Part shown: positions 1 through 64,000 of the stretch, in pieces
How positions within the stretch are numbered: position 1 is the stretch's first letter
Layout: each line of letters opens with the position of its first letter
From: Psammoneis japonica
Taxonomy: Eukaryota
DNA: 64,000 nt
Assembly (NCBI GenBank): GCA_008632985.1
Contig: QPGO01000182.1
Span: 1-64,000, forward strand
Direction of reading: 5' to 3'
Position numbers and translations under genes: made by a program
The notes under the pieces: generated by a model
What the model saw: only the letters and a program-made list of their open reading frames with translations
Databases searched by the model: none
Told to the model about the DNA's origin: nothing

Positions 1-452
1 TGAGAGGAACAAGTTGAAAGTGTGCGTTTCTTTTGTTGACCCATTCTCAAAATTTTCACAATCCGTGAATGTCTCTTGTTTGTATTCCAGTGAGACTTAA
101 TCTTGGAGATAATTCTTTCAGTGGTCCTCTTCCATCTGAACTTGGCAATCTAAAGAATGCAGCCTTGATATTTGTCAGCATCAACCGTCTCTCTGGTAGT
201 ATTCCGTCAGAGCTTGCCAACCTTCCCAAGATTGGTAAGTGCTGTGCCGTGTCGTCGCTCAAGTCCTTTATCGTTTGTTCGACTACTCACAAGTCAATTT
301 TTTTTGCAGAGGAGTTGAAGCTCGACTTGAATAACTTTGAAGGCACGTTTCCCTCCGAAATATGTGAGGCACGAAAAGGAAAGTTCTACAACATTTTTGT
401 GGATTGCGACTTTCCCTGTCCTCGAGACTGTTGTAACTTTTGCACCTATTGA
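1..452 (+). CDS. 3' end of leucine-rich-repeat protein (partial, spliced)
   Basis: Plant-type LRR repeats LNLGDNSFSGPLPSELGNL, INRLSGSIPSELANL and LKLDLNNFEGTFPSEIC; Cys-rich end CDFPCPRDCCNFC; GT-AG introns at ~22-90 and 235-309. Confidence 0.8.
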
Positions 453-905
453 AAAAGGTGGGGATACCAGGGGGGGGGGGGACAACATCATATCAGTGGA
501 AAATAAGTTGGCCTCTAGAATCAAACTGCCGAGGGGAAGGGCAATCAAGAAGTACAGCAACGAGCTCTCTAGTACTTCTAGCTGATAAATGTAGATTATA
601 GATGCCGCATTTAGGTCCAACCTTACACAGCTGCCATTAAGAAAACTTACTGTTGAATAAAGGAGAAGAGCTAGGATAGCAGGATTAGAGATGCACTACT
701 ACGTCGCAGGTAGGTGGAAACACTGTCGAGATTACGGATGGACAGACGGACGGGCGGTTGAAGGTAGAATCGGAAAAGCTCAGAAGCCTGCCTCCGAAAG
801 CGCGACGACTTCAGAATCTTTTTTTTCTGCTTTCAACGGCAATGACAACTAAACAGTGCTGGCATTGTTTCCTCTTGTCTTCTTGAACGCACCTCTTTTG
901 AAACC

Positions 906-1700
906 ATGGGCGCCAATTGGAATCTTAGCGGATGCTGCAATAGCGAAGAAATCATCTTTCTCAGCCTCTTTGGTGGTTACCTCGTAATCAATTATTTGTT
1001 ATGGAATACATTTATTCTCAAACCAATGAAGCTGATTGCCGTGTTTGTACACGAAATGTCTCATGCCACGGCGTGCTGGATGACGGGTGGAACTGTGAAT
1101 AAAATTGAAGTACAAACCGATGAAGGTACGAGATTCTGCTGAACGTATGGCTTACTATGAACATGTACGCTCAAGACTAAAATTTGTTCTGCATATTTTT
1201 TTCTCTCTTAAGGCGGCGTGACAAAGTACCAGGGAGGGTGTCGCTGCATCATTATTCCAGCAGGTTACCTTGGATGTTCCTTTTGGGGAATGGTGTTTGT
1301 GGTGATGTCGGGAAACAGGATTTCAGCCACAATTGCGGCTTCGCTCTTTATATTGGCAATGATTGTTTCCCTGCGGTTTTCTCCCAACTCAACCATGGTT
1401 TGTCTCAACTTGGGGTTTATCGTTATTACTCTTGGTTTCATATTTCTGGAGTATTTTGTTGTCAATCCTATTCTGGAATACGTTACGCTTTATTATGGTG
1501 TCTTTATCGGAAGCTTCTCGATCTATGACATTTACGATGATTTGATTACGCGTACCGTGGAAGGAAGTGATGCTCATGCGTGTCATCAGTTGATACCTTG
1601 CTGTATTCCTCGTTGTGTTGGAGTGCAGTTTGCACTGGTGGCCTTTGCATTTCTGGGTCTGGGAGTATACCTTGCACTTGTCTGGATGGTAAGCACCTAA
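906..1700 (+). CDS. Peptidase M50B-like membrane metalloprotease (intron 1126-1212)
   Basis: HEMSH (HExxH) motif; splicing joins EG to GVTKYQGG...PAGYLG; several TM segments; YDIYDD...SDA motif. Confidence 0.85.
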
Positions 1701-1824
1701 GTTTGCTACGTTGGTGTCTTATCAACTTTGATCCGTTGGGGCATGTGTAAAATTAGGTGAGGTACTAGTAGCTTTAGTTCTGTAAAGTGTACAAGGCGAC
1801 TTCTGTATAGAGTATAGCATACAT

Positions 1825-2988
1825 CTACCAATTCGATAGCTCAGTGACTGCTTCCTTCAAATCCTGATTCTTCATGCTGTCTTTGTCTGCTGCATCTCGG
1901 TAGTCTCTTGGATGGCCGTGCCCAGGAGCAATCATATCCCAGACATCTGCATCCTCCACCATTAGTTTCAGCGTCTCGGATTGAAGCTTTCGACCCCCTT
2001 TATTATATCGGGGAAATCCAGACATGCGTCCACCGTTGCGGGTACTGTAAGCATACGTATCACCGGTGAACAGCACTCCAGGCGATCCCTTTCTCAAGAG
2101 TGAAAGAGATCCCGGCGAATGTCCAGGTGTGTGCCAAATGACAAAGTCATCGTCCGGCGAAACGTCACTTCCATCCAATGCCCACTTTTTCAAACCCTTG
2201 TCGTCTTTTCCTTTCAGCAAAACCTCTACATTCTCAAGCTCCGTGTCACCAATCCAGTTGTAACGCCCCAAATCGCCATTGTGAAAGATTCGTTTCAAAT
2301 TGGGAAACTCAGACGCCCACTTGTCATGGTCGTCCGTGTCATCCACGTGTGTCAAGAAGAGAAAGTCCGGTCCCTCAGGACCCGTCAAGGACGTGACGGT
2401 CCGTTTGGCTGCTGGACTGAATTTCGGCGTGTCCACCATGACCCACACCTTTTTACCTCGAAACATTCCAGATGACAAATATGGCGTAGCACCGAAACTT
2501 CCTTCATTGTGATGTCCAGTATAATACACGTTTTCCGCAAACGGTCGGGGAAATGGCAACTCGAGGCCATTGACTTTGGGAGACAATGCCAACGATTTGG
2601 ATAGCTCCTGCTCCTCCTGGGTCAGAGACGGCAAACCCCGATGATGCCGTTGAGCCTCCGTTTCGACTCGAATGGCCGCCACAGGACAGGCCGACAGTGC
2701 GGCTCGTGCCTTTTCCAATTCCTCTGCATCACCCGACGGTTGGTGGTGTACAATGTGTGCAAAATCGCTTGGCGCACGCCCAAAGACGGTCGGTGCAAAG
2801 TTGGAACACGCGGCGCAATTGATGCACTTTTCATTCACGTACAAGACGCCCTCTACATTATCTTCCAATCGTCTCGGAGCCGCCGCGAGACGTGTCGACG
2901 ACGAAGTAGCCGTGTTTGGCATGAACCCGTCGACGGATCGAACTTGCAACAGCGTCAAGGTTATAAGAGACATGATTGTTGTCTTCAT
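1825..2988 (-). CDS. Ferredoxin-domain / metallo-beta-lactamase fold protein, probably plastid-targeted
   Basis: CINCAAC...CPVAAI ferredoxin motif; THVDD, HTPGHSPGS, LFTGD and PGHG MBL motifs; signal peptide followed by VDG-FMP. Confidence 0.85.
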   Translation of the reverse strand: MKTTIMSLITLTLLQVRSVDGFMPNTATSSSTRLAAAPRRLEDNVEGVLYVNEKCINCAACSNFAPTVFGRAPSDFAHIVHHQPSGDAEELEKARAALSACPVAAIRVETEAQRHHRGLPSLTQEEQELSKSLALSPKVNGLELPFPRPFAENVYYTGHHNEGSFGATPYLSSGMFRGKKVWVMVDTPKFSPAAKRTVTSLTGPEGPDFLFLTHVDDTDDHDKWASEFPNLKRIFHNGDLGRYNWIGDTELENVEVLLKGKDDKGLKKWALDGSDVSPDDDFVIWHTPGHSPGSLSLLRKGSPGVLFTGDTYAYSTRNGGRMSGFPRYNKGGRKLQSETLKLMVEDADVWDMIAPGHGHPRDYRDAADKDSMKNQDLKEAVTELSNW

Positions 2989-3491
2989 GATTGCCTCGAC
3001 AGATGCTTGCTCTGGATATGAAATGCGCCTCGTTAATGAGGAAACGAGAATATGAGACCAGTAGGGATGTGCGTTTCCAGTGAGTTCAGTGAAGATGCTC
3101 TTCGATCATCATGAAGTGGATGAATGAAGAATGAAGTGATGCAATGTTGTGGATCCAGGATGGTGTCAGCGCGCAGAATGTTGCAGAACGAAAAATCGAA
3201 CAAAATCGAACAGAAGAGAAGGTTGAGACCCTACCTATCTTCGAGCGCAATTGTCCGTACGTGGTCCGGCACAAAACTCCCTCCGACCTCGCGGACCTCG
3301 ACCGCTCCGACGCGATGGTGTGACCACCATGACTGTGAGCCTGTGAGCACACCGCAATGCCGGTGTCCAATAATCATCGTTTCTCTGTCTAGCCTACTCA
3401 ATGTTAGTCGTAAAGCATTGAGTTTTGAAAAAAAGCTTTGTTCTGCTTTTCTCTACCACGTCACGAAGAAATCGCTGTGGATTCCGACACG

Positions 3492-4290
3492 ATGAACACA
3501 TCATCGTTCATGTTGCAGCTTCAATCACGAAGATGGAGCAGATTTTTCTTCATTGTCTTGATTACAATACTAAACTTGATTGTTGAGATGGAGGCATTTT
3601 CATCGGGAATGAGAGCTCAGAAAAGATGGATGCGTCCGAGGTCGACAGTTGTGTTGTTCAAGAGTCGAATAGAAAGAGTCGGACCTCCACCTCCCGACAT
3701 GGAAGATCCAATACCAGAGCCAATTATTATCGAGGAAGAAACTGAACCTGATATGGAAATTCCAGTCATGTCCCTGGACGAATTGCTCAAGCCCTCTACC
3801 ATGTGCAATGTAAATCAAATGGGGCCGACAGCGTTGGCCTACATTGGCGACGTTGTGTTTGAACTCTTTGTTCGTTCTCGATTTGTCTGGCCAACAAGAC
3901 GAACTGCTGATTTACAGCAAAAGGTAGTGTCTCTTGTACGAGGTGCGTCGCGTTACTGATACCGTTGTTGGGAATAGCCAGTCGTAAACATTACGTGACG
4001 ACTCACTCGGTACGTGTTTTGTATTGTAATGTCCAACTCTATCAGCCGAGTATCAATCACAACTTTTGAAGCAGCTGCTAGAATCGTTTGACTTGACAAA
4101 TGACGAGAGACAAATAATAGCTCGAGGAAGAAACTCATCAACCGTGTCGTCAAAGAATCGTAGAAACGCCTCAGCCTACCAGGACGCAACCGCGTTGGAA
4201 GCACTCGTGGGCTACTTGTACATTACAAATCAAGCGAGACTTGAGGAGGTACTGAACTGGATTTATGTTCATTTGGATACCGATGATTGA
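3492..4290 (+). CDS. Mini-ribonuclease III family protein (intron 3943-4045), probably organellar
   Basis: ALAYIGDVVFELFVR; splicing gives VRAEYQS; RGRN and YQDATALEALVGYLY motifs; hydrophobic N-terminus followed by EAF. Confidence 0.85.
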
Positions 4291-4721
4291 CATGAGAAAG
4301 TTTAAATCATTGTTTAACTTCACTTGGGGGTGTTCTAACGTTAGCATCCTAAGCCCATGTGCTTTCAGATTTTCGCTACCTTAAGATTGTGCTCCTATAC
4401 CTTGCAGCCGGAGTTGTCTTTGCAATTGGCTATGTGGGGAGTAGTCCTCTCTACTGCTAGAATATGGTACTATATCTAGATTAGAGGTACAGTAGAAGTA
4501 GCTCTCTACTCTCTAGTAGAGCTAGCTACTTCTCTACTCTAATTCGGACAACGAGACAGGCAGACAGGAGACGTTTTGGCGCGAGCTTAGTTTCGCGCGA
4601 GTTCCATGCCGAAGCAAGATCTGCCTGCTTTTCGTTGCGGTCAGTCGAAGCCACAGAGCCATTAAAGTTATTGAATATTTCGAAAGTGTAAAGGCTCAAC
4701 CATATACCCGTTATATACATT

Positions 4722-6018
4722 ATGCGACGCTTGTGTAGCTCATCAATGAGTTCCTTGATCGTTATTAGTTTGGCTTGTCTTGTTTGTAGAACTTCTTCTC
4801 TTTTCTTCGCGGCCAACAAACCAAAGATTGGACGTGTCCAAGCTGGGCCCATGTAAGTACGCGATTGCAATGATTTTCCTTCTCGTCATGCTGCTCGGAT
4901 TGATTCAAAGGTTGTGCTTGTTTTTCTTCGCAAAAAGACAAATCAGCAGTCTCGGTTGCGGAACATGGAGCTGGGGCAACCGTTTGCTATTCGATTATGA
5001 TCCGTCTCAAGATGAAGAAATCTTTGGCGCGTATCGAGCAGTAAGAGATGCTGGTGTGACAATATTTGGTAAGCTTAATATGCCTCTGCAGGTTAAATCC
5101 CTTTCTCCTTTTGGTAGCTCTTCTCACGCACTCTTCTTTATTTGAGTTATTTCAGACACTGCAGACTCGTATGGAACATTTGATCTCAATGGAAGAGCTG
5201 AAAAGCTTCTTGGACAATTTGAACGCCGCTATCAATCAGAAAAGAAAGAATCCAATCCCAACTGGAAGCCCACTCCAGACACAGAACAGCAGGTGGCGAC
5301 AAAATTTGCACCCTATCCATGGAGACTCACGCGTGGTAGCCTAGTAAAAGCAGCTCGCGATTCGTTGGAGCGGTTGGAGCAGCCAAAGTTGGCCCTTGCT
5401 CAGCTCCACTGGTCTGTCTCAAAATATCTACCGTACCAAGAGACTCAGCTTTGGGAAGGAATTGCTGATGTGTATGATGAGGGATTGTGTGATGCTGTTG
5501 GTGTTTCAAATTATGGACCAATTCAATTGCAAAAGGTGGCGCGACGCATGAAGGAACGGCAAGTTCCTCTCGCGACAGCACAGATTCAGTACTCTCTCAT
5601 GACATACAAAGAGTGCGTCCCCATGAATGAAGTGTGCGACGATGAAGATATACGCTTGATTTCCTACTCTCCCTTGTGTCTTGGTTTGTTGACGGGTAAA
5701 TACAATCTCGACAATTTGCCCCGACAAGGGAATCCCCGTCGGCAGCTGTTTCGAGAGTTGCTCCCTGGTGCCAAGGACCTGTTGCAGACGCTGGAAGCAG
5801 TTGCAAAAGATGCTGGGAAAAGCCAAACACAGGTTGCGATTAATTGGGCAATATCGAAAGGAACGGTTCCAATTCCTGGAGCAAGAACTCTTGAGCAAGC
5901 TCAGGAGAATCTTGGTGCTACCGGTTGGTCCCTCAGTCCTGGAGCTATCGACGAGTTAGAGCGAGCAGCTTCAAGTGTCGACAAACCCATGATTCAAAAC
6001 ATATTTCAGACCAAATAA
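4722..6018 (+). CDS. Aldo-keto reductase (pyridoxal reductase-like), spliced
   Basis: LGCGTWSWGN, DTADSYG across an intron, ATKFAPYPWR, AVGVSNYG, YSPLCLGLLTGKY, PIPGART; introns start at ~4853 and ~5069. Confidence 0.85.
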
Positions 6019-6217
6019 GGGATACATATGCCCTACCAGTAGGGCCCTATGCCGTAGTAGGGCGGTGGATCTGTTCACTCAGGTTTGTGATTTTGTCTGC
6101 AAGCGTGATTTACACACTTCTCTACTAGAGTAGCTCTCTAGAGAGTAGAGCTCTAGAGTAGCTACTAGCTAGTAGAGGTTCCCTCTGGCCCTCTTGGGTC
6201 TTCGTGCAGAGCAGATA

Positions 6218-6724
6218 AGCCATGTGCACTGGTACAAAAATCACGTAGGATTTTTACGTAGAAAAAATCATAAAAATCAGGGTTTGGGCCGATTTTTTTC
6301 TCGTAGCCCTACATCTACCGTACCGTGCTTCTCGGCTCCACCGACGCCTCAAGGAATCGTTTTACCCTGAAACCATTGACACTTTACATGATGACTTTTA
6401 CATAAATAACGCGATTCTGTGCCTGAACACTTCAAAATTCCATTTTCAGAAATTCGATCAACACTTCACTACGGTTCCACTACGATGAACATTTTCCAAT
6501 GATGGAATTTTGCCGAACGGTGGACATCGTCGTGTTTGTCATGAAAAAGTAAGTACAGTACGCAAAGTGTCAACCATTATGACTGAAATCGATTCCTTGA
6601 GGTCGTGGCCTACTGTATTTTTCGCAAACGAACAAGATATTCTACGTCAATTTTCTACGTGAGTTTTGTACCAGAAATCGGCCGGAACCCTGTTTTTCGG
6701 GACTCATAACCCCTGCACATGGCT
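6218..6724. mobile_element. MITE / foldback non-autonomous DNA transposon
   Basis: Terminal inverted repeat AGCCATGTGCA...TGCACATGGCT flanked by 4-bp direct repeat GATA (6214-6217, 6725-6728); nested inverted repeats CTGGTACAAAA-TCACGTAG and CCTCAAGGAATCG...TTGACACTTT. Confidence 0.75.
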
Positions 6725-7012
6725 GATACGAAGTTTTACTGTCGATTTCGCCCCCAAGTTATGACAACCATGCTTTTTCTTATGGCGCGTCTTGTTGCCA
6801 CGTCATTGTCTATAGCCCTTCGCGTCTCGGCGAAACTGAAAAATGCCAAAACATGACATCATCAGCGGAAATTGCACGGTCACGCATGCTGGCACCCAGT
6901 CGTCATGTCAGGGAAGTATTGAAGCAGCGTGGTGAAACTTCACCTCTACCTCCTTCACCATATCAACAATTCATACAGCAGTACGTACTACCAAAGCCTT
7001 TGTTTATCCATA

Positions 7013-8514
7013 ATGAATGATAGGACAGAGAAGGCGGCTTCTTTGAGGTCGCCAGCTCTTAAAGAAAAATGGTCCAGAACCAGTAGCACGGTACTGGATG
7101 TATTCGATGAGAATGAAAAGCCGTCGAACGAAAAGCATGAAAAAGCAAAGGGCGTCGTCGACCGTAGGCAATTCTTCAAGCAAATGCGTCAAGAGTCCTC
7201 ATCTAGCTGGCAACCAGAGAATAATGGAGGGCAACAGATAACACCAAGCATCACAATACCGCAAGCCTTGTTGGATGTCAGCCGGCATACTACTGCATAT
7301 AGCGTTGGTACGGCGGCCGAGGAAGAAGATGATCAAGCTAAATCTGAGTTTTCGATGGGTGATCCTCTTCACGAAGATATTCTTTTGATCGGTCGGTGGC
7401 GGAACCGCGTCGGAGCGTTCATAAACTGTCGGATATGCCAGTGCATTTTAATGGGTATGATCATCATCAACGCCGGAATACTGGGAGCCCTGACCTTCTT
7501 GTACGACAACCCAGGGGCCTCCAGGGTATTGGAAATCATTGATTACACATTCCTTGGAGTTTTCACGCTCGAAACTTCTCTTCAGGGGTTCTATTTGGGA
7601 CCCGTACGTTACTTGAGAAACCTCTGGCTGTTGTGGGATTTAATCATTATTATTCTGTCCTGGGCTTTCTTGTCGTTCCCGTCGATCTCTGTCATGAGAT
7701 CATTTCGGATTTTTCGGATTTTTGTTCTCTTTTCGAGATCCGAGTCTATGCGGGTTCTTGTGAAGGCAGTCGGTCGGACCCTCCCAAAGATGGCATCCAT
7801 CTGGGTCGCGCTGCTGCTGTTCTTTTACACCTTTTGCGTTCTATTCACGGTAAGACAATGTCTTTTAGCCGTCTCCCTAGCTGCTGCTACTTTCTCACTT
7901 TTGCTTCCATGTATCGTTGTCTTTTGCAGGATCTCTACCATGGCTTATACGACGATAACTACTTGGATTACGACTACTTTGGAAGATTGGATCGCACCTT
8001 TTTGACACTCTTCCAATTCATGACGTTAGACTCTTGGTCGAATGTCGTCCGCCAAGTTCAGGAAGCACGTCCTGCTGCCTTGATTGGTTTCTGTATTTGG
8101 ATCATTATTACGGCCTTTTTCGTCATGAACCTCATGGTGGCCGTGATTTGTGAATCCTTGATTGAGATTAACAACATGAGAGACAAGAAGAGACAAAACA
8201 AAATGCTCAAGCAACAACGTAACTTGATTTCGGCACAGACGGAAGAGCTATTGGAAGAAACTCACGAAGTTGTCAAGCTGCAGAAAGAGATGCTAGCAAA
8301 TCAAGTGATTATGCAGCAGCTTTTGGTGCAAATTGCTACGCAAATGTCGCAGCAGAACAACCCGCAGACATCCTTAGCACCCCCTGATCAAAACAATGCC
8401 GAGCAAGTAGTAGGCGGAAAAGGAGCACTTGCGAGATTAATGACTGATGTCGCAGATGAGAGTGATGACGAAAATGTTCACTCCGAAGAACCGCCTCGGA
8501 GCACGGAAGACTAA
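7013..8514 (+). CDS. Single-domain voltage-gated cation channel, EukCatA/BacNav-like, paralogue 1 (intron 7850-7929)
   Basis: 6-TM Ion_trans layout; S4 RSFRIFR; pore FLTLFQFMTLDSWSNVVR; S6 MNLMVAVICE; C-terminal coiled coil. Confidence 0.85.
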
Positions 8515-9321
8515 ATCCACACGCCTGATTTTTCATCCTCGCTTCCTGTTGCAGGCTTGCACTTTTTTGTTGAACACAACACGTTCTGATTCTCAATTCT
8601 CAATTTATGCCTTCTCTGTTGTCACCATGTGCCATCGTCCGGTTAACAACTGCCTCGTGGAGTACATCATTTTGTAGTCACAGTTAACCTTGTAGTTCAC
8701 ATTTTTTTGCAGTTTACACGTTGAAGAGCTAAAGCAGAGACGTGAGGGACAGCAGAATGAGGCGTCAATGGAGCTGCCGGAGCGGAGGGATAGAAGGAGG
8801 GGCATTTCGTAGATGGGGCAGGGGGGATTCATGCAAAAGGCAGAGAGGAACCAAACAGCATGGGTGGAAAGATGGTGCGGGATGCTGTGGCTCAAGGGTG
8901 CAGGAGTGGTGGGGGAGGGAGGACTGGTGTGTGCTGCCACAGCGGCAGCAACTGGCAAGTCAGTTCCAGGTGAAATCAGCAGAAGGGAGGAGGGACGCAG
9001 GAGAAGCAAGGGCATGAAGGAGGGCAAAGTGGAGAGCATCAGAGTCATGGAGGTCAGAGGAAGAGGGCCAGGGAGGCCTGGACTGGGAGCAAGTGGCAGA
9101 AAGCAAAGAAACAAAGAGGAAGCAGAAAAAGAAGAAGCCAAGAACACCCAGGTGACCAACAGCAAAAGGAACAAGGAAGATCCTGTTGCTGTTGTTGTTG
9201 AGGGAGTCAACAGCAAGAGAGCCATCAACTGAGAAACAGGATGGTGCAAGGAACTTTTGCCCCATGCCAATGTTGCACTGCAACTCCTTTGTGGATGCAG
9301 AAGCAGAGGGGGCAGGCAGGC

Positions 9322-9597
9322 TGACAGAAATTGAAGGCAAATGGCAAGAATTCAAACAACAACTCCTTGCTGCTGTCTAAACAGCAGATGAGTCTCCGCT
9401 CAGAGACCGTCACAGGAGCCGAAAGATGTGCAAGTCAGTGTGGTCGGGCCACTGTTGTCATTCTTGTGAGCCTTGTGGCTCGAAAGCAAACTGCATCACG
9501 CGCGAACACGCGGAACTAAAGCACACAAAACTGTGCGCGGCAAACCAAACAGTGCGCGACATTTCGCGCGCACCCAAATCCTGTTCAAATCCTGTCA
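9322..9597 (-). repeat. 3' LTR of Copia element
   Basis: Ungapped direct repeat of 16721-16996; TGACAG...CTGTCA ends. Confidence 0.95.
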
Positions 9598-12047
9598 CTC
9601 CCCAGTTTGCTTGAGGAGCCACAGAAACAGATTCGACTTCGGATGGAATGAAGTTCCAGAACATGAGGGGGCAGAGAAGGTCCCAGATTTGGGAGCAACC
9701 CCAATGCTTGCTGAGAATGTCAGCAGGGTTGCGGGAGCCTTCGATGAAGTGGAACTCAAGGCAACCAGAGGCAATTGCCTCAAGCACATGGCGGAACAAT
9801 GGCGCGGTGTGTCGCTTGTGTAACTTGGAGTGCGGGATGGTGGCACTGTCTACAACCGACTTGTTGTCACCGAACATGCAACTGACGTTACGGATCGGGA
9901 CACCAAGGTGGCGCAGGGTGATGCGCAGGTCAACAATCTGCTCAACACAAGTCCTTGCGGCAACAAATTCAGACCCGCAGGTTGCAGTCTCCACGGTGGC
10001 TTGCTTCTCAGAGAAACCAATCAGCCGGGAATTTGTTGAGGAAGTGGAGCATTCCCATGACAGAGCGTCCGGTGAGCATGCAATGGTGCAAGTTTGCATC
10101 GACGCAGTGGGTGGCAGTGACGAACTTGCCAAGGGGCGGTGGAGCATCCTTCGGGATCATCTCTTCTGCTTCGCCGCACACGGAATGCACCCACTCACAG
10201 GCCGGAGCAGGGAGATCCAAACAGCTGGGCTCTTCCATGCGAACGCGGAGAGCGCCGTGTCGCATCTTGGAGAGGTGCCCACAGACGCGTTTGGCACGAT
10301 CCAAGTGGCCTTGACGGGGTGCAGCTCGGAAGCTGGAGAGTGACATGACGGCCGTGGCAATGTCAATTTGACCAAGGGACACTGCCCATTGGAGTGAACC
10401 AACAAGAGACTGGAACTTGTGAATGCCATCGGGCTCCAGCAGTTCGGAAGTGTCCAGCTCGGGGTGGTCACCCTTCTCCAGAGGTGACAGGGCATTGGTG
10501 GCAGGTTTCTCCCCAAACAGTCGGGTGCAGCTGTCGACCATGCGCTCGATGCACTTGCGTGGAGACAGGCACAAGGTGCCGTCGGGATCCCGGGAAAAGT
10601 CGCAACCCAGATGGAACTCAATGGGTCCCGTGCCCTTGAGCTTGAACTTGCACTTTTCCATGAGAGTGTCGACGAAAGATTGAGGGTCCTTCACAGCAAT
10701 GGCAAGGTCATCCACATGAACGGCAATGCATTCACAGTGGTCGCCGTTCCTGCGCATCCAAATGTCGGGTTCGGCGCGGCAGGGGAAGAAGCCTTCAGCT
10801 GGCAGGCAGTTGGCGAAGCGCTCGTGCCAGCGGAGACCGGAGCTGCGCAGTCCACACAGGGCCTTGTGGATGACAAGGATGTGTCCTTCGAGTTTGCCAA
10901 ATTCGGGTCCGGCTGCAATGTAGAGCTTCTCCTTGGTGGTGGCTTCAAGGTGGGCATTGCCAATGTTGGTGGCCCATGTCTCCAACTCGTTGAGTTCGGC
11001 CAGGAAAATCATCAGCCGAAGGCCACGGAGGGAGACTGCTCTGGAGTGGACACCATCGATGGGCACGTCCGTGAGGTGCCCATCAGCTGCGAGTCGTGCC
11101 TTGTGGCGACCGTCGTGTTTCACGTCGCACACCAGGTGCGCTCGGATCTTCTTGTGTCCAGCAGGAGGAGTGGAAGACTCGAAGGGCCTGCAGTCATGGA
11201 AGACTTCGTATTCCCCGAGTTGGTCCATCTCAAGATTAGTTGCGTCTCCCCATTTGTGGTTGCCGTTGCGTTCGTCTGGTGACATGGCGTGTTTGCAGTT
11301 CCGGGGAACTTTGCATCCGCACTTGCAGCGAGGTGCAGTGCGGAAGGAGCGAAGCTTGGCTTGGTTGGCCATGCGAAATGGCTTCTTCTGGTGCCTCGCG
11401 ATGGTGCGGAACCGCTTCCAGCCATCAGCGTCGAGAAGTCCGTTCTCTCGTGCATGGATGGCGCAGGTGACGGGGTCATCCTTGGCGATGATGGCAAGAG
11501 GCTTGGACGTGATCTCCCCACTTTCCCATTCAAGCATGATGTTGTAGCTTGAGCCTTTCCAGGTTGGGTCATGAGGCTTCAGAGGTCCTTCGTGTGACAC
11601 GATGCGTCGAAATTTCCAAACAGCAGTGTCTTCGTCTTCTTGCTCAATGTGATTCATGATGTCGTTGCAGGCAAGGACTTCCTCGTATTCATCGTTGTTG
11701 ACAGAGCAGACAAACTCAGTGAGCTCAGGATTGCCACTCACTTTCCATTCGTGGTCTTCGACGGCCTTGACGATGCGAGCTCTGTGGCGTTGTCCGTCCT
11801 CTTGTGGCTGCATGAGGAAGGTGCGTCTGATGATGTCTTGCGGATCGAAAACTGGCATCTTGGGTGTCCTGATCTCCCCATCAGGAGAATCGACGGGGTT
11901 GTCGTCATGGCGAGATTTGATGATGGGTTCAGGTGGCTCCCCATCAGGAGGATCAAGACGCAGGTTTCAAACGGCAGGATCGGTGGCAGCGGATCGTACG
12001 TTGGACCAGCAGAGGATCTTCTGAGTCTCGTCAGAGAGAATCTTGAA

Positions 12048-12437
12048 GACGCGTTCCAGGTCTAGGTGGGACCTCGCACTGCTGAACTGTGACATCGACA
12101 GTTTTTTGAGTCTCGTCGTATGTCGCGCACGTAGATTTCTACGTGATTTTTTTGATGTTTTGTGTCATTTTACGGTGCACTTGTTGAGTGATCCGTCCAA
12201 CAACTTTTAACATTTTTTGTTACAGCGCGATTCTACAATGTCTTAAGAATCGCGTAGGGCAGGCGAAGTTGCAAAAACGTCGAGTGGCAAGAGGCACAAT
12301 TGTGCCACAAACTTGGCCGTTTGTTTGATGTTGAAGACAAATGTGTCCATTGATTAAATTCTCGTACTACGGAGCTCGCACGTAGAATTCTACGGGCCCA
12401 ATGTCACACGGAGTCCCACCTAGGGCTGGAACGCATC
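12048..12437. mobile_element. 390-bp MITE inserted into the Copia pol region
   Basis: TIRs GACGCGTTCCAGGTCTAGGTGGGAC / GTCCCACCTAGGGCTGGAACGCATC; 4-bp TSD TGAA (12044-12047, 12438-12441); removing it restores HQMTFKILSDETQ. Confidence 0.9.
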
Positions 12438-12764
12438 TGAAGGTCATCTGGTGGCCGACGTGCTCAGCAATGCCAACAAAGCGTCCACGCAACTCACGGG
12501 ATTCGGATGGCCAATCGGAGTCATCGAGGTGGAAGTGCACAGGTTCCCACCAGTGAAAGCGAAGCAATGGGCTGATGTCCGGGGTGGAGCCAGTGAGAGT
12601 CTCGAGGGGTGTGTGCCAGTGGAGACGTGGGGACGCTGCATGGTTGAGTGTGAAGCACACGCACATGAGCGCCAGCAGCCATGTGTGGGCAGGCGAACCG
12701 AAACGATCCATGACAGTGTTCGCCATGTGCTTCACAGTCTGGCATTGACGCTCGGCAAAGTTTT

Positions 12765-13108
12765 GGTGTTGCTGGTGAGGCTCACTTTGCCAGCTGGAGA
12801 TGAAGAGGGCTCGTAAAATCCCGATCACCTTGTTGCTGATCTCAACTTGAGCACGGTCGCTAATGAGTTTGGATGGGGCACCATGCTCACGGATCTGATC
12901 CTCGAGTGTGTTGACAAACTCCTTGTCCGTCTTGGTGGTGTTGCTGGTGAGGCTCACTTTGCCAGCTGGAGATGAAGAGGGCTCGTAGAATCCCGATCAC
13001 CTTGTTGCTGATCTCAACTTGAGCACGGTCGCTAATGAGTTTGGATGGGGCACCATGCTCATGGATCTGATCCTCGAGTGTGTTGACAAACTCCTTGTCC
13101 GTCTTGGT
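12765..13108. repeat. 172-bp tandem duplication within the Copia integrase
   Basis: 12765-12936 and 12937-13108 differ at only two positions by eye; TKTDKEFVNTLEDQI...SEPHQQH is encoded twice. Confidence 0.9.
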
Positions 13109-16100
13109 GCCACAGACGTCAGTGACGGTAGACTCGGTGCCAACAAACAGTTGGGCACTGGTGCAACCAGAGTCGACGGCCGGGGTGTCGGCACAAATGG
13201 TGTCAGTGGCAACAGGCTCGTTGCGGCGGTGCACATTAAGGGCGGGGTTGGGTGATTTGCAGGCCTTCCTAAGGTGTGCGCCGGCGGGCATGCGGACGCA
13301 CTGCGTGGTGCAGTCAAAAGTACGACGGACCGCATCGGCAGGCAGGAAGCCAAAGTGAGGCCGAAGAGACTCGAAAGGGGGGGTCCTTGGGCTGCACAGT
13401 GCGCTCCGGGGGCGGCACGTCGTCGTCCTTGGGGTCAATCGCGTGCAGATGACACTCGTAGAATGCGTCGTCGTTTGGAATGAGGTGATCATCGAGGGCG
13501 GACGTGTGATCGGCAGACAAGGAAGTGGACATGATGGTCTCGTTGACAACGACACGATGACGGCAGTTGCCGCATTCGTCAAATGGGTTGGCAGTGGGAT
13601 CGTCCTGCAGGTCAGAGATCGCGTCGCACCACTGGTCGTCGTCAGTGGCAGAGTGATCGAGGACGGAAGGATCCCATGTGTCATCACCGGTGAGGATGAC
13701 ATGGGGCAGGGTGTCCCATTTGGCATCAGTGCAAGGTCGCATGGCAACACAAGGCAGGCCGCCCTTGATGTCAATGGGGATGACATGGCCATCAGGAGTG
13801 GCAATGCGTTGCAAGCCGTTGGGCACCTTGACAGAGCGATCGTTGACATCCTGTTTGTGCCACTCGAGCTGGCCGCAGGAATGGATGGTCTTGCCCTTGC
13901 CCGTGCATGCGTGCTGATGGAGGATGGCGACGACGGGACCACGCTGGGTCTCAATGACGGCACCCACGGTGACAACAGGGATGTCCACCAATTGATGGTC
14001 GTCAATGCCCTGAACGTCGACTTTGCGAGAGGTGCATGCAATGACGCAAACGTTGTCATCAGCAATGCCGCCGTTGGCCCCACGATCGACTGGAGCACCA
14101 GTGCGTGTGGAGCGATGAGCAGAGGCAGAGCAAATGACATTGTGGTTGTTGACGCGACGGCAAGTGCGGCCGTTAAGTTCCACGTCATCGGCAGAAGCTG
14201 GCGGGGTAGAGGGAGCGGCGGATGGCCCCGGTCGACTGGCGTTGGGGGCTTGGTTAGGAGACAACAGATGTTGCAGATCACCGGGTGGCAGTGGCTTGCG
14301 CTTGGTGAGGTGCGCCAGGATGGGATCATCCGAAGTGGCATCCACACTTGGAGCGGAGTCACCAGAGTCAGCAGGAGTCGTGTTGGACAAGTTGACATCA
14401 CCGTCACTCCCAAGGCATTGGTCGTGAAGGTTGGCCGCAATGGACTCATGGCAGTTGCTGGCTTGCGGGTTGCGGGGAGGCGGACGAGAATGCTCAAGGA
14501 TGATCGCCTTGGAGGAATGGGGCAACGAATCCCAAATCCGTTGGTGGTCGGGAGGGAGACGTTTCCATTGGTCGCCGGTGAGGCTGGGACCACGGGCGCA
14601 GGCAGCATTGGCCTGAAGGACGTCAATGTCGCTGTCAATGTCGCAGAACACATCGTCGGACGGTTCCTCGGAGTGGACATCGTGTGCGCATGTGGCACGT
14701 CGGGGAGCTCGAGGTGTCATCTTGGGTTGAAACGTGCTGTCGCATTGAGCCGCTGCGGAGAGGAGCAAGCCACAGCATTGATCGCATGTGAGGCTCTTGC
14801 CACTCTGCGTGCGATGCTGATCAGCTTGGCTCTTGACAGCACGGAGTTCCTCGACAGGGTGTGCGGCATTCTCGAGCATGGCGTGCTTCTGTCCTTCAGA
14901 GAAGTGGTCACTGGCTGGGATGAGTGCCTTGCACTTGCGCAGCTGATCTTGCCAATGAAGGATGAACCCGTGGGTCGGACCTTTCCAAGTGCCATCACCA
15001 AGACGTGTGGTGGTGAGGTGCGTGAGCAAGGTGGAGGACTCAACAGATGCGTGGGTGGAGGCGAGCGCATGCTCAGACAAGGCACGGTGGACGGTCTGGG
15101 CATCAGAAGACCCCACATTTTTGCGAATGAGAGCCTTGCCCTTGTCGGTGAGAAGAATGCGTTCAAAGACGGCGAACATGTGCTTTTGCTGTTCAGCAAA
15201 GAGCAGTTTGTCTTCGGGGCTGGTCGGTTTGTAAGACGAGTCTAGAATGCACTCAACGTCTTGGGCACGGGCTTGTGCCACAAGTGAGGTGTGCCAAGTG
15301 TGCCACTGCTTGTCGGATTTGAGAGCCGTGAAAGCGGTGGGGTCACGCTTGATGCCTTGCTTGAAGTCTCACACCGGGTCGCGTGCCTTGGTCGGGTTGG
15401 TGACATGCGGAGGTGCGAGGGGTGAGCTGCCGACGGACACAGAAGACATGTGGTTGGGGCTGAGGCGGCAGGCAAGGAACTCGTCATGCGCGAACAATGA
15501 GGAGTCATTGGCAACGTCAAGACCTTCATGTGCTTTGACAATGTGCAGACCAATTAGAGCTGCTAACATGTTCTTATAACCGCGGGGCAAAGGGATCACA
15601 TTGGTGCCGTTGTTGCACTCAAGTGAGTCGATTTGGGACGGCATGAACGCGAACAGTTCTTGATGCGAGTCCATGCCGTCTTGGGTCAAAGCCAAATGAA
15701 GAGGGCTCCCAGCACCTTGGGCAAGCACGGTTCCAACAACGTGCTCGAAACCATCGGTTTGTTGCTGACGAGTGAGAACCATGGTAGACAAAAGTGGTGT
15801 CAGGACAAGCAATTCTTGTTGGGAAGCGAAGGTGGACTTGAAACTTGGGTGAGAATGGACTTGACTTGAAACAGACTTGACTTGAAACCTTGAACTGCCT
15901 TAAAATCAGAAGTCGCCGGGCTGTGCCATCCCGTTCGTTGTCAAGTGCTAAACTTCCCATCTGGTCCGTAGAGTTGTGCCGGCACGTCCGAACCCGCAGC
16001 TGGCGGTGCTTTGGGTTGCTTACGAGCGGAGCAGCGGGTTGTAAACCCCTGCAGGTGAGCTGACCAGAGGTGGACAAGACCCCCGAACCGTTCTCATTTT

Positions 16101-16720
16101 ATGTCGGTTGGATTTCCCGATCAGGCTGGCCAGTTGACGCAGGCGCCAGGCGCTGTGGACGAACGAACAAACGCGGGAAAGCACCCTCGCCCCAACGTAG
16201 GCTGCAATCACGGCCACTTGCTCTCACAGTCGTCCTCGTGGACCTGGCAGAACTGTGGAGCACCAGTGGTCCGGGGTGGATCAGGCACAATGGACTCGGT
16301 GTGCTTGCAGAGTGGCAGCAAAACTGCAGTCCGAAGAGTGGGTGCAAGTTCTTGGCCGTGAAGATGTGTGTGTGCACACATGTCTTCAGCAGACAAAGAT
16401 CCTTGAACATGTGGGGTTCTTGACCGTCAACCGATGAATGGGCACATCAAGGGATGAGGATCAAGGATGGACTTGGATGTGACCGTTGATGCATGTCTTC
16501 AGCAATCAAAGGCAGCACAATCAATCCAGACATCCAGCGGCAAGGAGACTTGACGGTGACGTTAAATTCCTGCCGATGCCTGGCATTGAATGCGCGCAGA
16601 CTTGCCGATGCATGTAGAGTGCACACGGAGGTCCACGCAGAATTGAGGTGGCGTCGTCGGTAAATCAACAACAACGATGGCGGTTGCTCAATGGGTTGAC
16701 AATGAGCAAGACTGTCAATC

Positions 16721-16996
16721 TGACAGAAATTGAAGGCAAATGGCAAGAATTCAAACAATGACTCCTCACTGCTGTCTGGATGGCAGATGAGTCTCCGCTC
16801 AGAGACCGTCACAGGAGCCAAAAGACGTGCAAGTCGGCACAATCGGGCTGCTGTTGTTGTTCTTGTGAGCCTTGTGGCTTGAAAGCAAACTGCATCGCAC
16901 GCGAACGCGCGGAACTAAAGCACACAAAACTGTGCGTGGCAAACTGAACAGCGTGCGACATTTCGCGCGCACCCAAATCCTGTTCAAATCCTGTCA
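16721..16996 (-). repeat. 5' LTR of Copia element
   Basis: Ungapped direct repeat of 9322-9597. Confidence 0.95.
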
Positions 16997-17923
16997 CAGG
17001 CAGGCCTGGAGGAGAGCAACAAGGGGCTTTGGGTGCAGCAACATCAGCGGTGATGCCATGTCACACTCCAACTCTTCATCCACCAACCATGGGCTGGATT
17101 TTTGGCACCCGCTGAGAGAGCAAAAGCTGGTGGTCGTGTGAAGGCAAGCCGTGTGTGCAATCAACAAAATGGTGTTGTGAATGTGCAAAAGTCTCGCCAC
17201 TTGTTGTCTCGCTCAATTGCCGTGCAGATGCAGCCAACTCACACTGTCAATCCTCCGACAAATCCAATGTCATGGTTTCATGTCGTCAAACCCACTTTGG
17301 CAATGCCAATGACAAGAGGAGCATTTTTCAAGACTTTGACAAAGCAGCTCCAATGTGAGCAGCCAAGTGTTTTTGAGTGGGAGAGGGCAGGGCGTGGGGC
17401 GGATTTTGGAGTGAAAACGCAGAGTGAAGCTGGTGTGCTGTTCAAAAGAAGCAGTCAAACAACGTTCACAAAGTTGCACATTGATGATGCTCTCCTGCAG
17501 AACAACAAATTCAGGCAATGGAAGTGCCCCCTTGCTGCTTGCACATTCGCACTGTAGTCTACTACCTACCGTACCATACACAGTGTGTATGAATAGAGAG
17601 GTCGCGCGAAGACGATGCATCAGAACACACCATCACCCGTCGCCAGTCGGTCACGCAGTCACCACCGAATCCACCAAGCACGTTGCACTGTCGTAGACTT
17701 CAGAGCACGAAAGCGAAGCCATGCCACTCCCTCTGCTGAAGTGCCCTCTGACACTGTTTTCTACTGTCTGTGATTGATCTGCCGACATTCAAGTGTACCA
17801 GCACTGGTGCCGTCCGACACGACTTCAATTCAATTCAATCCTATACATTACACAACTACTTTCAGCTGCTGCTGCCCAGTGGGGGCTTTGAATCGCCTGA
17901 ACTTTCCTTCAATCCACGAGCGA

Positions 17924-20707
17924 ATGAACTCGATGCTTGTTCTTCTGCTGCTGCTCTTTGCCAATTGTCTCCAACACGTCAACGCAGCAGTTTCCTGCAA
18001 CACATCAGAAGCATGTGAAGAATTACTGTACCCCGGTTCCGAGTGTTCTGAGGGTTTCTGTACCAATCCGTACACTAAGGGTGGCTGCTTGGCCAATCGA
18101 GTGCCTGGATGGAAGAAGATACGAGTCTGCAGCAGCGACGACCCACCGATTGCGGCCTCCTTGGGCCATTGTCGTGAACCCTATCAAGGACTAGAATATA
18201 CAGAAATTCGATTGGCTGGACAAAATTGGGAAAGTGCATTTTTCATTGCATGGATTCAACAAATTATTCTTTCCGAGCTACTCGATGTCCCCACGAGCCT
18301 CGAGTCGGGTGAAGCGGGGAAAAAGATTAACTTTTATGACCCAGAGAATGCGTTAGATTATGGCATTGCCTACCCATGGGATGGGCTGGCAACAGCGACA
18401 AGAGTCAAGGATTGTCGTGCAGTCGACAATAGCAATAGCGAAAACTATGAAGTGTGCGCGCACGTCATGTCCGAAGTTTGGCACAATCGAAGGAACAAAG
18501 TGGAAGAACTAGAAGAGGCTGGTGTGATTGAGCCCTTTCAATTTCTCGGTGTGTTTGCCAAGGCAGGATGGTACATTCCTCGCTTCACGGGCAAGCGTGA
18601 TCCGACATTGCTTACGTATTTGGGTCTCAAGGGAGAAGAGAACCGAAGAAAGCTTGCCGAGACTTTCTTGACACCGACAACGTGGTCCGAGTACTGTAAT
18701 GAAGTGTCGGCTGATAATTGTACGGAAACCAACAATGTCACGGCTCGAGCACCGAGAAACAACGAAGAAGGTGAAATGTACTTTTCCGAGGGCCTGTACA
18801 CTGGTCATTTCCGAGCTACAGCTGAAAATGACTGCGATGCCAACCCTACCACCTGCCATGGACACTTTGCAGACTATCCGTGCGGTTGGAGCACAGTCTT
18901 TCAAGCTCAGGCATACCACAATAATATTGCGCTCAACACGACTGGTGACGAACCGTTTGGTTCCGGATACTCCTATCCGAGATTGATTGAAGTATGGTAC
19001 GCGGCAAATGCTACAAAGTCAGATGTCATTATGCATTGGTGGCAACCTGAAGCACTCTACCAGCTCTTTCTTGGAACCGATGCTGAGTTTCAGAAGGTGG
19101 ACTTGCCACCCGCGACACTGGAATGTCTGCAGTCACGAGTCGATATCGACTTGGTTCGATGCTCGGGTGACTTTGTCGAAGAGCAAGGCAGTCCAGAGGG
19201 TGCATGCGATGATCCAGATCAAGCACTGATGAAGCTCATTAGTGCTGGTTTGTACGAGAAAATCAACGATCCGTCAATACCGGAGGCAAGACGAAGTCCG
19301 GGATATGATTTGTGAATGACTTTAGCATCGAATCTTTGCAGCTGGATCAGATTTTTTATCTTTGGCTGAGCCGATCTGGTAAGTTTGTCAAGCATCGTTG
19401 TGTTAAGTAGCTTTGCGTCTCTAATGTCGTCGCCGTTTTCGTTTGATGCAGTCGATCGGTACGGCTTTGCCCCTCGCGACGCCCTTTGCCAATGGGTTTC
19501 CGATAATCTTGATTTCATTCAGTCCTTTGTCCCACGGACTTATCCGAGAGCTATAAAAGAAGACCAACAATTCGACCCGCTCAGCTACACCTCGTTGGCA
19601 TTGGGTATTGTCGCCGTGGTGCTTGTGTGCTTCTCATGTGCGGCAACATATGGAAAGCGCGAAAAGATGCTCGTTCGCCATGCTCAGCTCGACTTTATGT
19701 TTCTGTTGTTGGCCGGACTCCTCCTTGTTTCGATTGCCTCAGTTATAAGTGCACTTTCAGATACCGATGCTGAATGCGTGTCTGTTGCCTGGTTGATAAA
19801 TGTTGGATACACGTTGGAACTTGTCCCTTTGATTATCAAGGTATACGCAATAAATCGCTTGACACAGGCTGCAAAGCATTTCCGAAGAATTGAACTGAAA
19901 CGGGTGACATTGTTTGGCGCAGTCTTTTTACTAACTGCTCTCACAATCATCTTCATGATTATCTGGACAGTGGTTGACCCTCCGCATATTGCATCGCGGT
20001 ACCTCTTGACAGACGAGGTAAACGATGCCGGCGAGACTATTGTCTCTGTCAGCTACTATTGTCGCTCTGATTCTGAGGCTTGGGGCTTTGTTAGTCTCGG
20101 AAGCCAAGGCTTTCTGCTGTTTGTTGCAAGTGTGCTGGCCTTCCAGATGAGAAATCTGAGACACGAGCTCAACGAGTCGCATTCTTTGGCCATCTTGATC
20201 TACTCCCATTTCATCTTTTGGGTTTTGAGGCTTGTGTCATTCGCTTGGCTCGAGAATAGTGACTTTGCTTCCGCCGTTCCTGGTATTTACAGCCTCATCC
20301 TTGGAGTCGATTCCATTGCTTCGATATGCATCTATTTTCTGCCCAAATTTTTCCTCAAAGATGAGGTGGCACGGTCAGCGACTTTCTTTGATACTGGCAT
20401 GCCCACACCCATGACGCACGCACAAGGCGATAATGGCACGGTCCCAAGCCCGCCACTTTCAGCCACGGGAGTTGCATCACTAGAAATCGCCGATGCGGGT
20501 AGTGATGACAATAAGGCCGGGTTTGACGAATTGCATGGAGCCGAGTTTGTCCGGTACGAAGGTAGTTGTCCTCACTGCGGCTGTGAGATCGAACAGGACT
20601 TGTTGCGTTCAGAACTTGAGGTTTCTGCCGACATGATGATTCCCTTGAAGGGTGCGTCATCGGATGGTAAAAAATTCGTGGAGATAGAACCAGTCGCGGC
20701 AGGATGA
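17924..20707 (+). CDS. Class C (7tm_3 / GABA-B-like) GPCR with large Cys-rich extracellular domain; intron 19379-19451; apparent 1-nt frameshift at ~19310
   Basis: Signal peptide; NWESAFFIAWIQQIILSELL periplasmic-binding-like segment; 7 TMs with WLINVGYTL, WTVVDPP, CRS and LNES motifs. Confidence 0.75.
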
Positions 20708-21641
20708 CACGACCTATCGTGAAACAAGTTGCATGTTCAGCAGAAAGTCAGACTGTGATGAATCTATGCCTACATGCGACCATTGCATTCTTTTTTTCAC
20801 GAAGTGATTGTTCTGCGTTTCGAGAGTGGGTTGGTTGCTGCTGGGAAGTCAGGTCGGGCGATTTGGATTCAGGATGAGGATCGCGTCAGAGGTTGGGGCT
20901 TTGAACTTTCGAAGCCTGGAAAGCCGGAGAGGAGTGGGCTTGTGACTGACAGAGTTAGTGGACCAGGTGCAGAATGGCATAGTTCCTTTATGCACCTGCA
21001 TCGGGTCGGTCCGAATCTCTCACTGTAATGCCAAATGGCTTCATTAGAAAGCTCATTGCCATATCTGAACTCTACAGGAAGGGACCGGGGATTGCTCGTA
21101 TATTCTAAGTAACGTCGTAGTAGGTTTTATGTTTCCCATAATGGTACTGTGAGAAAAAGTAATCATGGCACTGCACTCACTTTAGCTTCGAGAATCCTCT
21201 CCAAAAGCGATACTGGCTCAAAATATCTGATATTAAATTACTTGAGATACTAAACAATAATTAAGCCTGAGATTATACTCTTCTATGATAGTACCAAGTC
21301 CTTTCTGGTGTCTTTCCCAATACGTTAAAATCAATCTTGAAGCAGAAGGCCATTGCGATGACGATGATTCATGCGGATTTACGGCTACTATAATAATATT
21401 CAGTACGGATTATTTCATATAACGATCACATCCGTTGACGTCCATTTCCCAGAAATCATCGCCACATCCACCGCACACACAACATTCACAACGATGCACG
21501 TTGAAGAACAGCGCAGCGAACGAGAACCCTCGTCTCTGCATGTGCTGGTTCTCATGTTGTAGAGTAACGTCCAACGTGATACAGTAATCCTCATTGGCGT
21601 GACCTTACTACAGAGTATTGGTACGAATTGCTTAATCCGTC

Positions 21642-23188
21642 ATGATGGAAGAGACAAAAAAGAAGGTGACTTTTCTGCCCGATCAATACAGTCGATCAAG
21701 AACATGTAAAACTGTAAGTCTCGACGACGATTACGATGATGCAGGCACTACCTGTCTTGACGAGAACACCTCGAAGGAGGATCGCGAAGCAGATAACCCG
21801 CAAGATCGTAGAAAGCAACTGACTCAAATGAAACCTTCATCCTCTAAGAATGAGCAACAAAATACGTCAGAAGGGGAACAAGCTGCGATCATCATACCCC
21901 GAGAAATGCTGAGACACGCGAGTAATAGCACTATGTGTAGCGACGATGACAATGCTACAGCACCTTCTTTCTCACTGGGCGATCCTCTTCATAATGATAC
22001 TTCAGTAATTGGCCGTTGGCGTAACCAAGTAGGCGCCTTCATCAATTGTCGGGTGTGCAAGTGGACATTAATGGGCATGATCTTCGTCAATGCCGCAATA
22101 CTTGGGGCCCTCACCTTTCTGTATGACAACGCAGAAGCTTCTAGAGTATTGGAGCGCATAGACTTGGTGTTCCTTGTCATTTTCACTTTTGAGACTACGC
22201 TTCAGGCGTTCTACTTGGGCCCCATACGCTACTTGAAAAACCTCTGGCTGTTGTGGGATTTCATCATTATCACTCTATCTTGGGCTTTCTTGTCGGTACC
22301 GTCCATTTCTGTTATGAGATCCTTCCGAATATTTCGGTTGTTTTTTCTTTTTTCGAGAGCTAAGTCTATGAGGCATCTTGTGGAAGCGGTCGGTCGGACC
22401 CTGCCAAAGATGGCGTCAATCTGGGTTGCCCTTCTGCTGTTCTTTTACACCTTCTGCGTTCTCTTCACGGTAAGCACTATCCAATGTCCTTCTCCATTCC
22501 AGATTTCAAACTTCTATAATTACTCACATCTCTGTTCTTAAAGGATCTTTACCATGAGCTATACGATGAAGACTACTTGGACTACGACTACTTTGGAAGA
22601 TTGGATCGCACCTTTCTGACACTCTTCCAATTCATGACGTTGGATTCTTGGTCAGATGTGGTCCGTCAAGTTCAGGAAGCACGTCCTGCCGCCTTGATTG
22701 GTTTCTGTATTTGGATCATTATTACGGCCTTTTTCGTCATGAACCTCATGGTGGCCGTCATTTGCGAATCTTTGATAGAACTTAACAACATGAGAGACAA
22801 GAAGAGACAGAACAAAATGCTCCGTCATCAACGTAACTTGATTTCGGCACAGACGCAGGAGTTATTGGAAGAAACCCATGAAGTTGTTAAGCTACAGAAA
22901 GAGTTGTTAGCAAATCAGGTGGTGATGCAAAAGCTATTGGTGCAAATTGCTACTCAGATGTCGCGGCAAGACAACCACGAGATATCGTTGAATGCTAAAG
23001 ATAGCACGTCTCGTGGGAAGGGGGCCCTTTCAACACTTCTATCCGAAATCTCCGACACTAGTGATACCGAGCGCCATCTTCCATGCGATGAGCCACCCGA
23101 CCTTTCACTTGACGAACCACCAGAAGTCCTAAATCCCGAGGGCATGATGTTCTATACAAGACCGGCTTTACAATTTTCTCGAAAGTGA
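21642..23188 (+). CDS. Single-domain voltage-gated cation channel, EukCatA-like, paralogue 2 (intron 22470-22543)
   Basis: Same architecture and intron position as 7013-8514; pore TLDSWSD. Confidence 0.85.
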
Positions 23189-23449
23189 GCCGACGCCATT
23201 TTCAAAAAAGAAATGGTACAGTCTTAAAGCCAGCAATGAAATTTTAATCTCAAGGGGTAACAACACCTTGGCCTATCATAGCGTTCCTCGGTTCAGCATC
23301 TTCTCCTGTACATTTCACGTCAACACCGGACACGTTTTGACCCAATGACTCCAAAGTGAAAATCTATTTAAATGCTCAAACTTGAAAACTTTCGCGTGAC
23401 AGTTTTCGCCCTCCAGAGACCGCGGATAACACAAAAAATTGTGAATGTA

Positions 23450-24810
23450 AACGGTGGACATGAACATGATGCTCGATGACAGATGACTCCAACACATGAG
23501 TCTGTTGGCTCCATGGGATCGTCACATTGTATGATGAGTGTTGCTGCAAGAGTTGGAGATGATGTTGGGTGTTTCGTGTTGCTCCAATGGTGTGGGTTTC
23601 ATTGTCACCATGTGGATTCTCATCAAAAACTGGGTGCCTGACAAATGTTGATGTGTTGGTTTGCATTGCAGAAGGAGATTTTTACACCTCATCTCACCCT
23701 TTGAAGCTCAGAGAACAGAACCCCTGTTGTCAATGTGACTTCCACCATTCTGCCCACCAAGCCCAACACTCTTGTGTTGGCTCCTGCAGTTGGGTCCCTC
23801 TCAAATGCTCCCCCCAAGCATTTCCAAAAGATCTTTTCCCAAGTGAGCCCCGTGTCTCCAAGATCCAAGAGCATCAACTCCAAAAATTGCAGCAGCAGCA
23901 TCAAAGTCAAAGAGCATTGCTGCAAGTTTGGCTCTTGGGACTTGGCAAATGCTGCAAAGCATGTGCCTCACATGTCCAGTTCTTGTGCATCCAAGAATGT
24001 GTGACATTGACATGGCCACTCAGCAATTGTTCACTGGGTTGAGTGTGAGCTGGCATGGGTGTGTGCATTGTGCACTCCATGACTTCTGCTCCACTTCTCA
24101 AGTTTTGAGTTCACAGAACACAGCTGGAATTTGCCAGCAGCAGCATTGCATTCTGCAAAGTGGAGATGCTCCAAGAGGCAGCAAAAGACCATTTGGGAGG
24201 TTTCAAACCTTCACACAGAACTGGGAAAGGAAAGTCCTCCACAAAGACACCATTCTGTTTGAGCAGTGTGTGACTCCTCCTCCGACAAGAGTCACAGTGC
24301 TCAAGCTCTTGACGTAATGTGATGCAACAGTGCCTGCCTGAGCTGCTGACAACAAACATTTTCTTCTGCTGCACCTGTGTCCAGTTTCAACAGCAAGCAT
24401 GAGCTGCCTTTTGAGTGGGCACAGGTGGAGCCCTTGCCTTGTTTGGCATTTTGGGAGTCAGCAACCACCAACCAACTTTTTGGTGTCCAAGTCAGTGGGT
24501 CTGGAGAAACGGGCCGCTGAGCCCGCACAAACAAGGCCCCACACAAAATGTTTCAGGGCTCAGGTTTGCCACTCTGTCCAAAGGAAAACAAACAGAAAAG
24601 AAAGAAAGAAAGAAAGAAAGAAGTTTGAGAAACACAGAACGCCTCTGTGCGCTGGTTTGGAGTTGCACTGCATCCCCATTGCTGATCCAGGTGCGGGTGC
24701 CGCTGTCCCTCGTGTTGTGCAGTCCTACAGTCTCAGTTGACAAGATTGGTTTGACGGACTGTGCAGGGGTCTCGACACAAACATTCACACTGCACTGGTG
24801 AGAGCATTGT
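23450..24810. repeat. Degenerate repeat remnant, depleted in TpA and CpG
   Basis: Abrupt compositional shift with CA/TG excess; no recognisable intact ORF. Confidence 0.55.
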
Positions 24811-25144
24811 GACTTTCGATTTTCGATTCATAATTTCTTTTGACTCACTGGACTAAATCCGGGCGCGCCATTTTTTCAGCCGTCTGGCCGTCTCTAGCTA
24901 TAATAGCAGCCGTCGCTTTTTAGTCTTTTGCCTCTCTTATATCCCTGGTCCGCGCATTCACGTTGCGCGAAAGTACAACGTGGTTTTGTGCTGCTGCTAA
25001 CAATTAACAAAGCCGGTCATTTGACACCTGACCTGACCCAACTAGTTAAAGCAGGCTGTTTGTTTCAAATTTCAAAGAGCAAAGAGTCGCATCGAGATAT
25101 ACAATCGCTGGTTAAACGCTCAACTCACCTTTGGTCAACACACA

Positions 25145-25800
25145 ATGAGCTTGACAGCTTCAGGCAGCAAGAAAAGCTCGAAACGTCGTGGTATTGTTCG
25201 CAAAGCCGATGAGTGCGGCGCGTTGCCAACATCTGTTTTGGAAGAAATCCACATGGATGCTCAGCCTGTCGTTCCTCGGTTGCAAAGAAGAAGAGAGCTC
25301 GAAAGGAGCAAATCTACGGTCGCGCTCCGTTGGTGGAAGTAAACAAAGAAAGTGACGCACCTGCCACTCCCTTGTTGCCTTCGACAGGAAGTAGTGACAA
25401 CCGTGGTATTCAAGTGTCGCCAGAGGAAGAACGTCCCGCATATGACGAGAAAGAAAAAGTAGAAACTGAGGCCGCAACCACTACGGAAAATGAAAATACG
25501 AGTCAAACTGATGAGACTGCTACTGATCCAACGAACGAGACCACCAATGTTGAGAACGATGATACTAAGTTTTCCTATGGCACTGAAAAAGATGAGGCTT
25601 ATATGCGACGGTGGATTGACGATAACAAACTACCACAGTCCGTGGCAGATACGTTTCTGGAGTATGGCGCTCGTACTCTAGATGATGTTGTATTCATGGT
25701 AGAGAATCATTCCGAGGTTGCTTTGGAAAACTTGAAATTCTTAGACCGCATCAAGTTGCAGTCCGCCGTTGCTGCTCATGGGAACGCTGAGTCGAAGTAA
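25145..25800 (+). CDS. Hypothetical protein with acidic linker and SAM-like C-terminus (probable frameshift at ~25325)
   Basis: Overlapping ORFs 25145-25342 and 25213-25800; C-terminal RWIDDNKLPQSVADTFLEYGARTLDDV...LKFLDRIKL resembles a SAM fold. Confidence 0.45.
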
Positions 25801-26043
25801 TATGCTTCTACGTACAAATCGTTACAGGCACTGAACCGTTGGAAAATCGTTGAAACCTGAAAGTCTATAACAACTCTCATTTCGGATGGTTCCGGTGTTG
25901 CTCTCTCGTCACATACAGTAGATGTTTGTTAATTGCACAATCACCATCGAGTTCAAACGGAACAATTCCTGGGCTCACTCGTCGTTGACCAAGAAAAATT
26001 AGATCTGATCTAGCCACTTTCAAAAAAGAAATGACACAACTTA

Positions 26044-26268
26044 TTTGAAGCAGGCAATACAATTTAGGCTAAGGGACAAGGATAGCTTGACCTGCTTTAG
26101 CCTTTACTGGCGAATCCGCCAGCGTCGTCTCGAAGATAGTTTGCCACTAGCAGAAAAAAATGGCGCAATTTTGAAGCAGGCCATAGAATTTAGTATAAGG
26201 GACAAGAATAGCTTGACCTGCTTTAGCCTTTACAGGCGAATCCGCCAGGGTTGCTAAGATAGTTTGCC
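26044..26268. repeat. Two-copy direct repeat, period ~126 bp
   Basis: TTTGAAGCAGGC...ATAGCTTGACCTGCTTTAGCCTTTAC..GGCGAATCCGCCAG...AAGATAGTTTGCCA at 26044 and 26170. Confidence 0.85.
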
Positions 26269-26354
26269 ATAAGAGTGTCAGATAATTCAACAGACTAGCC
26301 CACCGCTTCCCAATTCTTCAAAGGCGTAAGCTACTCCTTTTCCTAGAGTCACGT

Positions 26355-28102
26355 CTACTTTGCTTTCTTATCTAGCTCCATCATTGCCGACAAACGCTCC
26401 ACAAGAGGCGGATGACTGTGATGATATGTTGAATACCAACGGTCTGGACACATTGCGCCCAAGTTCTCCAGATGAATCTTGCACAGGCCACTCTGAAGCT
26501 TCTTGCTCATTCCAAGGTCGACCGAGAACTTATCCGCCGCAAACTCATTCATGCGTGAATGCACCGTCAGAATAAAGGAAAGCATCTTGTCGACGGGGGC
26601 CCAGAGTGTTTGGAAAAAGAGCATGAGTGCAATAATGGTTGGAGTCGGCCTGCTTGGGTCGTCAAAGCCAAAGGCAGCATACAAGTCCCTGGAGCCATAG
26701 CAGAGAGAAAAGAAGTAAAACGCTGAACCAAAGTAAAGCTGCGTCACAACAAAATTGGTCAGCGTGTGACCTAATTTCCAATGGCCTGCAAGCGAATAAA
26801 AAACATTTGAGTAAGATGATATTGCAAAAAACCTCATATGCATTCACCGAGCTTTTCCCGTACCAAGCTCGTGACCGAGAATAGCGAGGATCTCATCTTC
26901 ATGAACCTGCTCAATCAACGTGTCAAAGAGCACTATAATAGAGGACACAGCCACGAGAGATTTCAAAACGTAACAATGGGGTAAGTTGACATTGCACAAC
27001 GTCTCGATACGCATTCGTTCAGGACGTCTTTCGTACCAATGCGCTTGTTCTTGCCAAAACCAAACATGAATGCATTGGAATGCGAGGAGCGCTTCGACCC
27101 ATCCATGACAAACAGCTTGGTCAATGGGTACTTGAGACGCCCGGCAAGTTCGTAAATTTGACGCCGAAGAGGCCCGTCTTCCAGAGGCTCGTACTTGTTG
27201 AAGAGTGGCATGATAAATACGGGTACAATGGTCATCATAAAGACAGAAAAGCAAAACATAAAGCCCCACACGTAAACAAAAAAGTATTCCCCACCACTCT
27301 TGATGATCCTTAGCAAAAGCGATACAAACGGACCGCCAATCACAAAGGTGAGCATAATCGACTTGATCTTGTCGGTGAAAAAGAGCTTGGGTGTCTGCTT
27401 GTTGAAGCCGTGCTTTTTCTCGATGCAAAAGGTGGAATACTACACAAAGAACAGTTCACGAAGTTTGTAAGCACCGCATTCTTTTTTGTGCAGTAGACAA
27501 TTTAACACAGAACACACAAACAAAAGTTCTTGCTCATGTACGTACCAGCTCAAAAGGAAGCGAAGTGACAGTCCCAATCAGCGTGACGAGCGCCAAGAAA
27601 ATGAGAGTAATTTTGATTTCATTCTCCTCTTCACTGTACGAGAACCAGTCTGACCCTAGCGAAACCGACGTGTCCCACAGATATGGAAAGAATCCCACCA
27701 GCAGAAATGTAACCGATTCCAATGTATCGTAGACAGATGAAATCATACCGAAATTGATCTTGTCGAGACCATAAGTTTGAGAGTTTTTGAACTTGTCTTG
27801 GAGTTGAGGAAGCAACGGTTTTTGCTCTTTGCTTCTTCACCCTCTTTGGTTTCTTCTTTCTTTTCCATGGTCCGTTCTGCATCAATGGCGGAAACCGTCG
27901 TGTTGAGCTCTTGTGGAAAAGAAGTTTTCTTGTAGCAACTCCGCTGTCTTGCATCTAGGTAGCTTTCCCAGCTAAACACCAACAGAGTAAACGCAATCGT
28001 CCCAGCCAGTGCCCAATAGCCCAAGAGGGACGAATCATCTGCTGCGGCTTCCGTGCTACCGCCACTCTGAGAATAAAGCGGAGTCAATGGAAGGTCAAAC
28101 AT
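26355..28102 (-). CDS. STE24: CAAX prenyl protease (Ste24, peptidase M48), multi-exon; apparent 1-nt frameshift at 27819-27823
   Basis: WESYLDARQ, GFNKQT, DGSKRSSHSNAFMFGF, ILGHELGHW (HExxH), NEFAAD, HSHPPLVERL. Confidence 0.9.
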
Positions 28103-28553
28103 GGTAATGGTGTGCACTTGGCCCTGGACTTCTTGGCGATCAAAATGATGTTGCTGTACGGCAAGCGGCAAGTTGGAAGTATCTTCTGCTCGACAAATTT
28201 GCGCCCCACTGTTCTGGGTTCCACGTTTTTCGCGGTCTTTTTTCAAATGGAGACGGGCGACGGACGATCCAATCGGCGCATTTGGTAGTATGTTTCTTAC
28301 GTAGAAAAGGCACTCCGCCATGAGCCACACATGTCACGAGTGATGGACAGACTGATGCATCGCAGCGAACAATACAAAACGATTCTCATTTTTTTCTTTT
28401 TCCTCTACAAACGACTATCCGATCAAACTGTCATCTTGTGTCCTTGTTGTGTTTAAATCTCGACAATAATAGAACCCTCGCGACCCTATTGACAGCAGAT
28501 TTACTCTATAAGAGATTTTCGATTCGTTCTGGTCAATTCTTTTTCACTAAGAA

Positions 28554-29630
28554 ATGGGTACAAAAATGGAGCAAAACGAACAAGTCGTATTCAATGACGC
28601 GCAACAGCAGGAACCTTCTGGTGAAGAGGATGTGACAGTGTTTCAGGATTTAATTGCGGGCGGAGTTGCTGGTTCTGCATCCGTCATTGTTGGTCATCCC
28701 TTTGATACTCTCAAGGTTCGCATGCAGACGGGATCTGGATCGGGATCCATGCTGTCGTTGGTACAACAGTTTGGAGGAGTCGGTTCGCTGTTTCGAGGAA
28801 TGACGGCTCCACTCTCGGCTGCGGCATTGATTAACGCTGTCATTTTTTCGAGTTATGGACAAAGTTCACGCCTATGGGACGAATATCTCATCAAGGGCCC
28901 TGTGGAACAGCCTGCGCATGTCGAAGGAAAGGACCCGCTCGTGGAGGAGGGAGCCGCTTTGCATGACCCCACTCTGAAAGCATTCATGTGTGGTTCGTTT
29001 GCGGGTTTTGTACAGGCGTTGCTAATTTGTCCCATGGAACATATCAAATGCCGTCTTCAAGTCCAGCATGGCAAAGGCAGTGCCGATCACGTCTTTTCGG
29101 GACCACTGGATGCGACACGAAAAATTCTGAGAAATCACGGCATTTCCGGCTTGTATCGCGGATGGTGGTGTACAGCACTGCGAGAGGTGCCGGCGTTTGG
29201 ATTGTACTTTGCCACTTATGATTGGGTCAAGGACCGTACCAACAGTTTCTTGGCCAAGCGTGCCGGAGTGGAAGAATACGCCGCTGCCTATCCTCATCAC
29301 ACGCACACGTGGGTATCATCGGCGCTGGCTGGTGGTGTCAGTGGAAGTTTAACATGGGCCGTCATTTATCCAGTCGATGTGATTAAATCGCGAATCCAGA
29401 CGGCTTCCTTTGATGTTCCGCGAGAACAGCTAAAAATGGTAAATGTCGGTCGAGCCATCGTTGCCAAGCATGGGTGGCAGTACATGTTTCGAGGCTTGGG
29501 AGTGACATTGACAAGAGCGGCGCCCGTCAATGGAATCATCTTTCCAGTATACGAATTTACTCTGTTACACCTTACAAATGGTGTTGATACACTCGCAGAA
29601 CGGAAAACGCGGGTAAATCATCAAGTTTAG
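28554..29630 (+). CDS. Mitochondrial carrier family protein (carnitine/basic amino acid carrier-like)
   Basis: Three Px[DE]xxKxR motifs: PFDTLKVR, PMEHIKCR, PVDVIKSR. Confidence 0.92.
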   Translation: MGTKMEQNEQVVFNDAQQQEPSGEEDVTVFQDLIAGGVAGSASVIVGHPFDTLKVRMQTGSGSGSMLSLVQQFGGVGSLFRGMTAPLSAAALINAVIFSSYGQSSRLWDEYLIKGPVEQPAHVEGKDPLVEEGAALHDPTLKAFMCGSFAGFVQALLICPMEHIKCRLQVQHGKGSADHVFSGPLDATRKILRNHGISGLYRGWWCTALREVPAFGLYFATYDWVKDRTNSFLAKRAGVEEYAAAYPHHTHTWVSSALAGGVSGSLTWAVIYPVDVIKSRIQTASFDVPREQLKMVNVGRAIVAKHGWQYMFRGLGVTLTRAAPVNGIIFPVYEFTLLHLTNGVDTLAERKTRVNHQV

Positions 29631-29742
29631 AGACATAGACTAACCGCTTCTGTTTGCTATATAATTATTATCGGGGGAACGATTTCTCCGGATCACTAAA
29701 GAGGTTTTCTTTGTCCTTTTCCCTGTACACAGCTGCCACTCA

Positions 29743-30846
29743 TTAGAAACCTCCATAAAGCACCGTTATGCTCGTATGGTCAATGAGATAGTGATCTCCA
29801 CTGGGCGTAGTGACCCTTTGCAACGTGAAACCGACGCATCCTCCGTTGACTAGTTTCCTCTTTTTGGAAATGTGTTCCAAGTCCCGAGGTAGGAAGCTTC
29901 GGAAAAAGGATCGAAACCACAAGGAATGACCGCCAGCAACGATATTGTCCTTTTTCACATCATCAAAAATGACACGGCAGAATTCTTCCATGCGCTGCAA
30001 TCCGTTGCTGTCGATTGGTTTGTTTCCCGTGTGAAGGGACGTGTCAACATGTGACAAGGTGTCCCCCAAATACAACCTGTCGGTCCAAGAGGGCAAGACT
30101 TTTCCTCGAGGAGGAGTGATGGAGAGCGCATCGGGATTCCTGCTCATTTCTTGTAACTGTGGGAGAATCAAAATGGAGTCTCCCGGATGATTTTGTTTCA
30201 AGCGATCTTGAAAGCCAATGGCCATGGTTGAGATTGCCCTCCGTAAGTTCGATGATACAATCTGCGAAGGCAATTCCTTTCCGCTCACAGGATCGCCCAG
30301 CATGAGGCGAACCAGCTCCGCCTCTCGAGGAGTGCTGTACTCCAACTGAGTATCATTCAGAAACTTGCGCACACCCAAAGCTTGGCCAATGCCTTTTTCA
30401 GAGAGAGGCGCATCAAAAAACCAGCTCTCATTGGCAGCTCCACTCACAAACAGATACCACTCGATAAAGATAGAGTAACATAGGTTCGGGATAAAATATA
30501 GAACGAAAGTCATGGTTGAACGATCTCCTTTGTTAAAGGTGTCGTTCCAGGTCGATTCGCCGTGTCGGACAAAAATTACGGTTTTCTTTTCAATTTCGCT
30601 CTCGTCGGCGTCGGCAAAAAAAGACGCTGGGTCTTTTTCGGGTTGCTTCCATTTTTTGTCGTTACAAAACAAAAGGTACTGAAACGTCGTGATCAATAGC
30701 AACAACTTTTGCAAAGTTGCGACCGGATGAAGGAGCAAACACATGAGACAAAGGAGGGAAACCGGACGCAGGAGCGACGCCAATGTCCAGCTGATGAAAA
30801 AGAGAGCAATGTATGGAAGACTCAACAACGATCCAATAAACGACAT
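29743..30846 (-). CDS. Histidine phosphatase / phosphoglycerate mutase-like protein with N-terminal TM region
   Basis: FVRHGESTWN, DAPLSEKG, SSNLRRAIST, GGHS motifs. Confidence 0.85.
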   Translation of the reverse strand: MSFIGSLLSLPYIALFFISWTLASLLRPVSLLCLMCLLLHPVATLQKLLLLITTFQYLLFCNDKKWKQPEKDPASFFADADESEIEKKTVIFVRHGESTWNDTFNKGDRSTMTFVLYFIPNLCYSIFIEWYLFVSGAANESWFFDAPLSEKGIGQALGVRKFLNDTQLEYSTPREAELVRLMLGDPVSGKELPSQIVSSNLRRAISTMAIGFQDRLKQNHPGDSILILPQLQEMSRNPDALSITPPRGKVLPSWTDRLYLGDTLSHVDTSLHTGNKPIDSNGLQRMEEFCRVIFDDVKKDNIVAGGHSLWFRSFFRSFLPRDLEHISKKRKLVNGGCVGFTLQRVTTPSGDHYLIDHTSITVLYGGF

Positions 30847-31298
30847 TGTGGAGAAACCACCCAACTCAAAACAAGCCTTGTGTGTAAGCAAACAAGTAGA
30901 TTTGCTCCGATGTGTTGTTTGGCGATTGGCGACCTCAACCTCCTCTAGCTAGTGCTCTAATGTCGTGTTCATTGGTGTTGCTAATACCGCTGATGAATTT
31001 TGCGTTGTCGCGTGTGAAATCGGACGTAGTTTCATGTGCTGCAGGACTTCGCGTTAGATGTTATGGCCCTACCGGTATTCATACTGTACGGTATGTATGT
31101 CATGGCATGTAGTGTATGATAGATACCGTACGGTACTACTAGATAGAGTGTGATAGATTTGGAGATTCATTCAAGAGGCATCGATGGATGCTGCGATCGA
31201 TCGACAACATGACAGTAACTCTAGCCTCGTCTCACTTGGAAGTCGCACCAGGCTTTTAGAGTACCCATACCTGGAAAAGAAAGATGCTTCCAAAATAA

Positions 31299-31955
31299 TC
31301 ATTTGCTATAGAGGAGCTTTCCTGCAATAATCATGATGCTAGACCAACTCTTTACGCTGCAAATAGCAAGCGCAAGGACAATTCCCGCAGTCCACCATCG
31401 CATTTTCCCTTCATAGCTCAAAAACAAGGAAAGCACAAAGGAAGCTTTGAAAAAGAGCAAGCTCAACACAAAGCACTCAAAAGCAGAATTCCTGTAACTC
31501 TGTGTTGCGTCAAAGAATTTGATATACTCGATATCTTTTTCCAGTCCAAGTGCACTTTTCGAATAGAGACCACACAAGCTAAACACAACAGTTGTGTAGG
31601 CTCCAGCTACAATCGACGTTCCAATGGTAATAGCAAATAGAATTTTTGCAATTCGATCTTGTCGCTTCTCGTTATCAACCAACTTTTTCGGTGTACTCGA
31701 AAAGAGTCGAAGCGAGGCATTCATCAAGAGAGTTGTCATGACGGCATAGGAATGCAAACCATCCAGTCGTAGTCTGACGCGCGCAATATCCAAAGCGGTA
31801 GACTCGGCACCTCCTCTCAGCAACAGCAGCGGGGCGACGACGGCTGACGTTGACACGTCCACAAACTGAGCAGCATTAGCAGATACAAATCCAACAGCTG
31901 GCGCAACTGCTGCACGGGCCATGGAAGTGACAGGATGAACCATGGAGACGATCAT
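31299..31955 (-). CDS. Hypothetical membrane protein
   Basis: 218-aa ORF with normal Tyr/TpA content, LRGG motif and 3-4 hydrophobic segments. Confidence 0.6.
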   Translation of the reverse strand: MIVSMVHPVTSMARAAVAPAVGFVSANAAQFVDVSTSAVVAPLLLLRGGAESTALDIARVRLRLDGLHSYAVMTTLLMNASLRLFSSTPKKLVDNEKRQDRIAKILFAITIGTSIVAGAYTTVVFSLCGLYSKSALGLEKDIEYIKFFDATQSYRNSAFECFVLSLLFFKASFVLSLFLSYEGKMRWWTAGIVLALAICSVKSWSSIMIIAGKLLYSK

Positions 31956-32219
31956 GATGCTCTTCTACAGTATGATGTTGGATGATGATGTCGACTGTTT
32001 AGCATTGAATTTTGGAATGATTCTGATTCTGAAATCTGTTTTTGGAATTTCGCAGTTCGCAAATTTATATAATAATTTCTGGGTTCTGAGGTTAATCATT
32101 ACGATATATTATTTTTTAATAGCTGGATGGTCAATGTCATTTTGAAATATTTTCTCTTTGGTTGTTTCATTCTGCTGCGTTTCCCGCTGGTCCTCAGCAT
32201 TTTGTTTTGCCAGCAGACT

Positions 32220-34680
32220 AGATGTCATGTGCTCTGACAATTGAATGAAGAGAGCAACAACAAGAAGCAGAGTTTGAGAGGAGAGCACAAAAAAAGAGAA
32301 CCACACCAGTGGTTCCAAGTTGATGTCACTCTGCCGGCTCCTGCCAGGCAGCCACAAAATGCAAGGCTCTCAACCAAGTGCCAGCACCCTTTCTTGGTTG
32401 GCACATCACATTCTTCAACAATGACAGCAACCCCAATGGGATCTAAGACATTTGTTGCAGCAAAAGCTGGTTGTCAACAAATGAGCAGAGGCACCAGCGC
32501 AGAGGAGCAGCAGGAGCAGCAGTGCAGCGCTTGCCGCCAGGCCTGTTCCAGCTCCAGGCGATGCTCACAGGTTGGATTCCCATCACTGGCCAATTTTTGA
32601 ATTTGGCACAATGAACTCTTTCAAAATCAGGTTTTTCCCAAATCAAAGGGTGCACACAAAACTCATGTTTTGTGTGCACCCACCTTTCGAAACGATCAAA
32701 TTTGAAGAAGTTCAACGTGCCAAACTGCAAAAAATCGGCCTCTCGCATGATGGATTTTTCATCACCTGGGGCTGGAAAATCCACCAGCACACTTCTAGAC
32801 AGGCTGCACTTTGACAAGAAAAGTTGCTTCACAAAGGCAACATTTGCCAATCAGGCTGTCACAAACAACACGCAAGTTCAAGAGAGTTTTTGCATGTGGC
32901 AAGGGGCAGACCCTCATGGCAGGGCCACTTTTGCAGCAGCACAAAATCCAACAACCTCTGGCACACACTCAACTTTGTGCATGCATGTTAAAACTGCAGT
33001 GCAACACCTGCATGACATGCCAGCGGGGGAGGGGGGTGCACATGGCTGCTGACAACCACTGCATTTGGGACTGTGCAAAAATCTGTGCGCACTTGTGTGG
33101 CATGACTTGGGATTATTTTGTGCACTGGCTGGAAGCGCAGTTGTCAGGCCATCCATTCAACAACCAAAGTTTTTTCATGCAGCTGCATTCTCTGATGCCC
33201 ACAGAAAAACCACAACTGTGCGTGCATGTTTTCCAAAAATCTTGAGCATCATGGAAAAATCATGCAGCAGCATCACACAAAATTGAAGTTGGTTGGCTCA
33301 TTTTGACATTGAAGATGAGCAGCATGCTCATTGCCCAACATGAATGAGCTCTGCAGCTCACACACAGATTTTTTCAGCGCCACATCATGCTGCACAAAGA
33401 ACACAAAACCCACCCAGAGCCAGGGTCCATCTTCATCATGGGGCCCCACAGTCTGCAGGAATTTTTGCATGTGGTGCTGAAACATGCAGCCTGCACATGC
33501 AAAACTGGTGCAGTTTCTGTGACAAAAAATCAAAAAAAGCCTGGTTTGCAAGGCAGCTCTGGTGCAAAACCTGTGCAATTGGTCCCCATGCATTCACGTT
33601 GAACTCCACGCATTTCTGGGGGTTGCAGATCCCTCCACATTTGTGGGGTCCCACGATGAATCTCTCTTGTTCTTGAGACACACGTGGGACAGTCATGCAA
33701 TGCGCACACAGATGAGGAGGTTTGTGTGCAAACAAGCTTTTTTCAAATGAGACATCTTGCAGCAAGCACAGGGCAAAAAAGAGAAAGATGAAAACATCTG
33801 GGCTCTGCTCCTCTGGCACACACCTCATGCCAATTTTGGATGTGGAGCCACCACAAAAAGTGCGCAGCAAAACACAGCTTCCCCAGGAGGCTCTCTTCTT
33901 GGTGGGGTGGGCACATTCATTGGCACCTTGTCATGAAGAGCAGCAAGGGCATGCACACACACAATTCTTGTCCAATGCAATGACTGAATGAAATAACTTG
34001 CTTTTTGACCTTTGACAACAACAATGCAGTGGCAGCAGCACAAACAAAATGGGGCTTCAAGTTGACACCCCACACTGCTGCCACTTCTTGGGGAACAGCA
34101 AGCAACTTCCAGGAGTCTTGGAAATGATTGGGGCAGGCACAACAGATTTGTCAATTTGTGCTGTTGGGTGCACAAAAAACGCACTGGAATTTTGTGTGAA
34201 CGGAGGTTGCCACAAGCGCGCTGCCAGAGCCATGTTGCACATGGTTGTTTTGGCTGCAGCTGCAGCAAACCATGCATTTTTGCACTAGATTTCCTGATTT
34301 CTGCACAAATTTGCTTTGGTTTCTAAAAAACTTCTCATTTGATTTGAGCTCCCTTCCCAGCCAAGAACCCTCAGCACATTTTCTGTTCTGCAGCATGTGG
34401 GGGACGAGGAGAGACAAAAGCAACCAAAAAGTGGTGTGTGTGCAGCTGAGCACACACAACAAGCAGCAGCGGCAGGAGAGACCACTTTGTGAAAAAAAAA
34501 GTGTCATCAGTTTTTCTGTCACAGGCAGATCAAAGTTGACAGTGGACAAAGTGTGTGCAAAAGCAAGTCTCACACCTGGGCATGATTTACCATGCCAAAA
34601 AAAATCCATGACCGATTGGGGCACAGCATTCCGAATCATCATCGCGTCAGACACGGTGACGTTCTGATCGCTGACGCGTT
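32220..34680. repeat. Degenerate repeat remnant, depleted in TpA and CpG
   Basis: CA/TG-saturated block bounded by normal-composition DNA; family not identifiable. Confidence 0.6.
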
Positions 34681-35354
34681 GAATTTTTCAAAATTTAACG
34701 TACTGTTTTTACTTTACCGGTATCGGCGACTGAACATTTATAATTGCACACAATTTTGATCCTCATTTCCTTTTTTTCCGTTCAAAATTCTCGTGTTGAG
34801 CGTGACAATCAACGCGGCTCACTTTTCTCCCGTCATCGCGCGCCCCTGGTGAATGAGGGTGTTGTCTTTGGTCGCAGATAATCACACCAAGGGTTGTTGC
34901 ATCGGTGAGTTGTCGCTCAGCTGCGAGTCGTAGATGTCCTAAATAACGCCGTTTTTGTTTCGTGAACGAGAGCAGTTTCAATGTCGCGTCATGGTCATGG
35001 TCGCCACACCAAAGTGATCCATCTGGCGCCGAAATTGTATTTAGATTTACTCAAGACTGTATACAATTGAATTGAAAAAGTGCATGCAACGAACATACCG
35101 TTCTCATCTCCCTCCAAAAGCGTTGCATCGCCAACAACAACATTATTTCGTGCTGTTGCGGAACAAAAGTCACTTCGTCACCTCTGTTTCTTTGTAATTC
35201 AGCGACTACTGTCGTTTTGCCCTTGAGCAACGCGTTTGTTAGTCACAGGTCAACTCGTGGATTCGTAGTTTGCTGATTCGGGACTCTCACGTGATCACCT
35301 TTTGACTTTTTTCCACAATTGCCGCCAATACAGTCACGTCATTGTTTGTAAACC

Positions 35355-36289
35355 ATGTCAGCATACGCCTTGCCTGGACCTCTGTTTCCACCCGTCAAGC
35401 TGCGACCTAGCAGGGGGGAGTTGTCTTCTGAATGTCGCTCCGACAGTTGGTCACCGTCTACCTCACCGCAGCACAAGGAGACAACCTCGGCAGACAGTCA
35501 TGCCGTGACCAAGAACGAAAGCACGAGAAGAACCGCAGAAGTTGGAATTGCAGTCAAGAAAGGTAGAATAGATCCAAGCCACCTCGTCAAGGCTCCAAGA
35601 AGACGAAACCTAAGCAGCTACCCCCAAGATGATTTCACAAGCTCGGGAAAAGAGTTCAATGATGGCGTCGTGCAGTTGCCTCATGGAGATGCTATTGAGT
35701 TTGAGCTATCGATCTCCTCAACGGGAGAGACTACTCGGCAAAAAGATCGCTTCCAAGCATAATTCAACTCCGTAACGAGCTCATTCGCGAGGTCAATAGG
35801 CGCAGAAACGGATCACAGCTTGGATGGAGGAGACCGAAAGCAACCTTTGATCATGAACCAAAATTTATTGATAAGGATGATGATACGGTGGAAACGGTGG
35901 AGTCAGAGTACGATGATGACATGGTAGATGTCACCATTCCTGAGCTCCCAGACTGTATTGCAGATAACGCTGAAAGTGTCTCGACGGGCGGAGTAGGTGC
36001 GAGAGGCTTTCGATTGCTGCAAGCAGTGATCCATTCGTATTGTCCCGTGATTGAACGGTGGTTGCGGCATGTGGCGGATATCGTCCCTCCCAGCAGCAGC
36101 CCTTGTCTCATGAAGTTTCTCTGGGAACCACTTTCTCAGGGTTCAGAGGTTCGAGACTTGAGGCCATTAAAAAAGCATGGAAGTTTCTCCACATCGCTTG
36201 ATAGCATTGACGAATACGAGAACTTGGAAGAGGAGAAAGAAGAAACAGACGATAGGGTGCTGGTGAGAAAGGTGGTTGCACAAAGCTAG
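35355..36289 (+). CDS. Hypothetical protein with PX-like domain; apparent 1-nt frameshift at ~35716
   Basis: Restoring one base joins FELSIS to NGRDYSAKRSLPSIIQLRNEL...IPELP...SYCPVIERWL...FLWEP. Confidence 0.55.
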
Positions 36290-38551
36290 GGTTTGAATAA
36301 AGTATTAAATGCAGTAACACAGTGCGACGTGATGCTTGATGACTGCCCTACATACGAGTACAAGCTACTCTAGAAACTCACGCTTTACATCGTTTAACGG
36401 TTCAGCATTCCCCTTCACGTAGATGTGTGTAATCAGAGCCAACATCCAAGACCAACTTGAACGTCACAATCAATAATGTTCTTGATGAGGTAGGCAGCAA
36501 CAGTTGCCCCGCCCAAGAACATGGGGAGACAGGAGAAGTCGAAGCACATTTGGTTCCAAACCAACAAGAACTTCTGAGCCATTCGAAAGCACATGGCAGG
36601 GAGTGAGATTTTGGACTCAATTGTCAATTCCAACCACCTCAAGGTGATGGGTCCTGCTTCTTTGTTTGTGCAAAGGTGAGCATGTTTGTTCTTCTCAAAG
36701 AACACACAATCCTCCAATCTGCACAATGTGGCATTGTCTGCATCTAACAGCGATCTCAACATGTGATTCATCAGGAGCAATCTGCCCCAGCTCACTGCAC
36801 AACTTGAGAATGAAAACATTGATGAGATGTTGCAGACGTGAAACACGTTTTGACCACAAACATGTTCCATTGCACATGTGAGTCCACACTGAAACAACAA
36901 AACTGACTGGCAAAATCTGTCACTCATGTCCAGGACTCAAAGCTCACATGAGTGCACCCATTTTCCTCCAATGACCATCCAGTGTTCATTGCAAATCACA
37001 ACAGCACTGTTGCAGAAAATGTCTTTGGTTTCAGAATGTGCTGCTGTGCTCTGGATTGAATGTCAAAGAGCTTGAGTGCTTGGGGGTGCAGTCTGACAAT
37101 GCACGGCATGGTCATCATGGTCCATGACCACTTCAATGCAAGACAAGTGCATCAATTCACCAATGTTCATGAAAATGCCATGGGCACACACTGGTTGGAA
37201 TGTGCAACAATGTGCCTTGGTCATGCACACATTTTTGCTGCTTTCTGCAGGTGCATTGAAGCTCCAGAGAAGGCTCTCATGGCAAGGTCCTGGCAGCAAA
37301 CCACAGCCAACAGCCAACTCAGATCCGCAAATGGAGAGTGACAAGGCAATTGCTGCATGCACCCACCACCACAGCAAGATGTCATTGCTGCTTCTGTCAT
37401 TGTTTGCAGAAGGAGGAGAGAGAGAGCCACCTCGCTGCTCCACCATCCAAACCATGCATCCTTTCACAAATCTTGCACAAATGGGCATTTTTTTGCCATT
37501 TACAACAAGTGGCAATTGGGCCTTTGAGCTCATTTCTCTCCAAGTTTCTCTCAAGCACTGTTCACTTTGGCCACTGTTGAGACAAGCCCTCATCAGCCTT
37601 GTGCTTTTCCACAACATCAAAAGTTGCTTCCTGGGAGAACTTTTTGACTGACCCTGAGAATGACAGTTGACTTCAGTTTGCAAAATTGAACTCACCAAAT
37701 GTGATCTTTGCAGCCAAGTGACAACAAACCAGGTTCCATCCATCATCCAGTCTCCAACAATTTTGTGTGAATGAGGTGCAAAGGACCAACAAAAGCAGAG
37801 TTTGATGTGCCGGAGGAGGAGGGTGCTCAAATGATCACAGTTTTCTTAATGATCTGCTTTCAATGATCATTTTCATAAAGATTTCATCATGAAGATCAAA
37901 GATGATGGCAATGATGACATGCCACCACCCCCATTGGACAGATGGGAGAGCTTGAATGACAAGAACAAATCACGCAAGGACAACATGGCCAGCAAACATT
38001 CAAAGGGGCTTTGTTGGCAGCAATGGAAAACTCCTTGGCAAATCAAGAGTGCATTGTGGTTGGTCACTCCAAGGAACACCCACCAAAGAGTGCAACAGAA
38101 CCCATGGAGCCATGTTCGGCCACTGTCTTGTCTTGGTGCTGCACTCACATTTGGCATTGTTCATTTGATCTGACCTTGCCACATTCCATTTTCTGTTTTG
38201 CAGGCACTGGGAATTCATTGGCCAGTTTCTCATCAAAGATTTGGGGGGATGTGAATGCTTCGATTTCAAGAACTTTCATGACTGTGTTCATTTGATGGAA
38301 AGTCAACACTGGAGGCAAAACATGTGCTAATTTACTTTGGAATGTTGGCTGTGGCAATGATGTGCCAATCAATGAGTGCAGTGAGTGGCATCACCTGTGG
38401 CCACTCTGGGTTCATGGATCAGTGGAAGATGATGTGAAACACCATTGCATCCATTCCCTTGTTCACACACAGTGTTTGCTGGTGCTTTGGGTTTTTGTTC
38501 ATGGATCATTCTACACCATCATGCACTGGGTGCAGTTCTGCACTCTGGCTC

Positions 38552-41500
38552 TGAAGATTGCCAATTCGTCAAGACAGTCATTGTGACTCACTGTTTTGAT
38601 GACTTGCATCATCAGGGCTGATGCGCTTCAAAACACCCAGAAGAGAAGAGGTCAAGAGCCTCCTCTCCTCACAATCTCAACTCAGCTGCTGTGACACTGG
38701 CACCTGGTGTTGCCCCATGTCCATTGTGCATTGTCAAACATTGCCTGTTGATCACAATCCAACAAGGACATTCCATTTGCTCTAACTTCAGCTGAGCAGG
38801 CAATTGCGTGAGTCATCAACTTTTGCAAGAGTGCTGGATAAAAACCATTCCATGATGGTTCAGAACAGTTGAGCGGAGAGCTGTTAGACTGCACTCCAGG
38901 CAAACTCTTTCAGTTCCTCAAGAACATTGATGACAAGGCCTGCTTGCTTGGATGGGATGATCCAGTCACAGGCACTCTGATGATGCTGGAGGACCCTGAT
39001 GATCCCAACATGGCACATTTGAACCTGCTCACCAATTGTGGTGAAATCACCTTGGAATGCATCAAAAGACATGAGGAGCCACACATCATGAGTCCATGCT
39101 GTGTGGCCCAAGACACTGCCATGCTCAGTCACTGTCTGATCAACTCAATTTCCAAAGCAGGCAAAAGGACAAGGTGCACATCCATGACCAGTCCTGCTGC
39201 AAGATCAGAGGAAAGATTTCTGCTTGTTTGCTCCTCAAGGTCATCATTCAAGAACCATTTCTTGATGCAAATGCAATCATGAGCACAGTCCGCACTGAAC
39301 TCTTGGAGCTTGACCAGTGCTTGCCTGCAATCGGTCATGACATCACAAAGTTCAATCAGCACATGGCTCTCCCACTTGTGGCATTGCGGTCTTGTGGTGA
39401 AACCACAGAACACCTCCTGACAAATCTGTTCAAGGGACACTTGGCTGCTTTCAACAAGAGCTTTGTCAAGTGCATTGGAAACAAGCAAGAAGAACATGAG
39501 GATGGCAAGAACATTGCACCAACTTGATGCCAGCAGACAACAAGCACAAGAACTTGGTTCAGAAGCAGAAGTGGAGTGCACCAAGCAAGGAGGAAGAGAA
39601 GACACTCACCTTGGAAGCCAAGGTGGAAGGTGTTGAGAAAAGAGCCAAGAAGAAGGAATCCACTGAAAACACCAGGAATGGTCCCAAGCATGGACAGAAA
39701 GGGAGAGGCAGTGGGTGACAGGGGCAACATGCCCAAGTGGATGAAGGACAACTTGTGCCCCACCAAGGATGTGATCTCCAAGCCAAAGCATTGGAATGGT
39801 GTGCATTGCCATTGCTGCCATGAAGATTTGGAGGGAAATGCCCTGGCAAGTGGTGCAAGCACACTCTGGAGAATGCAATTTTGATCCAGATCAAGCAAAC
39901 AAGAAGAGGACAGCTGAAAAGACAAGAGCAGCAATGGATGAGAAAAGAAGTTTGGCCTCAAGCACAATGGCAGGCACTGCCTCAAGCTTGCAAAGACACA
40001 CAAGGCAGTTGTTGACAAGGAGGGGTCATCAGGCAAAGATTCCAAATGACTCCCAGAGCACGGTCACCATTGCAACTGCTGTGATCAGCACATGCAAGAT
40101 GGAAATGCAAATGAGACCTTGTGATGTCATGCCATGCTTTCCTCAAAGTGACCGTCATTGTCCCAGCACTGATCATCACAGACCAATCAATGGCCTGCAC
40201 TCACTGCACTCTGCCAGCAGTCATCCTTGTCATCTGCTTGTTGCTCCATCACAACAACAACCCAGGGCACTTGCCAGCCACATTGTTGCCCAAGCAAAAG
40301 CAATGGCACAGGCTGCACTCTGGTTGTCGCTGTCTGACCGGCAAGCTGTGTGCAATTGGGGAATGAGTCGCATGCTCCATTGAAGCAAGCAATTGACACC
40401 AACACTGACTTGTCCAGAAGAGGGAGAATCCAAAGGCTCCACCACTCTGTGGATGAGCTCAAGAGCCCCAAGCAATCATCTCACCACACTGCAGCACTGG
40501 CTGTGGTTGTGCAGCAATGCAGGCTCAACAAGAGCATCTTGGAACACATGTTGGCCTTCAATGCCAATTGTGGACCAGCTGGGGTTGACAATCAGGCTGC
40601 AGGTTGCATGTCCAATTGCACGAAGACTTCATCAGTGAAGCAAGATTGCAATGGAGCCATCAAGGGATTTGGTGGATCAAGATCAACCTCAGTGAAGGTT
40701 GTGCCCTGAGACTGCTGTGGAGGTGGAACAATGATGAGGGCAGAACACACAAGTTCAAGATGCCAAATTCATTCTGCACACCAAGTGGGAAGGTCAGGCT
40801 GCTGAGCCATCAACATTGGGCTAAGACCTGAAGGGACAACAAATCCAGAGAAGGCACTGGCAGCAAGACCAAATCAAAGCAGGTCACCCTCCATTGGAGC
40901 CAAAAGAAACACCAACTCACTGTGCCACTGAGCAAAACCACCAATGTGGCAATGTCTCACTTGGCACCCGGGTGCCAGAAGCATGAAAAAACATTCTGTG
41001 CAGAAGCTGACATTGACCCAGCACACAAAGTTGAGGATCCTGTGCCAGCCAAAGAGGCCACCAGTGCAAGTGATGAATGAGGATCAAGACAAAGCTGTGG
41101 GTGGGTGCAACACTGATGCACTGCACAAATGGCAACCTGCAAGCCAAGATCTGTTGCAAGTCTCAGGGTTGGCTCCTGGGAAGGTGACACAGATCAATGA
41201 CAGCGGACCATCAACAACAGCAGATTTTGACTTAGACAGACCAACTGCTGTGGACAGCAAGCACAAGGGATGAGACACAGACACCACACCAAGTTTGACC
41301 TCAGAGGGAGCAGACTCCAACCACCAGAACCCCAAGACAATTGCCAAGGGTCCACCATGGCATCACCACTTCCAAAGCACCATCAACAATTTGGTCATGT
41401 GAGTTTCACAAAATGCAATGGATGGTGAGATTGGGCATGCCACCAGTTTGCTCCACGTGCCCACATGCCAAAAAAACATGATGCAACCAGGAACCGACAG

Positions 41501-44344
41501 AGAAACCCACATGCCCATGCCAAGTTGTCTCAGCAGACCAACTGGCATCACCAACACAGGGGTTGATTGCTCAAACAACCAGATGACTGCTGACAACCAA
41601 ATGGCACAAGTGCACTGTGGTGTGTGTCAATCAATGTTCCAGATTGGGGTGCATGCACCTGCAAAAGACAGCATTAGCAGAGACATCAGAGGGCAAACAC
41701 ACTTTCAAGCAATGCACCAAGAGTTGTGGCATCACAGTCAAAGCCTGTCATCATGCTGACAATGGCATGTTCAAGGCAAACAACTGTGTCTTTGCATGTG
41801 GAACACAGGGGCAATGGCTCACCTTTGCAGTGGTGGGACCCACCATGCCAACAGATTGGCTGAGCACTGAACATGCAAACTCCAAGAACTGGCAAGAAGC
41901 ATGTCAATGCTGCATGCTCAAAGCCATTGGAAGAAGGCAATCACAGCAAGCCTGTTGCCTCATGTGACATGAATAGCCAACAATGCGTGCAACAACACAC
42001 CCAGTTTTCAAAACAATTGCAAGTTGACCCCACTGCAGATGTTCTCCAAGACCCAAGTCTGCAAACACAGTGCACATTCTGGACAGCACATTGCAATCTA
42101 ACCTGCCACATCACAAAGGATGAAAAATTCAAGGGTTTGAGTCTACTCAGGCCAAAGCCCAATGCATGGAAAGAACATGGGCACTCGCATTGGACCAAGA
42201 AGCCACTGCTCCAGTCAGCCCACAGTTCCATGTCAAATTTGATCCATCCTTCAACATGGTGCAGCAGGATAAAACTTGATTTGCAATGGCAAACCAAAGC
42301 CAGTTTTGCAGCTGAGAGGGAGGCAACAAAGGCCAAAACCAGTGGAGCAGTCAAAACGGCGTCCACACCAGCTCCAATCAAGAAGAAGCATGAGGCAAAT
42401 TCAAAGGGAGCCAAGCAAGGCAAGAAACAATGAAAACATGTCCAATGGACTGACCTGCAAGATTTGGAGCCACAACAGAGTGGCAACACTCAGTGGCCGC
42501 TGGCCAAGTGGCATCAGGGTAAAATGCTCCACATGCACAACCTTGAGAGCATGGAACCACACCTGCAACTGAATCTCTGGAAGTGGCTCCAAGCAAGCGC
42601 AAGTCTGACAAACACAAAGTGGTGCCAATGCAGCCAAAGTGACTCTCATTCAGGGTGTAAGAGCCAGCTGGTCAGCAGACTGACAGAAGCCATGACATCT
42701 GAAATCAGCTCTGAAATGAGGAGCGACATCAAGGGTGAGACAATGTGTTTGGCAGCCATGTGTCCCCAAGACTCGCAAGTGCTCCAAGAAGATGAGAATC
42801 CCCTCCTTGCCTGCAAAGCATCAGCAGATCCTGATGCCATGCATGTGCATCAAGCTGTGAAGGAACTGGGTTGCATGCAGTTCCTGTGGGCCATGCAAAA
42901 AGAGGCAATGGATCAAACATGGAAAATGGTGACTTCTCCATTGTTCCACAATCACAAGTGAAAAGAGACAGCAAAAGGTGCAACCAACAGGCCGGAAGAG
43001 TGTGGAACAAGTGTCTGGTCAACAAGCTTGTCAACAAGCTTGGATTCAAGCAATGAAAAATTGACAAGTGTGTGTTTTACCATGGAAAAAACATTTGCTC
43101 TCCTGTGCACAGATGACTCACTCATTGTCGGTCCTGATGAGAATGAAACAAATCACATCATTGAGGAACTCAAAGAGGCAAAGCTTGACATTGCTGTGGA
43201 AGGGTGCACACAGGATTTTCTGGGTGTCAACATTGTGAGAAAAGATGATGGCACTGTTCATTTGACACAACCACACTTGATTGACAAGTTGCTCAAGAAC
43301 TTGTGGTTGGATTTGCTGAGTGCTGTGCCTGAGGATGTCCCTGCAACATCCTCCAAAATCTTTTCAAGGCAGTGTGACTCAGAACCATTTGATGGTTTCT
43401 TCAACTGCAGATCTGTGGTTGGCAAGCTGAGCCATTTGGAGAAATGCACTCACTGTGGTGTGCATCACCTGCCAATGTGCATGGTTCATGGCAGATCCAA
43501 AGGTTGAGCATGGCAAGGCCACAAGATGGCTTGGTTGGCAAGCATGTGTGGATGCAGACTTTGGTGGCAATTGGGATCTGCAAGAAGCAGGCCAAGATTG
43601 TGACACTGCAAGGTCAAGACATGGCCACATCATTGCTTGCACGGGGGGGGTTGTCCCATTTTGTGGAAATCCCAGTTGCAAACTGAGATTGCATTGAGCA
43701 GCATGGAGTCTGAATGCACACAGGCTTGTCATGTGCCTTGTGAGAAGCCATGCCCTTGAAGGAGATGCTGAAGGAACTCAAGCAGCATGGATTTCCCATC
43801 AAGACATCCAAGCCCAAGATGCATTGCAGAGTGTTTGAAGACAACAGCAGTGTGCTGGAGATGGTGCGTGCACACAAGCACAGACCATGAATGAAGCACT
43901 TGAATGTCAAGTTGCATCACTTTGGAGACTGCATCACATGGAAGGAGATTTCAACACACAACACAGACACCACCAAGGACCAACTGGTGGATCATCCAAC
44001 TGAACCCATTGCAGCTAAAATCTCAGAAGCCCTGCATCCTTTGGTGATGGATTGGTGAGTTTCCCAAGTGCAAGGAAACCCTCTGAGAATGCCTCACTCT
44101 GATTGGATGGTTTGACTTGCAAGACACATTGAGAGGGAGTGTGAAGATTGTCAAATTGTCAAGACAGTCATTGTGATGCACTGTTTCAATGATGCATGTC
44201 ATTGGGGCCAATGTCATTCAAAAGACCTGGAGGAGGAGAGGTTGAGAGCCTCCTCTCCTCACAACCTCAACTCAGTTGCTGCAACACCAGCACCCAGCAT
44301 CACCCCACATCAATTGTGCATCATCAAACACCATCTGTTGACCA
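38552..44344 (+). mobile_element. Degenerate Ty1/Copia LTR retrotransposon
   Basis: ~203-bp LTRs at 38552-38754 and 44142-44344; PPT GAGAGGGAG at 44131; gag remnant ~38870-39700; IN HADNGMF; RT LCTDDSL, DFLGVNI; RNase H CVDADFGGNWD, RSRHGHII, VFEDNS, KHLNVKLHHF; possible TSD GGCTC/TGCTC. Confidence 0.88.
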
Positions 44345-47300
44345 TGCTCTGGATGTCACAACACCAGAGCAGCCCAAAAGGTCCTGGAGCATGTGTTGGA
44401 AACTGCCCTTGCTGGTGCAGTTGGTTGCTCTCTTTGTTGTTGTTCACATTGATTTGAGAATGATGTTCTCTCATGCAGCATCTTTTTTTCTTTCAAATCT
44501 TAAATCAGGGTGTGGCACAAACTGTTGCCAATTGGAAAGAGGCCTTGCAAAAAATAAAAGAATTCACATGGGATGACAGCATGTGTTGAAGCCACCATCG
44601 ATGACCCAATTTCAAAAGAATGCACACCAAAGATGCAATCCCCCACATTGTCAGAGCACAGATGGAAAAGCATCATTCTTGGCACTCCACACCAATGTCA
44701 CTGCTGCATCATTTCTTCATGGCAATGGTGTCCATGCAGCATGGCTTTCAGAGCTTTGACACTGAGGAATTTTGCAACTCTGAGCAATGCATTGGACTGA
44801 CATCTTGAGTGCCCCACACCCATGATGCTTCCTGCTGTCTGCACTCTGTGCCATTTCCAAAGTGCAAGGTCAAAAACAAATTGTTTGAGTTTGATCTTTG
44901 GGTGTGATGTTGAGCCTTGCTCATGATGCCACAGGAGCAATGTTGTCCAACAGTGGCACCTCCAAAACAGCACCAGCCCACCACCACAGAAGAAGAGCTC
45001 ACCACAACCAGTCAACATCCATGGCTCATGACAATGACAAAGGCAAGGCCTGCTTTGTGGAGTTGATTGATCTCATTGAATTAGAAGGTGGCATCCATTG
45101 ATGGATGCGCTGCCACTGTTGATTGTTTGACAGACAGAAGCCAAGGGTGTGGGCAAAGAATCACAGAGAGATTGCCCTTGGATTGTGCCGGTGATGTCTT
45201 GGATGCCTTGTTGACAAAGTTTGAATGTCCACAAAAGCATGGGGCTTGTCTTGATCTGGCTGAATTGGCAGGATGGGGACTTCCCTTGCCCAATCACTTT
45301 CAAGAGGTGCTGCCAGTTGTTGTGAAAGCAAAAAAGGCAAGACTGGCAAAGAGCATGGCATCAACTCATGATGTTGTGCAGGTGCTCACTGAAATCAATT
45401 GTTGCTGAGCTGCAAGTGCTGTTTTTCAGGAATGCATTGGTCAACAGAGAGGGTGCTGATGTGAGCATGGCATGGGTGGAGACATGCCAGATGGCTTTTG
45501 GCAGTTGCGCGCTTGTCATGTTGATCATTTTTCTTAACTGCTCTTTCACATCTGCAGAACTTCAAGCACAGCATTTCCATTCTCACTGTGGTGGACAACT
45601 GCACTCCTCATCAGTGGCACAACGGACAGGTGGCTCAGCTTGAACACTGTCATTTGCCACCTGCGTGGTCAGGCAAGATTTGCCACTGGGATGCTGGATG
45701 CCCGCCATTTCTTCATCATGATGGTCCTGTCCTTTCTTCACATTTCAGCTGACCTCTGCAATTTTCCCACTGCTTGTTTGTTTCCAGCTTGTGGAGAAGC
45801 TTGACTCAATTCAGCTGCACACACTGGGAAGCTGCCTCTTCCTTCTGCAAGAATGCTCTGCAATCTGTTGGATGCCAGATTTCACCCACTGAGATCCAAG
45901 CAAAGCTGCACCAGCAGGACTGTTCATTGACAAGGAAACACACATGAGAATGATTGGAGTGTTGTGCTAAAGAGCAGGTCTGTTGATGCATCATGCCACT
46001 GAGTGCAGCAGTTTCTGTCACAGACACAGGGGCTGCACTGGCACCCAAAGCCGGTGCTTTCATTGGGATGGCACATTTGGAGGAGGAGCTGGAGAGATGG
46101 AAGCATCCAACTGATCTCCTTGCAATGGACTTGGTGTCATCAAAGAGGGCATCACACCACCAAGTGCATCAGCAGGGGGACGGTGCTGGCATCACAGTTG
46201 ATGCCTCCTCCAAAGATGTCTGCATTTCTGCTTGTTTCAAGAGCTGTCACCAAAAGGCTGCAGCAGTGTCAGAGTGTCATGGCAAAGGCTCTGACACAGT
46301 GGAGCACATGCTGGCTGGCTGTGCCCCTCACATTTTGTGAGCCTGTGGCAGAACCAGCTGCACCACACTGTGCGCTCCACATCAAAATGGCGGCGCAGGT
46401 CTGCTGGCTGAGGGTGGCAACAATTTCCTTCAAGCAACTGCAACAATCCATCTTTCCCCCTTGTTGGGAGAAGCCCAAGCATGCAAGGAACTGATCTCCT
46501 TGTGATGGAGTTGATGGCATTGTCAAAAAGGGCATCGTGCCACCAAGTGCATCAGCATGGCAGGATGCGGCACTGGCCACTGTGTTTTTTGGTCGATGCT
46601 TCCATTGATGGCACAGTTGGAGGAGCAGGGGATGGAGAGATCAGAGTGTCCATCTGAAGATTGACTTGATGATGTTGTCAAGGAGGGTGCAGCACCACCA
46701 AGTGCATCAGTTTCCGTCATCGGAGTGGGGCCATGGCGCTCTGGCACCAAAGTCATCGTTTTTCCTCTGGTTGCACCATCTACAAAGTCGAAGACATCTC
46801 AATCATTTGTGCATCCCAAATCCTCATGAATGAAGATCTTGCATTGCTGCATTTTGGCACCTGTGTCTGGTGTCGGAATTTGAAGATCGCACTGCCCAGC
46901 ACAATGGCGGATTGTTGTTGGCACAAGCCACATCGGACTTTGGCATCTTTGGAGCACAAGCATTGATTGTTTGTTCAGGAGGTCAATGGAAAATGTTGTT
47001 GCAATTGCAGTCATCCACTGACAGCTTGGCTTCTCCCCACCAGCTTGAGGCCATTCTCATGGGTTTTGCTGGGAAAGCAGACCATGTGAGTGCACTCTTG
47101 CATCACAAAACCACGGACATCAGCAATGTCAATGAAGATGGAGTCCACATTGACAACGTGACAATGCACACCAACAGGGGACCATTCGGGTTCGAAATCA
47201 AGTGGGCACCTGATGGCCAGGATTTGTCCGATGAGTGCCATTGTGTGGTGCAGTCTGTCATCATTTTGGTGGATGCGACAACTCAAGGTGATGTCCCCAT

Positions 47301-50300
47301 GTGGCAGGACAAGGTGCTTCATCTGTGTGGGAGCTCCACCCCATGTTCAGTGGCCTGCAACACGGACCAGGACAGCAGCGCGGCCACCTGAAAAGTCAAA
47401 ATCGATGAGAATCTTGTGGGACATTGGCATGCTTCACTGCTCAGTGGCATTCACTTCAGATGGATCCATGTTGACAAGATTCCATTGGACCAGCCAGTCT
47501 CTTTTGACAGTCAGAGTGCAGATCTAAGATGAAGACAACAGTCCATCTGTTTGGATTCACTTGCCACTTCCCTTGTTCCAGAACAACAATTTGTCAATTC
47601 CCCAATGGTTTCCTCTGACTTTTAACAGTTTGAAGCAGGGACATGGCAGCATGACAAACAATGGGGTTCTTTGGAGATTGCAATCTTCTTCCTGCATCCG
47701 GTGGTTTTGGGAAGAGGGAGGTCGATTGAAAGACAAAAAGGCATGGCCAGTGCGAGAAACCCCAGTTCATTGGAAAGCACTCCCTCTTTCAACTTGTGCG
47801 TGTGTGTTGAAAAAGCAAAAGCCATTCATTGGTCATTGTTGTGGAGGTGCACAAAGTTGCCATTGTACATTCCCATGATGTGTGGCCCTGCCGTGATGAC
47901 TTACGATGACGTGCTTGGTTCAGCGGGTGCGGCCTCGTTCTTGTTGTTTCCTCTTGGTTGGTTTTGTCCTCGCGGCGCTTTTTGGGGTTTCCGGGGATGG
48001 ATCATTTGGATGCTGCCGGCACTGCTCATGATCTGGAACAGAAAATGCTTCTTCCTGCTCACTCTTTTAATGCGCCTTGACACAAGTCTCATGCCAACGT
48101 GGGGTTGGCCACACGAGCCCCAGCAGAAGTTAAACACACACTGGCCAGCTGTGCTTTTGTGAGCCTGGCCCTGTGTCAGAATCATCTGCCACATTTTGCT
48201 GCACTCCATCTGTGTGATTGAATCCATCAAAACAGTGCAGGTCTGCTGGCTGAGGGTCGCAATGAAATCCTGCAAGCGATTGCAACAATCCACCTTGCCC
48301 CCTTGTTGGGATGAGCCCAAGCACTCAAGGAATGCCGGTGCAACAGGGAACATCAAGCCGCGGCACCCTGCAAGGTCCGCTTCCATGCACGCAATTGGGG
48401 CTTGAGCAGCCCACCATTCTTCCAAGACACGTTTGATGCAGTCGGACATCAGAGTCTGGCGCAACTCCTCCTCTGAGCACACAAGCCATTCGGTTTCCTC
48501 CTTGTCCTCCTCCTGACCATCATCCTCTGCTGGCTTGTCCTCCTCATCACCGTCATCCTCTGCTGGCTCCTCCTCCTTGCACTGTCATCCTCTGCTGACA
48601 GTCCTCCTCCTTGCTGTCATCCTCCAAATGCAACAATGCAAGCACCCACAGGAAGCAAGAACACAGAACACTTCATGTTGTTGCACAATGCCCCTCCCAT
48701 CATGAAACTTGCCTGTCTTGCTGTGATCCTGCACAACAACAAGTCTGGCTCCTTCCATGCTTCCGTTGTTGGCACACTCATCTCCTTCCTCCTTGTCATC
48801 CAGATGCTCCTTGTCATCCTCTAAATGCAACTGCTTCAACACACAAATGAAGCAAGAACAAACAATGGCGGCTCTTGCATGCACAATTGCACAATGCCAT
48901 GCCAACACTGGCAGCAAAACTCACTTGTTGCCAAGGCGTGAAAGAAGTGTTCACAAGCATGGGCCAACATTCTTGCACCATCGTCCAGAAAGTTCAGAAA
49001 TGTCTGGTTTTCATCGGCTTGTTCCATGACCTCCTGTTGTTTGCACAAAATTCCAATTCAATGAAACCAACCTGTCACCTCCGTGACAGTCAGTTTGTTG
49101 TGTCTGTCTCATCCCAGTGGTCTGCATTGTTGCTGTGTGACATGTCAGAACCCCACTTCATCTGCCATGGGTGCAAAAGGTTGCCAATGCTCACTGGTGC
49201 ATCACATTCTGGAGAAAGAAGGAATGTCTGCATGTGGTGGATCAGGGATTGGTGCCACCCATGGTGGTGAAGCTGCCACAATCATGCACATGCTCAATGA
49301 GTCCGGACCCAATGCTTGGTTGGGACTTGGTCATTCAAGCAGACCCACAATGTCAACTTGACAAGATTTGTCCACTTCACAAAGAGCATCTGACAATTTC
49401 ATGGGAATGGGCTGTGAATGCCACCCTGAGAACCACACATGATCAGCATGACTGGGTTGTGATTGGTTGGCGACTCATTTTCACCGGCATTGTCAGCTGG
49501 CAATGTCAAAAAGCATCCGCAAGAAGTTGCTGCATGGAAGGTGCAAAGCAGCACACTTGGAGCAACAGGGCTTGAGACAGAAGAGCAGAGAGTCTTGAAG
49601 TGGTGCAGCTCAAGACTCTCACATGATGACTTCAATTGGAGCACATTCAAGCACGGGAGAGGATGGAGCAGACAACTGCACTTTGCTTGGTGCTGCACTT
49701 GGAGCTTGCAATGGTGTCAACAATGGCGCACTGCTGTTTGGAGCAGCTGATGGAGTGATGGATGGCCCATCACTTGGCACAGCTGAAGGTGCATGTGATG
49801 GTGCATCATTGGGTGCAGATGATGGGGTGTCTGATGGTGTGTCACTGGGAGCTGTGATCCAGGCTTCAGATGGGGTGACAGATGTCAGGAAAGTTTCTGG
49901 CAGACAAAATCAAATTGCCACTTTTTGTGAACAACAACCAGACTGTAAGGGCAAGGTGGCAAACCATTTTGTGACAAAGCCATGTTGGATGAAAAATTTT
50001 CAAGTGCAGCAAAGGTGCAGCTGTTGAACAAAATGAACTCACTGAAAATGAGTGGCCTGACTGGCACAGCATCCAATTTGTGACACTTGTTTCTTCTGGA
50101 GTTTCTTGCAAGAGGCAAATGTGTGGGAGCTGGCAATGACATGCAAATGTGCAATGCCCCTGACAAATTGCACCAATGGGGGCATTTGCTGCCAACAGCT
50201 TCACATTGGAAGCAACAACAAGTCAGACTGTGGATGTCTGTCGTGTGCTTTGGCTGATGAGAACAGGATCTGAATCTTCTGTCTGTTGTGGCCAATGACC

Positions 50301-52966
50301 AAGGGACACCTGTTGGGAATGACTCTTGTTTCTGTCACATCTCACATGTGACAAATGTGTGCAGAATGCATGGGGCAAATGCACACAGACTTTTGTGCAT
50401 GGTTGCACCAGCAGGGCCATGGGTGGCTGCTGGGTTCACATTGGAGCACCAATTGCCACTCACCAGGGTGCCACATGGTGTGCATTGTTGCATCGTACAC
50501 CAAGGCTTCTCTGGCTCAATTGCAAAGACATGATGCCTGCAAGCACTGGAGCACAGCAGACACTTAAGAAGAGGTCAATGTTGAGCCAGCAAAAAAAATC
50601 CAAAAAATGAAGAACGTCAGCAAACAGAGTTGCATTGTCAAATGTGATTGCTTGAATGACACTCCAGTTGTTGCACATTGTTGAATTTGCAGCACGTGTT
50701 GTCTCCAACAACCTTGTCAACTGCCTTTCTTGCAACCACTCTTGATGTCATGGATCTTTTGTTGCTTTGTGTTTTTTTTTTGATTTTTTGCACAGGTGGC
50801 ATGTGCTGTCCCCCATTTTTAAAATGTCCAGGTCTCCATTGTTTGGCATGCTCCTGAAACAGTTTGGTGTGGTGCTCTTGCTCTTTGCTCTCTGCTTGTT
50901 GTTCATGCTTGCACTGCTCCACACACTCTGTGTGATTGTCTGCCTCCTGGTCAGTCATGATCCTGATGAGATCTTCTCAGAGCCAAACATCCATCTCCTC
51001 CCGGTGGCAACACTCAGCCTGAATGACCCACAATGGTGGTGTCATGGGAGCACTTGGTTGGCGCATGTGATGTGGTGGTGGCACAAGCATGATGCCCAGC
51101 TTTGCCAGCTTGTCATGGTTTTGCCTGTTGTGCCAAAAACAAGCTTCTTCCAAGCCTCCTGCCACACCTTCTTCTCAGCTTCCTTCTTGGCTTCTTCCTT
51201 TGGATCAAGCTTCTTCAAAGCTCTGTGTTTCTTTTGTTGCAATGTCTTGTCTTTGGGGGCACATGCATTGCAATGGTGCACTCTGATGGCTGTTGGAGTT
51301 TTGTGGAGATCAATCAATTGGAGTTCTCATCAGGTGCAATGCAAGTTTGAGTGATGTTCCACATGCAGAAAGCTCTCATGCAAGAAGCCAAGGCCTTTAA
51401 AAACAATGGCGTGCTGATGCACATGTGCATTTTGCACATCCAAGTTCACTTCATTCAGTGCTTTGTGCTCTTGCACAAATTCAAAACAGAGTTGATGTCA
51501 GGGTCACTGAAGCAGCAGGCCTGGTGCATGCTGATGTGTCACAAGCACATTTTGTGTGACAAGAATGTGTGAAACACCACATGATGTGACGTCATCACTC
51601 TCTAAAAAAGATTGTGCAACAAGCTGAACAAGTTTCTGTGTGCAACCATGATGAACACACAATGACTTTGGCAGCAACAACAAGCAAGTTTGTTCTCAAT
51701 GGCACATCAGAGTGTTGTCAAATGATGTTCTTTCCTTCATTGCAACACACAGCATTTTTGGATTAAAGCAGCTCAAAATGTCTTGCTTTTGGCTTGCGTG
51801 CATTCATGCAGGACTGGTGCAAAATCCCACATGCTGCCAGTCCAAGTTGCAACTTGACAGAAGCCCTGCTTCAATGAACTTGGGTTGAGGTGAAGTCATT
51901 TGATTGTTTTAAAAAGCAGCACAGTGAAATTTGGACAAGAGCACCACTTTCAATGCTTCTGATCATGAGACAGATGATGGACCATGTGTGGTGAGGCATG
52001 AGCACTCAAGGGCAAGTTTCATGACATTTTCTTTCATGGTGGTGCTCACAAAATTGATTGTTTTCAACACATTTGTTGTCTGGGTGAAGTTTTCTTGCCT
52101 GTTGTTTCAGAAAAAATGAGGGTCAGAAGAACAGCTGACACCTGCCTCCTTGAGCTCCAGTGACCACAAATTTGCCACAATTGCTGTGGAATCTGCACCC
52201 AAATGACTGGTCAGGAGTCACCAGGTCCACCAGAGAAGGACACCAACAGCTTGCAATTAAAACAAACCAATGAAATTTGAACCAACTGACAGCCAAAATG
52301 GCCACGGTTGTCAGTGACCATGATGGCCCGCTTTTTTCAACCTTGTGGAAAATTGAATGACATGATGAGGACCACAGCATTTTATGCAGTCTGTGTCATC
52401 AACAACAACAATGATGGAAATGCTTGTTGCAGGCTGCAGCACTGCTCAAGAAGCCAAAAATCTGTTGGCAACAATGCAATTGAGCCTCGCTTCAAAATCA
52501 CAATTTCATCCATGTCATTGAATGACACAAGCACTTCAGTTGTTCATGTTGATGAAAAGATGAAAAAGGTTCCAAAGTCAATGCTGTTGCATGAGCTGAG
52601 TTTAATTTCTTCTCATGTCTTCTGAACTTTTTTCATCAGCGTGTGTCTCATTTGTTCTGTTGAGAGCAACTTGCACTGAAGTGTTGCAACAAAATGTCAT
52701 TTGCAAATTGTGAAAGCATTCACACAAGAGAAGATTTGCTTTGTCTTTTCATGTGCACATTGTTGGGATCACAGATTGCTCATCAGAAAACTGAGCTCCC
52801 ACCTTGTGTCACCTTTTGGCAATCAACAACTCACCCCACCCTCAGGATGATTCTCAGCTGGACAATTTGACATGCTGGTGGCAGGGACTGTCAGAACGGC
52901 CATGGACAATGTGGTGTCAACCTTTGGGTTTTACAACAGGAAAGACCCAAGGTTGGAAAAGGAAAG

Positions 52967-53660
52967 ATGAAAAAACCAAGATGGACAGCAGAAGCAGCAG
53001 AAAGTGATTGCTGTTTCCCTCCTCCAGGCTCTGTCCCAAAACCAAACGACATGCAAAGATGTCACGGCAAGCCAACTCTAGCCATTGGTGTCTGGTTCTT
53101 TGCCATGAGTTTCTGTGAGCACTCGAAGACCAAAGGCGACCAACGAACCAAGCTGCTGACCCTCAAGAATCTCTGCTTCTTCCAAGACAACACCAAACTG
53201 CAACACAAAGACCCAGACCTGGCCTCAGCTGATGCCATCTCCATCACCTTTGAGTGCCAGAAGAATGATGAAAGATGTGACACTGTCACAATGTTTTGCA
53301 CCGGAGACAACTTGCTCTGTCCTGCCCATGCATGGGCAGCAGTCAGCAGTGGTCCATTGGGCACTGTTCTGACCACCAGGCTCTGTCCCAGACTCCCCAG
53401 TGTGCCCTGTTTGCACCAATGGAAAACTCCACTCTCTCCTCCTCAGTCATCCATTCCAAGATGCAAGCAGCAGCAACTGTGATCAGCAAGGACAAGAAGC
53501 CAGGCTGCAAAGCTCATGAGGTTGGTGCTCACTCCATTTGCTCAGGAGCAGCCATGGCAGTGTGTCTTGCACATGCACCTGTTTGCTTGATCAGCATCAA
53601 TGTCTCTTTGCAAATGATCTCAAGTGCCAACATTTCTTTGCAACATTCCGGACTCTGACC
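52967..53660 (+). pseudogene. Tyrosine recombinase remnant of a YR element (DIRS/Ngaro/Crypton-like)
   Basis: FFAMSFCEHSKT...SITFECQKND...LCPAHAWA and EVGAHSICSGAAMAVCLA match degenerate R-x-x-E and H-S-x-R-x-G-A-A motifs. Confidence 0.75.
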
Positions 53661-53875
53661 CCAAAGATCCTGGAACCTGCAATCGCCACAAACTCCAAGC
53701 CACTGATGTGAGCAACGGCACATGTCAAGTGCAGTTGATGGCACAACTGCAATCATTTGCTCTCTTCACTTGAGCGGCTCAGATTTCAGCAATCAGATTG
53801 AAATTTTGCAAGTGAGTCATGAGGGTGCATCAACTGCAGCACTGTCGGGTCCCTGGGGGATCATTCACACTGGGG

Positions 53876-54303
53876 ATGAAAATTTCTCCAGGCCAAACCA
53901 TTGGGTTTTAATGTCAGACTGTTTGCACTCGGGGCTGGAGTCCGCGACCTGTGGTGAAGACTTGGTTGGATGGGCCATTGTTTGATCAGACCATGTGGAT
54001 GCATTGATTCTTTCAGCCGGCGATGCACACAACATTCGGTGAATTCAATTTTGCGCGCCGATGTCAACAGTCATTTCTCAACGACTTTGGAAGTTGTTGG
54101 CGAAGCTGTGACAATCATCGTCGTGCATTGCAAGCTCTGTCGAGTTGTCTTGGTCTTCTAAATTCCCCAAACCCACCCTGCATCAACAACTGCGGCGTGT
54201 CAGGAATGAAAATTTCCCAGGCCAAACCGTCAGGTTTTCACGTCAGACTGTTCGTTTCGGGATTGGAACCCGCGACCTGTGGCGAGGACTTGGTTCGATG
54301 GGT
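53876..54303. repeat. ~100-bp direct repeat pair (53876-53976, 54206-54303)
   Basis: ATGAAAATTTC..CAGGCCAAACC...GTCAGACTGTT...CCGCGACCTGTGG.GA.GACTTGGTT.GATGGG occurs twice. Confidence 0.8.
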
Positions 54304-54499
54304 CGATGGGTCGATGGGTCATCGACGAGCGCTGCAGAGCGCACGAAGCTCATCACTTTCTTTGCGATGCTCCGCGCATGTGGCGCGCGCTGAAGATCCG
54401 AGCGTTTGTCCGTCGTCCGTCCATTATTTTCTCCGCGTTGCTTTTCTGTCGCCCAGTCACACAATGGCGGTCAAGTTGAGGAGAGACAAAAGTCTAACC

Positions 54500-55460
54500 A
54501 TGAGTCGATATCTACAAACTCTTGTGTTCTTGTTGAGCCTTTTTGAGTTTGCAGGGGCTGTTGGGCCCTATTTTATTCTTTCCAATACACGTCCGAAATG
54601 CTTTTCCGTCGATGTGCCCCGTGGTACCAAGTTGAGTGTCGAGTACGATGCTCCAGACATGGTAATCATGTCGACTGAAGATGCAATCAAGGGTAACAAC
54701 CGAGATATGAATCGGGAAATTGATCGAAATTTGGGGTTGGATGCGAGATATGATAAGCGATACAAGGAAAGAATGGCGGAAATGCAGCGTGCGGTACGTG
54801 AGGAAACAGTGCAGGCTGGGAGTGCGGAGCTGAGCACTCGTTCCGTTCTGTTGTATTCTCAAACACATCCTTTTATCGTTTCTTTATAAACTGTAGGGTA
54901 AGATTATGAGAGACATGTCAATCACTATCCAACCAAAAGGAGAGACGCTCAGGGATGCACGAGAGGCACAACGAAGAGACAGCCCATGGGGTAGCCGTGG
55001 CCCCACCACCAACCGATTGCGGGAAGATTTAATAGAAAGACAGGGGTCACTCGATTACGAAACTGGCGATCGGGACGGTGAGATTGAGATTTGCGTCCAG
55101 AGTATGAGTGCAGCGCAAAAACATCCTTGTCGCTTCTCCCTTCGCGTCGACCAAAAGTCGACAACAATTCGGCGCAATCGAGAGGCCCGAGCGCAAAAGC
55201 AAAAAGAGTCACGAGAAACGGCAGAGCGGCACTTGACACGAATGGAACGTGACTTAGTCTCATTGACGGAAAAGGCAGCGGTTGTGCTGTCAAACGCAGA
55301 CTTTTCCAAGGATCAAGAGGTGGACTTTCACGAAAAGTCGCTCGCTCTGAACAAGTCGAGTCAGTGGTGGCCCATTCTTCACATTTTCATCATTCTCGTT
55401 GCTGGAGTATTGCAGGTGAAGCATATGTTGCGTTTCTTTAAAGCAAGGCATATTTATTGA
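54500..55460 (+). CDS. emp24/gp25L/p24 (GOLD domain) family protein (intron 54794-54896)
   Basis: Signal peptide, PKCFSVD, EIEICVQ, coiled coil, QWWPILHIFIILVAGVLQV TM and FFKARHIY tail. Confidence 0.85.
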
Positions 55461-55882
55461 GAAAGTGGCGGTTCAGTGGTATGGCTCACGTCCGACCTCG
55501 ACTTAGATTTTCAACTGCACTTCTGGTTGACTTGTGCTATCCACACTGAGCAAAATAGTACCGGGTAGAAGGCGCTGCCTCTTGAAACGCCATAAATCAT
55601 CTCAGAGGTTCTAAACCCTTTGGTCTACTGAAACCGCAGCCTTTAATTAAACATATATTGTAACCTACAGTATTGCTATTGATCACGCTCTGATTGTGAG
55701 AAGACGCACTACATAACATATACATACCCGCAACGGGAGGTTACTCTATTCTGCGTTATCGACGCTACATTCGTTCACTACACGATATAGGTAAGCTCTC
55801 AGGCTATGAGAAAAAGAAAAACTATAGTTTGCGACCAAAGCGGGACATTGTCCACTCTATTCTACTGGCAACAAGAACGCTT

Positions 55883-58399
55883 TTAGTCAACCTGTTCCAT
55901 AGCAGATTCCTCATTGTCATCGTCTCCATCCAACGGGGGCAAGTCTTCCATATCATCATCCATCTCGTCCTCGTCATCATCATCAATCGAAAGACCAAGC
56001 TTGACAAGACGGTGGATGCGCGAAGCAAAGGTGGCGGGCTCATCAAGAGAGAATCCACTCGTGAGAAGAGAGGTATCGTAAAGCAACCAGATAAGATCCT
56101 TGACGGTCTTGTCGCTCTGGTCAGCGTCAGCCTTTTCACGGAGAGCGGTAATGATGGAGTTGGTGGGGTTGATCTCCATGGTCTTCTTCGAACTCATGTA
56201 GGCAGACTGAGAGGCGTCACGGAGAGCCTGAGCCTTCATGATGCGCTCCATATTGGCGGTCCATCCAAACTCGCCCGTAACAAGGCAGCAAGGAGAGTCA
56301 GCGAGACGGTTGGAAATGACAACCTTCTCCACCTTATCATCGAGAACCTCCTTCATGAGCTTGCAGAGACCCTCCGTCTTGGCCTTGGCCTCCTCGAACT
56401 TCTTCTTCTCTTCCTCGTCATCGGCAAGGTCGAGTCCTTCCTTGGTAGCACTGAGAAGTTTCTTTCCGTCAAACTCCTTGAGCTGCTGGACAGCGTACTC
56501 GTCAATAGGATCGACAAGGTAAAGCACCTCGTATCCCTTCTTCTTGAGCTTCTCAAGGAACGGAGAGGTTTCGACACTCTTCTTGGACTCTCCAGTAATG
56601 TAGTAGATACCGGGCTGCTTGTCGTCCATGCGGCTGACATAGTCCTCGAGCGAGGTCATCTCGTCACCACTCTTGGTGGAGTAGTAACGCAAGAGCTTGG
56701 CAATCTTGGCACGGTTGGTCGAGTCCTCGTGAATACCAAGCTTGAGGTTCTTCGAGAAGGCCTCGTAAAACTTCTTGTAAGCATCCTCGTTCTCGGTCAA
56801 GTCGTTAAACATCTCGATACACTTCTTGACGAGATTCTTCTTGATGACACGGAGAATCTTGTTTTGCTGAAGAGTCTCACGAGAAATGTTGAGAGGCAAA
56901 TCCTCCGAATCGACAACGCCCTTGATAAACTGCAACCACTCGGGCATGATATCCTCGCAGTTGTCCATGATAAAGACACGACGGACGTAAAGCTTAATGT
57001 GGTTGAACTTCTTCTTGGTTCCACCCTCAAACATATCAAACGGAGCGCGCTTGGGGCAGAAGAGAATCGCCTTGAACTCGAGCTGTCCCTCGACGGAAAA
57101 GTGCTTGACGGCCGCGTGCTCCTCCCAATCGTTGGAAATGGACTTGTAAAACGCCACATACTCGTCTTCGGTAACCTCGTCCGGCTTGCGCATCCAAATG
57201 GGCTTGGTGTTATTGAGATGCTCCCACTCGTGGCTCACCTCCTTGATCTTTTTCGTTTTCTTTTCCTTCTTCTCCTCGTCCTCGTCAACTTCTTCGACCT
57301 TGGGCTTGTCCTCGTCGCCCTCTTCTTCCTCCTCGTCATCATCGTCGGAATCAGTCACTTCCTTTTCGGTAGTCTTCTCCGTGTACAGCATAATGGGGAA
57401 TCCAATAAACTCGGAATGCTTTTTGACCAAATCCTTGATACGCCTCTCCTCAAGATACTCCGACATGTCCTCCTTGAGGTGAAGAACGATACGAGTACCA
57501 CGTTTGAGTCCGGCATCGGGCGAGTCGGTAATGGTAAAGGATCCACCGGCTTCGGACGTCCACGTGTGGCACGAGTCGTCATTGTTCTTGGAGACAACCT
57601 CCACCTTGTCGGCGACAAGGTAGGCGGAATAGAAACCCACACCAAACTGTCCAATCATGGAAATATCGGCACCGGCCGAGAGGGCCTCCATAAAGGCCTT
57701 GGTTCCGGACTTGGCAATGGTTCCGAGGTTGTTGATGAGATCGGCCTTGGTCATGCCAATTCCGGAATCCTCAATCGTCAAGGTGTTGTTGGCCTTGTCG
57801 GCAATCAGCTTGATTTGCATTTCCGAGTCCGAATCCAACACGGTGCTGTCCGTGAGAGACTGGTAACGGATCTTGTCGAGCGCATCGGACGAGTTGGAAA
57901 TGAGCTCACGAAGGAAAATCTCCTTGTTGGAGTAAAACGTGTTGATGACTGTTGAAAGAGAGTAGAGAGAGATGAAATGGAGGTTAGTCGCGGTATTTTT
58001 CGAAACACGCGTCTCGGAGGGAATTTACGAGTACCGGTTCCTCCGTAGATTTCTACGGGAGAAAACGCGCGAAACTCTCCGAAAGATTTTTGCGTCATGG
58101 TCAATCAACACAACAACAAGTACTTACTCAACGAAAGGAGCTGGTTGATATCAGCCGAAAAGGCATAGCTTTCAGCTTCAGCAGACTGTAAGTAAAGAAA
58201 GGTAGAGGAAGCGAGTGGGTGAGTTGCGTGTCTATTACAAACGCGTATGATCCACGAACAGAGCAGGAACAAAAGCAATGCCATGCACACGAACACTGTC
58301 CGCCAGCGCAATCCTCGCAGTCGCCATTTTCACCTCCAATTCATAGATTGCTGTCATGTACAACAGATCAGATCATTGTCAATCCTTTTCACGTACCAT
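55883..58399 (-). CDS. HSP90: Cytosolic heat shock protein 90 (exons 58399-58397, 58185-58128, 57948-55883)
   Basis: [53 protein letters not shown]-terminal MEQVD. Confidence 0.97.
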
Positions 58400-58905
58400 G
58401 ATGAAAGATGGGTTTGTTAGTTGTTCGAACGGCTGAGGTTTTGTTGTTACGAAAAACAATGAGATCATTTGGCGCCGGGCTTTCGTGGTTCTCGGTGGCA
58501 GATTGCAATCGAGGCTCGTAGCCATTGACTGACGTCCTATACCAGAATCACGTAGAAATGTACATACACGACTCTATCGTGGCTTGATTGGTACACATCT
58601 CTCTTCGAGTTTCTACAGCCGTCTCAGTACATTTTCTACGCAAAAGTACAGCATTGGTTCGATGGATTTCGAGGGCCTTCTTTTTGCGCGCGAAAAATCC
58701 AAGACTCACGAAGGAATCAGTAATGAATTTGAGTATGTACGTTTTATACCATGCCCACGTACGTACACTTTGGTAGGCATTCTACACAGTCAAAGATTTC
58801 GTGGCTGCGATCGATTTCGCTCGAGCGACTGGATTTGCTCATAAAATTTCTAATAGGAGGAAATTGCTGCAACAGTAAGAATTGATAAAAGACAAGAGTA
58901 ACATT
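58400..58905. promoter_or_regulatory. Putative bidirectional promoter shared by HSP90 and HSP70
   Basis: 506 bp between the divergent start codons; only gapped or imperfect nGAAn/nTTCn units visible. Confidence 0.6.
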
Positions 58906-59777
58906 ATGAGTGGTAAGTTCAGCAATGGCGTTGATGATTGAAATGGGGCTCGGAAGATTCTGTTGTGGAGTGATTGCGACCATACGGTATGGCAGTGGCG
59001 CATCTGATTTTGCGATCTTTTTGCGCTTGCGCGCTACGTCACGGCTGTCAGTCGAGTCATTGTTGTTCTTAAGGTGCCGGCTGCGCTTTTCGAAGCAATG
59101 GTTGACAATGGCTACACTTTTGTTGTCGTCGATGCGGTTCATCATGCCGCTCAGCGACGATGAGGAATCTTTGTGTTTGTTCCTGCGATGCTTTCTACGT
59201 GGCGTTTGTACCAGATTCTACGCAGTTGGTCCTCGCACTGTATTGTTTTTCGATTCACTTTCGGTAATTTTTCAGAAAATTTACTCACCGTTTTGTTTCT
59301 GTTTTACTCTCTAAAACCATTACAGCTGTAACTGGAGAATCAGTCGGTATCGACTTGGGTACCACGTATTCGTGCGTGGGTGTCTGGCAAAATGATCGCG
59401 TTGAGATTATTGCCAACGACCAGGGTAATCGTACCACTCCCTCGTACGTTGCCTTTACCGATACGGAGCGTTTGATTGGTGATGCCGCCAAGTCGCAGGC
59501 TGCCATGAATGCTTCCAACACGGTCTTTGATGCCAAGCGTTTGATTGGACGCAAGTTTTCCGATCCCGGTGTTCAGTCCGATATGAAGCACTGGCCCTTT
59601 ACCGTTGTGTCTGGTACGGGTGGTACTCCCATTATTGAAGTGGACTACAAGGGCGAGAAGAAGTCCTTCAAGGCGGAGGAGATCTCTTCCATGGTTTTGG
59701 GAAAGATGCGCGAGATTGCCGAGGCCTACCTTGGCAAGGAGGTCAAGAATGCCGTTGTCACGGTGCCGGCCTACTTT

Positions 59778-59813
<36 letters not shown>

Positions 59814-61289
59814 TCCATCTCGGGTCTTAATGTGCTTCGTATTATCAACGAGCCCACGGCTGCCGCCATTGCTTATGGTTTGGACAAGAAGGGCGAGGAG
59901 AAGAATGTTTTGATTTTTGATCTCGGTGGAGGAACCTTTGATGTTTCTCTCTTGACGATTGAAGAGGGAATCTTTGAAGTAAAGGCTACCGCTGGAGACA
60001 CCCACTTGGGTGGAGAAGATTTCGATAACCGCATGGTGGACTACTTTTTGACCGACTTCAAGCGTCGCCACCGCAAGGACATGTCGGAGAACCAACGTTC
60101 TCTCCGTCGTCTCCGTACGGCTTGCGAACGTGCCAAGCGTACCCTTTCGTCCTCGACGCAGGCACACATTGAGATTGATTCCCTCTACGATGGTATCGAC
60201 TTCAACGCCACCATTACGCGTGCCCGTTTTGAGGATCTCTGTATGGATTACTTCAAAAAGTGCATGGAGCCCTGCGAGAAGGTTCTCCGTGACGCCAAGA
60301 TTGCCAAGAACCAGGTGCACGAGGTTGTCTTGGTTGGTGGATCTACTCGTATCCCCAAGATTCAGTCCATGCTTTCTGATTTCTTCAATGGCAAGGAGCC
60401 CTGCAAGTCCATCAACCCCGATGAGGCTGTCGCCTACGGTGCCACGGTACAGGCTGCCATTTTGTCTGGCGCGGACAAGTCCGAGAAGCTTTCCGAGCTT
60501 TTGCTTTTGGATGTCACGCCTCTCTCGCTTGGTCTCGAGACGGCTGGTGGTGTCATGACGACGCTCATCAAGCGTAACACCACGGTGCCTGCCAAAAAGA
60601 CTCAGACCTTTTCGACGTATGCGGATAATCAGCCCGGTGTGTTGATTCAGGTCTTTGAGGGCGAGCGTTCCATGACTCGTGATAACAACCTGCTTGGCAA
60701 GTTTAACCTCGATGGCATTCCTCCCATGCCTCGTGGTCAGCCCCAGATTGATGTCTGCTTTGATATTGATGCCAATGGTATCTTGAACGTGTCGGCCCTC
60801 GAGAAGAGTACCGGTAAGGAGAACAAGATTACCATTACCAACGACAAGGGTCGTTTGTCGCAGGACGAGATTGAGCGCATGGTTGAAGAAGCCGAAAAGT
60901 ACAAGGCCGAGGACGATGCCAACCGCAACCGTATCGAAGCCAAGAATGGTTTGGAGAACTACTGCTACTCGCTCAAGACGTCGATTGACTCGGAAGAGGT
61001 CAAGGACAAGATCCCCGAGGAGGACAAGACTGCCTTGACGACTGCCATTGATGAGGCTATCTCGTGGTTGGATGCGAACCCTACTGCTGAAAAGGAGGAG
61101 TACGAGGAGAAGCAGAAGGCTTTGGAGGGTGTGGCGATGCCGATTCTTCAGAAAATGGCCGGTGCCGGTGGTGCTCCCGGAGGTATGCCTGGTGCGGACA
61201 TGGGCGGTATGCCCGACATGGGTGGAGCCGGTGGTGCTCCTCCGGCCGATGACCCTGCTGGTGGGCCAACAATAGAAGAAATTGATTGA
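58906..61289 (+). CDS. HSP70: Cytosolic heat shock protein 70 (exon 58906-58912, intron 58913-59325)
   Basis: Spliced N-terminus [44 protein letters not shown] repeats; C-terminal GPTIEEID. Confidence 0.97.
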
Positions 61290-61293
61290 GCAA

Positions 61294-64000
61294 ACGCTGT
61301 TGGTTGCGAAAGAGTCGTTGTCATGGTCGTCATACATGTCGGGCTTGGTGTGGTTCTTTTTTACCAAACTTCAGTCTTTTCGGTTTTAGGTGACTGTGCT
61401 TTCACTACTTTAGAATGATGTTTACTTGATATATCGTTTATGATCTTCTTTGTGCTGTGTGTGTAAAATGTGTTCTCTAATACAATGTATCATCAGCATG
61501 GTAGCAGGACTCGACTATCAGTAAGTGCGAGGTAGCGGTTTTGAACCGGCGAGAAAGTTGGTGCATGATGGACGCCATCGTCGGCACGACTGGTGATGCT
61601 GGGAGGACACCTGCCATTGTGCGTCTGAGTTCAACTCTGTCGCAACATTGTCCGGTGTGATGGCCTCTAGAGTAGAGTGGAAGGGTAAGACCAGCCAATC
61701 TCACGGCACCTGTTAAAGGAAATGGCAAGCAAAGAACGAACGGCGACTGTCATGTGAACGCGAACCTCATTTCACTGATCCTTTGTGCCTTTTCCAAATG
61801 ACAGGAGCAATTTCATCAAATCAACTGCAGTTCTGCAGTGCTTTACATTCATCGCGATCCCACAAGAGGACCGCCTCGCCAAGGGGAAAGCCACAAGTTT
61901 GCTGAGAAACATTTTTGGCCGACACAAATGATGGACAATCCAACGCCACATGTCGGCAATGTGTCTGGCAGTCAAAATGATGGAGCACAGCAATCAAACG
62001 TGGTCACATGCTTGCAACATGACTGGCACATCTGGCGAGCGGCTTCACAAGCCACAGTGGCACTGGCGGGAGACGTCGCAGTTTCCTGGGATCAAGGTTC
62101 CTTCTTCAAGGATGGGCTTCATGTCAAAGACACCGGTGAAGTGGACACAGCAGCACCTGCTGAATCCGCCAACACAGTCGGCGCCATTGCCAGCCTTGCA
62201 CCACAAAATCTTGATGGGACAAGGGAGATGGTCGTAACGATTCTGCATCTTTTCTTCAAAGCGCTTGCAGTCAAACTGCGAGAGGCTCTTGAAGATCTTG
62301 AACGTGAAAAAGCCAACCTCCTTGGCCTTGGGGACGTTGAGGTGACGTTCATTTGGCAAGGTGACTGGAGCAACCTGAGTGGAGTCAAAAGCAACCTGTG
62401 ATCTGTTTGTCCCTCCAATGCCACGAACCAAAAAGTCAAAAGCTTCGAGATCCAAGAGATGCTGCTTGGTGATTCCAATGCAAGCACCAAAGTCGAAGTC
62501 ACGGCTCATGACTTCGTCCACCGTGCGACCACCGAGCTCGGGCCACTTCTTGACTCCACACAAATGCTCGACGGCTTCATCGAGAGCTTTGTCAGACATG
62601 CGCCGACCGCTGGCAGCAATCTGGATGTTCATCTCGTCAATCTTGCGGCAAGTGCTCTTGCGACGGCGAGATTCGCGGCAACTCATGTTGGTCTTTTTCA
62701 CGAAACTCACCATTGTCACTTAGACGCTGGCGCTTGTTGGACTCGTTCAAGTTGGCAATCCTTTCGCATCCATCCTGCAGCTGAGTCGACTTGGTGCAAT
62801 CAATGCTCTTGGTTCCAATGCTGCCGACGGTGCCATCGCAACGTTCGACAGCCGCCATGTCCACCTTGGCAGGAGCAAGTTGGGAGATGCGCGATGTCAT
62901 GGCTTGACAGAGAGCTTTGTCGTTCGGTGGGGTGACACCAAAATGCTTGTAGACGGTCTTGGCAGATTCAACAATTGCGGTGATTTCCGACTTGGGTTTG
63001 TTGCGACGTTGCGTGGTGGGGTCACGCCACTTGAGATCGAGCATGGCAACAACATTGAGAGCGTCAAGATGACTCATGAGTCCAATGCTTGCACGCAGGA
63101 TCTCCAGCCAAGCCAAGAATGGTGGGAGGGTGCGTCTTTCCATCAATTTCCTTGACTCCCTTGATTTCCTGTGGTGGGAAATTGAACAGCTTGGCACACT
63201 TGTTGACACCGGCTTGCGTCAGCTGACCGCAGACGGAGACAGCACGCAGTTTCGCTTTCTCTTCTTTGGTGTGCGGGCGCGGCTTGGTCATGGCAAGTTG
63301 CTGTGTTTTTTGCTTTTGCTGTTGCTGCGGCTGTTGTTTGTGCTGATGGAGTTGTGTTGTGTGTCGGTGTTGATTGTGGCGGCCGCGGCAAAATTCGCTG
63401 CGTTGTCTTTGCATGATGGAGAAGCGCCGTTCAATCCAGTGCGGCGCTCCACCTGCTTGTCACACTTGGACGCAGGCTGCGCATTCCCGTCGGCACAAAA
63501 TCCCCGCCAAAGGGATTTTTGAATCGACCAGCACTGAGGTGCTGTGCGATTGAATGCGCACTGGCCATCTTGTTGGTTGTGGCAGCAATTCTACGCGCGG
63601 GTTCCGCTGTTGCGTCTTTCCCGCCAAGAAGTTTTTTGGACCAACCGCGTGGTTGCTCGTGGTTCTGTCACGGAGTCATCAATTCATGGTTGTGTTTGCA
63701 TGGAAGAATTGACAAATCTCATCATTCGTTTTACGCTGTTGGTTGCGAAAGAGTCGTTGTCATGGTCGTCACACATGTCGGGCTTGGTGTGGTTCGTTTT
63801 TACCAAACTTCAGTCTTTTCGGTTTTAGGTGACTGTGCTTTCACCACTTTAGAATGATGTTTCTTTTGACTTTGTGCGCGCATGGCATCTCATTCTTTGT
63901 GCTGTGTGTGTAAAATGCACTCTCCAATGCAAGGTTTCATCAGTGTGGTGGCAGGACTCGACCATCAGTGAGTGCGAGGTGGCGGTTTTGAACTGGCGAT
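61294..64000. mobile_element. Repeat element with long direct repeats (from 61294 and from 63733 to window end) enclosing a degenerate minus-strand ORF
   Basis: ACGCTGTTGGTTGCGAAAGAGTCG... repeated at 2439-bp spacing; interior is TpA-depleted with broken ORFs 61772-63414 (-). Confidence 0.65.

Follow-up and report, generated by a model that had tools for sequence, protein, structure and literature searches.

What could remove nearly all TpA dinucleotides from sharply bounded domains of a diatom chromosome and leave those of the adjoining DNA in place? Within the window, by which we mean the whole 64-kb stretch of DNA analysed here, five TpA-poor domains lie at positions 8812–17555, 23470–24795, 32218–34844, 36521–54413 and 61774–64000. 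With a 389-nt insertion taken out of the first, these domains make up six stretches with sharp limits (32,428 nt in total) in which we counted 120 TpA, whereas 1,327 would be expected from the TpA rate of the other 31,571 nt, which served as the comparison set (hereafter host DNA). Observed/expected (o/e) ratios are 0.00–0.12 for TpA and 1.48–1.87 for CpA/TpG in the domains vs 0.58 and 1.15, respectively, in host DNA, which bears out the description in an initial annotation of five sharp TpA-poor, CA/TG-rich repeat domains within TpA-rich surroundings. The longest run without any TpA spans 1,937 nt (38885–40822; P ~1e-35 at the host TpA frequency). The transition at domain edges takes place within ~100–250 bp; for example, positions 16916–17555 at the right edge of the first domain contain no TpA and the next 40 nt contain eight, and at the left edge of the largest block 19 TpA in 36202–36491 are followed by only one in ~1 kb. 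Other dinucleotides have values near those of host DNA except for GpC (o/e 1.01–1.42 vs 1.00), a rise that can be understood because TA→CA/TG changes in GTA/TAC contexts would yield GpC. CpG is depleted as well in the older domains (o/e 0.18–0.34) but not in the Copia element described below or in 61774–64000 (0.80–0.84). The domains show no CA/TG strand skew beyond the host level. Residual TpA are fewest in the ATAT, ATAG/CTAT and ATAC/GTAT contexts, suggesting a weak extra preference for TA followed by a pyrimidine. The HSP90 gene has its best named matches in Skeletonema, Cyclotella, Ditylum and Thalassiosira (89–92% identity).

Such a pattern might reflect sequencing or assembly error if modified bases in heterochromatin were miscalled and TA was read as TG or CA. 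We therefore compared the window with contigs that were assembled from exact 31-mers of a further run of accurate reads (X1; k-mer depth ~60, longest contig 315 kb), which comes from the same sample as the best-matching run and possibly from the source of the assembly, has no library type on record and is not strain-independent. The X1 contigs differ from the window at no position over 8115–9110, at four over 16969–21239 (both at unique depth) and at three over 22729–24197, and thus match the TpA-free sequence across three domain edges, which answers the concern about long-read miscalls raised by the initial annotation. In addition, a systematic miscall should give the same letter at a given site, yet CA occurs in one long terminal repeat (LTR) where TG occurs in the other, and the signature recurs in proteins from unrelated data sets. 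The TpA-poor sequence is not an assembly artefact and, although the assembly technology is not on record and the runs come from one sample, error of any technical kind is an extremely unlikely source of the signal.

The best-preserved target is a Ty1/Copia LTR retrotransposon on the minus strand, recognizable from its TG..CA LTR ends, matching flanks, RVT_2 domain (E 2.4e-20) and polyprotein collinearity. Its 276-nt 3' LTR (9322–9597; ends TGACAG...CTGTCA) aligns without gaps to the 5' LTR (16721–16996), and its hypermutated internal region (9598–16720; TpA o/e 0.12, CpG 0.80, GC 0.56) carries full-length polyprotein homology from 15785 to 9656 that is collinear with residues 2–1897 of a 1,911-aa intact relative. 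An identical 9-nt sequence (CAGGCAGGC) borders the element at both outer ends, and the target-site duplication is accordingly 5 bp or longer. By composition, and on the right also by the domain edge, the flanks (8812–9321 and 16997–17555) represent an older, CpG-poor relic (CpG o/e 0.23) that contains no TpA in 1,069 nt together. The Copia family amounts to about a thousand copy equivalents, if not more. A Pfam integrase was not found in the element at E ≤ 0.5. The initial annotation had reported Tyr codons read as Cys or His in two Copia elements and in a tyrosine recombinase remnant. This holds for the Copia element just described, but tblastn with 40 relatives or with the 1,911-aa intact polyprotein found no second Copia in the window, and Pfam searches (E ≤ 0.5) of 150 stop-to-stop frames of at least 75 aa found no tyrosine recombinase; very degraded remnants could escape either search.

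The direction of change was examined at 332 columns that are conserved among the 40 Copia relatives, of which 283 are identical and 49 are changed in the window element. TA→TG/CA dominates this polarised spectrum, with 21 of the 49 changed columns explained by a single such change, 13 by a single CpG→TpG/CpA change, eight by another single change and seven by two or more changes. Among the 19 conserved Tyr columns, two retain Tyr and the others read Cys (TGY; ten columns), His (CAY; five), Trp (one) or Phe (one), such that TA→TG/CA accounts for 15 of the 17 changes and Arg (CGY) for none. Retention of Tyr (2/19) is far below that of every other residue type (67–100%), and Tyr makes up only 0.6% of the window Copia vs 3.4–5.6% in all 40 relatives. 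Even the Tyr of the reverse transcriptase YVDD motif reads His, and the proteins of the element are wrecked, in keeping with the earlier proposal that transposons are inactivated in this way.

These comparisons also bear on the possibility that the elements were TpA-poor natively, whether because UpA is selected against in RNA or because they are of foreign origin. UpA is under-represented in many genomes, and host DNA itself has a TpA o/e of only 0.58. Nevertheless, Tyr content is normal in 40/40 relatives, conserved catalytic Tyr have been replaced in the window Copia, TpA o/e values range from 0.47 to 0.70 across eight related loci from metagenomes and other copies in the same genome keep TA at sites where the window has CA or TG (10335, 99% of depth; 11278, 90%; 10009, 82%; 11064, 79%). 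Native TpA poverty is therefore barely credible. The three outcomes named in the initial annotation as refuting it (miscalled reads, consensus copies free of TpA and Tyr, a spectrum with no TA→TG/CA excess) all went the other way.

The two LTRs allow the timing of the changes to be examined. Comparison of the pair gives 29 differences over 276 sites, every one a transition and none a transversion: eight CA-vs-TG doublets (16 sites), ten CG vs CA/TG differences, one TA vs TG difference and two other transitions. That a site reads CA in one LTR but TG in its partner indicates that the same TpA sites were lost independently in each LTR after insertion. In a control comparison of host ion-channel paralogues (1,021 nt, 81% identity) we found no CA/TG doublets and 83 transversions. 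A rough estimate from this one LTR pair is that ~33 of 36 inferred ancestral TpA copies were lost vs changes at two of ~390 other non-CpG site-copies, a rate ratio of several hundred. Across copies of the Copia family, transition places outnumber transversion places (494 vs 83). In the part of this variant spectrum that was seen (40 listed places out of 586, 38 of them inside Copia), six of the 38 places inside Copia are A:T→G:C changes outside TpA, as are two LTR sites, and TpA specificity is therefore high but not absolute. Tyr columns, the LTR pair and a duplicated segment (see below) all agree with the earlier suggestion that TpA sites undergo A:T→G:C transitions on both strands.

Two later events within the element were spared. 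A highly repeated MITE-like insertion of 389 nt (12049–12437; target-site duplication TGAAG, terminal inverted repeats matching at 23/28) breaks the polyprotein homology of Copia and retains 16 TpA (o/e 0.58, like host DNA; CpG o/e 1.25). Other Copia copies lack this insertion, as a loose end at 12048 continues into the post-insertion sequence. A tandem 172-nt duplication on the minus strand (12764–13109; 98.9% unit identity) has no CA/TG doublets, and the two residual TpA of one unit recur in the other at a distance of 172 nt, as would result from duplication after hypermutation.

Editing before integration, in which retrotransposon RNA was altered by an ADAR/ADAT-like enzyme or cDNA was deaminated (the way APOBEC3 treats retroviruses) and the mutated copy then integrated, would account for the sharp end of TpA loss near the element ends and for the intact DNA-transposon-type MITE inside Copia, and ADAR does prefer a 5' U, a point made by the authors of bioRxiv 10.64898/2026.01.13.699255. 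One-strand changes common to both LTRs, of the APOBEC/ADAR type, are ruled out by the ten Cys and five His within one ORF and by the eight doublets with opposite-strand outcomes at sites common to both LTRs. Moreover, saturated editing of separate strands should produce TA→CG, yet no changed Tyr column reads Arg; the non-LTR flanks on both sides and a host-gene fragment (see below) are TpA-free too; and other family copies retain TA at sites lost here. In the same preprint, the comparable mutations of the chlorarachniophyte Bigelowiella natans arise in DNA that is already integrated. Editing before integration is thus very unlikely.

The remaining domains indicate what is targeted. Domain 23470–24795 is an old hypermutated domain (TpA o/e 0.05, CpG 0.20) that is now single copy (X1 depth 62–91 vs ~60 for unique sequence), and domain 32218–34844 is likewise old (TpA o/e 0.09, CpG 0.34, CpA/TpG 1.78) and has no Pfam family at E ≤ 0.01. 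The largest block (36521–54413) contains 49 TpA in 17,893 nt and is also CpG-depleted (TpA o/e 0.04, CpG 0.18, CpA/TpG 1.87); an internal pair of segments (38552–38754 and 44142–44344) differs by 12 CA/TG doublets in 205 nt. This block includes a plus-strand pseudogene fragment of a host-type gene, tubulin-specific chaperone D (tubulin cofactor D, TBCD; 45100–45700; PF25767, E 4e-11), with 100 homologues at E ≤ 1e-3, which tblastn places at approximately residues 360–560 of proteins of roughly 1,150 aa. Conserved Arg positions in the fragment have turned into Trp, His, Cys, Gln or stop (CGN→TGN/CAN; two in-frame stops), losses that represent CpG decay.

The last domain (61774–64000; TpA o/e 0.08, CpG 0.84) is young and runs off the window. 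It includes a mutated copy (63733–63999) of a segment whose unmutated counterpart (61294–61552) begins 8 nt past the HSP70 stop codon. Over the 267 nt visible before the window ends, ten sites have TA in the unmutated copy and CA or TG in the mutated one, and none shows the reverse. The initial annotation had described the changes as confined to repeats. This description needs some qualification: the domain 23470–24795, at present single copy, and the TBCD fragment are mutated, and the abundant MITE and the 61294–61552 copy are spared; targeting is not simply of repeats. The signature itself, the direction of change, its timing after insertion, its action on both strands and its sharp limits are all demonstrated in chromosomal DNA.

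We consider it likely that a nuclear process in this diatom turns TpA into TpG or CpA in silenced transposon or heterochromatin domains after integration, on the evidence of one 64-kb window and contig tables, which hold a historical footprint rather than a count of new mutations. Such a process would act on chromosomal DNA, making A:T→G:C changes on either strand with about equal chance. A single hit would remove TpA on both strands, and sites would finish as CA or TG but never as CG. A targeted domain would be taken nearly to saturation (~90–100% of TpA lost), much faster than by CpG decay, with activity ending within ~100–250 bp at the domain edges. The activity appears to be episodic, because later insertions and duplications at the same place (the MITE and the 172-nt duplication) are untouched. 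Its outcome would be irreversible inactivation of elements through all Tyr codons as well as ATA, GTA, CTA and TTA, with no stop codons created. We infer that the process is enzymatic and directed, i.e. a genome defence.

The footprint would look the same if it came passively from some state of the chromatin, with no defence involved. TpA might be slowly eroded by biased repair, such as WA-type error-prone patch repair or poor repair of heterochromatin, and both the non-repeat material within domains and the ordinary CpG decay in the old ones could be so explained. However, the young Copia LTRs have lost almost all of their TpA and scarcely any other non-CpG sites by the estimate above; ApA is unchanged (o/e 1.09–1.15 in Copia and the 36.5–54.4 kb block and up to 1.36 in smaller domains vs 1.14 in host DNA), whereas a WA hotspot would deplete ApA too; TpA loss outpaces CpG loss; and later insertions at the same place are intact. 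Passive bias without any dedicated defence is therefore quite unlikely.

The chemistry we favour, with a chance that falls slightly short of even, is deamination of adenine to hypoxanthine in the TpA context on DNA. Context-specific error-prone repair is an unlikely alternative chemistry. The same in-place process might instead act on thymine, with TET/JBP-type oxidation in TpA (5hmU/5fU) followed by mispairing with G and T→C change. TpA is symmetric, so the attacked base cannot be told from the sequence, and T→C there equals A→G. A TpA preference of dinoflagellate 5hmU has been reported, which would speak for this route. 5hmU pairs mainly with A, which counts against it. A TET/JBP enzyme of dinoflagellates makes 5hmU on repeats and aids transposon silencing, according to two reports (PMC11572971, PMC11071213), providing a base-level transposon mark in another SAR lineage; this is an epigenetic mark that is not known to be mutagenic, and base-resolution mapping in Breviolum minutum gave no 5hmU sequence motif, TpA included (PMC11071213). 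A thymine route is unlikely as well. Adenine deamination beside a 5' U or T, as in the favoured chemistry, is shared with the TadA/ADAT2-ADAT3 tRNA adenosine deaminases, although their natural substrates are tRNA loops and they are not known to act on chromatin DNA in vivo. TadA base editors have context preferences, and the tRNA-Arg anticodon loop has UAC, which resembles the preference for TA followed by a pyrimidine. A DNA-active relative of these enzymes is amphioxus ADAT2 (PMC10354150).

Several known systems resemble the diatom pattern in part. Deamination of 5-methylcytosine in methylated transposons (CpG decay) also produces TpG and CpA, and it has occurred here, as seen from the low CpG of old domains, the ten LTR differences and the 13 amino-acid changes noted above. 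Some of the CA/TG excess can be put down to CpG decay, but not the TpA loss, which CpG decay cannot cause at all and which is faster and more complete. In fungal RIP, as here, dinucleotide-specific transitions inactivate chromosomal transposon copies and give the genome a two-compartment composition. RIP, which is premeiotic and involves RID/DIM-2-type cytosine methyltransferases, changes C to T at CpA (G to A at TpG), creates TpA and stop codons and mutates both copies of a duplication. RIP itself can be rejected for this locus, where the direction is opposite (TpA destroyed, CpA/TpG raised), the diatom process would make no stop codons and one duplicate is spared over the 267 nt visible. In animals, retroelements are edited before integration and on one strand by APOBEC3, which turns C into U in cDNA, and by ADAR, which turns A into I in dsRNA and prefers a 5' U. 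These enzymes similarly leave deaminase-type hypermutation fossilised in LTR elements, but here both strands are hit, the LTRs diverge and non-retroelement DNA is included.

The closest parallel is a 2026 preprint by Mettrop et al. (bioRxiv 10.64898/2026.01.13.699255), which overtakes the initial annotation's statement that no pathway of this kind had been described. In mutation-accumulation lines of B. natans, integrated viral DNA proved to be hypermutated by A→G/T→C changes at TpA only: two integrated viral regions yielded 231 mutations, of which 230 were A→G/T→C, all at TpA, at a rate of ~6e-7 per site per generation and in some lines only. As in the window, the changes are almost exclusively A→G/T→C at TpA on either strand, yield TpG or CpA and fall in discrete regions of foreign DNA. 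The B. natans regions mutate orders of magnitude above background (about 1000-fold; the one diatom LTR pair gives the rough ratio of several hundred noted above), and reverse transcriptase and DDE domains are over-represented among the TpA-depleted coding sequences of B. natans. The B. natans process is not constitutive, and that of the diatom looks episodic. The systems differ in that B. natans belongs to Rhizaria and the diatom is a stramenopile (the preprint makes no mention of diatoms), and in that the B. natans mutations were measured de novo. There the mutations fell mainly on an NCLDV and a virophage insertion, neither of them near saturation (TpA Rho 0.45 or even above the genome mean), whereas the diatom targets are an LTR retrotransposon and old relics with near-total loss (o/e 0.00–0.12) and CpG decay alongside. 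We infer that both represent the same kind of process.

So far, a mutational defence by A:T→G:C change at TpA has been reported only in that one preprint and for one chlorarachniophyte. The diatom footprint is far stronger and falls on an LTR retrotransposon family with internal proof of post-insertion action, and its presence in a diatom means that the phenomenon is neither peculiar to one organism nor limited to integrated viruses. With two lineages, comparative genomics becomes feasible for finding the enzyme. It is conceivable, though we hold it with less than even confidence, that diatoms, chlorarachniophytes and perhaps SAR protists at large share a dedicated enzyme system that recognises TpA in duplex DNA and deaminates adenine. 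Such a system would make one self-limiting hit per site and would erase silenced transposons and integrated viruses in bursts, without stop codons. In nature it would form the A:T→G:C counterpart of the fungal RIP and APOBEC defences, and it might be a source of natural DNA adenine editors. If DNA adenine deamination is correct, this system would be the first in nature to use that chemistry on chromosomal DNA as a defence. Annotation of diatom genomes is also affected, as hypermutated elements keep long open frames without Tyr, evade Pfam and raise local GC.

The same signature is present in some Copia homologues from elsewhere. Among 120 environmental homologues from other data sets, three carry it, at 17/20, 9/20 and 4/20 conserved Tyr columns. 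No Tyr→Arg change occurs at the 20 conserved Tyr columns of each of the three Tyr-depleted homologues whose rows were checked (P0231, P0163 and P0239). Compared with its intact relative L001, P0231 retains Tyr at 7 of 36 positions and reads His at 15 and Cys at 11, with none reversed; its Tyr→Cys to Tyr→His ratio is thus 11:15, compared with 10:5 in the window Copia.

Five stretches of the window almost lack TpA. With both strands counted, the observed/expected ratio (o/e) of TpA is 0.12 in the Copia element (9322-16996), 0.00 in the flanks of that element (8812-9321 and 16997-17555), 0.05 at 23470-24795, 0.09 at 32218-34844, 0.04 at 36521-54413 and 0.08 at 61774-64000, compared with 0.58 in the remaining 31,571 nt (hereafter host DNA). 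Counts per kb are 0-6 across 37-54 kb, 1-19 across 9-17 kb and 21-67 in gene-bearing parts. All domains together (32,428 nt) hold 120 TpA where 1,327 would be expected at the host rate, and the longest run without TpA, 1,937 nt, has a chance probability of ~1e-35. CpA/TpG is 1.48-1.87 in the domains versus 1.15 in host DNA, while ApT, ApA, ApC, ApG and GpA are near host values; GpC is raised, as expected if GTA became GCA and TAC became TGC. Segmentation by TpA density returned the same five TpA-poor, CA/TG-rich regions described in the initial annotation, and their bounds are as sharp as proposed there. At the right edge of the Copia domain, TpA is absent from 16916-17555 and then occurs 8 times within 40 nt, and at the left edge of the large block 19 TpA in 36202-36491 are followed by 1 in ~1 kb. 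The domains fall into two classes with respect to CpG, which is kept in the Copia element and at 61774-64000 (o/e 0.80-0.84) and depleted in the Copia flanks and the other three domains (o/e 0.18-0.34).

The 121 residual TpA sites in the domains differ strongly in their neighbours from 1,292 host TpA sites (chi-square 110.7, P 1e-19). None of the 121 lies in ATAT, and ATAG/CTAT and ATAC/GTAT occur at 0.08 and 0.23 times their host shares, while CTAA/TTAG and TTAA are enriched 3.8-fold and 3.5-fold. Seen on one strand, removal was most thorough for TA with a pyrimidine after it or, which amounts to the same, a purine before it; since the site is palindromic, the preferred side of TA is not assignable.

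The Copia element is full-length and the best-preserved target. Its 276-nt LTRs (9322-9597 and 16721-16996) align without gaps and both end in TGACAG...CTGTCA, and the same nine letters border the element at both ends, which marks it as a single bona fide insertion. Its internal region matches RVT_2 (Pfam), and an intact 1,911-aa polyprotein encoded by a related metagenome contig aligns collinearly to its minus strand over residues 2-1897. It was inserted within an older relic that is TpA-free and CpG-poor, the halves of which are the flanks of the element.

The direction of change can be read from the 652-aa frame at 10011-11966 on the minus strand, which we aligned with 40 of 120 listed relatives (53-62% identical). 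At least 80% of these relatives agree in 332 columns, and the window Copia has the same residue in 283 of them. Only two of the 19 conserved Tyr columns are kept; ten have become Cys (TGY), five His (CAY), one Trp and one Phe, and the Tyr of the reverse transcriptase YVDD motif is among those now His. Residue types other than Tyr are kept in 67-100% of conserved columns. The largest class among the 49 replacements is a single TA>TG/CA change (21), followed by single CpG>TpG/CpA changes (13), other single changes (8) and at least two changes (7), so that the polarised spectrum agrees with the initial annotation. Such Tyr losses had been reported from two Copia elements and a tyrosine recombinase remnant, and they hold for one Copia element (15 of 19 columns to Cys or His). 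A second was not found by tblastn with the 40 Copia relatives and the open reading frames of eight related loci, which matched only at 9575-15785. Nor was a tyrosine recombinase detected by Pfam (E<=0.5) on 150 frames of at least 75 aa from the TpA-poor domains, where all matches were at chance level except a fragment of tubulin cofactor D (TBCD).

Both strands were affected. Cys and His outcomes number 10 and 5 in the window Copia and 11 and 15 in P0231, a Copia protein from another data set, so strand outcomes are comparable and show no consistent strand preference; their order along the Copia reading frame looks random. Per-kb counts of CA versus TG in the domains gave no sign of strand-coordinated clusters, the skew not exceeding that of host windows. 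No Arg (CGY) occurs among the 17 Tyr columns that changed, and at 20 conserved Tyr columns it is likewise absent from P0231 and two further Copia proteins, P0163 and P0239, the Tyr-depleted homologues being those inspected for Arg. This lack of Tyr→Arg changes is consistent with action on duplex DNA, where a single change removes a TpA from both strands at once.

The LTRs of one retrotransposon are identical at the time of insertion, and differences between them therefore arose later. Between the two Copia LTRs there are 29 differences in 276 sites, every one a transition. Eight adjacent CA-versus-TG doublets account for 16 of these sites, CG versus CA/TG for ten, TA versus TG for one and A/G differences beside such sites for two. 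Each doublet indicates that an ancestral TA or CG was altered on one strand in one LTR and on the other strand in its partner, and the doublets were mainly TpA, because most CpG persist and opposite double loss of one CpG should be rare. Together with the opposite Tyr→Cys and Tyr→His outcomes, they bear out the proposal of A:T→G:C change at TpA on both strands. The eight doublets would imply ~16 fully converted LTR sites and two partly kept ones, ~6% of dinucleotides, equal to the frequency of TpA in host DNA. By this reckoning about 33 of 36 LTR TpA copies were lost after insertion, compared with two changes in ~390 other non-CpG site-copies, a ratio of rates of several hundred as a rough estimate from one LTR pair. 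In a control pair of host ion-channel paralogues (81% identity over 1,021 nt), there are no CA/TG doublets and 83 transversions. Within the large block, 38552-38754 and 44142-44344 form an old pair with 12 CA/TG doublets in 205 nt.

The cleanest polarity evidence is a duplicated 267-nt segment with one copy outside the domains (61294-61552, beginning 8 nt past the HSP70 stop) and one within the domain at 61774-64000 (63733-63999). The outside copy has TA at 10 sites that read CA or TG in the inside copy, and the reverse occurs at none.

Later events within the Copia element retain TpA. A 389-nt MITE-like element (12049-12437), with the target duplication TGAAG and terminal inverted repeats that agree at 23 of 28 positions, later interrupted the coding region; it has 16 TpA at a host-like o/e of 0.58 and host-like CpG, and other Copia copies are without it. 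Summed depth over its bin is very high, so that the element may be one of an abundant family. The N-terminal part of the polyprotein also contains a tandem 172-nt duplication (12764-13109), the units of which are 98.9% identical and carry the same residual TpA; this duplication arose after hypermutation.

These patterns might have arisen as artefacts of sequencing or assembly, from a Copia lineage that is natively poor in TpA, or from pre-integration editing of RNA or cDNA. We aligned contigs from three runs (X1-X3) of the one public sample that contains this stretch to 5000-24999 at 80% likeness. Run X1 consists of accurate reads, judging from its unique k-mer depth of ~58-61 and contigs of up to 315 kb. 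Its contigs, from the same sample and a library of unrecorded type rather than from a second isolate, cross the TpA-free edges with 0 (8115-9110), 4 (16969-21239) and 3 (22729-24197) differences, which argues strongly against an artefact. Native TpA poverty is ruled out by the relatives, all 40 of which have 3.4-5.6% Tyr versus 0.6% in the window frame, and other genomic copies also keep TA. Over 9002-17005, where 17,643 contigs aligned, summed k-mer depth is 6e4-1.5e5 versus ~60 for unique sequence, indicating a Copia family of about a thousand or more copy equivalents. These copies differ from the window copy at 494 transition and 83 transversion places, and context is known for 40 of 586 variant places. 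Other copies have TA where the window has CA/TG in 82-99% of depth at 10009, 10335 and 11278 and in 79% at 11064. The 40 contexts also include 12 places with CG in other copies versus CA/TG here, CA/TG doublets at four adjacent pairs, and six places outside TpA with A:T in other copies versus G:C here. TpA loss is thus copy-specific, and the window copy is among the more heavily mutated. Joints at 9424>16847 and 9597>16848 suggest solo-LTR or rearranged Copia copies.

Editing before integration is argued against by Tyr changes that occurred on both strands, one per site, by the opposite-strand CA/TG outcomes between the Copia LTRs, and by the flanks of Copia, which are non-retroelement DNA and also TpA-free. 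Together, these results demonstrate a TpA-specific A:T>G:C process that acted on resident chromosomal DNA, on both strands, with one event per site, within sharply limited domains and near to saturation, outpacing CpG decay. We infer an enzymatic process directed at silenced selfish DNA, which may act episodically, since the MITE-like element and the tandem duplication within Copia retain TpA. As to chemistry, adenine deamination is favoured; oxidation of thymine and context-specific repair synthesis are possible.

Contrary to the initial annotation, a pathway of this kind has been described. In Bigelowiella natans, two integrated viral regions yielded 231 mutations, of which 230 were A>G/T>C, all at TpA, at ~6e-7 per site per generation and in only some lines, and the authors propose an ADAT2-type adenine deaminase (Mettrop et al., bioRxiv 10.64898/2026.01.13.699255). 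The preprint, its supplements aside, does not mention diatoms. By analogy, the process in the window may be of the same kind, and material in Iyer et al. (PMC3239186) offers an enzyme lead, as a candidate only. Outside subscription journals, this 2026 preprint was the only description of such a process that we found, and full-text searches, exclusive of those journals and of bioRxiv supplements, turned up no account of TpA loss in the transposons of diatoms. The diatom footprint is therefore a second case of a process described once and very recently; it is stronger and differently targeted than that in B. natans and contains internal proof of post-insertion action.

Three of the 120 Copia relatives listed from other data sets are poor in Tyr and rich in Cys and His, with Cys or His in 17 (P0231), 9 (P0163) and 4 (P0239) of 20 conserved Tyr columns; from sequence, they may show the same hypermutation at different degrees of advance in other organisms or samples. 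When metagenome contigs were scanned with P0231, eight loci matched at 76-82% identity, and TpA is normal in every one (o/e 0.47-0.70). Relative to the intact polyprotein of one related metagenome locus (L001), P0231, as judged from its protein sequence alone, keeps 7 of 36 Tyr, with 15 changed to His, 11 to Cys and none reversed. Its next commonest changes (Ile>Val, Thr>Ala, Leu>Pro, Leu>Ser and Ile>Thr) are those expected of TA>TG/CA.

Confinement to repeats, as first proposed, holds in part. The Copia family is abundant, but targeting is not simply a matter of copy number, because the abundant MITE-like element and the HSP70-side duplicate are spared and one domain (23470-24795) is single copy today, with an X1 depth of 62-91; a TBCD fragment is also included among the targets. 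A length threshold, recent arrival or transcriptional protection could each explain the sparing. Within 23470-24795, two X1 contigs cover 24168-24480, one identical to the window (depth 41.6) and one with 25 differences and 26 gap letters (depth 32), probably two haplotypes.

The 18-kb block at 36521-54413 yielded no recognisable transposon protein by tblastn with Copia relatives or Pfam on its frames. It contains the TBCD fragment, a host-type pseudogene at 45100-45700 on the plus strand (PF25767, E 4e-11; ~residues 360-560), of which a 107-aa piece gave 0 matches when longer proteins were searched and 100 homologues by exhaustive representative search. Positions of conserved Arg in it now read Trp, His, Cys, Gln or stop, the classic outcome of CpG decay, and it may derive from transposon capture or from a decayed duplicate. 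A weak second TBCD match lies on the opposite strand at 46509-46673. Apart from the known ion-channel pair, tblastn found no HSP70 or other host paralogues in the TpA-poor domains. The two ion-transport paralogues (6923-8511 and 21636-23185), 14.6 kb apart, have normal TpA, and each has a TpA-free relic within ~300 bp downstream. No homology between these relics (the Copia flanks and 23470-24795) was detectable, as purine/pyrimidine-recoded local alignments scored 40 and 44 versus shuffle means of 41 and 52 and a positive control of 751.

Genes in the window include HSP90, HSP70, a mitochondrial carrier, a CAAX protease, ion channels and a class-C GPCR. The best named relatives of HSP90 (89-92% identity, none identical) are from the diatoms Skeletonema, Cyclotella, Ditylum and Thalassiosira, so the window is diatom DNA and not Bigelowiella. 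Run X2, labelled 'DNA?', behaves as RNA in that it skips the GT..AG introns 7848-7929 and 19377-19451, and its contigs confirm splicing of the ion-channel and GPCR genes; it has next to no depth over 9002-17005, and this missing cover is no evidence of silencing. Run X3 shares next to none of the window's words, and its few contigs were counted only as further Copia copies. HSP90 (55886-58024, minus strand) and HSP70 (59268-61286, plus strand) lie head to head with ~1.2 kb between them, and HSP90 apparently has a short intron at its 5' end, as its frame opens ahead of any plausible start. A frame antisense to HSP70 (59343-61370, minus strand) matches Pfam PF10712, 'NAD-specific glutamate dehydrogenase' (E 2.7e-123), which we take to be a spurious family built on antisense HSP70 frames and not a gene.

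Follow-up and report, generated by a model that had tools for sequence, protein, structure and literature searches.

A diatom Ty1/copia retrotransposon bearing transition-only damage at TpA and CpG

The element and its long terminal repeats

A Ty1/copia retrotransposon lies on the minus strand of this diatom genome, inside the window (the whole 64-kb stretch of DNA that was analyzed). Its features are listed in Table 1 together with those of other repeat domains in the window. The target site duplication is intact, as the earlier note had claimed: the same five nucleotides, CAGGC, flank both long terminal repeats (LTRs), and identity between the flanks extends beyond this 5-bp duplication to 9 nt (CAGGCAGGC). 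The LTRs have TG..CA ends that form a 6-nt inverted repeat (TGACAG...CTGTCA). The degenerate polyprotein between them is colinear with intact relatives of 1859 amino acids and has a few frame breaks. A search of Pfam recovered RVT_2, the copia-type reverse transcriptase (RT), on the minus strand of 10008-11858 (E=2.2e-20); this is also the sole Pfam match in the intact relative P0001, where it spans residues 1338-1554 of 1859. In the consensus, an integrase-like motif upstream of RVT_2 is our own reading rather than a scored match.

Table 1. Coordinates of the copia element, its internal features, and other repeat domains of the window.
Feature	Position	Strand	Basis or remark
Older repeat-like DNA, copia insertion target; resumes at 17002-17400	8801..9316		Composition
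Target site duplication, left copy (CAGGC)	9317..9321		Same 5 nt flank both LTRs
LTR, 276 nt, 3' LTR of the minus-strand element	9322..9597	-	Direct repeat with 16721-16996
Candidate polypurine tract, ...AAACTGGGGAG, directly upstream of the 3' LTR	9598..9610	-	Putative, from reading the sequence
Degenerate copia polyprotein (gag, integrase-like, RT, RNase H regions)	9641..15782	-	tblastn of P0001 and P0008
RT catalytic motif HVDD; YVDD in relatives (Tyr codon TA to CA)	10707..10718	-	Translation
Tyr codon of the ALYGL motif, TGT (Cys) in the copia copy	10854..10856	-	Y in 101/101 homologs
Nested MITE-like insert, 392 bp, 26-nt terminal inverted repeats	12047..12438		Inverted repeats and read contigs
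Tandem duplication, 172 bp, in the integrase-like region	12764..13107		Repeat comparison; copies 2 transitions apart
LTR, 276 nt, 5' LTR of the minus-strand element	16721..16996	-	Direct repeat with 9322-9597
Target site duplication, right copy (CAGGC)	16997..17001		Same 5 nt flank both LTRs
TA- and CG-depleted domain	32001..34500		TA o/e 0.11, CG 0.24, TG 1.69, CA 1.87
17.5-kb domain nearly without TA and CG	36501..54000		TA o/e 0.04 (48 TA), CG 0.15, TG 1.90, CA 1.86
LTR-like pair in the 36501-54000 domain	38552-38754 + 44142-44344		Pairwise comparison
Repeat copy A, outside the depleted domain, TA kept	61294..61552		Alignment with copy B
Repeat copy B, inside depleted domain 61601-64000, TA lost	63733..63999		Alignment with copy A

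No TGG-type primer-binding site was recognizable beside 16720 on the minus strand; this site may be mutated beyond recognition. Megablast of the LTR against a phage collection returned no match, and a scan of metagenome contigs with a degenerate LTR pattern gave 0 matches. Contigs in three of the four runs examined (X1, X2, X4) skip 12043-12438, where the nested insert lies. This insert is not depleted in TA (TA o/e 0.58, CG 1.28).

Compared without gaps, the two LTRs differ at 29 of 276 positions (10.5%). All 29 differences are transitions, with 0 transversions and 0 indels, which makes exact the earlier estimate of about 29. Reciprocal CA/TG exchanges, also claimed previously, are confirmed: eight adjacent swaps account for 16 of the 29 differences and include all four examples then quoted. 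Ten sites pair CG in one copy with TG or CA in its partner, and a single site (9379) is TA/TG. The two remaining sites, 9380 and 9443, are A/G differences that immediately follow a converted site on its 3' side (TAA versus TGG), each being the second A of TAA. About 17 differences are of the TA type, against 0 transversions. Within the LTR, swaps concentrate over the first 140 nt, and CpGs that are still intact over the last 110 nt.

Chance is excluded as the source of this pattern in three ways, namely by permutation, by a binomial test on pyrimidine-purine (YR) dinucleotides, and by the transition fraction. The 11 adjacent pairs of differences were equalled in only 3 of 100,000 permutations. 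YR dinucleotides cover 144 of the 276 positions and hold 27 of the 29 differences (binomial p=2e-6), leaving outside them only the two A/G sites next to a converted TA. Finally, the probability that all 29 differences are transitions is 2e-8 at the transition fraction of an in-window paralog control (104 transitions to 87 transversions).

Ancestral state of the altered sites

The direction of change was determined from protein conservation, using 747 codons conserved in 101 intact relatives. The copia copy differs at 113 of them: 42 revert by one TG/CA-to-TA change, 24 by one TG/CA-to-CG change, and 47 by neither. Tyrosine codons are hit heavily, with the 37 conserved ones now encoding Cys (20), His (10), Phe (3), Trp (1), and Tyr (3). 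Across the RT open reading frame (ORF), tyrosine has a frequency of 0.61% compared to 3.81% in homologs, and cysteine 3.83% compared to 0.95%. Even the tyrosine of the RT catalytic motif (column 417), which is Y in 100% of 60 homologs, is CAT in the copia copy. On the sense strand, TA became TG 26 times and CA 16 times, with no significant bias (p=0.16). Since the closest family proteins recovered by protein search include none above 66% identity, silent sites could not be polarized. TA depletion is not intrinsic to the copia clade; its intact relatives are without the signature, and 77 related loci have a TA o/e of 0.44-1.02.

Family states were taken from read contigs of one sample (runs X1-X4), among the 40 variant rows listed of 535; these runs may be the window's own assembly sample and are not independent support for its base calls. 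At the LTR swap 9546/9547, T at 9546 makes up 97% of the family depth and no change is listed at 9547, giving TA as the family state. Three further CA/TG swaps distinguish the copia copy from the family majority in codons 10854-10856, 12742-12744, and 9800-9802. Relatives encode Tyr (101/101), Tyr (68/101), and Leu (99/99) at these codons, for which an ancestral CG would predict Arg, Arg, and Pro. TA is therefore ancestral in all four of the polarized CA/TG swaps, one in the LTR and three in coding sequence. In the first of these codons, about 63% of the family depth is CAT (His) and at least 11% is TAT.

CG is ancestral at other sites. Four LTR sites (9553, 9498, 9500, 9508) are polarized to CG by family reads, and in 14 of 40 listed rows (of 535) TG or CA in the copia copy stands against CG in 57-100% of the family depth (at least 93% in 13 of the 14). 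CpG decay is copy-specific, and it is a real process that accounts for the ten single CG/TG and CG/CA differences between the LTRs. About 29% of CpG sites have been converted per LTR (p=0.29). A one-rate model of CpG decay alone is rejected by the LTR classes (12 CG/CG, 10 single, 8 swaps; chi2 7.5, p=0.006). At p=0.29, 1.04 CpG-derived swaps are expected and 8 are seen (Poisson P(>=8)=1e-5), although, given the uneven spread of swaps and intact CpGs along the LTR, heterogeneous methylation could explain some of them.

These results uphold the earlier proposal that an ancestral palindromic TA or CG was resolved on opposite strands in each LTR. The family-consensus check that accompanied it, by which CG at essentially all swap sites would have told against it, does not refute it: 9546/9547 is TA, and the other seven of the eight LTR swap sites are polarized only statistically, by a model with a uniform CpG rate. 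About seven of the eight LTR swaps would on this reckoning be derived from TA. The TA-derived swaps and the rejection of the CpG-only model (p=0.006) also favor the view of a young element under targeted mutagenesis. Likewise, the caution that LTR dating overestimates its age is borne out, given that all differences apart from the two TA-abutting A/G sites fall in YR dinucleotides; the LTR-divergence age is overestimated by the whole 10.5%.

At several sites, most of the family depth is a single resolved state (e.g. CAT 63%, CTG 94%). Some conversions may have been inherited from already-mutated templates. Such shared states weaken the rate estimates and leave the LTR-LTR differences unaffected.

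Depleted domains across the window

The signature is restricted to repeat domains and has sharp borders. Gene-like DNA (32.6 kb) has a TA o/e of 0.56, a CG o/e of 0.95, and a GC content of 47.2%, compared to 0.15, 0.83, and 55.6% in the copia element. Across the repeat domains, TA o/e is 0.02-0.15. A 4- to 14-fold depletion of TpA goes together with raised GC. The total YR content is 24-25% in gene-like DNA, the copia element, and the 36.5-54 kb domain, a constancy expected if only transitions have acted. In the two copia flanks together, TA and CG are both exhausted (TA o/e 0.02, CG o/e 0.23). By the thresholds that the Bigelowiella natans preprint discussed below sets for its signature, 26 of the 64 1-kb windows carry it.

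Two repeat pairs record the same changes. The LTR-like pair at 38552-38754 and 44142-44344 differs by 42 transitions and 7 transversions, and includes 15 CA/TG swaps, 0 TA, and 1 CG (one CG/TG site). Where repeat copy A retains TA at eight sites, copy B has CA at four and TG at four, with 0 changes in the reverse direction. The domain around copy B (61601-64000) has a TA o/e of 0.10 and a CG o/e of 0.84.

Protein-domain annotation fails in such repeats. Among 101 ORFs drawn from the regions at 32-54 kb and 61.8-63.2 kb, 99 had no Pfam match and 2 scored above or near the curated cutoff, comprising one TBCD-like fragment and otherwise noise. A whole TBCD gene was considered and rejected, with tblastn mapping only ~175 residues. 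Non-retroelement DNA in the depleted domains, including this fragment, carries the same signature. With the loss of TAA and TAG as stop codons, both strands acquire long spurious ORFs.

Origin of the signature and its relation to known systems

It seems probable that a recent copia insertion was followed by in-place TpA and CpG transition processes acting on repeat or silenced DNA. The element would have inserted into the diatom chromosome with identical LTRs. TpA would then be converted to TpG or CpA, the A of either strand undergoing an A:T to G:C transition, in a fast process that approaches saturation; once TG or CA, a site would be a target no more. Conversion of CpG to TpG or CpA would proceed more slowly, at ~0.29 of sites per LTR. 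A change from CG to TG or CA is the usual result of 5-methylcytosine deamination in methylated transposons. Both targets are palindromic and the strand would be chosen independently at each site, so that the same ancestral TA (rarely CG) splits into TG and CA between the LTRs about half the time; opposite resolution produces the reciprocal swaps. By analogy with the proposal for B. natans, the TpA step is likely to be enzymatic DNA adenine deamination. The untouched nested element implies either that the process is not continuous or that short sequences are spared, and we infer that the TpA process acts in bursts.

Several other explanations were weighed against this one. It is unlikely that 5-methylcytosine deamination acted alone, with every swap site an ancestral CpG and the TA depletion unrelated. 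CpG decay does account for 10 of the 29 LTR differences, four of which polarize to CG, and CpG is depleted in many related elements elsewhere, to a CG o/e as low as 0.15; diatom transposons are CpG-methylated according to the accessible text of PMC2806351 and PMC6604790. However, the CpG-only model predicts ~1 swap rather than 8. All four polarized swaps trace to TA, and a CG origin would place Arg or Pro where Tyr or Leu is invariant. Nor does the model fit an element in which Cys or His has replaced Tyr at 30 of 37 conserved codons, and in which TA is mostly lost while CG is mostly kept. There is a small but appreciable chance that the process is TpA-directed through a different chemistry, whereby the thymine of TpA is oxidized to 5-hydroxymethyluracil (TET/JBP-type) or otherwise modified, mispairs with G, and yields T-to-C changes. 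The outcome in sequence would be the same as that of adenine deamination (TA to CA equals TA to TG on the other strand), and 5-hydroxymethyluracil is said to prefer TpA in dinoflagellates. Against this, adenine deamination by an ADAT2-like enzyme is the sole published proposal in the available preprint text (bioRxiv 10.64898/2026.01.13.699255).

The remaining explanations are further from the evidence. An artefact of sequencing, base-calling, or polishing at modified bases is very unlikely. Modified bases can give systematic transition-like errors in some long-read assemblies, and the run cited in support may itself have supplied the assembly. Contigs of run X1 nevertheless hold 59% of sampled 31-mers of a 10-kb stretch, and one of 4273 nt matches, without a single difference, the junction between LTR 16721-16996 and the right flank. 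The changes also act as inherited mutations, altering Tyr to Cys or His at conserved codons, stopping at sharp domain borders, and leaving the nested insert untouched. Illumina-sequenced mutation-accumulation lines of B. natans show the same signature de novo in the preprint's accessible text (bioRxiv 10.64898/2026.01.13.699255). Less probable still is editing before integration, either ADAR-like A-to-I on element RNA or APOBEC-like on cDNA. The resolved states common to the family could reflect copied edited templates, and the same text states that ADARs prefer a 5' U (bioRxiv 10.64898/2026.01.13.699255). However, both LTRs are made from one template at integration, and the 29 differences between LTRs bounded by an intact target duplication therefore arose after insertion. 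ADAR is not known outside animals. Runs tests give no sign of strand coordination in the TG and CA sites (z=1.93 for the element and 0.2 for 38-53 kb), and the signature of non-retroelement DNA in the depleted domains likewise counts against editing of retroelement intermediates. Strand-coordinated (processive) editing in general was rejected by these tests (z=0.2 to 1.9). Scarcely credible is an intrinsic bias, through composition or selection, of a copia lineage that avoids TA and whose LTR differences are neutral. A mild shortage of TA is general (o/e 0.56 in gene-like DNA), but the related elements have the TA range given above and normal Tyr content, the catalytic HVDD and 30 Tyr-to-Cys/His changes cannot have been selected for, and a 10% divergence that was neutral would lack transversions altogether with p<1e-5.

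Post-insertion mutation at TpA has a described parallel. In B. natans, mutation-accumulation lines reveal TpA-to-TpG/CpA hypermutation that arises de novo in integrated viral DNA, a type of process marked by rates exceeding background by orders of magnitude. An ADAT2-like deaminase has been proposed as its cause; the coding sequences depleted in TA include reverse-transcriptase and DDE genes, and activity is seemingly intermittent (Mettrop et al., bioRxiv 10.64898/2026.01.13.699255, accessible text). As in the diatom, TpA becomes TpG or CpA on both strands in foreign or repeat regions only, genes are spared, and long-term TA depletion is coupled with CA and TG enrichment. The systems differ in host (a chlorarachniophyte there, a stramenopile here) and in target, which here comprises LTR retrotransposons and long repeat domains. 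Depletion is also deeper in the diatom (TA o/e 0.04-0.15, versus 0.45 in the NCLDV region of B. natans) and accompanied by CpG decay; the terms ‘CpG’, ‘LTR’, and ‘diatom’ are absent from the accessible preprint text. The B. natans evidence is de novo mutation, whereas that from the diatom is comparative only.

In ascomycete fungi, repeat-induced point mutation (RIP) changes C to T mainly at CpA, thereby creating TpA and lowering GC, and has a length threshold. Both RIP and the diatom process are transition-only, dinucleotide-specific, in-place mutation of repeats that destroys transposon genes; in the diatom, however, TpA is destroyed and GC raised (55.6% in copia versus 47.2% in gene-like DNA). 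The sparing of the short nested element recalls the RIP threshold. In basidiomycetes, RIP-like hypermutation is directed to TCG (PMC3318451, accessible text). CpG decay of methylated transposons resembles what is seen at 10 of 29 LTR differences and in older domains (CG o/e 0.15-0.24), but not the removal of TA, the conversion of Tyr to Cys or His, or the 8 swaps where ~1 is predicted. APOBEC3 edits LTR retrotransposons in vertebrates (PMC4866542, accessible text). Such APOBEC3/ADAR hyper-editing is likewise deaminase-driven, transition-only damage to retroelements; it acts on cDNA or RNA before integration, is strand-coordinated, and leaves LTRs alike, whereas the two LTRs of the diatom element differ and strands are chosen independently at each site.

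Within the literature accessible to us, the sole account of TpA-specific hypermutation is a preprint of 2026 that deals with one other alga, B. natans. A search of openly accessible papers and preprint main texts found no report of it in diatoms, including in PMC2806351, bioRxiv 10.1101/2025.10.24.684338, and PMC6604790. The diatom footprint extends the phenomenon to a major, ecologically dominant algal group and a second branch of SAR. The kind of agent indicated is a DNA adenine deaminase, or else a thymine modifier, that works together with transposon silencing. A:T-to-G:C hypermutation directed at TpA opposes the near-universal mutation bias from GC to AT. We tentatively suggest that diatoms may possess a repeat- or heterochromatin-directed TpA editing defence that mirrors RIP but enriches GC, acts in bursts, hits ATA most while TTA and TAA survive, and together with CpG deamination drives every palindromic YR dinucleotide in silenced DNA to TG/CA. 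If so, its presence in stramenopiles and rhizarians would make it an old, SAR-wide genome defence, and both LTR-based transposon dating and repeat annotation would be distorted in these algae. LTR pairs serve as built-in polarized mutation recorders from which relative rates can be read, with TpA much faster than CpG. The relative timing is also readable, from copia insertion through hypermutation to the untouched nested insert.

Origin of the differences between the LTRs

The reciprocal swaps between the two LTRs of copia, the Ty1/copia-type element of the window, are sites with CA in one copy and TG in the other. The evidence supports reading them as the mark of a TpA-directed, GC-enriching repeat hypermutation in a diatom, acting on top of ordinary CpG decay. 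Repeat finding and MAFFT recovered a single direct repeat pair, listed with the other features in the table. Ungapped comparison of its members gives exactly 29 differences in 276 nt, all 29 of them transitions and none an indel, in agreement with the earlier note, which had described about 29 differences of this kind and reciprocal CA/TG swaps. Among the 72 pyrimidine-purine (YR) dinucleotides common to both LTRs, sorted by paired state, eight are CA/TG, five CG/CA, five CG/TG and one TA/TG; the others are identical in both copies (12 CG/CG, 1 TA/TA, 22 CA/CA, 18 TG/TG). This pattern is far from chance. Differences fall within YR positions in 27 of 29 cases (p=2e-6), 11 pairs of differences are adjacent (permutation p=3e-5), and the 29/29 transitions have p=2e-8 when the transition fraction is taken from an in-window control of paralogous ion-channel genes (104 transitions, 87 transversions, TA kept). 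The two non-YR differences (9380, 9443) each fall on the final A of a TAA triplet, for which the opposite LTR has TGG. The LTR termini read TGACAG...CTGTCA and CAGGC borders both LTRs; since both derive from a single template and the target duplication is preserved, the differences arose in place.

Family data allow some swaps to be polarised. The family reads are contigs from one public sample (runs X1-X4) that match copia, and the family is very abundant: X1 alone contributes 17,276 records, with a summed depth of 48,000-284,000 versus 389-656 in the flanks. The earlier note had set its targeted-mutagenesis reading against a family with CG at essentially all swap sites; instead, all four polarisable swap sites are derived from TA. 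At LTR site 9546/9547 (CA versus TG), T stands at 9546 in 97% of family depth and a change at 9547 is absent among the rows listed, which makes TA the family state. The other three sites are coding. Codon 10854-10856 is TGT (Cys) here, CAT (His) in about 63% and TAT in at least 11% of family depth, and Tyr in 101/101 relatives (related elements in metagenome assemblies). Likewise, codon 12742-12744 is TGC here, CAC in 84% of family depth and Tyr in 68/101 relatives, and codon 9800-9802 is CCA (Pro) here, CTG in 94% and CTA in about 6% of family depth, and Leu in 99/99 relatives. A CG ancestor at these codons would encode Arg, Arg and Pro, respectively. At all three, one resolved state dominates the family depth and a small share keeps TA; many copies may stem from templates that were mutated beforehand, or depth weighting may mislead.

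CpG decay at a single rate, as the source of all swaps, is rejected by the class counts (12 CG/CG, 10 single, 8 swap; chi2 7.5, p=0.006). With the conversion probability of 0.29 given by intact and single sites, 1.04 swaps are expected (P(8 or more)=1e-5). By hand arithmetic, about 16 ancestral TA sites, converted with a probability of about 0.93 per LTR, fit 7-8 swaps, one TA/TG and one TA/TA. As a caveat, the swaps are concentrated in the first 140 nt of the LTR, where CpG mutability might differ. Direct family data cover one of the eight LTR swap sites and the other seven are polarised statistically; most LTR swaps are probably TA-derived. CpG decay accounts for the ten single CG differences. 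At 9553 the family has C in 99% of depth, and by-eye comparison places CG at 9498, 9500 and 9508 of a family contig end, and TA at 9492-9493, a site that is TG in both LTRs. It is very likely that TpA and CpG processes both shaped this copy. With four of four polarisable swaps TA-derived and the CpG-only model rejected, the targeted-mutagenesis reading is supported in a sharper form.

The copia element, its relatives and the host genes

The RVT_2 ORF (Pfam, E=2.2e-20) and the colinear alignment, with few frame breaks, of intact metagenome polyproteins (about 1850-1950 aa, 55-66% identical) show copia to be a Ty1/copia-type element, almost full-length, that lies on the minus strand. ORFs of at least 600 aa overlap in numbers on both of its strands because TAA and TAG stop codons have been lost, and they are not evidence of genes. 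Later lesions include a tandem duplication and a nested MITE-like insert with 26-nt terminal inverted repeats, which is absent from the family contigs in three of the four runs. Across 747 codons conserved among 101 intact relatives, 113 are altered in copia; 42 of these are revertible by a single TG/CA-to-TA change, 24 by TG/CA-to-CG and 47 by neither. The 37 conserved Tyr codons are now 20 Cys (TGY), 10 His (CAY), 3 Phe, 1 Trp and 3 Tyr, the catalytic YVDD has become HVDD and ALYGL has become ALCGL. The Tyr content of the RT ORF is 0.61%, versus 3.81% in relatives.

The 40 variant rows listed for the family fall into several classes. In 14 of them copia has TG/CA and the family CG (57-100% of depth; at least 93% in 13 of the 14), and in six copia has CA/TG and the family TA (39-97% of depth). 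Another six belong to three CA/TG swap sites, four have CG in copia and TG/CA in the family, one has TA in copia and TG in the family, and nine lie in other contexts. A second comparison is provided by two repeat copies 2.4 kb apart, one on each side of a depleted-domain border at about 61.6 kb. At eight sites copy A, outside the domain, has TA where copy B, which is cut off by the window end, has CA (4) or TG (4), with no site in the reverse direction; TA is lost in the inner copy alone.

Relatives of copia are not TA-poor: the 77 related metagenome loci have observed/expected (o/e) ratios of 0.44-1.02 for TA and 0.15-1.30 for CG. Their terminal repeat pairs have at most one CA/TG swap each, leaving out one locus (L013) whose 65% match is not an LTR pair; several terminal repeats that are 111-127 nt long and 100% identical may be assembly overlaps. 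The closest intact relative, a metagenome contig, has 19 transitions and 1 transversion between its LTRs (L001:1-537 / L001:7493-8029); 17 of these transitions are C/T changes on a single strand, in mixed contexts. This is a different, strand-biased signature, or alternatively co-assembly of variants.

The host genes of the window are long unbroken ORFs, including a mitochondrial carrier, a 7tm_3 receptor, ion channels and an aldo/keto reductase. Of 120 carrier homologs listed, eight come with an organism name and all eight are diatoms (43-60% identity): Seminavis, Nitzschia (2), Epithemia, Cylindrotheca, Fragilaria, Mayamaea and Craspedostauros. The window is accordingly of diatom origin. The copia region is flanked by paralogous ion-transport genes that share 81% identity over 1 kb. 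Since the ion-transport paralogs have an ordinary substitution spectrum and keep TA, duplicated genes are not targeted as such. A tandem repeat of about 130 bp in gene-like DNA is 84% identical, with 8 transitions, 8 transversions and TA intact.

Composition across the window

As listed in the table, the window consists of two kinds of DNA by dinucleotide o/e. From arithmetic on dinucleotide counts, gene-like DNA, copia and the 36.5-54 kb domain all have a total YR content of 24-25%, as expected if only transitions occurred and CG and TA were redistributed into TG and CA. CG-depleted regions are always TA-depleted but the converse is false, as CG is retained and TA lost in copia and in the 61.6-64 kb domain, which makes TA loss the faster process. 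The stretch hosting copia is older DNA, hypermutated before copia became nested in it, with TA loss first and CG loss later.

Features of the window, with dinucleotide o/e where calculated
Feature	Position	TA	CG	TG	CA
Gene-like DNA (32.6 kb)		0.56	0.95	1.18	1.18
copia element (-)		0.15	0.83	1.40	1.55
LTR pair of copia	9322-9597 / 16721-16996
RVT_2 ORF (-)	10008-11858
Polyprotein alignment	15782 down to 9641
Overlapping long ORFs	9458-16914, e.g. 13314-15281 (-), 13443-15245 (+)
172-bp tandem duplication	12764-13107
392-bp MITE-like insert	12047-12438	0.58	1.28
copia around the insert		0.08-0.14
925 nt flanking copia		0.02	0.23	1.58	1.89
Host stretch of copia	8801-9316 + 17002-17400	0.02	0.23
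Ion-transport paralogs	6923-8511 / 21636-23185
Ion-channel control alignment	7356-8375 / 21976-22989
Tandem repeat	26013-26269
Depleted domain	32.0-34.5 kb	0.11	0.24	1.69	1.87
Depleted domain	36.5-54.0 kb	0.04	0.15	1.90	1.86
LTR-like pair	38552-38754 / 44142-44344
A-over-T skewed stretch	39001-43000
Cofactor D-like fragment	45100-45605
Depleted domain	61.6-64.0 kb	0.10	0.84	1.41	1.64
Repeat copy A / copy B	61294-61552 / 63733-63999

The LTR-like pair has 42 transitions, 7 transversions and 15 CA/TG swaps, with TA at 0 and CG at 1. The TA/CG-free domain also contains a fragment, about 175 aa long, with similarity to tubulin-folding cofactor D (Pfam ARM_TBCD_2nd, E=4e-11), around which a complete cofactor D gene was not found; its position within the domain indicates that host-gene-derived sequence was hypermutated too. 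The skewed stretch, in the most depleted domain, has a strong excess of A over T (AT skew +0.18 to +0.30) and no recognisable Pfam domain.

Possible mechanism and known systems

The closest match to this signature, in the text of a 2026 preprint, is TpA hypermutation in Bigelowiella natans (10.64898/2026.01.13.699255). Across two integrated viral regions in its mutation-accumulation lines, 230 of 231 mutations were A-to-G/T-to-C, all at TpA, at a rate about 1000-fold over background and in some lines only. The same text reports 324 TpA-depleted coding sequences, enriched in reverse-transcriptase and DDE domains, and proposes an ADAT2-like deaminase; it never mentions CpG, LTR, diatom or stramenopile. 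Fungal RIP is a functional analogue of opposite direction, as it creates TpA. TpA hypermutation in diatoms was not reported anywhere in the available text of the literature searched, diatom papers included, and a Phaeodactylum mutation-accumulation study describes the usual GC-to-AT bias. TpA-directed hypermutation has been described once before, from a different algal lineage, and is described here in a diatom.

In the proposed process, each palindromic TA is struck on either strand, independently site by site; runs tests in six regions found no strand-coordinated tracts (z -1.2 to +1.9). The resulting TG or CA ceases to be a target, so that end states are stable and two copies disagree about half the time. 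Surviving TA in depleted domains is preceded by T in 42% of cases versus 22% in gene-like DNA, and by A in 10% versus 27% (chi2 81.5, p=1e-17). This suggests a flanking-base preference of the TA process, and some surviving TA may be new. A slower CpG decay fits the CG loss in the older copia flanks and the 36.5-54 kb domain. The chemistry could be deamination of adenine to hypoxanthine in TpA, by analogy with the B. natans proposal, or modification of thymine to a form that pairs wrongly with G. Targets might be recognised through copy number, chromatin or small RNAs. Whether the process is an enzymatic defence we regard as an even call. Since the 392-bp insert has normal TA inside TA-poor copia, either hypermutation fell between the two insertions, as a burst, or short elements escape it. 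Read depth over the insert suggests that it is itself a high-copy repeat.

Follow-up and report, generated by a model that had tools for sequence, protein, structure and literature searches.

Silenced repeated DNA in the nucleus of the diatom Psammoneis japonica is probably subject to a context-specific hypermutation that acts at the DNA level and converts TpA to TpG or CpA. Its signature, its polarity, its timing after integration, its restriction to repeat domains and its rate relative to other sites are documented here for a window of 64,000 nucleotides from one contig, whose host is also recognised as a diatom by HSP90 similarity. Repeat-restricted TpA hypermutation had until now been described only in a distant alga, Bigelowiella natans. 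In that species, Mettrop et al. (bioRxiv 10.64898/2026.01.13.699255) report a hypermutation specific to TpA in the integrated DNA of giant viruses and virophages.

Positions 9321-16997 of the window (minus strand) represent a Ty1/Copia LTR retrotransposon, bounded by a 5' LTR of 278 nt (16720-16997, minus strand) and a 3' LTR (9321-9598, minus strand) that is 89.6% identical to it. The direct repeat AGGCAGG at both outer junctions constitutes the target-site duplication, and its intactness argues for a single insertion event. Using tblastn with intact related polyproteins we located, all on the minus strand, a gag-protease remnant (13467-15791, frame -3, 0.44% Tyr), an integrase remnant in two frames (12430-13471), the reverse transcriptase (10014-12098; Pfam RVT_2, E 2.4e-20) and, beyond a frameshift at about 10014, an RNase H remnant (9608-10015, frame -1, 0% Tyr). 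The matches are collinear with the intact polyproteins (gag-PR-IN-RT-RNase H, i.e. with the integrase upstream of the reverse transcriptase), and the resulting polyprotein remnant (9608-15791) agrees with the span of 9610-15782 given in a preliminary description of this DNA. The integrase is interrupted by a tandem duplication of 2 x 172 nt (12764-13107), the source of the frameshift there, whose units show 2 differences; a MITE-like insertion of 394 nt (12044-12437) has inverted termini of 26 nt at 88% identity and is flanked by an 8-9 nt duplication. With several frameshifts, the duplication and the insertion, the element is a dead copy. Searches with blastn and tblastn found no further copy of it within the 64-kb window, and a scan of its reverse transcriptase against viral_contigs yielded no match. 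An extension of the LTRs to 319 nt in purine/pyrimidine space was dismissed as low-complexity chance similarity. The element also carries an antisense ORF of 628 aa (13359-15245), and its plus strand shows a positive GC skew; we discarded the skew as evidence, the coding-strand value of -0.156 falling between the extremes observed in 42 intact relatives (-0.176 and 0.113).

The most conspicuous feature of the polyprotein is the replacement of tyrosine by cysteine or histidine, for which eight peptides had originally been quoted. All of them are present in minus-strand translations, CECIAVHVDDL, KALCGL, GNAHLEA, VCDVKHDG, RCKCGCKVP and RKCIERMVDSC in ORF 10008-11966, ETATCGSEF and KHWGCSQIW in ORF 9458-10156. 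The consensus of 26 homologues reads YEYVAVYVDDL, KALYGL, GNAYLEA, KYKYGF, KKYIEKM, ETATYGSEF and KHWGY at these peptides. One tyrosine that had been expected from general knowledge is phenylalanine in that consensus (LVFDVKHDG). When columns with at least 50% Tyr among 60 homologues are considered, the 28 positions hold C 15, H 6, F 3, W 1 and Y 3 in this copy; at the 21 Cys/His columns the residue of the window occurs in none of the 60 homologues at 16 columns, in 1 at three, in 6 at one and in 10 at one. A stricter test, restricted to 326 columns conserved at >= 80% among the 60 homologues, finds Tyr replaced at 16 of 18 columns (C 9, H 5, W 1, F 1) and non-Tyr residues retained at 275 of 308 (67-100% per residue class). 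Among the 49 replaced residues, 19 fit TA → TG/CA and 12 fit CG → TG/CA, while 7 transversions and 8 multi-step replacements are ordinary divergence outside the TpA process. Overall, Tyr makes up 3.15-4.50% of 42 intact related polyproteins, compared to 0-0.96% of the element's five ORFs, among which one is an alternative, overlapping frame. Polarised by homologues that retain Tyr, the change to Cys/His, including YVDD to HVDD at the reverse transcriptase active site, is real and stems from TA → TG/CA transitions; the term recoding, under which it was first described, has to be given up, as we are dealing with mutational decay of a dead copy and not with functional recoding.

Within the element the observed/expected ratio (o/e) of TpA is 0.117, compared to 0.585 in the remaining window, with CpG at 0.81. 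In TpA-poor DNA only TA and CG are decreased and only TG and CA are increased; AT, AA, TT and GC stay at background (ApA o/e 1.13 vs 1.14), and the GC content is raised (0.557 vs 0.470). Without any special process, such values might reflect the family's own codon or dinucleotide preference, they might stem from GC-biased gene conversion, or they might be artefacts of sequencing or assembly; TpA is indeed mildly under-represented everywhere, as the background of 0.585 illustrates. We nevertheless consider this extremely improbable, since the RT-region TpA o/e of 0.05 compares to 0.33-1.12 in 80 related loci, and 112 of 253 1-kb windows fall below 0.2 here as opposed to 0 of 1664 in those loci. 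Moreover, catalytic Tyr residues are gone, and TpA is normal both in adjacent host genes and in the insert within the element. Gene conversion would furthermore also affect sites other than TpA, and it would counteract CpG → TpG. ATA/TAT contexts are scarce among the surviving TA sites (5 of 41, with about 18 expected from other elements), which is no more than suggestive.

Timing and rates can be derived from the LTR pair. Its 29 differences in 278 positions comprise 0 transversions and include 8 double sites at which one LTR has TG and its partner CA, one TA-versus-TG site and 10 differences of the CpG type. In the non-target columns (n = 134) only two differences occur, both A/G changes adjoining a mutated TA, which fit TAA → TGG and TTA → CCA equally well. 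The modelled loss per LTR copy is 0.91 for TpA and 0.29 for CpG, with almost none at other sites; according to this model, TpA would have mutated about 300 times and CpG about 47 times as fast as non-target sites. The 8 TG-versus-CA sites show that mutation acted on DNA after integration. Alternatively, the transcript could have been edited by an ADAR-/ADAT-like enzyme before reverse transcription, so that the copy integrated in an already mutated form; retroelements do pass through an RNA stage, and editing enzymes favour U before the edited A, as the discussion of the preprint states (bioRxiv 10.64898/2026.01.13.699255). RNA editing is nonetheless exceedingly unlikely, because the LTRs, which share one template at integration, acquired TG and CA independently at these 8 sites, and because the hits are spread about evenly over the two strands (Cys 15 vs His 6 in this copy, His 12 vs Cys 7 in the metagenomic homologue P0110). 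In addition, non-Copia flanks and other domains are just as TA-free.

The TA-free stretch extends about 510 and 557 nt past the LTRs into older repeated flanks (8811-9320, TA 0, CpG o/e 0.09; 16998-17554, TA 0, CpG o/e 0.40) and ends at single-copy depth. Leaving out the insert, the entire TpA-poor domain (D1, 8811-17554) comprises 8350 nt with 41 TA (o/e 0.10), and its sharp edges coincide with the switch from single-copy depth (~61-74) to repeat depth. Besides D1, the window comprises four TpA-poor domains with TpA o/e values of 0.035-0.075 at CpG o/e values of 0.18 to 0.86, namely D2 (23531-24830; TpA 0.035, CpG 0.21), D3 (32220-34695; 0.048, 0.26), the 18-kb D4 (36492-54494; 0.041, 0.18) and D5 (61715-64000; 0.075, 0.86), which continues beyond the window. 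A repeat pair in D4 (38552-38762 and 44142-44352) displays 17 TG-vs-CA sites, and an ORF in D5 (62048-62719, minus strand), belonging to an unnamed protein family, has exchanged Tyr for Cys/His at 5 of 6 Tyr columns. The idea that D5 arose from the neighbouring HSP70 gene by tandem duplication and hypermutation was rejected, as there is no similarity in purine/pyrimidine space and the ORF belongs to that other family. A Pfam search of 10, then 81 ORFs from the other TpA-poor domains returned only chance-level rows under the cut-offs, and a word-index homology search with the D4 ORF 37066-37845 gave no match.

These domains also bear on how TpA and CpG loss relate to each other. That TpA loss is no by-product of CpG decay, as initially proposed, is evident from the element (0.117 vs 0.81) and from D5 (0.075 vs 0.86). 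Conversely, two related elements have lost CpG and kept TpA (L017, TpA 0.59 and CpG 0.09; L078, 0.58 and 0.10), so that each loss occurs without the other. Since all five domains have TpA o/e <= 0.10 at CpG values between 0.18 and 0.86, TpA loss saturates first; D2-D4 have indeed lost both dinucleotides, as had been said of the more decayed domains. The statement that CpG is largely kept holds relative to TpA, yet about 29% of CpG is lost per LTR copy. The fact that TpA loss and CpG decay share domains could be taken to indicate error-prone repair, in which a Pol eta-like polymerase with a WA hotspot is recruited to T:G mismatches arising from 5mC deamination in methylated repeats. Pol eta has an A → G bias at the WA motif. 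We regard this scenario as very unlikely: the specificity is too sharp (unchanged ApA, 2 differences in 134 non-target LTR columns), TpA is ~90% gone where CpG is only ~29% mutated, and D5 retains its CpG despite its low TpA.

The family is highly repeated, and its copies differ mainly by transitions (504 transition vs 65 transversion places in run X1, where the sequencing runs represent one sample that is probably the source of the assembly and are not independent of it). Of 581 variable places, the 40 best-supported differences from other copies include more window-specific losses of CpG (17) than of TpA (9). Three of 120 metagenomic homologues (P0110, P0042, P0118) are Tyr-poor with differing Cys/His patterns. 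Judged from sequence, TpA loss is not confined to one family, given the second, unrelated element in D5 and these three homologues.

The 394-nt insert serves as an internal control. It retains 16 TA (o/e 0.58) at a CpG o/e of 1.28, and contigs of other copies connect 12043 directly to 12438 without it. As the insert is itself highly repeated and shows background TpA inside a TpA-poor domain, a constitutive, domain-wide process is excluded; to explain its escape, one has to assume that the process came as a burst, that the insertion is very recent or that a length threshold exists. The two differences between the tandem units are one CpG → TpG and one A/G change adjoining a surviving TA. The normal TpA of the insert suggests an episodic process, and the near-absence of later TpA loss in both insert and duplication hints at on/off behaviour.

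Based on these data we propose that palindromic TpA is the target, with A:T → G:C transitions on either strand yielding TpG or CpA. The Copia element would have been struck after integration, whereby about 90% of its TpA sites were removed and non-target sites left almost untouched; Tyr codons (TAY → TGY/CAY) would have been erased, the active site YVDD turned into HVDD, and TAA and TAG stops lost. Methylated-CpG decay would proceed in parallel at a several-fold lower rate per site, and because both decays run together, old relics would finally be left with neither TpA nor CpG. The process is presumably enzymatic, most likely relying on an ADAT2/TadA-type deaminase that turns adenine in DNA into inosine. 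The natural tRNA target of such enzymes, A34, is always preceded by U33. Targeting may occur through chromatin or small RNAs, with action in bursts and a role in genome defence. The same phenomenon might instead rely on thymine chemistry, in which a TET/JBP-type activity would oxidise T at TpA to 5-hydroxymethyl- or 5-formyluracil, which then mispairs with G and gives rise to T → C. Dinoflagellates carry 5-hydroxymethyluracil preferentially at TpA, and 5-formyluracil is a mutagenic base. Since TpA is palindromic, T → C and A → G are indistinguishable, and the two extra LTR changes can likewise be read either way. The sequence gives thymine chemistry no preference over adenine deamination and, to our knowledge, no TET/JBP-type T modification occurs in diatoms; we therefore consider it doubtful, though conceivable.

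If adenine deamination or thymine oxidation at TpA holds true, diatoms would possess a natural editor of adenine (or thymine) in double-stranded DNA with dinucleotide specificity, and a natural enzyme making A:T → G:C at a defined dinucleotide would be of interest for base editing. Transposons would be killed faster than through 5mC deamination. Relics without TpA lack TAA and TAG, i.e. two of three stop codons, along with Tyr codons, so that long false ORFs arise in all six frames, the 628-aa antisense ORF 13359-15245 being an example. Public protein collections already contain Tyr-poor "proteins" of this kind, namely P0110, P0042 and P0118. Ages derived from LTR divergence would be off by orders of magnitude for such elements. 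There is roughly an even chance that diatoms, and perhaps the whole SAR supergroup, own a dedicated DNA base-editing defence that recognises silenced selfish DNA and, in bursts, turns practically all of its TpA into TpG/CpA, the wider reach being considered because Rhizaria share the signature.

Literature searches brought up no paper describing a loss specific to TpA in transposons of diatoms. A term search of the accessible text of Maumus et al. 2009 (PMC2806351) gave 0 occurrences of "dinucleotide", "TpA" and "RIP", and the lone "TpA" match in PMC4504042 is the word "Tpase". Ascomycete RIP resembles the process described here in being a fast, transition-only and dinucleotide-specific inactivation of repeats that leaves sharp compositional domains. 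However, its polarity is opposite: RIP creates TpA from CpA/TpG through C → T at CpA and lowers GC, whereas here TpA is destroyed and GC raised, and the repeated 394-nt insert escaped. Deamination of methylated CpG is a slower companion here (10 CpG-type LTR differences, CpG o/e down to 0.18), but it is unable to give A:T → G:C, and the two losses are separable in both directions. ADAR/APOBEC hyperediting as well as ADAT2/3 and TadA share deaminase-type transitions against selfish elements and U/T before the edited A. Those enzymes act on RNA or on single-stranded cDNA before the element integrates, and their marks lie on one strand; here, the DNA was mutated as an integrated double strand and on both strands, with 8 TG-vs-CA sites instead of edits common to both LTRs and with no consistent strand bias.

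The closest parallel is B. natans, where, according to the preprint, changes are only TpA → TpG/CpA, are limited to foreign or silent DNA and are likewise non-constitutive, with TpA-depleted coding sequences enriched in reverse transcriptase and DDE domains. In the window we correspondingly find A:T → G:C change at TpA only, apart from CpG, confinement to selfish DNA with sharp borders, and a TpA rate of about 300 times that of non-target sites, modelled indirectly from the LTRs. The evidence differs: the preprint measures de novo mutations at ~1000-fold over baseline, ours is comparative only. The host there is a chlorarachniophyte (Rhizaria) and here a diatom; the targets shown there, viral insertions present as single copies, remain rich in TpA (rho 0.45), whereas here they are LTR retrotransposons and other repeats near saturation (o/e 0.04-0.12). 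CpG has 0 occurrences in the accessible text of the preprint, while CpG decay runs in parallel here. If both are the same process, TpA-directed hypermutation would be no curiosity of one chlorarachniophyte but a mode of genome defence in diatoms too, and the editor would become experimentally approachable in a major phytoplankton group with genetic tools.

The Ty1/Copia LTR retrotransposon at 9321-16997 (-) is delimited by a 5' LTR (16720-16997) and a 3' LTR (9321-9598), both of 278 nt and on the minus strand, with an AGGCAGG direct repeat at both outer junctions. Its Copia polyprotein survives on the same strand as remnants of gag-PR (15791-13467), IN (13471-12430), RT (12098-10014, matching Pfam RVT_2) and RNase H (10015-9608), between which the reading frame shifts. 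With frame changes at around 13470 and 10014 and a tandem duplication of 2 x 172 nt at 12764-13107, this copy is dead. It also carries a 394-nt MITE-like insert (12044-12437) with 26-nt inverted termini and a flanking duplication of 8-9 nt, which is absent from other Copia copies, whose contigs connect 12043 directly to 12438. The insert itself is very abundant (bins of 164,000-188,000 summed depth in four runs of one sample) and not depleted in TpA.

The preliminary description had proposed that tyrosine is systematically replaced by cysteine or histidine in Copia pol. All eight peptides quoted there are found in the translations, and the consensus of 26 homologues agrees with the expected Tyr residues except at the VCDV site, where it has Phe. 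Compared to 60 homologues at 54-62% identity, 18 columns reach a Tyr frequency of 80% or more, and in 16 of these the element has another residue (Cys 9, His 5, Trp 1, Phe 1); non-Tyr residue classes are kept at 67-100%, and 275 of 308 conserved columns are retained overall. With a 50% threshold, 28 Tyr columns are obtained (Cys 15, His 6, Phe 3, Trp 1, Tyr 3), and in 16 of the 21 Cys/His columns none of the 60 homologues shows the window residue. Together with the low Tyr content of the five Copia ORFs, one of them an overlapping alternative frame (0-0.96%, compared to 3.15-4.50% in 42 intact relatives), the homologue columns bear out the proposed pattern. The 326 conserved columns contain 49 replaced residues: 19 correspond to a single-step change of TA to TG/CA, 12 to CG to TG/CA, three to other transitions, seven to transversions and eight to multi-step changes, an assignment that leans to the dinucleotide classes where the code permits several routes and is unambiguous for Tyr.

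At the nucleotide level, the element without the insert contains 41 TA (observed/expected frequency, o/e, 0.117) and 458 CG (o/e 0.81), compared to o/e values of 0.585 and 0.977 elsewhere in the window. Depletion is limited to TA and CG and enrichment to TG and CA; AT, AA, TT and GC remain at background. The elevated G+C content (0.557 vs 0.470) results from the change of TA to TG/CA, which raises G+C. Among the surviving TA, 5 of 41 lie in ATA/TAT contexts, where about 18 would be expected from the relatives, a hint of a flanking-base preference. The TpA o/e of the RT region is 0.05, as opposed to 0.33-1.12 in 80 related metagenomic loci, and 1-kb windows with TpA o/e below 0.2 amount to 112 of 253 here and 0 of 1664 in the related loci. 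Base composition, gene conversion or an artefact as the cause is contradicted by these loci, by the host genes and by the insert, which retains 16 TA (TpA o/e 0.58, equal to background; CpG o/e 1.28) and is highly repeated itself.

The LTRs of an element are identical at the moment of integration. In this copy, 29 of 278 LTR positions have diverged without any transversion or indel: eight TG-vs-CA sites (16 differences), one TA-vs-TG site, ten sites with CG in one LTR and TG/CA in the other, and two A/G differences that directly follow a mutated TA on its 3' side (TAA to TGG). A TG-vs-CA site is expected when an ancestral TA (or CG) mutates independently on different strands. A two-copy model yields about 16 ancestral TpA in the LTR, of which about 91% were lost per copy, and about 24 ancestral CpG with a loss of 29% per copy. 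Since the 134 columns outside any TA, CG, TG or CA dinucleotide show only two differences, both TAA-linked, the TpA rate is roughly 300 times and the CpG rate roughly 47 times that of non-target positions. Hypermutation thus acted on DNA, after integration of the element; RNA editing before integration is contradicted by both the LTR differences and the affected flanks. In contrast to the LTRs, the paralogous ion-transport genes bracketing the Copia domain (7349-8362 and 21969-22976; 92% alike when recoded as purine/pyrimidine) show ordinary divergence: over 1008 nt, 105 transitions stand beside 84 transversions.

The family copies likewise differ mainly by transitions (504 transition vs 65 transversion places in X1, one of four sequencing runs of one sample). 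Among the best-supported 40 of 581 variable places, 17 have TG/CA in the window and CG in other copies, nine TG/CA in the window and TA elsewhere, and four CG in the window and TG/CA elsewhere; nine are further transitions and one is a transversion.

TA-free sequence extends about 510 and 557 nt past the LTRs (8811-17554). Over 8500-17900, contigs from these four runs, which probably include the assembly's own source and are hence not independent support, have a summed depth of 61-74 in the outermost bins (8500-8813 and 17606-17900); the TA-free flanks reach 608 to 5315, and the element 38,000-188,000. The edges of the TpA-poor domain thus match those of repeated DNA. With CpG o/e values of 0.09 and 0.40, the flanks are older relics that hosted the later Copia insertion.

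Five such domains with sharp edges occur in the window: D1 (8811-17554; TpA o/e 0.10, CpG o/e 0.75), D2 (23531-24830; 0.035, 0.21), D3 (32220-34695; 0.048, 0.26), D4 (36492-54494; 0.041, 0.18) and D5 (61715-64000; 0.075, 0.86). TpA is nearly gone in all of them, CpG varies more than 4-fold, and the order of loss is TpA first and CpG afterwards. Conversely, some related elements lack CpG yet keep TpA, e.g. the metagenomic locus L017 (TpA 0.59, CpG 0.09), so that the processes are separable in both directions, in agreement with the earlier view that TpA loss is no by-product of CpG decay and appears earlier or faster; the more decayed domains (D2-D4) have indeed lost both dinucleotides, with TpA o/e of 0.035-0.048 and CpG o/e of 0.18-0.26. 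As the decay consists of transitions, old repeats were sought after recoding the window as purine/pyrimidine. Hereby, a D4 repeat pair (38552-38762 and 44142-44352) with 17 TG-vs-CA sites was found; at 26023-26270, the same recoding shows a short tandem repeat with two units of about 125 nt.

With regard to timing, one CpG to TpG and one A/G change are all that separates the two units of the tandem duplication, and both units retain their two surviving TA. Since duplication and insert kept their TpA, the TpA process was essentially over at the locus when they arose, which suggests either an episodic burst or a size threshold sparing short elements.

D5 is bracketed by direct repeats 2439 nt apart (61294-61552 and 63733-63999). 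The first copy abuts the HSP70 stop codon, lies outside D5 and has normal TpA; nine of its TA sites read TG or CA in the second copy, which lies inside D5. This suggests that the neighbouring active gene protects and that targeting is chromatin-based rather than homology-based. D5 also holds an ORF (62048-62719, -) whose protein family has no name: at an E cut-off of 0.001 it comprises 22 representatives, the best reaching 5.6e-50, and five of its members show no Pfam domain. The ORF probably encodes a protein of an uncharacterised mobile element. Cys or His occupies 5 of the 6 Tyr columns of this ORF, so hypermutation is not limited to one element family. Moreover, 3 of 120 RT homologues listed from metagenomes (P0110, P0042 and P0118) are Tyr-poor, each with its own Cys/His pattern (P0110 at 25 Tyr columns: Tyr 3, Cys 7, His 12), indicating that other environmental relatives underwent the same process independently. 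These three are already present in public protein sets. Because TAA and TAG codons are gone, very long frames are open on both strands of 8811-17554, including a 628-aa ORF antisense to gag (13359-15245, +), and gene callers are expected to derive false proteins from hypermutated relics.

The surrounding ORFs represent ordinary genes of the host (HSP70, mitochondrial carrier, GPCR, ion channels, aldo-keto reductase). An intronless HSP90 ORF (55883-58024, -) shares 89-92% identity with its counterparts in Skeletonema, Cyclotella, Ditylum, Thalassiosira and other diatoms, which identifies the host as a diatom; the 18-kb relic D4, which lacks TpA and CpG, stops about 1.4 kb from the HSP90 3' end. 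HSP90 lies head to head with the intronless HSP70 (59268-61289, +), and the interval of about 1.2 kb is possibly a shared heat-shock control region. A frame antisense to HSP70 (59340-61370, -), open for 676 aa and matching Pfam NAD-GH (PF10712, E 2.7e-123), was rejected as a gene, as we take this family to be an antisense-of-HSP70 artefact.

In conclusion, a TpA-specific A:T to G:C transition process has acted after integration, at the DNA level and in repeat domains only, alongside CpG decay. It is presumably enzymatic, and we favour an ADAT2/TadA-like enzyme that deaminates adenine to inosine as the putative agent. The tRNA A34 deaminases are known to always meet U33 ahead of their target, which would yield the TpA rule. 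A thymine-oxidation route would produce the same signature and, TpA being palindromic, sequence alone cannot separate the two chemistries; we consider this route improbable. Pol eta-type repair synthesis is unlikely as well, given that ApA is unaffected.

No report of TpA hypermutation in diatoms was found in the literature searched. Fungal RIP follows a similar logic with opposite polarity. The closest known case is Bigelowiella natans, described in a 2026 preprint (Mettrop et al., bioRxiv 10.64898/2026.01.13.699255). According to the parts of it considered here, only TpA changes to TpG/CpA, at about 6e-7 per site per generation and in some lines only; the targets are integrated sequences of giant viruses and virophages, reverse transcriptase and DDE domains are over-represented among TpA-depleted coding sequences, and an ADAT2/TadA-like adenine deaminase is likewise proposed. 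These parts mention neither diatoms nor CpG. The roughly 300-fold TpA rate in the Copia LTRs is similar in magnitude to the 1000-fold excess measured there, and the timing at the Copia locus fits the on/off behaviour among lines. The kind of process itself has thus just been described; new here are a second SAR lineage, LTR retrotransposons as targets, near-saturation TpA loss and an order of events measurable relative to CpG decay.

Follow-up and report, generated by a model that had tools for sequence, protein, structure and literature searches.

Our analysis points to a 390-bp miniature element (MITE) of ordinary TA content nested within a retrotransposon that has lost almost all of its TA dinucleotides. 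The window, by which we mean the whole 64-kb stretch of Psammoneis japonica DNA analyzed, carries a dead Ty1/copia-type element (here called Copia), and the MITE sits in its pol region. We consider it likely that the MITE is a cut-and-paste DNA transposon that arrived after most of the TA sites of Copia had been erased. This late arrival is favored because nested layers of differing mutational load, a tandem duplication within Copia, a prediction from sequence context, and the sharp edges of the TA-normal island all agree with it. The coordinates of the features are collected in Table 1.

Table 1. Features of the nested insertion and its surroundings in the window
Feature	Position	Strand	Details
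Older TA-void, CpG-poor DNA left of Copia	8811..9316	.	8990-9316: TA 0, CG rho 0.05
Copia TSD CAGGC	9317..9321 and 16997-17001	.	5 bp
Dead Ty1/copia-type LTR retrotransposon	9322..16996	-	TA rho 0.08-0.14, CG rho 0.78-0.83; pol frame interrupted by the MITE
3' LTR of Copia	9322..9597	-	276 bp, TG...CA ends
RVT_2 reverse transcriptase ORF	10008..11966	-	PF07727, E = 2.4e-20, 73.6 bits vs cut-off 31.6
TSD TGAA, left copy	12044..12047	.	Sequence and empty-site joint (4-5 letters fit both sides)
Non-autonomous TIR element (MITE)	12048..12437	.	390 bp; TA 16 (rho 0.59), CG 27 (rho 1.28)
Left terminal inverted repeat	12048..12072	+	25 nt; 24/25 identity to end of metagenome contig L004
Subterminal 14-nt palindrome, copy 1	12130..12143	.	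CGTAGATTTCTACG
Converted patch	12303..12339	.	TG (12303-4), TG (12322-3), CA (12338-9) here; TA in other copies
Subterminal 14-nt palindrome, copy 2	12381..12394	.	CGTAGAATTCTACG
Right terminal inverted repeat	12413..12437	-	25 nt; 3 mismatches vs left TIR, one CpG-type
TSD TGAA, right copy	12438..12441	.	Sequence and empty-site joint
172-bp tandem duplication within Copia	12764..13107	.	All converted states and both retained TA common to the two copies
5' LTR of Copia	16721..16996	-	276 bp; pair differs at 29 positions
Older TA-void DNA right of Copia	17002..17554	.	17003-17554: TA 0, CG rho 0.41

Inspection of the sequence delimited an element of 390 bp that is bounded by terminal inverted repeats (TIRs) and has TGAA on either side. 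An inverted-repeat search returned arms of 26 nt (12047-12072 and 12413-12438) that are 88% complementary, and the 25-nt end pattern matched only the two MITE ends in the 64 kb, with 0 matches expected from 100 shuffles. When the MITE was folded as single-stranded DNA, its ends paired over about 100 nt with gaps (-78.9 kcal/mol, z = -7.1). The arms, the target site duplication (TSD), and this end pairing agree with an earlier note on this DNA, which had described a 390-bp MITE with a long imperfect TIR and a TGAA TSD. Because the element begins with G, the TSD at 12044 can also be read as the 5-bp TGAAG. Since piggyBac elements duplicate TTAA and Tc1/mariner elements TA, the 4-bp TGAA is unlike both, and a piggyBac-type element is ruled out by the TGAA TSD together with the single TGAA(G) at the empty site. 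The MITE holds no transposase gene, the longest ORF lying fully within it being 56 aa, and an Rfam search of 11900-12600 gave 0 matches.

Two copies of a 14-nt palindrome lie toward the ends of the MITE. This palindrome has three matches in the window, where 0 are expected, two of them inside the MITE, and it is likely a putative transposase-binding site. A lone exact copy of CGTAGATTTCTACG is found at 58044-58057, in unmutated intergenic DNA with no TIR near; it could be the remnant of a related element, or else a motif of the host.

The MITE is a true insertion with an exact empty site in paralogous Copia copies. We compared the window over 10500-12760 with contigs from runs X1, X2, and X3 (one sample) and X5 (a second study). 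The DNA runs of the organism itself, four in number, derive from a single sample, possibly the source of the assembly. One contig each in X1, X2, and X3 joins 12043 to 12438, skipping 394 letters (390 + 4), with sides of 26, 98, and 74 letters and 4-5 letters that fit either side. Eight further X1 contigs read 12048 directly into the sequence after 12442. At 7-8 differing letters per 104-127 bp, the empty-site contigs are too far from the window to be the other allele and represent paralogous copies of Copia.

The MITE family is also multi-copy. Eighteen X1 contigs continue beyond 12437, the last MITE position, into dissimilar flanks (agreement 0.37), and in X5, from the second study, related MITE ends occur within other flanks. 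Summed contig word-depth over the MITE bins is 2-3 times that over the Copia bins, a ratio that is not a copy number. The nearest MITE contigs in X2 and X3 differ from the window copy at 8/152, 8/130, and 4/88 letters, a divergence of about 5% that is about the same as that between the Copia flanks and their contigs, and three of the differences are identified. The window MITE may have changed more than its TA count implies, or it could be a subfamily member. X1 also has strongly diverged copies, which differ at 21 letters over 133 bp and at 33 letters over 196 bp. For a further 35 X1 contigs the match is confined to the last 67 bp or so, starting at about 12371 and reaching the right end, with differences before it; these possibly represent other subfamilies or an autonomous element. 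Within the 64-kb window, blastn with the MITE found no second copy, a purine/pyrimidine-alphabet scan for fully converted MITE copies gave 0 hits at ≥44/50, and the inverted-repeat pairs in the large void block included no convincing mutated MITE.

For scans of public collections, we used a TIR pattern in which TA and CG sites were written as degenerate positions. The scan of metagenome contigs returned four loci, three of which look like chance TIR-only matches in GC-rich DNA. The fourth, L004, is a true relative: this contig, with 35% GC, has the TIR (24/25) at its end and the same palindrome, ACGTAGAATTCTACGT, inside, and its positions 1-218 hold the MITE-type TIR and the palindrome at a different spacing. 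Because L004 carries both, the transposon family is present in at least one other organism, and the TIR ends and the 14-nt palindrome are its conserved parts, presumably bound by the transposase. The prokaryote genome contigs gave four hits in bacterial MAGs/genomes that we take as chance matches, the viral contigs gave 0 hits with the TIR pattern, and no RNA run is listed as containing the stretch.

The Copia that received the MITE bears the marks of heavy mutation in its coding region. Tyr makes up 0.6%, His 5.2%, and Cys 3.8% of the reverse transcriptase (RT) ORF, and four host genes have 2.2-3.8% Tyr. At the expected place of the catalytic box the ORF reads HVDD, where presumably the usual YVDD would stand. 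With 12048-12441 removed in silico, the RT frame stays open across the site: it spans 865 codons, interrupted internally by a single TGA, and is joined at a codon boundary. Little can be built on this, as TA-void DNA has few stops to begin with. For the integrase, no Pfam match was obtained in the minus-strand ORFs of 12439-16719, even at E = 5, in sequence that is heavily mutated.

The two LTRs of a retrotransposon are identical at insertion. Those of this Copia now differ at 29 of 277 positions, comprising eight CA/TG doublets, three A/G differences beside a TA site, and 10 CpG-type differences; all 29 are thus TA-derived or CpG-type, with 0 differences of other kinds. Because the pair differs at such positions only, the TA loss of Copia occurred after its own insertion. 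Each of the eight doublets, with CA in one LTR and TG in the other, means two separate hits, one on each strand, at a single original TA, and these independent conversions exclude RNA-level editing before integration. One TA is kept in both LTRs and one in a single LTR, from which a simple model would give about 18 original TA sites per LTR with about nine in ten lost; the CpG loss per LTR is about 0.29. The TA process would have run well ahead of background mutation, the indirect evidence being about nine in ten TA sites converted with 0 LTR differences of other kinds.

In the comparison with contigs, 40 of 169 variants are listed, 37 in the Copia flanks and three inside the MITE. At 32 of the 37 flank variants the window has CA/TG and the paralogues have TA, CG, or the opposite doublet; the remaining five (10587, 10801, 11215, 11388, and 11994) are other changes. 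In the LTR doublets as in the paralogue contigs, TA sites have been changed by A:T-to-G:C transitions on either strand, and CpG-type changes come in addition. The A after TA is sometimes also converted (TAA vs TGG or TAG at 9378-9380, 9441-9443, and 12816/12988), and therefore the process is not strictly confined to the A of TpA.

In this setting the MITE is the sole TA island among about 30 kb of TA-void DNA in the window. Counts in the flanking Copia are 11 TA over 3048 bp on the left side (rho 0.07) and 30 TA over 5063 bp on the right (rho 0.12); Copia proper has 41 TA in 7284 steps, compared with the MITE's 16 in 389 (Fisher p = 1.2e-8), which upholds the earlier note's count of about 15 or more TA in the MITE and very few around it. 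The same note had called the MITE TpA-rich. It is TA-normal only, since the unmutated parts of the window hold 16.1 ± 6.4 TA per 390 bp (TA rho 0.55-0.62); 390-bp windows of Copia outside the MITE hold at most seven (median 2). The description of the MITE as unmutated is somewhat overstated, since three sites read TG, TG, and CA here and TA in other copies. Copia is correspondingly rich in the conversion products, with TA rho 0.07-0.14, CA 1.55-1.60, TG 1.35-1.51, and CG 0.78-0.83. Left of the MITE, a converted site lies at 11987/8; to its right, converted sites are 12465/6, 12468/9, and 12471/2, the latter three read from the consensus of loose-end contigs vs the window sequence, and intact TA sites of the MITE are found at 12063 and 12421. 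We find it reasonable, as had been argued, that so sharp a nested boundary speaks against a regional sequencing artifact.

The three exceptional sites form a patch within a 99-bp TA-free stretch of the MITE (12256-12354). Alternative states are frequent in X1, with A at 12304 in 51 contigs, A at 12323 in 68, and T at 12338 in 37, and by summed X1 depth the TA form makes up 82%, 68%, and 28% at the three sites, respectively; single X2 and X3 contigs carry the TA form at these sites. Because all three MITE variants among those listed are TA elsewhere and TG or CA here, the MITE family is not immune to conversion. Going by the variants listed, between 0 and 3 TA sites of the MITE, out of at least 19, have been lost, which amounts to no more than a minor part of the dose. 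The possibility raised earlier, that the family consensus holds far more TA than this copy, was not borne out among these variants (at least 19 vs 16). The losses at 12304, 12323, and 12338 may have happened at this locus or may be inherited subfamily states.

The locus is built of three nested layers with falling mutational load: the old flank, Copia, and the MITE. The flank has 0 TA and its CpG is mostly gone; in Copia, TA is almost gone and about 70-80% of CpG is kept; in the MITE, both are normal. Because the copies of the tandem duplication within Copia share their converted states and their retained TA, the duplication postdates the TA erasure. The copies differ at two positions, one a CpG-to-TpG change and one TAA vs TAG, and no new TA loss has occurred since the duplication arose. 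One X1 contig skips 172 bases nearby, from 12532 to 12705.

Sequence context also has a strong influence on which TA sites survive. Over about 30 kb of void DNA, TA retention relative to the unmutated frequency is 0 for ATAT, 0.007 for ATAG, 0.017 for ATAC, and 0.36 for CTAA/TTAG and TTAA; an A before TA favors conversion, and TTA or TAA contexts resist it. When the retention of each NTAN context is applied to the MITE, about 2.2 of its 16 TA sites are expected to survive exposure, and protection of these sites by their context is therefore rejected.

Other parts of the window show related compositions. At 36500-54000, 32300-34500, and 23500-24500, TA rho is 0.04-0.05, CG rho 0.09-0.22, and CA/TG 1.8-1.9; three long ORFs tested in the large TA/CG-depleted blocks gave no Pfam domain. 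The segment at 62000-64000 has a Copia-like profile (TA rho 0.08, CG kept at 0.86), and blastn found it without similarity to Copia. Copies of an Ion_trans gene at 6923-8514 and 21636-23188, each in two ORFs, lie just upstream of a TA-void block and may be a segmental duplication. At 17774-20707, an ORF without a Pfam match stands directly upstream of a class C GPCR 7tm_3 ORF. A protein-atlas search with the first of these (17774-19315) gave sub-threshold leads, the best at 0.85, with a weak likeness to OpuAC-type binding proteins; it may form one receptor gene with the 7tm_3 ORF.

Considering these data, we propose the following history. A TpA-to-TpG/CpA process acting at the DNA level would have rewritten about nine in ten TA sites of Copia before the MITE arrived. 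A transposase acting in trans would presumably then have mobilized the MITE via its 25-nt TIRs, probably also via the two 14-nt palindromes, and the MITE would have inserted into the pol region of Copia, duplicating TGAA. As the youngest of the three layers, it would have received at most a small fraction of the mutational dose. From this we infer the order of events, erasure of Copia TA and then the MITE, and a mutation process that is now off or slow at the locus. The chemistry may be adenine deamination, a suggestion taken from the available part of a preprint on Bigelowiella natans (10.64898/2026.01.13.699255).

The earlier note had left two readings side by side, insertion after a mutagenic episode and escape of short elements from targeting; the empty sites, the LTR pair, the duplication, and the context ranking favor the former, and the latter is less likely. 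An escape would mean that the MITE was present while Copia was mutated but was spared, being too short, lacking guide coverage, or being bound by protein. The edges of the TA-normal island, which match the MITE ends to within 44-75 bp, suit such a history, and so does the minimum length of fungal repeat-induced point mutation (RIP), near the 390-bp size of the MITE. We nonetheless think escape unlikely, as the TA sites of this family do get converted (3/3 listed MITE variants have TA elsewhere vs TG/CA here), strongly diverged copies exist (21/133 and 33/196 bp), and the tandem duplication, itself Copia sequence, is also without new TA loss, which escape leaves unexplained. A single-copy region is, moreover, hit in B. 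natans according to the available preprint text, so repeat length is an unlikely trigger (10.64898/2026.01.13.699255).

Late arrival also has a variant, in which the process is continuous and still running, the MITE is very young, and its clustered losses are the first hits. The three converted sites do fall within 35 bp, in the 99-bp TA-free stretch, the duplication has gained one A-to-G change beside a TA and one CpG-to-TpG change, and the older void DNA around Copia is in keeping with long-lasting or repeated activity. However, the window state at the three sites is shared by 18%, 32%, and 72% of X1 depth and may consist of inherited subfamily states, and 41 TA in Copia and four in the duplication remain, some in efficiently converted contexts, so that we hold this variant to be quite improbable. 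Still further down in probability, with very little to be said for it overall, is an artifact or homogenization, in which a mutated copy was restored by polishing with mis-mapped reads of the many unmutated MITE copies or by gene conversion from these, or in which misassembly put the MITE at this place. Such an origin would draw on the multi-copy nature of the family, on the share of the window's sampled words held by X1 (0.57), and on the junctions, since none of the reads or contigs listed spans the exact MITE-Copia junction of this locus. Yet the multi-copy Copia was not "restored," though most of its other copies keep TA/CG at the listed sites, and the MITE retains minority states at 12304 and 12323 that over-polishing would erase. 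Misassembly, for its part, gives no TSD, no colinear one-frame Copia, and no 394-bp difference from empty paralogues.

The arrival of the MITE after most of the erasure thus remains our preferred reading, and a single nested insertion of this kind is compatible with a slow, steady process as well as with an episodic one. By analogy, the activity in 11 of 15 B. natans lines, as given in the available preprint text, would favor a process that is switched on and off. It is tempting, if rather doubtful, to suppose that the mutator fires in short saturating bouts on each new element soon after its arrival and not as a steady drizzle. Were this true, the locus would record three exposures, with the old flank and Copia treated and the MITE not yet; the three conversions within 35 bp would be the first tract of a new bout; and MITE copies of known nesting order would serve as a clock for the speed, frequency, and signal of the process.

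The combination of a nested insertion and a proven empty site provides a before-and-after control at one locus. It suggests that a TA void is a property of the history of each DNA layer and not of the region, that a family of DNA transposons was still active once Copia was dead, and that not everything within a silent block is hit by the mutator at full rate. The same logic, extended over all MITE copies, would yield the rate and the episodic nature of the process without experiment. The context ranking, with ATA-type sites erased best and about one-third of TTAA/CTAA sites kept, offers a testable fingerprint of the enzyme.

With respect to known systems, the MITE is like the plant class II MITEs described in the available part of PMC12595863 in being short and noncoding, with TIRs, a TSD, and many copies. 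The process around it is like RIP in fungi such as Neurospora, in that both consist of dinucleotide-specific transitions, kill transposons in place, leave sharp tracts, and leave later arrivals unmutated. RIP converts CpA to TpA, so that the DNA becomes rich in AT and in TA. Unlike RIP, the process here has the reverse chemistry, as TA is destroyed and CA/TG are made; with TA lost and CA/TG gained in Copia, the locus is not a case of fungal RIP.

The closest counterpart is the TpA-restricted hypermutation of integrated giant-virus and virophage DNA in B. natans (Mettrop et al., bioRxiv 10.64898/2026.01.13.699255). According to the available text of that preprint, TpA-only hypermutation is active in 11 of 15 lines and hence not constitutive, and de novo hypermutation proceeds at about 1000 times the background rate. 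An ADAT-like adenine deamination of DNA is proposed there, the low-TpA gene set is enriched in transposon domains, and the Discussion compares the process with RIP (10.64898/2026.01.13.699255). Both systems share the TpA-to-TpG/CpA change, the enrichment of CpA and TpG, sharp-edged regions, and foreign or mobile DNA as targets. Unlike in B. natans, as far as the available preprint text describes it, the targets here are Copia and repeat DNA of other kinds, the erasure comes close to saturation (rho 0.0-0.14 vs 0.45 in the NCLDV region), and CpG too has been lost from part of the DNA. The evidence differs as well, being comparative here (LTR pair, paralogues, and nested insertion) and drawn from de novo mutations there; the available preprint text does not use nested insertions as time markers and does not say when the process runs with respect to transposon activity. 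TA-specific A:T-to-G:C hypermutation of mobile DNA is thus known, within the available text, from one 2026 preprint on an unrelated alga (10.64898/2026.01.13.699255). A full-text literature search found no other report of TA-specific hypermutation and none for diatoms.

Nested transposon insertions and LTR-pair divergence are general dating methods. As in those methods, we take the insert to be younger than its host and the LTRs to have been identical at the start; unlike in the usual dating, the clock here is a targeted, TA-specific process, and the LTR pair is without neutral differences. To what was described in B. natans, our analysis adds a nested time marker verified by an empty site, a three-layer history, and a context ranking of the mutator.

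Follow-up and report, generated by a model that had tools for sequence, protein, structure and literature searches.

Loss of TpA from a block of dead transposable elements

The stretch of DNA from the diatom Psammoneis japonica analysed here (64,000 nucleotides, the window) contains a block at 36430-54420 from which the dinucleotide TA has almost disappeared. The question is why the few remaining TA lie where they do; their particular contexts narrow the kind of enzyme that is possible. Composition and a window scan delimited the block, a pile of degenerate repeats. Its 17,991 bases contain 52 TA (o/e 0.04), and the DNA flanking it on either side has a TA o/e of 0.45-0.46. CG is also scarce (n = 187, o/e 0.18), CA (n = 2184, o/e 1.85) and TG (n = 2001, o/e 1.88) are in excess (CA+TG o/e 1.86), and the o/e of AT (0.95), AA (1.13) and TT (1.16) is ordinary. 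The edges are sharp, within about 100 bases: normal TA density ends near 36490 and resumes at about 54450. TpA-poor, CpA+TpG-rich 1-kb windows also form clusters in the DNA of the chlorarachniophyte Bigelowiella natans, and under the thresholds of the preprint on that species (Rho TA <= 0.43, Rho CA+TG >= 1.52; Mettrop et al., bioRxiv 10.64898/2026.01.13.699255) 18 consecutive 1-kb windows of the block, from 36001 to 53001, pass.

We found that 540 contigs (run X1) match the block at a likeness of at least 80% (120 at >=99%, 47 at 95-99%, 125 at 90-95% and 248 at <90%), which shows that its families recur elsewhere in the genome. Differences between these copies and the block are mainly transitions (A>G 318, G>A 283, C>T 285, T>C 286), each transversion type reaching only 43-65; among the 40 rows listed of 1617, paired changes between CA and TG occur at 40619/40620 and 42717/42718. 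Within the block, a degenerate LTR retrotransposon occupies 38552-44344 (+ strand), with LTR remnants at 38552-38754 and 44142-44344. Over 203 aligned bases the two remnants differ at 49 positions, 42 of them transitions, and 15 sites have CA in one copy and TG in the other. A Copia-typical RNase H-like tail was recognised by eye in the frame translation; a Pfam search of the element gave no match, and the HMM of Copia-1 relatives (below) did not detect it. The block also contains part of a gene that resembles tubulin-specific chaperone D and encodes ARM repeats, at 45085-45405 (+ strand; Pfam PF25767, E 4e-11, profile positions 103-166 of 245), and no other such piece was found among 86 plus-strand ORFs at 43.4-54.5 kb. 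What fills the block, then, are old and dead transposable elements piled up in the nuclear genome of a diatom or a very close relative. Two further tracts are poor in both TA and CG, at 32201-34500 (TA o/e 0.05, CG 0.21, CA+TG 1.84) and 23501-24500 (TA o/e 0.05, CG 0.09, CA+TG 1.84).

TpA changes in a younger Copia element

A younger Copia retrotransposon, Copia-1, lies on the minus strand at 9321-16997 (LTRs 9321-9598 and 16720-16997; TA o/e 0.15, CG o/e 0.83). It is nested in another element, older and poor in TA and CG (9001-9320 and 16998-17500). Its LTRs, compared over 278 aligned bases, show 29 differences, all 29 transitions, and are identical in purine/pyrimidine code; 8 sites have CA versus TG, 1 has TA versus TG and 10 have CG versus CA or TG. 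The pol gene (Pfam RVT_2, 2.4e-20) is preserved on the minus strand at 9653-12741 in three frame pieces (12433-12741, 10011-12068 and 9653-10015). Using an HMM of 72 homologues, we inferred its ancestral codons at 431 conserved columns. Among 63 changed conserved residues, 26 are explained by a single TA>TG/CA step (TA-type), 15 by a single CG>TG/CA step (CG-type) and 3 by other transitions, and 19 are unexplained. The 23 conserved tyrosines have become 11 Cys (TGY), 7 His (CAY), 2 Phe and 1 Trp, with 2 still Tyr. Because LTRs are identical at insertion, the presence of CA in one copy and TG in the other at the same sites places the changes after insertion and on both strands. These results show a regional, DNA-level, post-insertion conversion of TpA to TpG/CpA (A:T to G:C transitions on either strand), which is near completion in the block.

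Surviving TA sites are biased in context

We counted the TA survivors of the block with both flanks inside it (n = 51) and found 30 YTAR (TTAA 14, CTAA 11, TTAG 4, CTAG 1), 19 mixed (ATAA 5, GTAA 3, GTAG 1, ATAG 1, TTAC 5, CTAC 3, TTAT 1) and 2 RTAY. Both RTAY sites are GTAC, at 47866-47867 (TTGTACAT) and 50496-50497 (ATCGTACA), the latter being a CGTA that adjoins a CpG; ATAT, ATAC and GTAT are all at 0. The by-eye scan of the initial annotation (about 50 TA, about 30 YTAR and about two RTAY, both GTAC) was thus accurate, the exact counts being 52, 30 and 2. The survivors were compared with five baselines, each a stand-in for the ancestral sequence of this one 64-kb window. They differ from the ordinary DNA of the window (177/673/379 YTAR/mixed/RTAY among 1229 TA; p = 4e-19), from its part outside ORFs of at least 100 aa (p = 1e-11), from the expectation of a first-order Markov model of the block itself (p = 3e-6), from its own pool of xCAy+xTGy, the possible source of new TA (p = 6e-9), and from related Copia elements that are unmutated (n = 63; 3401/9640/6382 of 19,423 TA, or 17.5/49.6/32.9%; p = 1e-14). 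In dinucleotide-preserving shuffles of the block, YTAR reached 30 or more in 0/1000 and RTAY fell to 2 or fewer in 1/1000. The survivors therefore match neither unmutated DNA nor related elements, and the proposal that TA survival depends on context, with RTAY nearly eliminated, is borne out. The same skew is present in the tracts 23501-24500 and 32201-34500 together (6/4/1, p = 7e-4), in the CG-retaining TA-poor tracts of the window (17/24/4, p = 6e-6) and in Copia-1.

Context-dependent TpA hypermutation is very probably the cause of this bias. The surviving TA would be its slow-reacting tail, since the rate of loss depends on the flanks of TA in a strand-symmetrical manner. The resistance that had been proposed for all YTAR sites holds for TTAA and CTAA/TTAG, but not for CTAG, which is no more resistant than GTAC: per 1000 sites of the Copia baseline, 14.7 TTAA, 9.2 CTAA/TTAG, 1.3 GTAC and 1.2 CTAG survive, with 0/1733 ATAT and 0/3090 ATAC/GTAT by baseline equivalents. 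The resistant half-site is TTA/TAA, held by 44/52 block survivors versus 477/1229 ordinary TA (OR 8.7, p = 7e-11). In an additive fit, we treated each TA as two half-sites, one per strand, each defined by the nucleotide that precedes its T. Flank dependence was strongly favoured (likelihood ratio test, p = 4e-23 in all TA-poor tracts and p = 1e-16 in the block), and the loss constants per half-site in the block were A 2.8 > G 2.1 > C 1.2 > T 0.3, which makes ATA and GTA the half-sites lost most readily. T occupies positions -1/-2/-3 of survivors in 56/51/40% of cases versus 21/27/28% in ordinary DNA. ATAT, ATAC and GTAC are thus lost first and TTAA and CTAA/TTAG last, and resistance is increased by T runs before and A runs after TA. 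The difference in rate between RTAY and YTAR is modest, by a rough estimate about 3-fold, and it yields a 15-fold skew among survivors because decay is near-complete.

We found three of 80 environmental Copia relatives to be partly mutated in the same sense (L078, L021 and L053; TA o/e 0.22-0.33). At 41 aligned conserved-Tyr positions they carry 8 Cys and 14 His; the remaining 77 loci have 0 Cys and 4 His at such positions. RTAY is under-represented among the TA that survive in the three loci (21 vs 37.1 expected, p = 0.005), and here the resistant flank is C, not T (half-sites C 72 vs 48 expected, T 44 vs 47.5); CGTA is not enriched among them (13 vs 14.4 expected). Conserved tyrosines were retained at 9/18 post-pyrimidine and 8/21 post-purine positions, in the predicted direction and far from significance.

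Targeting is regional

A 260-base direct repeat occurs on the plus strand at 61294-61552, beginning 5 bases past the HSP70 ORF, and at 63733-63999, reaching the end of the window. The left copy has 13 TA at aligned places; of these the right copy keeps 4, 5 being now CA and 4 TG. Between the copies, a tract at 62001-63700 is poor in TA (o/e 0.04) and normal in CG (0.85), and a Pfam search of it gave no credible match. Duplicated gene segments at 7928-8289 and 22542-22903 share 12 TA and are not TA-poor. Because the copy adjoining HSP70 is almost untouched while the other is mutated, targeting is regional and not homology-driven.

Which base and which strand

The leading idea for the chemistry, held tentatively and derived from sequence, is a targeted deaminase that may turn adenine into hypoxanthine in DNA. 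The mutating agent, whatever its chemistry, would read the TA step and both flanks in duplex DNA, or would depend on the ease with which the step opens. The damaged base could instead be thymine: T at TpA would be modified in silenced DNA, for example by a TET/JBP-type hydroxylation to 5-hydroxymethyluracil, which mispairs with G and gives T>C, and the flank rule would be the preference of the T-modifying enzyme. The sequence data fit A and T equally, because TA>CA and TA>TG are one event viewed from opposite strands. The palindromic, strand-symmetric flank dependence suits a duplex-reading enzyme, and dinoflagellate 5-hydroxymethyluracil prefers TpA. We nevertheless consider this reading unlikely, as the 64-kb window holds no candidate gene for it and adenine deamination is what the sole experimental study of this signature favours, without proof (bioRxiv 10.64898/2026.01.13.699255).

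A more specific proposal, made in the initial annotation, was a TadA-like adenine deaminase whose substrate is the A of 5'-TAY-3' on either strand; RTAY would then offer two good targets and YTAR none. It predicts the observed survivor order RTAY < mixed < YTAR, and an ADAT2-like deaminase is put forward in the B. natans preprint's main text (bioRxiv 10.64898/2026.01.13.699255). The loss of RTAY fits a sensitive 5'-RTA-3' or recognition of the whole duplex equally well, and YTAY and RTAR sites, where the strands differ, are the sole discriminators among the three. There the TAY rule predicts YTAY>YTGY and RTAR>RCAR. In the repeat pair, all 5 strand-distinguishing events went against it (CTAC>CCAC, CTAT>CCAT, GTAG>GTGG twice and GTAA>GTGA). 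At pyrimidine-preceded conserved Tyr codons of Copia-1 pol, 7 of 12 changes were TAY>TGY and 5 were against, which brings the total in favour of the rule to 7/17. The half-site rate ratio of about 3.4:1 from the additive fit would imply far more rule-following events, and CTAG, contrary to this reading, is not resistant. A TAY-specific deaminase is therefore improbable, and the claimed likeness to the UAC target of TadA falls with the rule. The results indicate that the flanks govern the speed of TA loss, not the choice of strand. TadA targets U-A-C-G and fungal ADAT mRNA editing prefers UAG; ADAR, ADAT2/3 and TadA share with the block the A>G outcome and a T/U directly 5' of the A, but act on RNA or a single-stranded loop, whereas here integrated DNA is altered, on both of its strands, and sensitivity does not follow the base 3' of the changed A. 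A single-stranded U-A-C-like loop is thus apparently not what the agent reads.

Some of the 52 TA of the block are probably new. It is very improbable, though, that the survivors as a whole arose as new TA, through ordinary C>T at abundant CA/TG after hypermutation, with contexts that reflect their birth sites. The block is old enough (7 transversions and about 11 transitions outside CA/TG or CG sites in the 203 bases of its LTR pair), and 4185 CA+TG are available, but that pool is near-even by class (987/2183/1015 YTAR/mixed/RTAY) and births would have to be biased more than 10-fold. Copia-1 shows the same skew, yet its LTRs differ only by TA-type and CG-type changes; TA newly created by ordinary mutation are therefore negligible there and cannot explain its survivors. 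Even with births, a skewed steady state requires context-dependent removal.

Many RNA viruses and cytoplasmic RNAs avoid UpA and CpG. That the composition was inherited, by RNA-level selection against UpA/CpG or by ADAR-type editing before reverse transcription (ADARs prefer to edit an A that follows U, according to the preprint), is scarcely credible, being refuted for this window by CA versus TG at the same LTR sites. Also against it are the destruction of 21/23 conserved pol Tyr, which no functional lineage would tolerate, the effect on the host gene fragment inside the block, and the single-copy DNA virus insert targeted in B. natans (bioRxiv 10.64898/2026.01.13.699255).

Comparison with known systems

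The closest likeness is to B. natans, a chlorarachniophyte, where, according to the preprint, 230 of the 231 de novo mutations detected in two viral insertions were A>G or T>C, all at TpA (Mettrop et al., bioRxiv 10.64898/2026.01.13.699255, version of 14 Apr 2026). As in the block, TpA goes to TpG/CpA, and targeting is regional and not repeat-induced, the giant-virus insert being single-copy; low-TpA coding sequences there are enriched in reverse transcriptase and DDE transposase. The present host is a diatom as judged from one protein, HSP70, whose nearest named relatives are from diatoms; the targets are retrotransposon piles nearer completion (TA o/e 0.04 vs 0.45 in the giant-virus insert), and the evidence comes from diverged copies rather than de novo mutations. 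The words "context", "trinucleotide", "flanking" and "CpG" have 0 occurrences in that main text, and our literature search found no report of TpA hypermutation in diatoms.

RIP of fungi likewise acts on DNA, ruins transposons, has a dinucleotide target with a flank preference, and leaves sharp-edged blocks with extreme dinucleotide skews. It is opposite in direction, turning CpA into TpA and enriching TA, whereas here TA is removed and CpA/TpG enriched; it makes stop codons, and the process here erases TAA and TAG, and in Copia-1 ORFs as long as 609-684 aa overlap on the two strands. RIP also requires duplicated sequence, unlike the targeting described above. APOBEC3 enzymes hypermutate retroelements with a short sequence-context preference that is read from copy comparisons, an enzyme-like pattern resembling the present one. 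APOBEC acts on a single strand, during reverse transcription, and yields C>T/G>A; the changes here are A>G/T>C, affect both strands and follow integration.

CpG decay and CpG protection

Parallel to the loss of TA, and absent from the initial annotation, are a loss of CpG and a protection of CGTA/TACG sites. A slower CpG -> TpG/CpA decay is superimposed on TpA hypermutation: it accounts for 10/29 of the Copia-1 LTR differences and 15/63 of the changed conserved pol residues, and it is slower because Copia-1 has already lost most TA while retaining most CG. Methylation-driven decay, as read here from sequence, matches the low CG of the block with its gain of TG/CA and accounts for the CpG half of the pattern only.

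In CG-retaining tracts, CGTA/TACG makes up 22/61 survivors versus 168/1229 ordinary TA (OR 3.6, p = 2e-5). Nine of the 22 sit in one 364-base stretch at 12069-12432, which interrupts the Copia-1 pol match and retains 15 TA (9/15 CGTA/TACG; ATA at 1/30 half-sites); without it, the figure is 13/46 (OR 2.5, p = 0.009). The loss constant is 0.02 for G preceded by C in CG and 1.7 for other G. Statistically, G within CpG is resistant in the young CG-retaining element, and the protection is gone after CpG decay. Such CpG-linked protection would suit a methylated cytosine that hinders a targeted deaminase.

TpA depletion in a pile of degenerate repeats

The pile of degenerate repeats at 36430-54420 (17,991 bases; hereafter the block) retains 52 TpA sites, at an observed/expected ratio (o/e) of 0.04, compared to 0.45-0.46 in the adjoining DNA. 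CpG is scarce as well (187 sites, o/e 0.18), with an excess of CpA (o/e 1.85) and TpG (o/e 1.88). ApT, ApA and TpT occur at normal levels without depletion; GC-biased gene conversion is ruled out as the cause, because TA is the sole depleted A/T dinucleotide. The thresholds applied to genomic windows in a preprint on Bigelowiella natans (Mettrop et al., bioRxiv 10.64898/2026.01.13.699255) are satisfied by 18 consecutive 1-kb windows at 36001-53001, as well as at 32001-34001.

The window is eukaryotic and dense in genes, mostly long unbroken ORFs, including those for HSP70 (59268-61289), a mitochondrial carrier, a class-3 7TM receptor and an ion-transport protein. The named HSP70 matches that reach 88-92% identity, covering 97% of the query, all come from diatoms (Thalassiosira, Phaeodactylum, Cylindrotheca and Fistulifera); those named in plants, pig and a yeast have 70-76% identity and are longer, and no match reached 100%. 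On the basis of this one protein, the host is taken to be a diatom or very closely related to diatoms. A repeat spacing of 2439 had raised the idea of a further HSP70 copy, in mutated form, at 61.7-63.7 kb; global alignment gave 46% identity, and the idea was rejected.

Hardly any coding capacity is recognisable in the block: when 14, 41 and 86 of its ORFs were searched with Pfam, only 60 residues of a tubulin chaperone D-like gene (a fragment at 45085-45405) scored above threshold. Within the block lies a degenerate LTR element, whose LTR remnants span 38552-38754 and 44142-44344. An HMM built from relatives of Copia-1, the young Copia retrotransposon of the window, did not match the block's own Copia, so codon-level ancestry cannot be inferred there. 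The block families are repeated in the genome, since 540 contigs in one sample align on the block at a likeness of at least 80%; a purine/pyrimidine-coded repeat search of the window found no additional families. Two parts of the block differ in CpG. At 46500-48500, CpG is several-fold denser (10-15 per 500 bases) than elsewhere in the block and TA is equally scarce, and this part may be a younger insertion in the old pile. The right edge (54000-54450) is TA-poor yet very CpG-rich, with 43 CG in 54001-54500, and a motif at 54256-54295 recurs in CpG-decayed form at 53928-53967.

TpA is changed in DNA after insertion

Copia-1 lies on the minus strand at 9321-16997, with LTRs at 9321-9598 and 16720-16997. 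The two LTRs are the same in purine/pyrimidine code and differ at 29 of 278 positions, all 29 by transitions. These differences comprise 8 sites with CA against TG, one with TA against TG, and 10 with CG against CA or TG; none lies beyond the TA and CG types, and the pair serves as a relative clock. As LTRs are identical at insertion, the ancestral TA must have been hit separately in each LTR, on either strand. Fifteen CA/TG sites of the same kind were found in the LTR pair of the block.

A 260-base direct repeat allows the states before and after mutation to be compared. Its left copy (61294-61552), which starts 5 bases after the HSP70 ORF, is nearly intact and retains 13 TA at aligned places, of which the right copy (63733-63999) retains 4, while 5 are now CA and 4 are now TG; the right copy runs past the window end, and the full element lies partly outside the window. 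Comparison of the block with other genomic copies revealed 1172 transitions, in all four directions, and 434 transversions, and adjacent CA<->TG swaps are present among 40 listed places of the 1617 that differ.

We aligned the Copia-1 pol to 72 homologues (53-64% identity) and obtained 431 columns conserved at a level of at least 80%, taken from the raw alignment (selection by HMM emission probability or by upper-case consensus yielded only 45 columns, none of them a Tyr). The results showed that 63 of the 431 columns had changed in Copia-1, 26 by a single TA>TG/CA step, 15 by a single CG>TG/CA step and 3 by other transitions, with 19 unexplained. The 23 conserved Tyr residues are now 11 Cys (TGY), 7 His (CAY), 2 Phe, 1 Trp and 2 Tyr. 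ADAR-like editing of RNA, fixed by retrotransposition, would give changes older than the insertion and on the transcript strand; it is excluded by the CA against TG at the same sites in LTRs of one insertion, and by the TA-type steps of pol, which read on the coding strand as 15 TA>TG and 11 TA>CA. These results, together with those on flanking bases below, show that a regional TpA>TpG/CpA process acts after insertion, with a strand-symmetric dependence on flanking bases.

The TA-poor tracts of the window fall into two states. Both TA and CG are poor at 23501-24500, at 32201-34500 and in the block, and CG is near normal in the TA-poor tracts of Copia-1 (TA o/e 0.15, CG 0.83) and 62001-63700. 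Copia-1 is nested in an older TA- and CG-poor stretch (9001-9320 and 16998-17500), which gives the relative order of events, and we interpret the two states as a young and an old phase of one history. The CG o/e of 0.18 in the block and the 10 LTR sites with CG against TG/CA agree with methylation-driven CpG decay. A slower CpG decay accompanies the TpA process on the same elements. The window ties fast TpA editing to slow CpG decay in time. Copia-1 also carries a tandem duplication of 172 bases at 12764-13107, whose units are 99% identical.

Flanking bases and the survival of TA

From a count by eye, the initial annotation had proposed that TA resists in YTAR contexts (TTAA, CTAA, TTAG and CTAG) and is almost eliminated from RTAY (ATAT, ATAC, GTAT and GTAC). 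Its counts were exact: both flanks lie inside the block for 51 survivors, which divide into 30 YTAR (TTAA 14, CTAA 11, TTAG 4, CTAG 1), 19 mixed and 2 RTAY (GTAC at 47866 and GTAC at 50496). The annotation had also named a likeness to unmutated DNA as what would undo its claim, and every baseline, each a proxy for the ancestral sequence, rejected such a match. The block survivors differ from ordinary window DNA (177/673/379 for YTAR/mixed/RTAY; p=4e-19), from its non-ORF part (p=1e-11), from the Markov expectation for the block itself (p=3e-6) and from the pool of xCAy and xTGy in the block (987/2183/1015; p=6e-9), and none of 1000 dinucleotide-preserving shuffles attained 30 YTAR. The best baseline was made of those environmental Copia pol relatives with TA o/e of at least 0.6 (63 of 80 loci; 19,423 TA; 17.5/49.6/32.9%), and it gave p=1e-14. 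The survivor skew is also present in the other TA-poor tracts of the window, the whole sample being one window with about 110 surviving TA sites.

To resolve the classes into tetranucleotides, block survivors were expressed per 1000 sites of the environmental baseline. Survival was highest for TTAA (14.7) and CTAA/TTAG (9.2), followed by GTAA/TTAC (3.7), ATAA/TTAT (2.4), CTAC/GTAG (1.45), GTAC (1.3), CTAG (1.2) and ATAG/CTAT (0.45), and there were no survivors for ATAT (1733 baseline sites) or ATAC/GTAT (3090 baseline sites). The survival of the single tetranucleotides indicates that the resistant element is TTA/TAA, present in 44 of the 52 block survivors, and not Y..R as such. The proposed rule holds for RTAY, which is nearly gone (2/51), and has to be redrawn for YTAR, where CTAG survives at the low value given.

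The block is fitted well when each TA is treated as two half-sites, one per strand, and each half-site is given a loss constant according to the base 5' of its T: 2.8 for A, 2.1 for G, 1.2 for C and 0.3 for T. The resistance reaches outward, as T occupies positions -1/-2/-3 of survivors in 56/51/40% of cases vs 21/27/28% in ordinary DNA. By rough estimate, the rates for RTAY and YTAR differ modestly, about three-fold; the survivor skew is larger than this because near-complete decay amplifies a modest rate gap.

A neighbouring CpG and the survival of TA

In the tracts that retain CG, CGTA/TACG accounts for 22 of 61 survivors, compared to 168 of 1229 TA in ordinary DNA (OR 3.6, p=2e-5), and the fitted loss constant is 0.02 for G within CpG vs 1.7 for other G. 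Nine of the 22 fall in a 364-base stretch (12069-12432), without which the excess is 13/46 (OR 2.5, p=0.009). In the old block, where CpG is gone, the CGTA/TACG class is gone too; of the two GTAC that survive there, one still reads CGTAC. A neighbouring CpG, presumably methylated, may hinder the agent. The quantitative flank rule (ATA, GTA > CTA > TTA; strand-symmetric; CGTA protected) is a requirement on any candidate enzyme.

The stretch 12069-12432 interrupts the Copia-1 pol match and contains two near-palindromic CGCACGTAGA(T/A)TTCTACG motifs. It retains 15 TA, nearly all in CGTA/TACG, TTA/TAA or CTA/TAG, and may be either an intron-like part of Copia-1 or a small later insertion.

Choice of strand and the changed base

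The initial annotation had further suggested that the changed A lies preferentially in 5'-TAY-3', reminiscent of the TadA target. The survival classes are no test of this rule, since they would look no different if 5'-RTA-3' were the sensitive sequence or if the duplex were recognised. Strand choice is readable only at sites with unlike strands, and of 17 such informative events 7 agreed with the rule, which is thus not borne out. In the repeat pair, all five informative events oppose it (CTAC>CCAC, CTAT>CCAT, GTAG>GTGG twice and GTAA>GTGA), after exclusion of a TTAT>GCAT pair from a poorly aligned stretch. Among conserved Tyr codons after a pyrimidine, 7 became TGY and 5 became CAY; events in non-Tyr codons were left out because one of the two outcomes is silent. 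The 4-mer excess of CG-retaining tracts over ordinary DNA, a baseline that may not equal the ancestral composition, was +9.9 per kb for RTGR and +12.8 per kb for YTGY. Flanking bases appear to govern the speed of TA loss, not the choice of strand, and the flank rule argues against the simplest TadA-like model. The agent might read or open the TA step in a duplex context, and not in a TadA-type loop; the damaged base may be either adenine, through deamination, or thymine, through modification.

Hypermutated relatives in environmental loci

Among the 80 environmental loci related to Copia-1 pol, three (L078, L021 and L053; TA o/e 0.22-0.33) have Cys at 8 and His at 14 of 41 aligned positions where Tyr is conserved, compared to no Cys and 4 His in the remaining 77, indicating that the process is not confined to this genome. 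The set is biased against heavily mutated copies because the search patterns held a Tyr-containing motif. In the remaining TA of the three loci, RTAY was observed 21 times vs 37.1 expected (p=0.005), C, not T, was the favoured flank, and no CGTA enrichment was found; Tyr retention by preceding base was 9/18 vs 8/21, on few sites.

TA depletion in the three loci (L078 1-1582, L021 1-2561 and L053 1-2363) is partial, and Cys or His now stands at roughly half of their conserved Tyr positions. L053 is skewed to His (7 vs 2 Cys), a possible hint of strand-biased episodes. Two other loci, L056 (1-500) and L012, have TA of 0.43 and 0.51, CG of 0.23 and 0.44, CA+TG of about 1.5 and intact Tyr codons, and look like CpG decay without clear TpA hypermutation.

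Comparison with known systems

In fungal RIP, C>T changes at CpA or another CpN in duplicated DNA lead to a TpA excess and a CpA/TpG deficit, whereas the block shows the reverse (TA o/e 0.04, CA/TG 1.85-1.88); here TAA and TAG are removed, and genes are disabled by missense. To our knowledge, no enzyme of TpA-directed hypermutation is known, and the process has been shown in one organism, by one preprint. That preprint reports that in mutation-accumulation lines of B. natans two integrated viral regions mutate about 1000-fold faster than the rest, at a de novo rate of roughly 1e-7 to 1e-6 mutations per site and generation, and that of 231 changes there, confined to some lines, 230 were A>G or T>C, every one at TpA; it also describes 124 TpA-poor, CpA+TpG-rich clusters and proposes an ADAT2-like deaminase (10.64898/2026.01.13.699255). 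Flanking context and CpG do not come up in its main text. The window resembles this case in A>G/T>C changes at TpA, in foreign DNA as target and in reaching the same window thresholds; B. natans is a chlorarachniophyte and the present host, by its HSP70, probably a diatom or very closely related to diatoms, the host being a feature of that preprint and not of the mechanism. Besides this preprint, our literature search found no report of TpA-directed hypermutation, and none for diatoms, nor did the accessible text of PMC2806351, 10.1101/2025.10.24.684338 and PMC4504042 contain one; nothing useful was found on CpG methylation in B. natans. The window brings the TpA footprint to diatoms, a distant and ecologically dominant group, where it falls on retrotransposons, with 3 of 80 environmental Copia relatives also affected.

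Targets and consequences of the process

The targets are foreign DNA, namely Copia elements and the genome-repeated block families, and adjacent genes keep a normal TA density. Duplicated segments of the ion-transport gene (7349-8289 and 21969-22903), 76-91% identical and about 14.6 kb apart, have normal TA density, so duplication by itself does not attract hypermutation. Targeting may track chromatin or transcription state, because hypermutation has spared the repeat copy just beyond the HSP70 ORF and has left duplicated gene segments untouched.

Taken jointly, the observations allow a tentative reading, which we consider possible although the odds are somewhat against it: diatoms, perhaps along with much of the stramenopile-alveolate-rhizarian assemblage, would have a genome defence in which TpA of silenced foreign DNA is chemically rewritten, by an agent that reads a duplex tetranucleotide (RTAY best, TTAA worst) much as a restriction/modification enzyme reads a palindrome and is blocked by a neighbouring, presumably methylated, CpG. 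If so, cytosine methylation and TpA editing would follow a fixed order on the same elements, and the system would be a second counterpart of fungal RIP, mechanistically distinct, with a footprint searchable in any genome or metagenome.

The replacement of Tyr by Cys or His conceals hypermutated copies from motif-based searches. Because TAA and TAG are erased, hypermutated elements bear long false ORFs on both strands, which gene finders may call as genes. At 10008-15368, where TAA and TAG are erased, long ORFs of 652, 609, 684 and 628 aa overlap on both strands, and only the first has a Pfam match.
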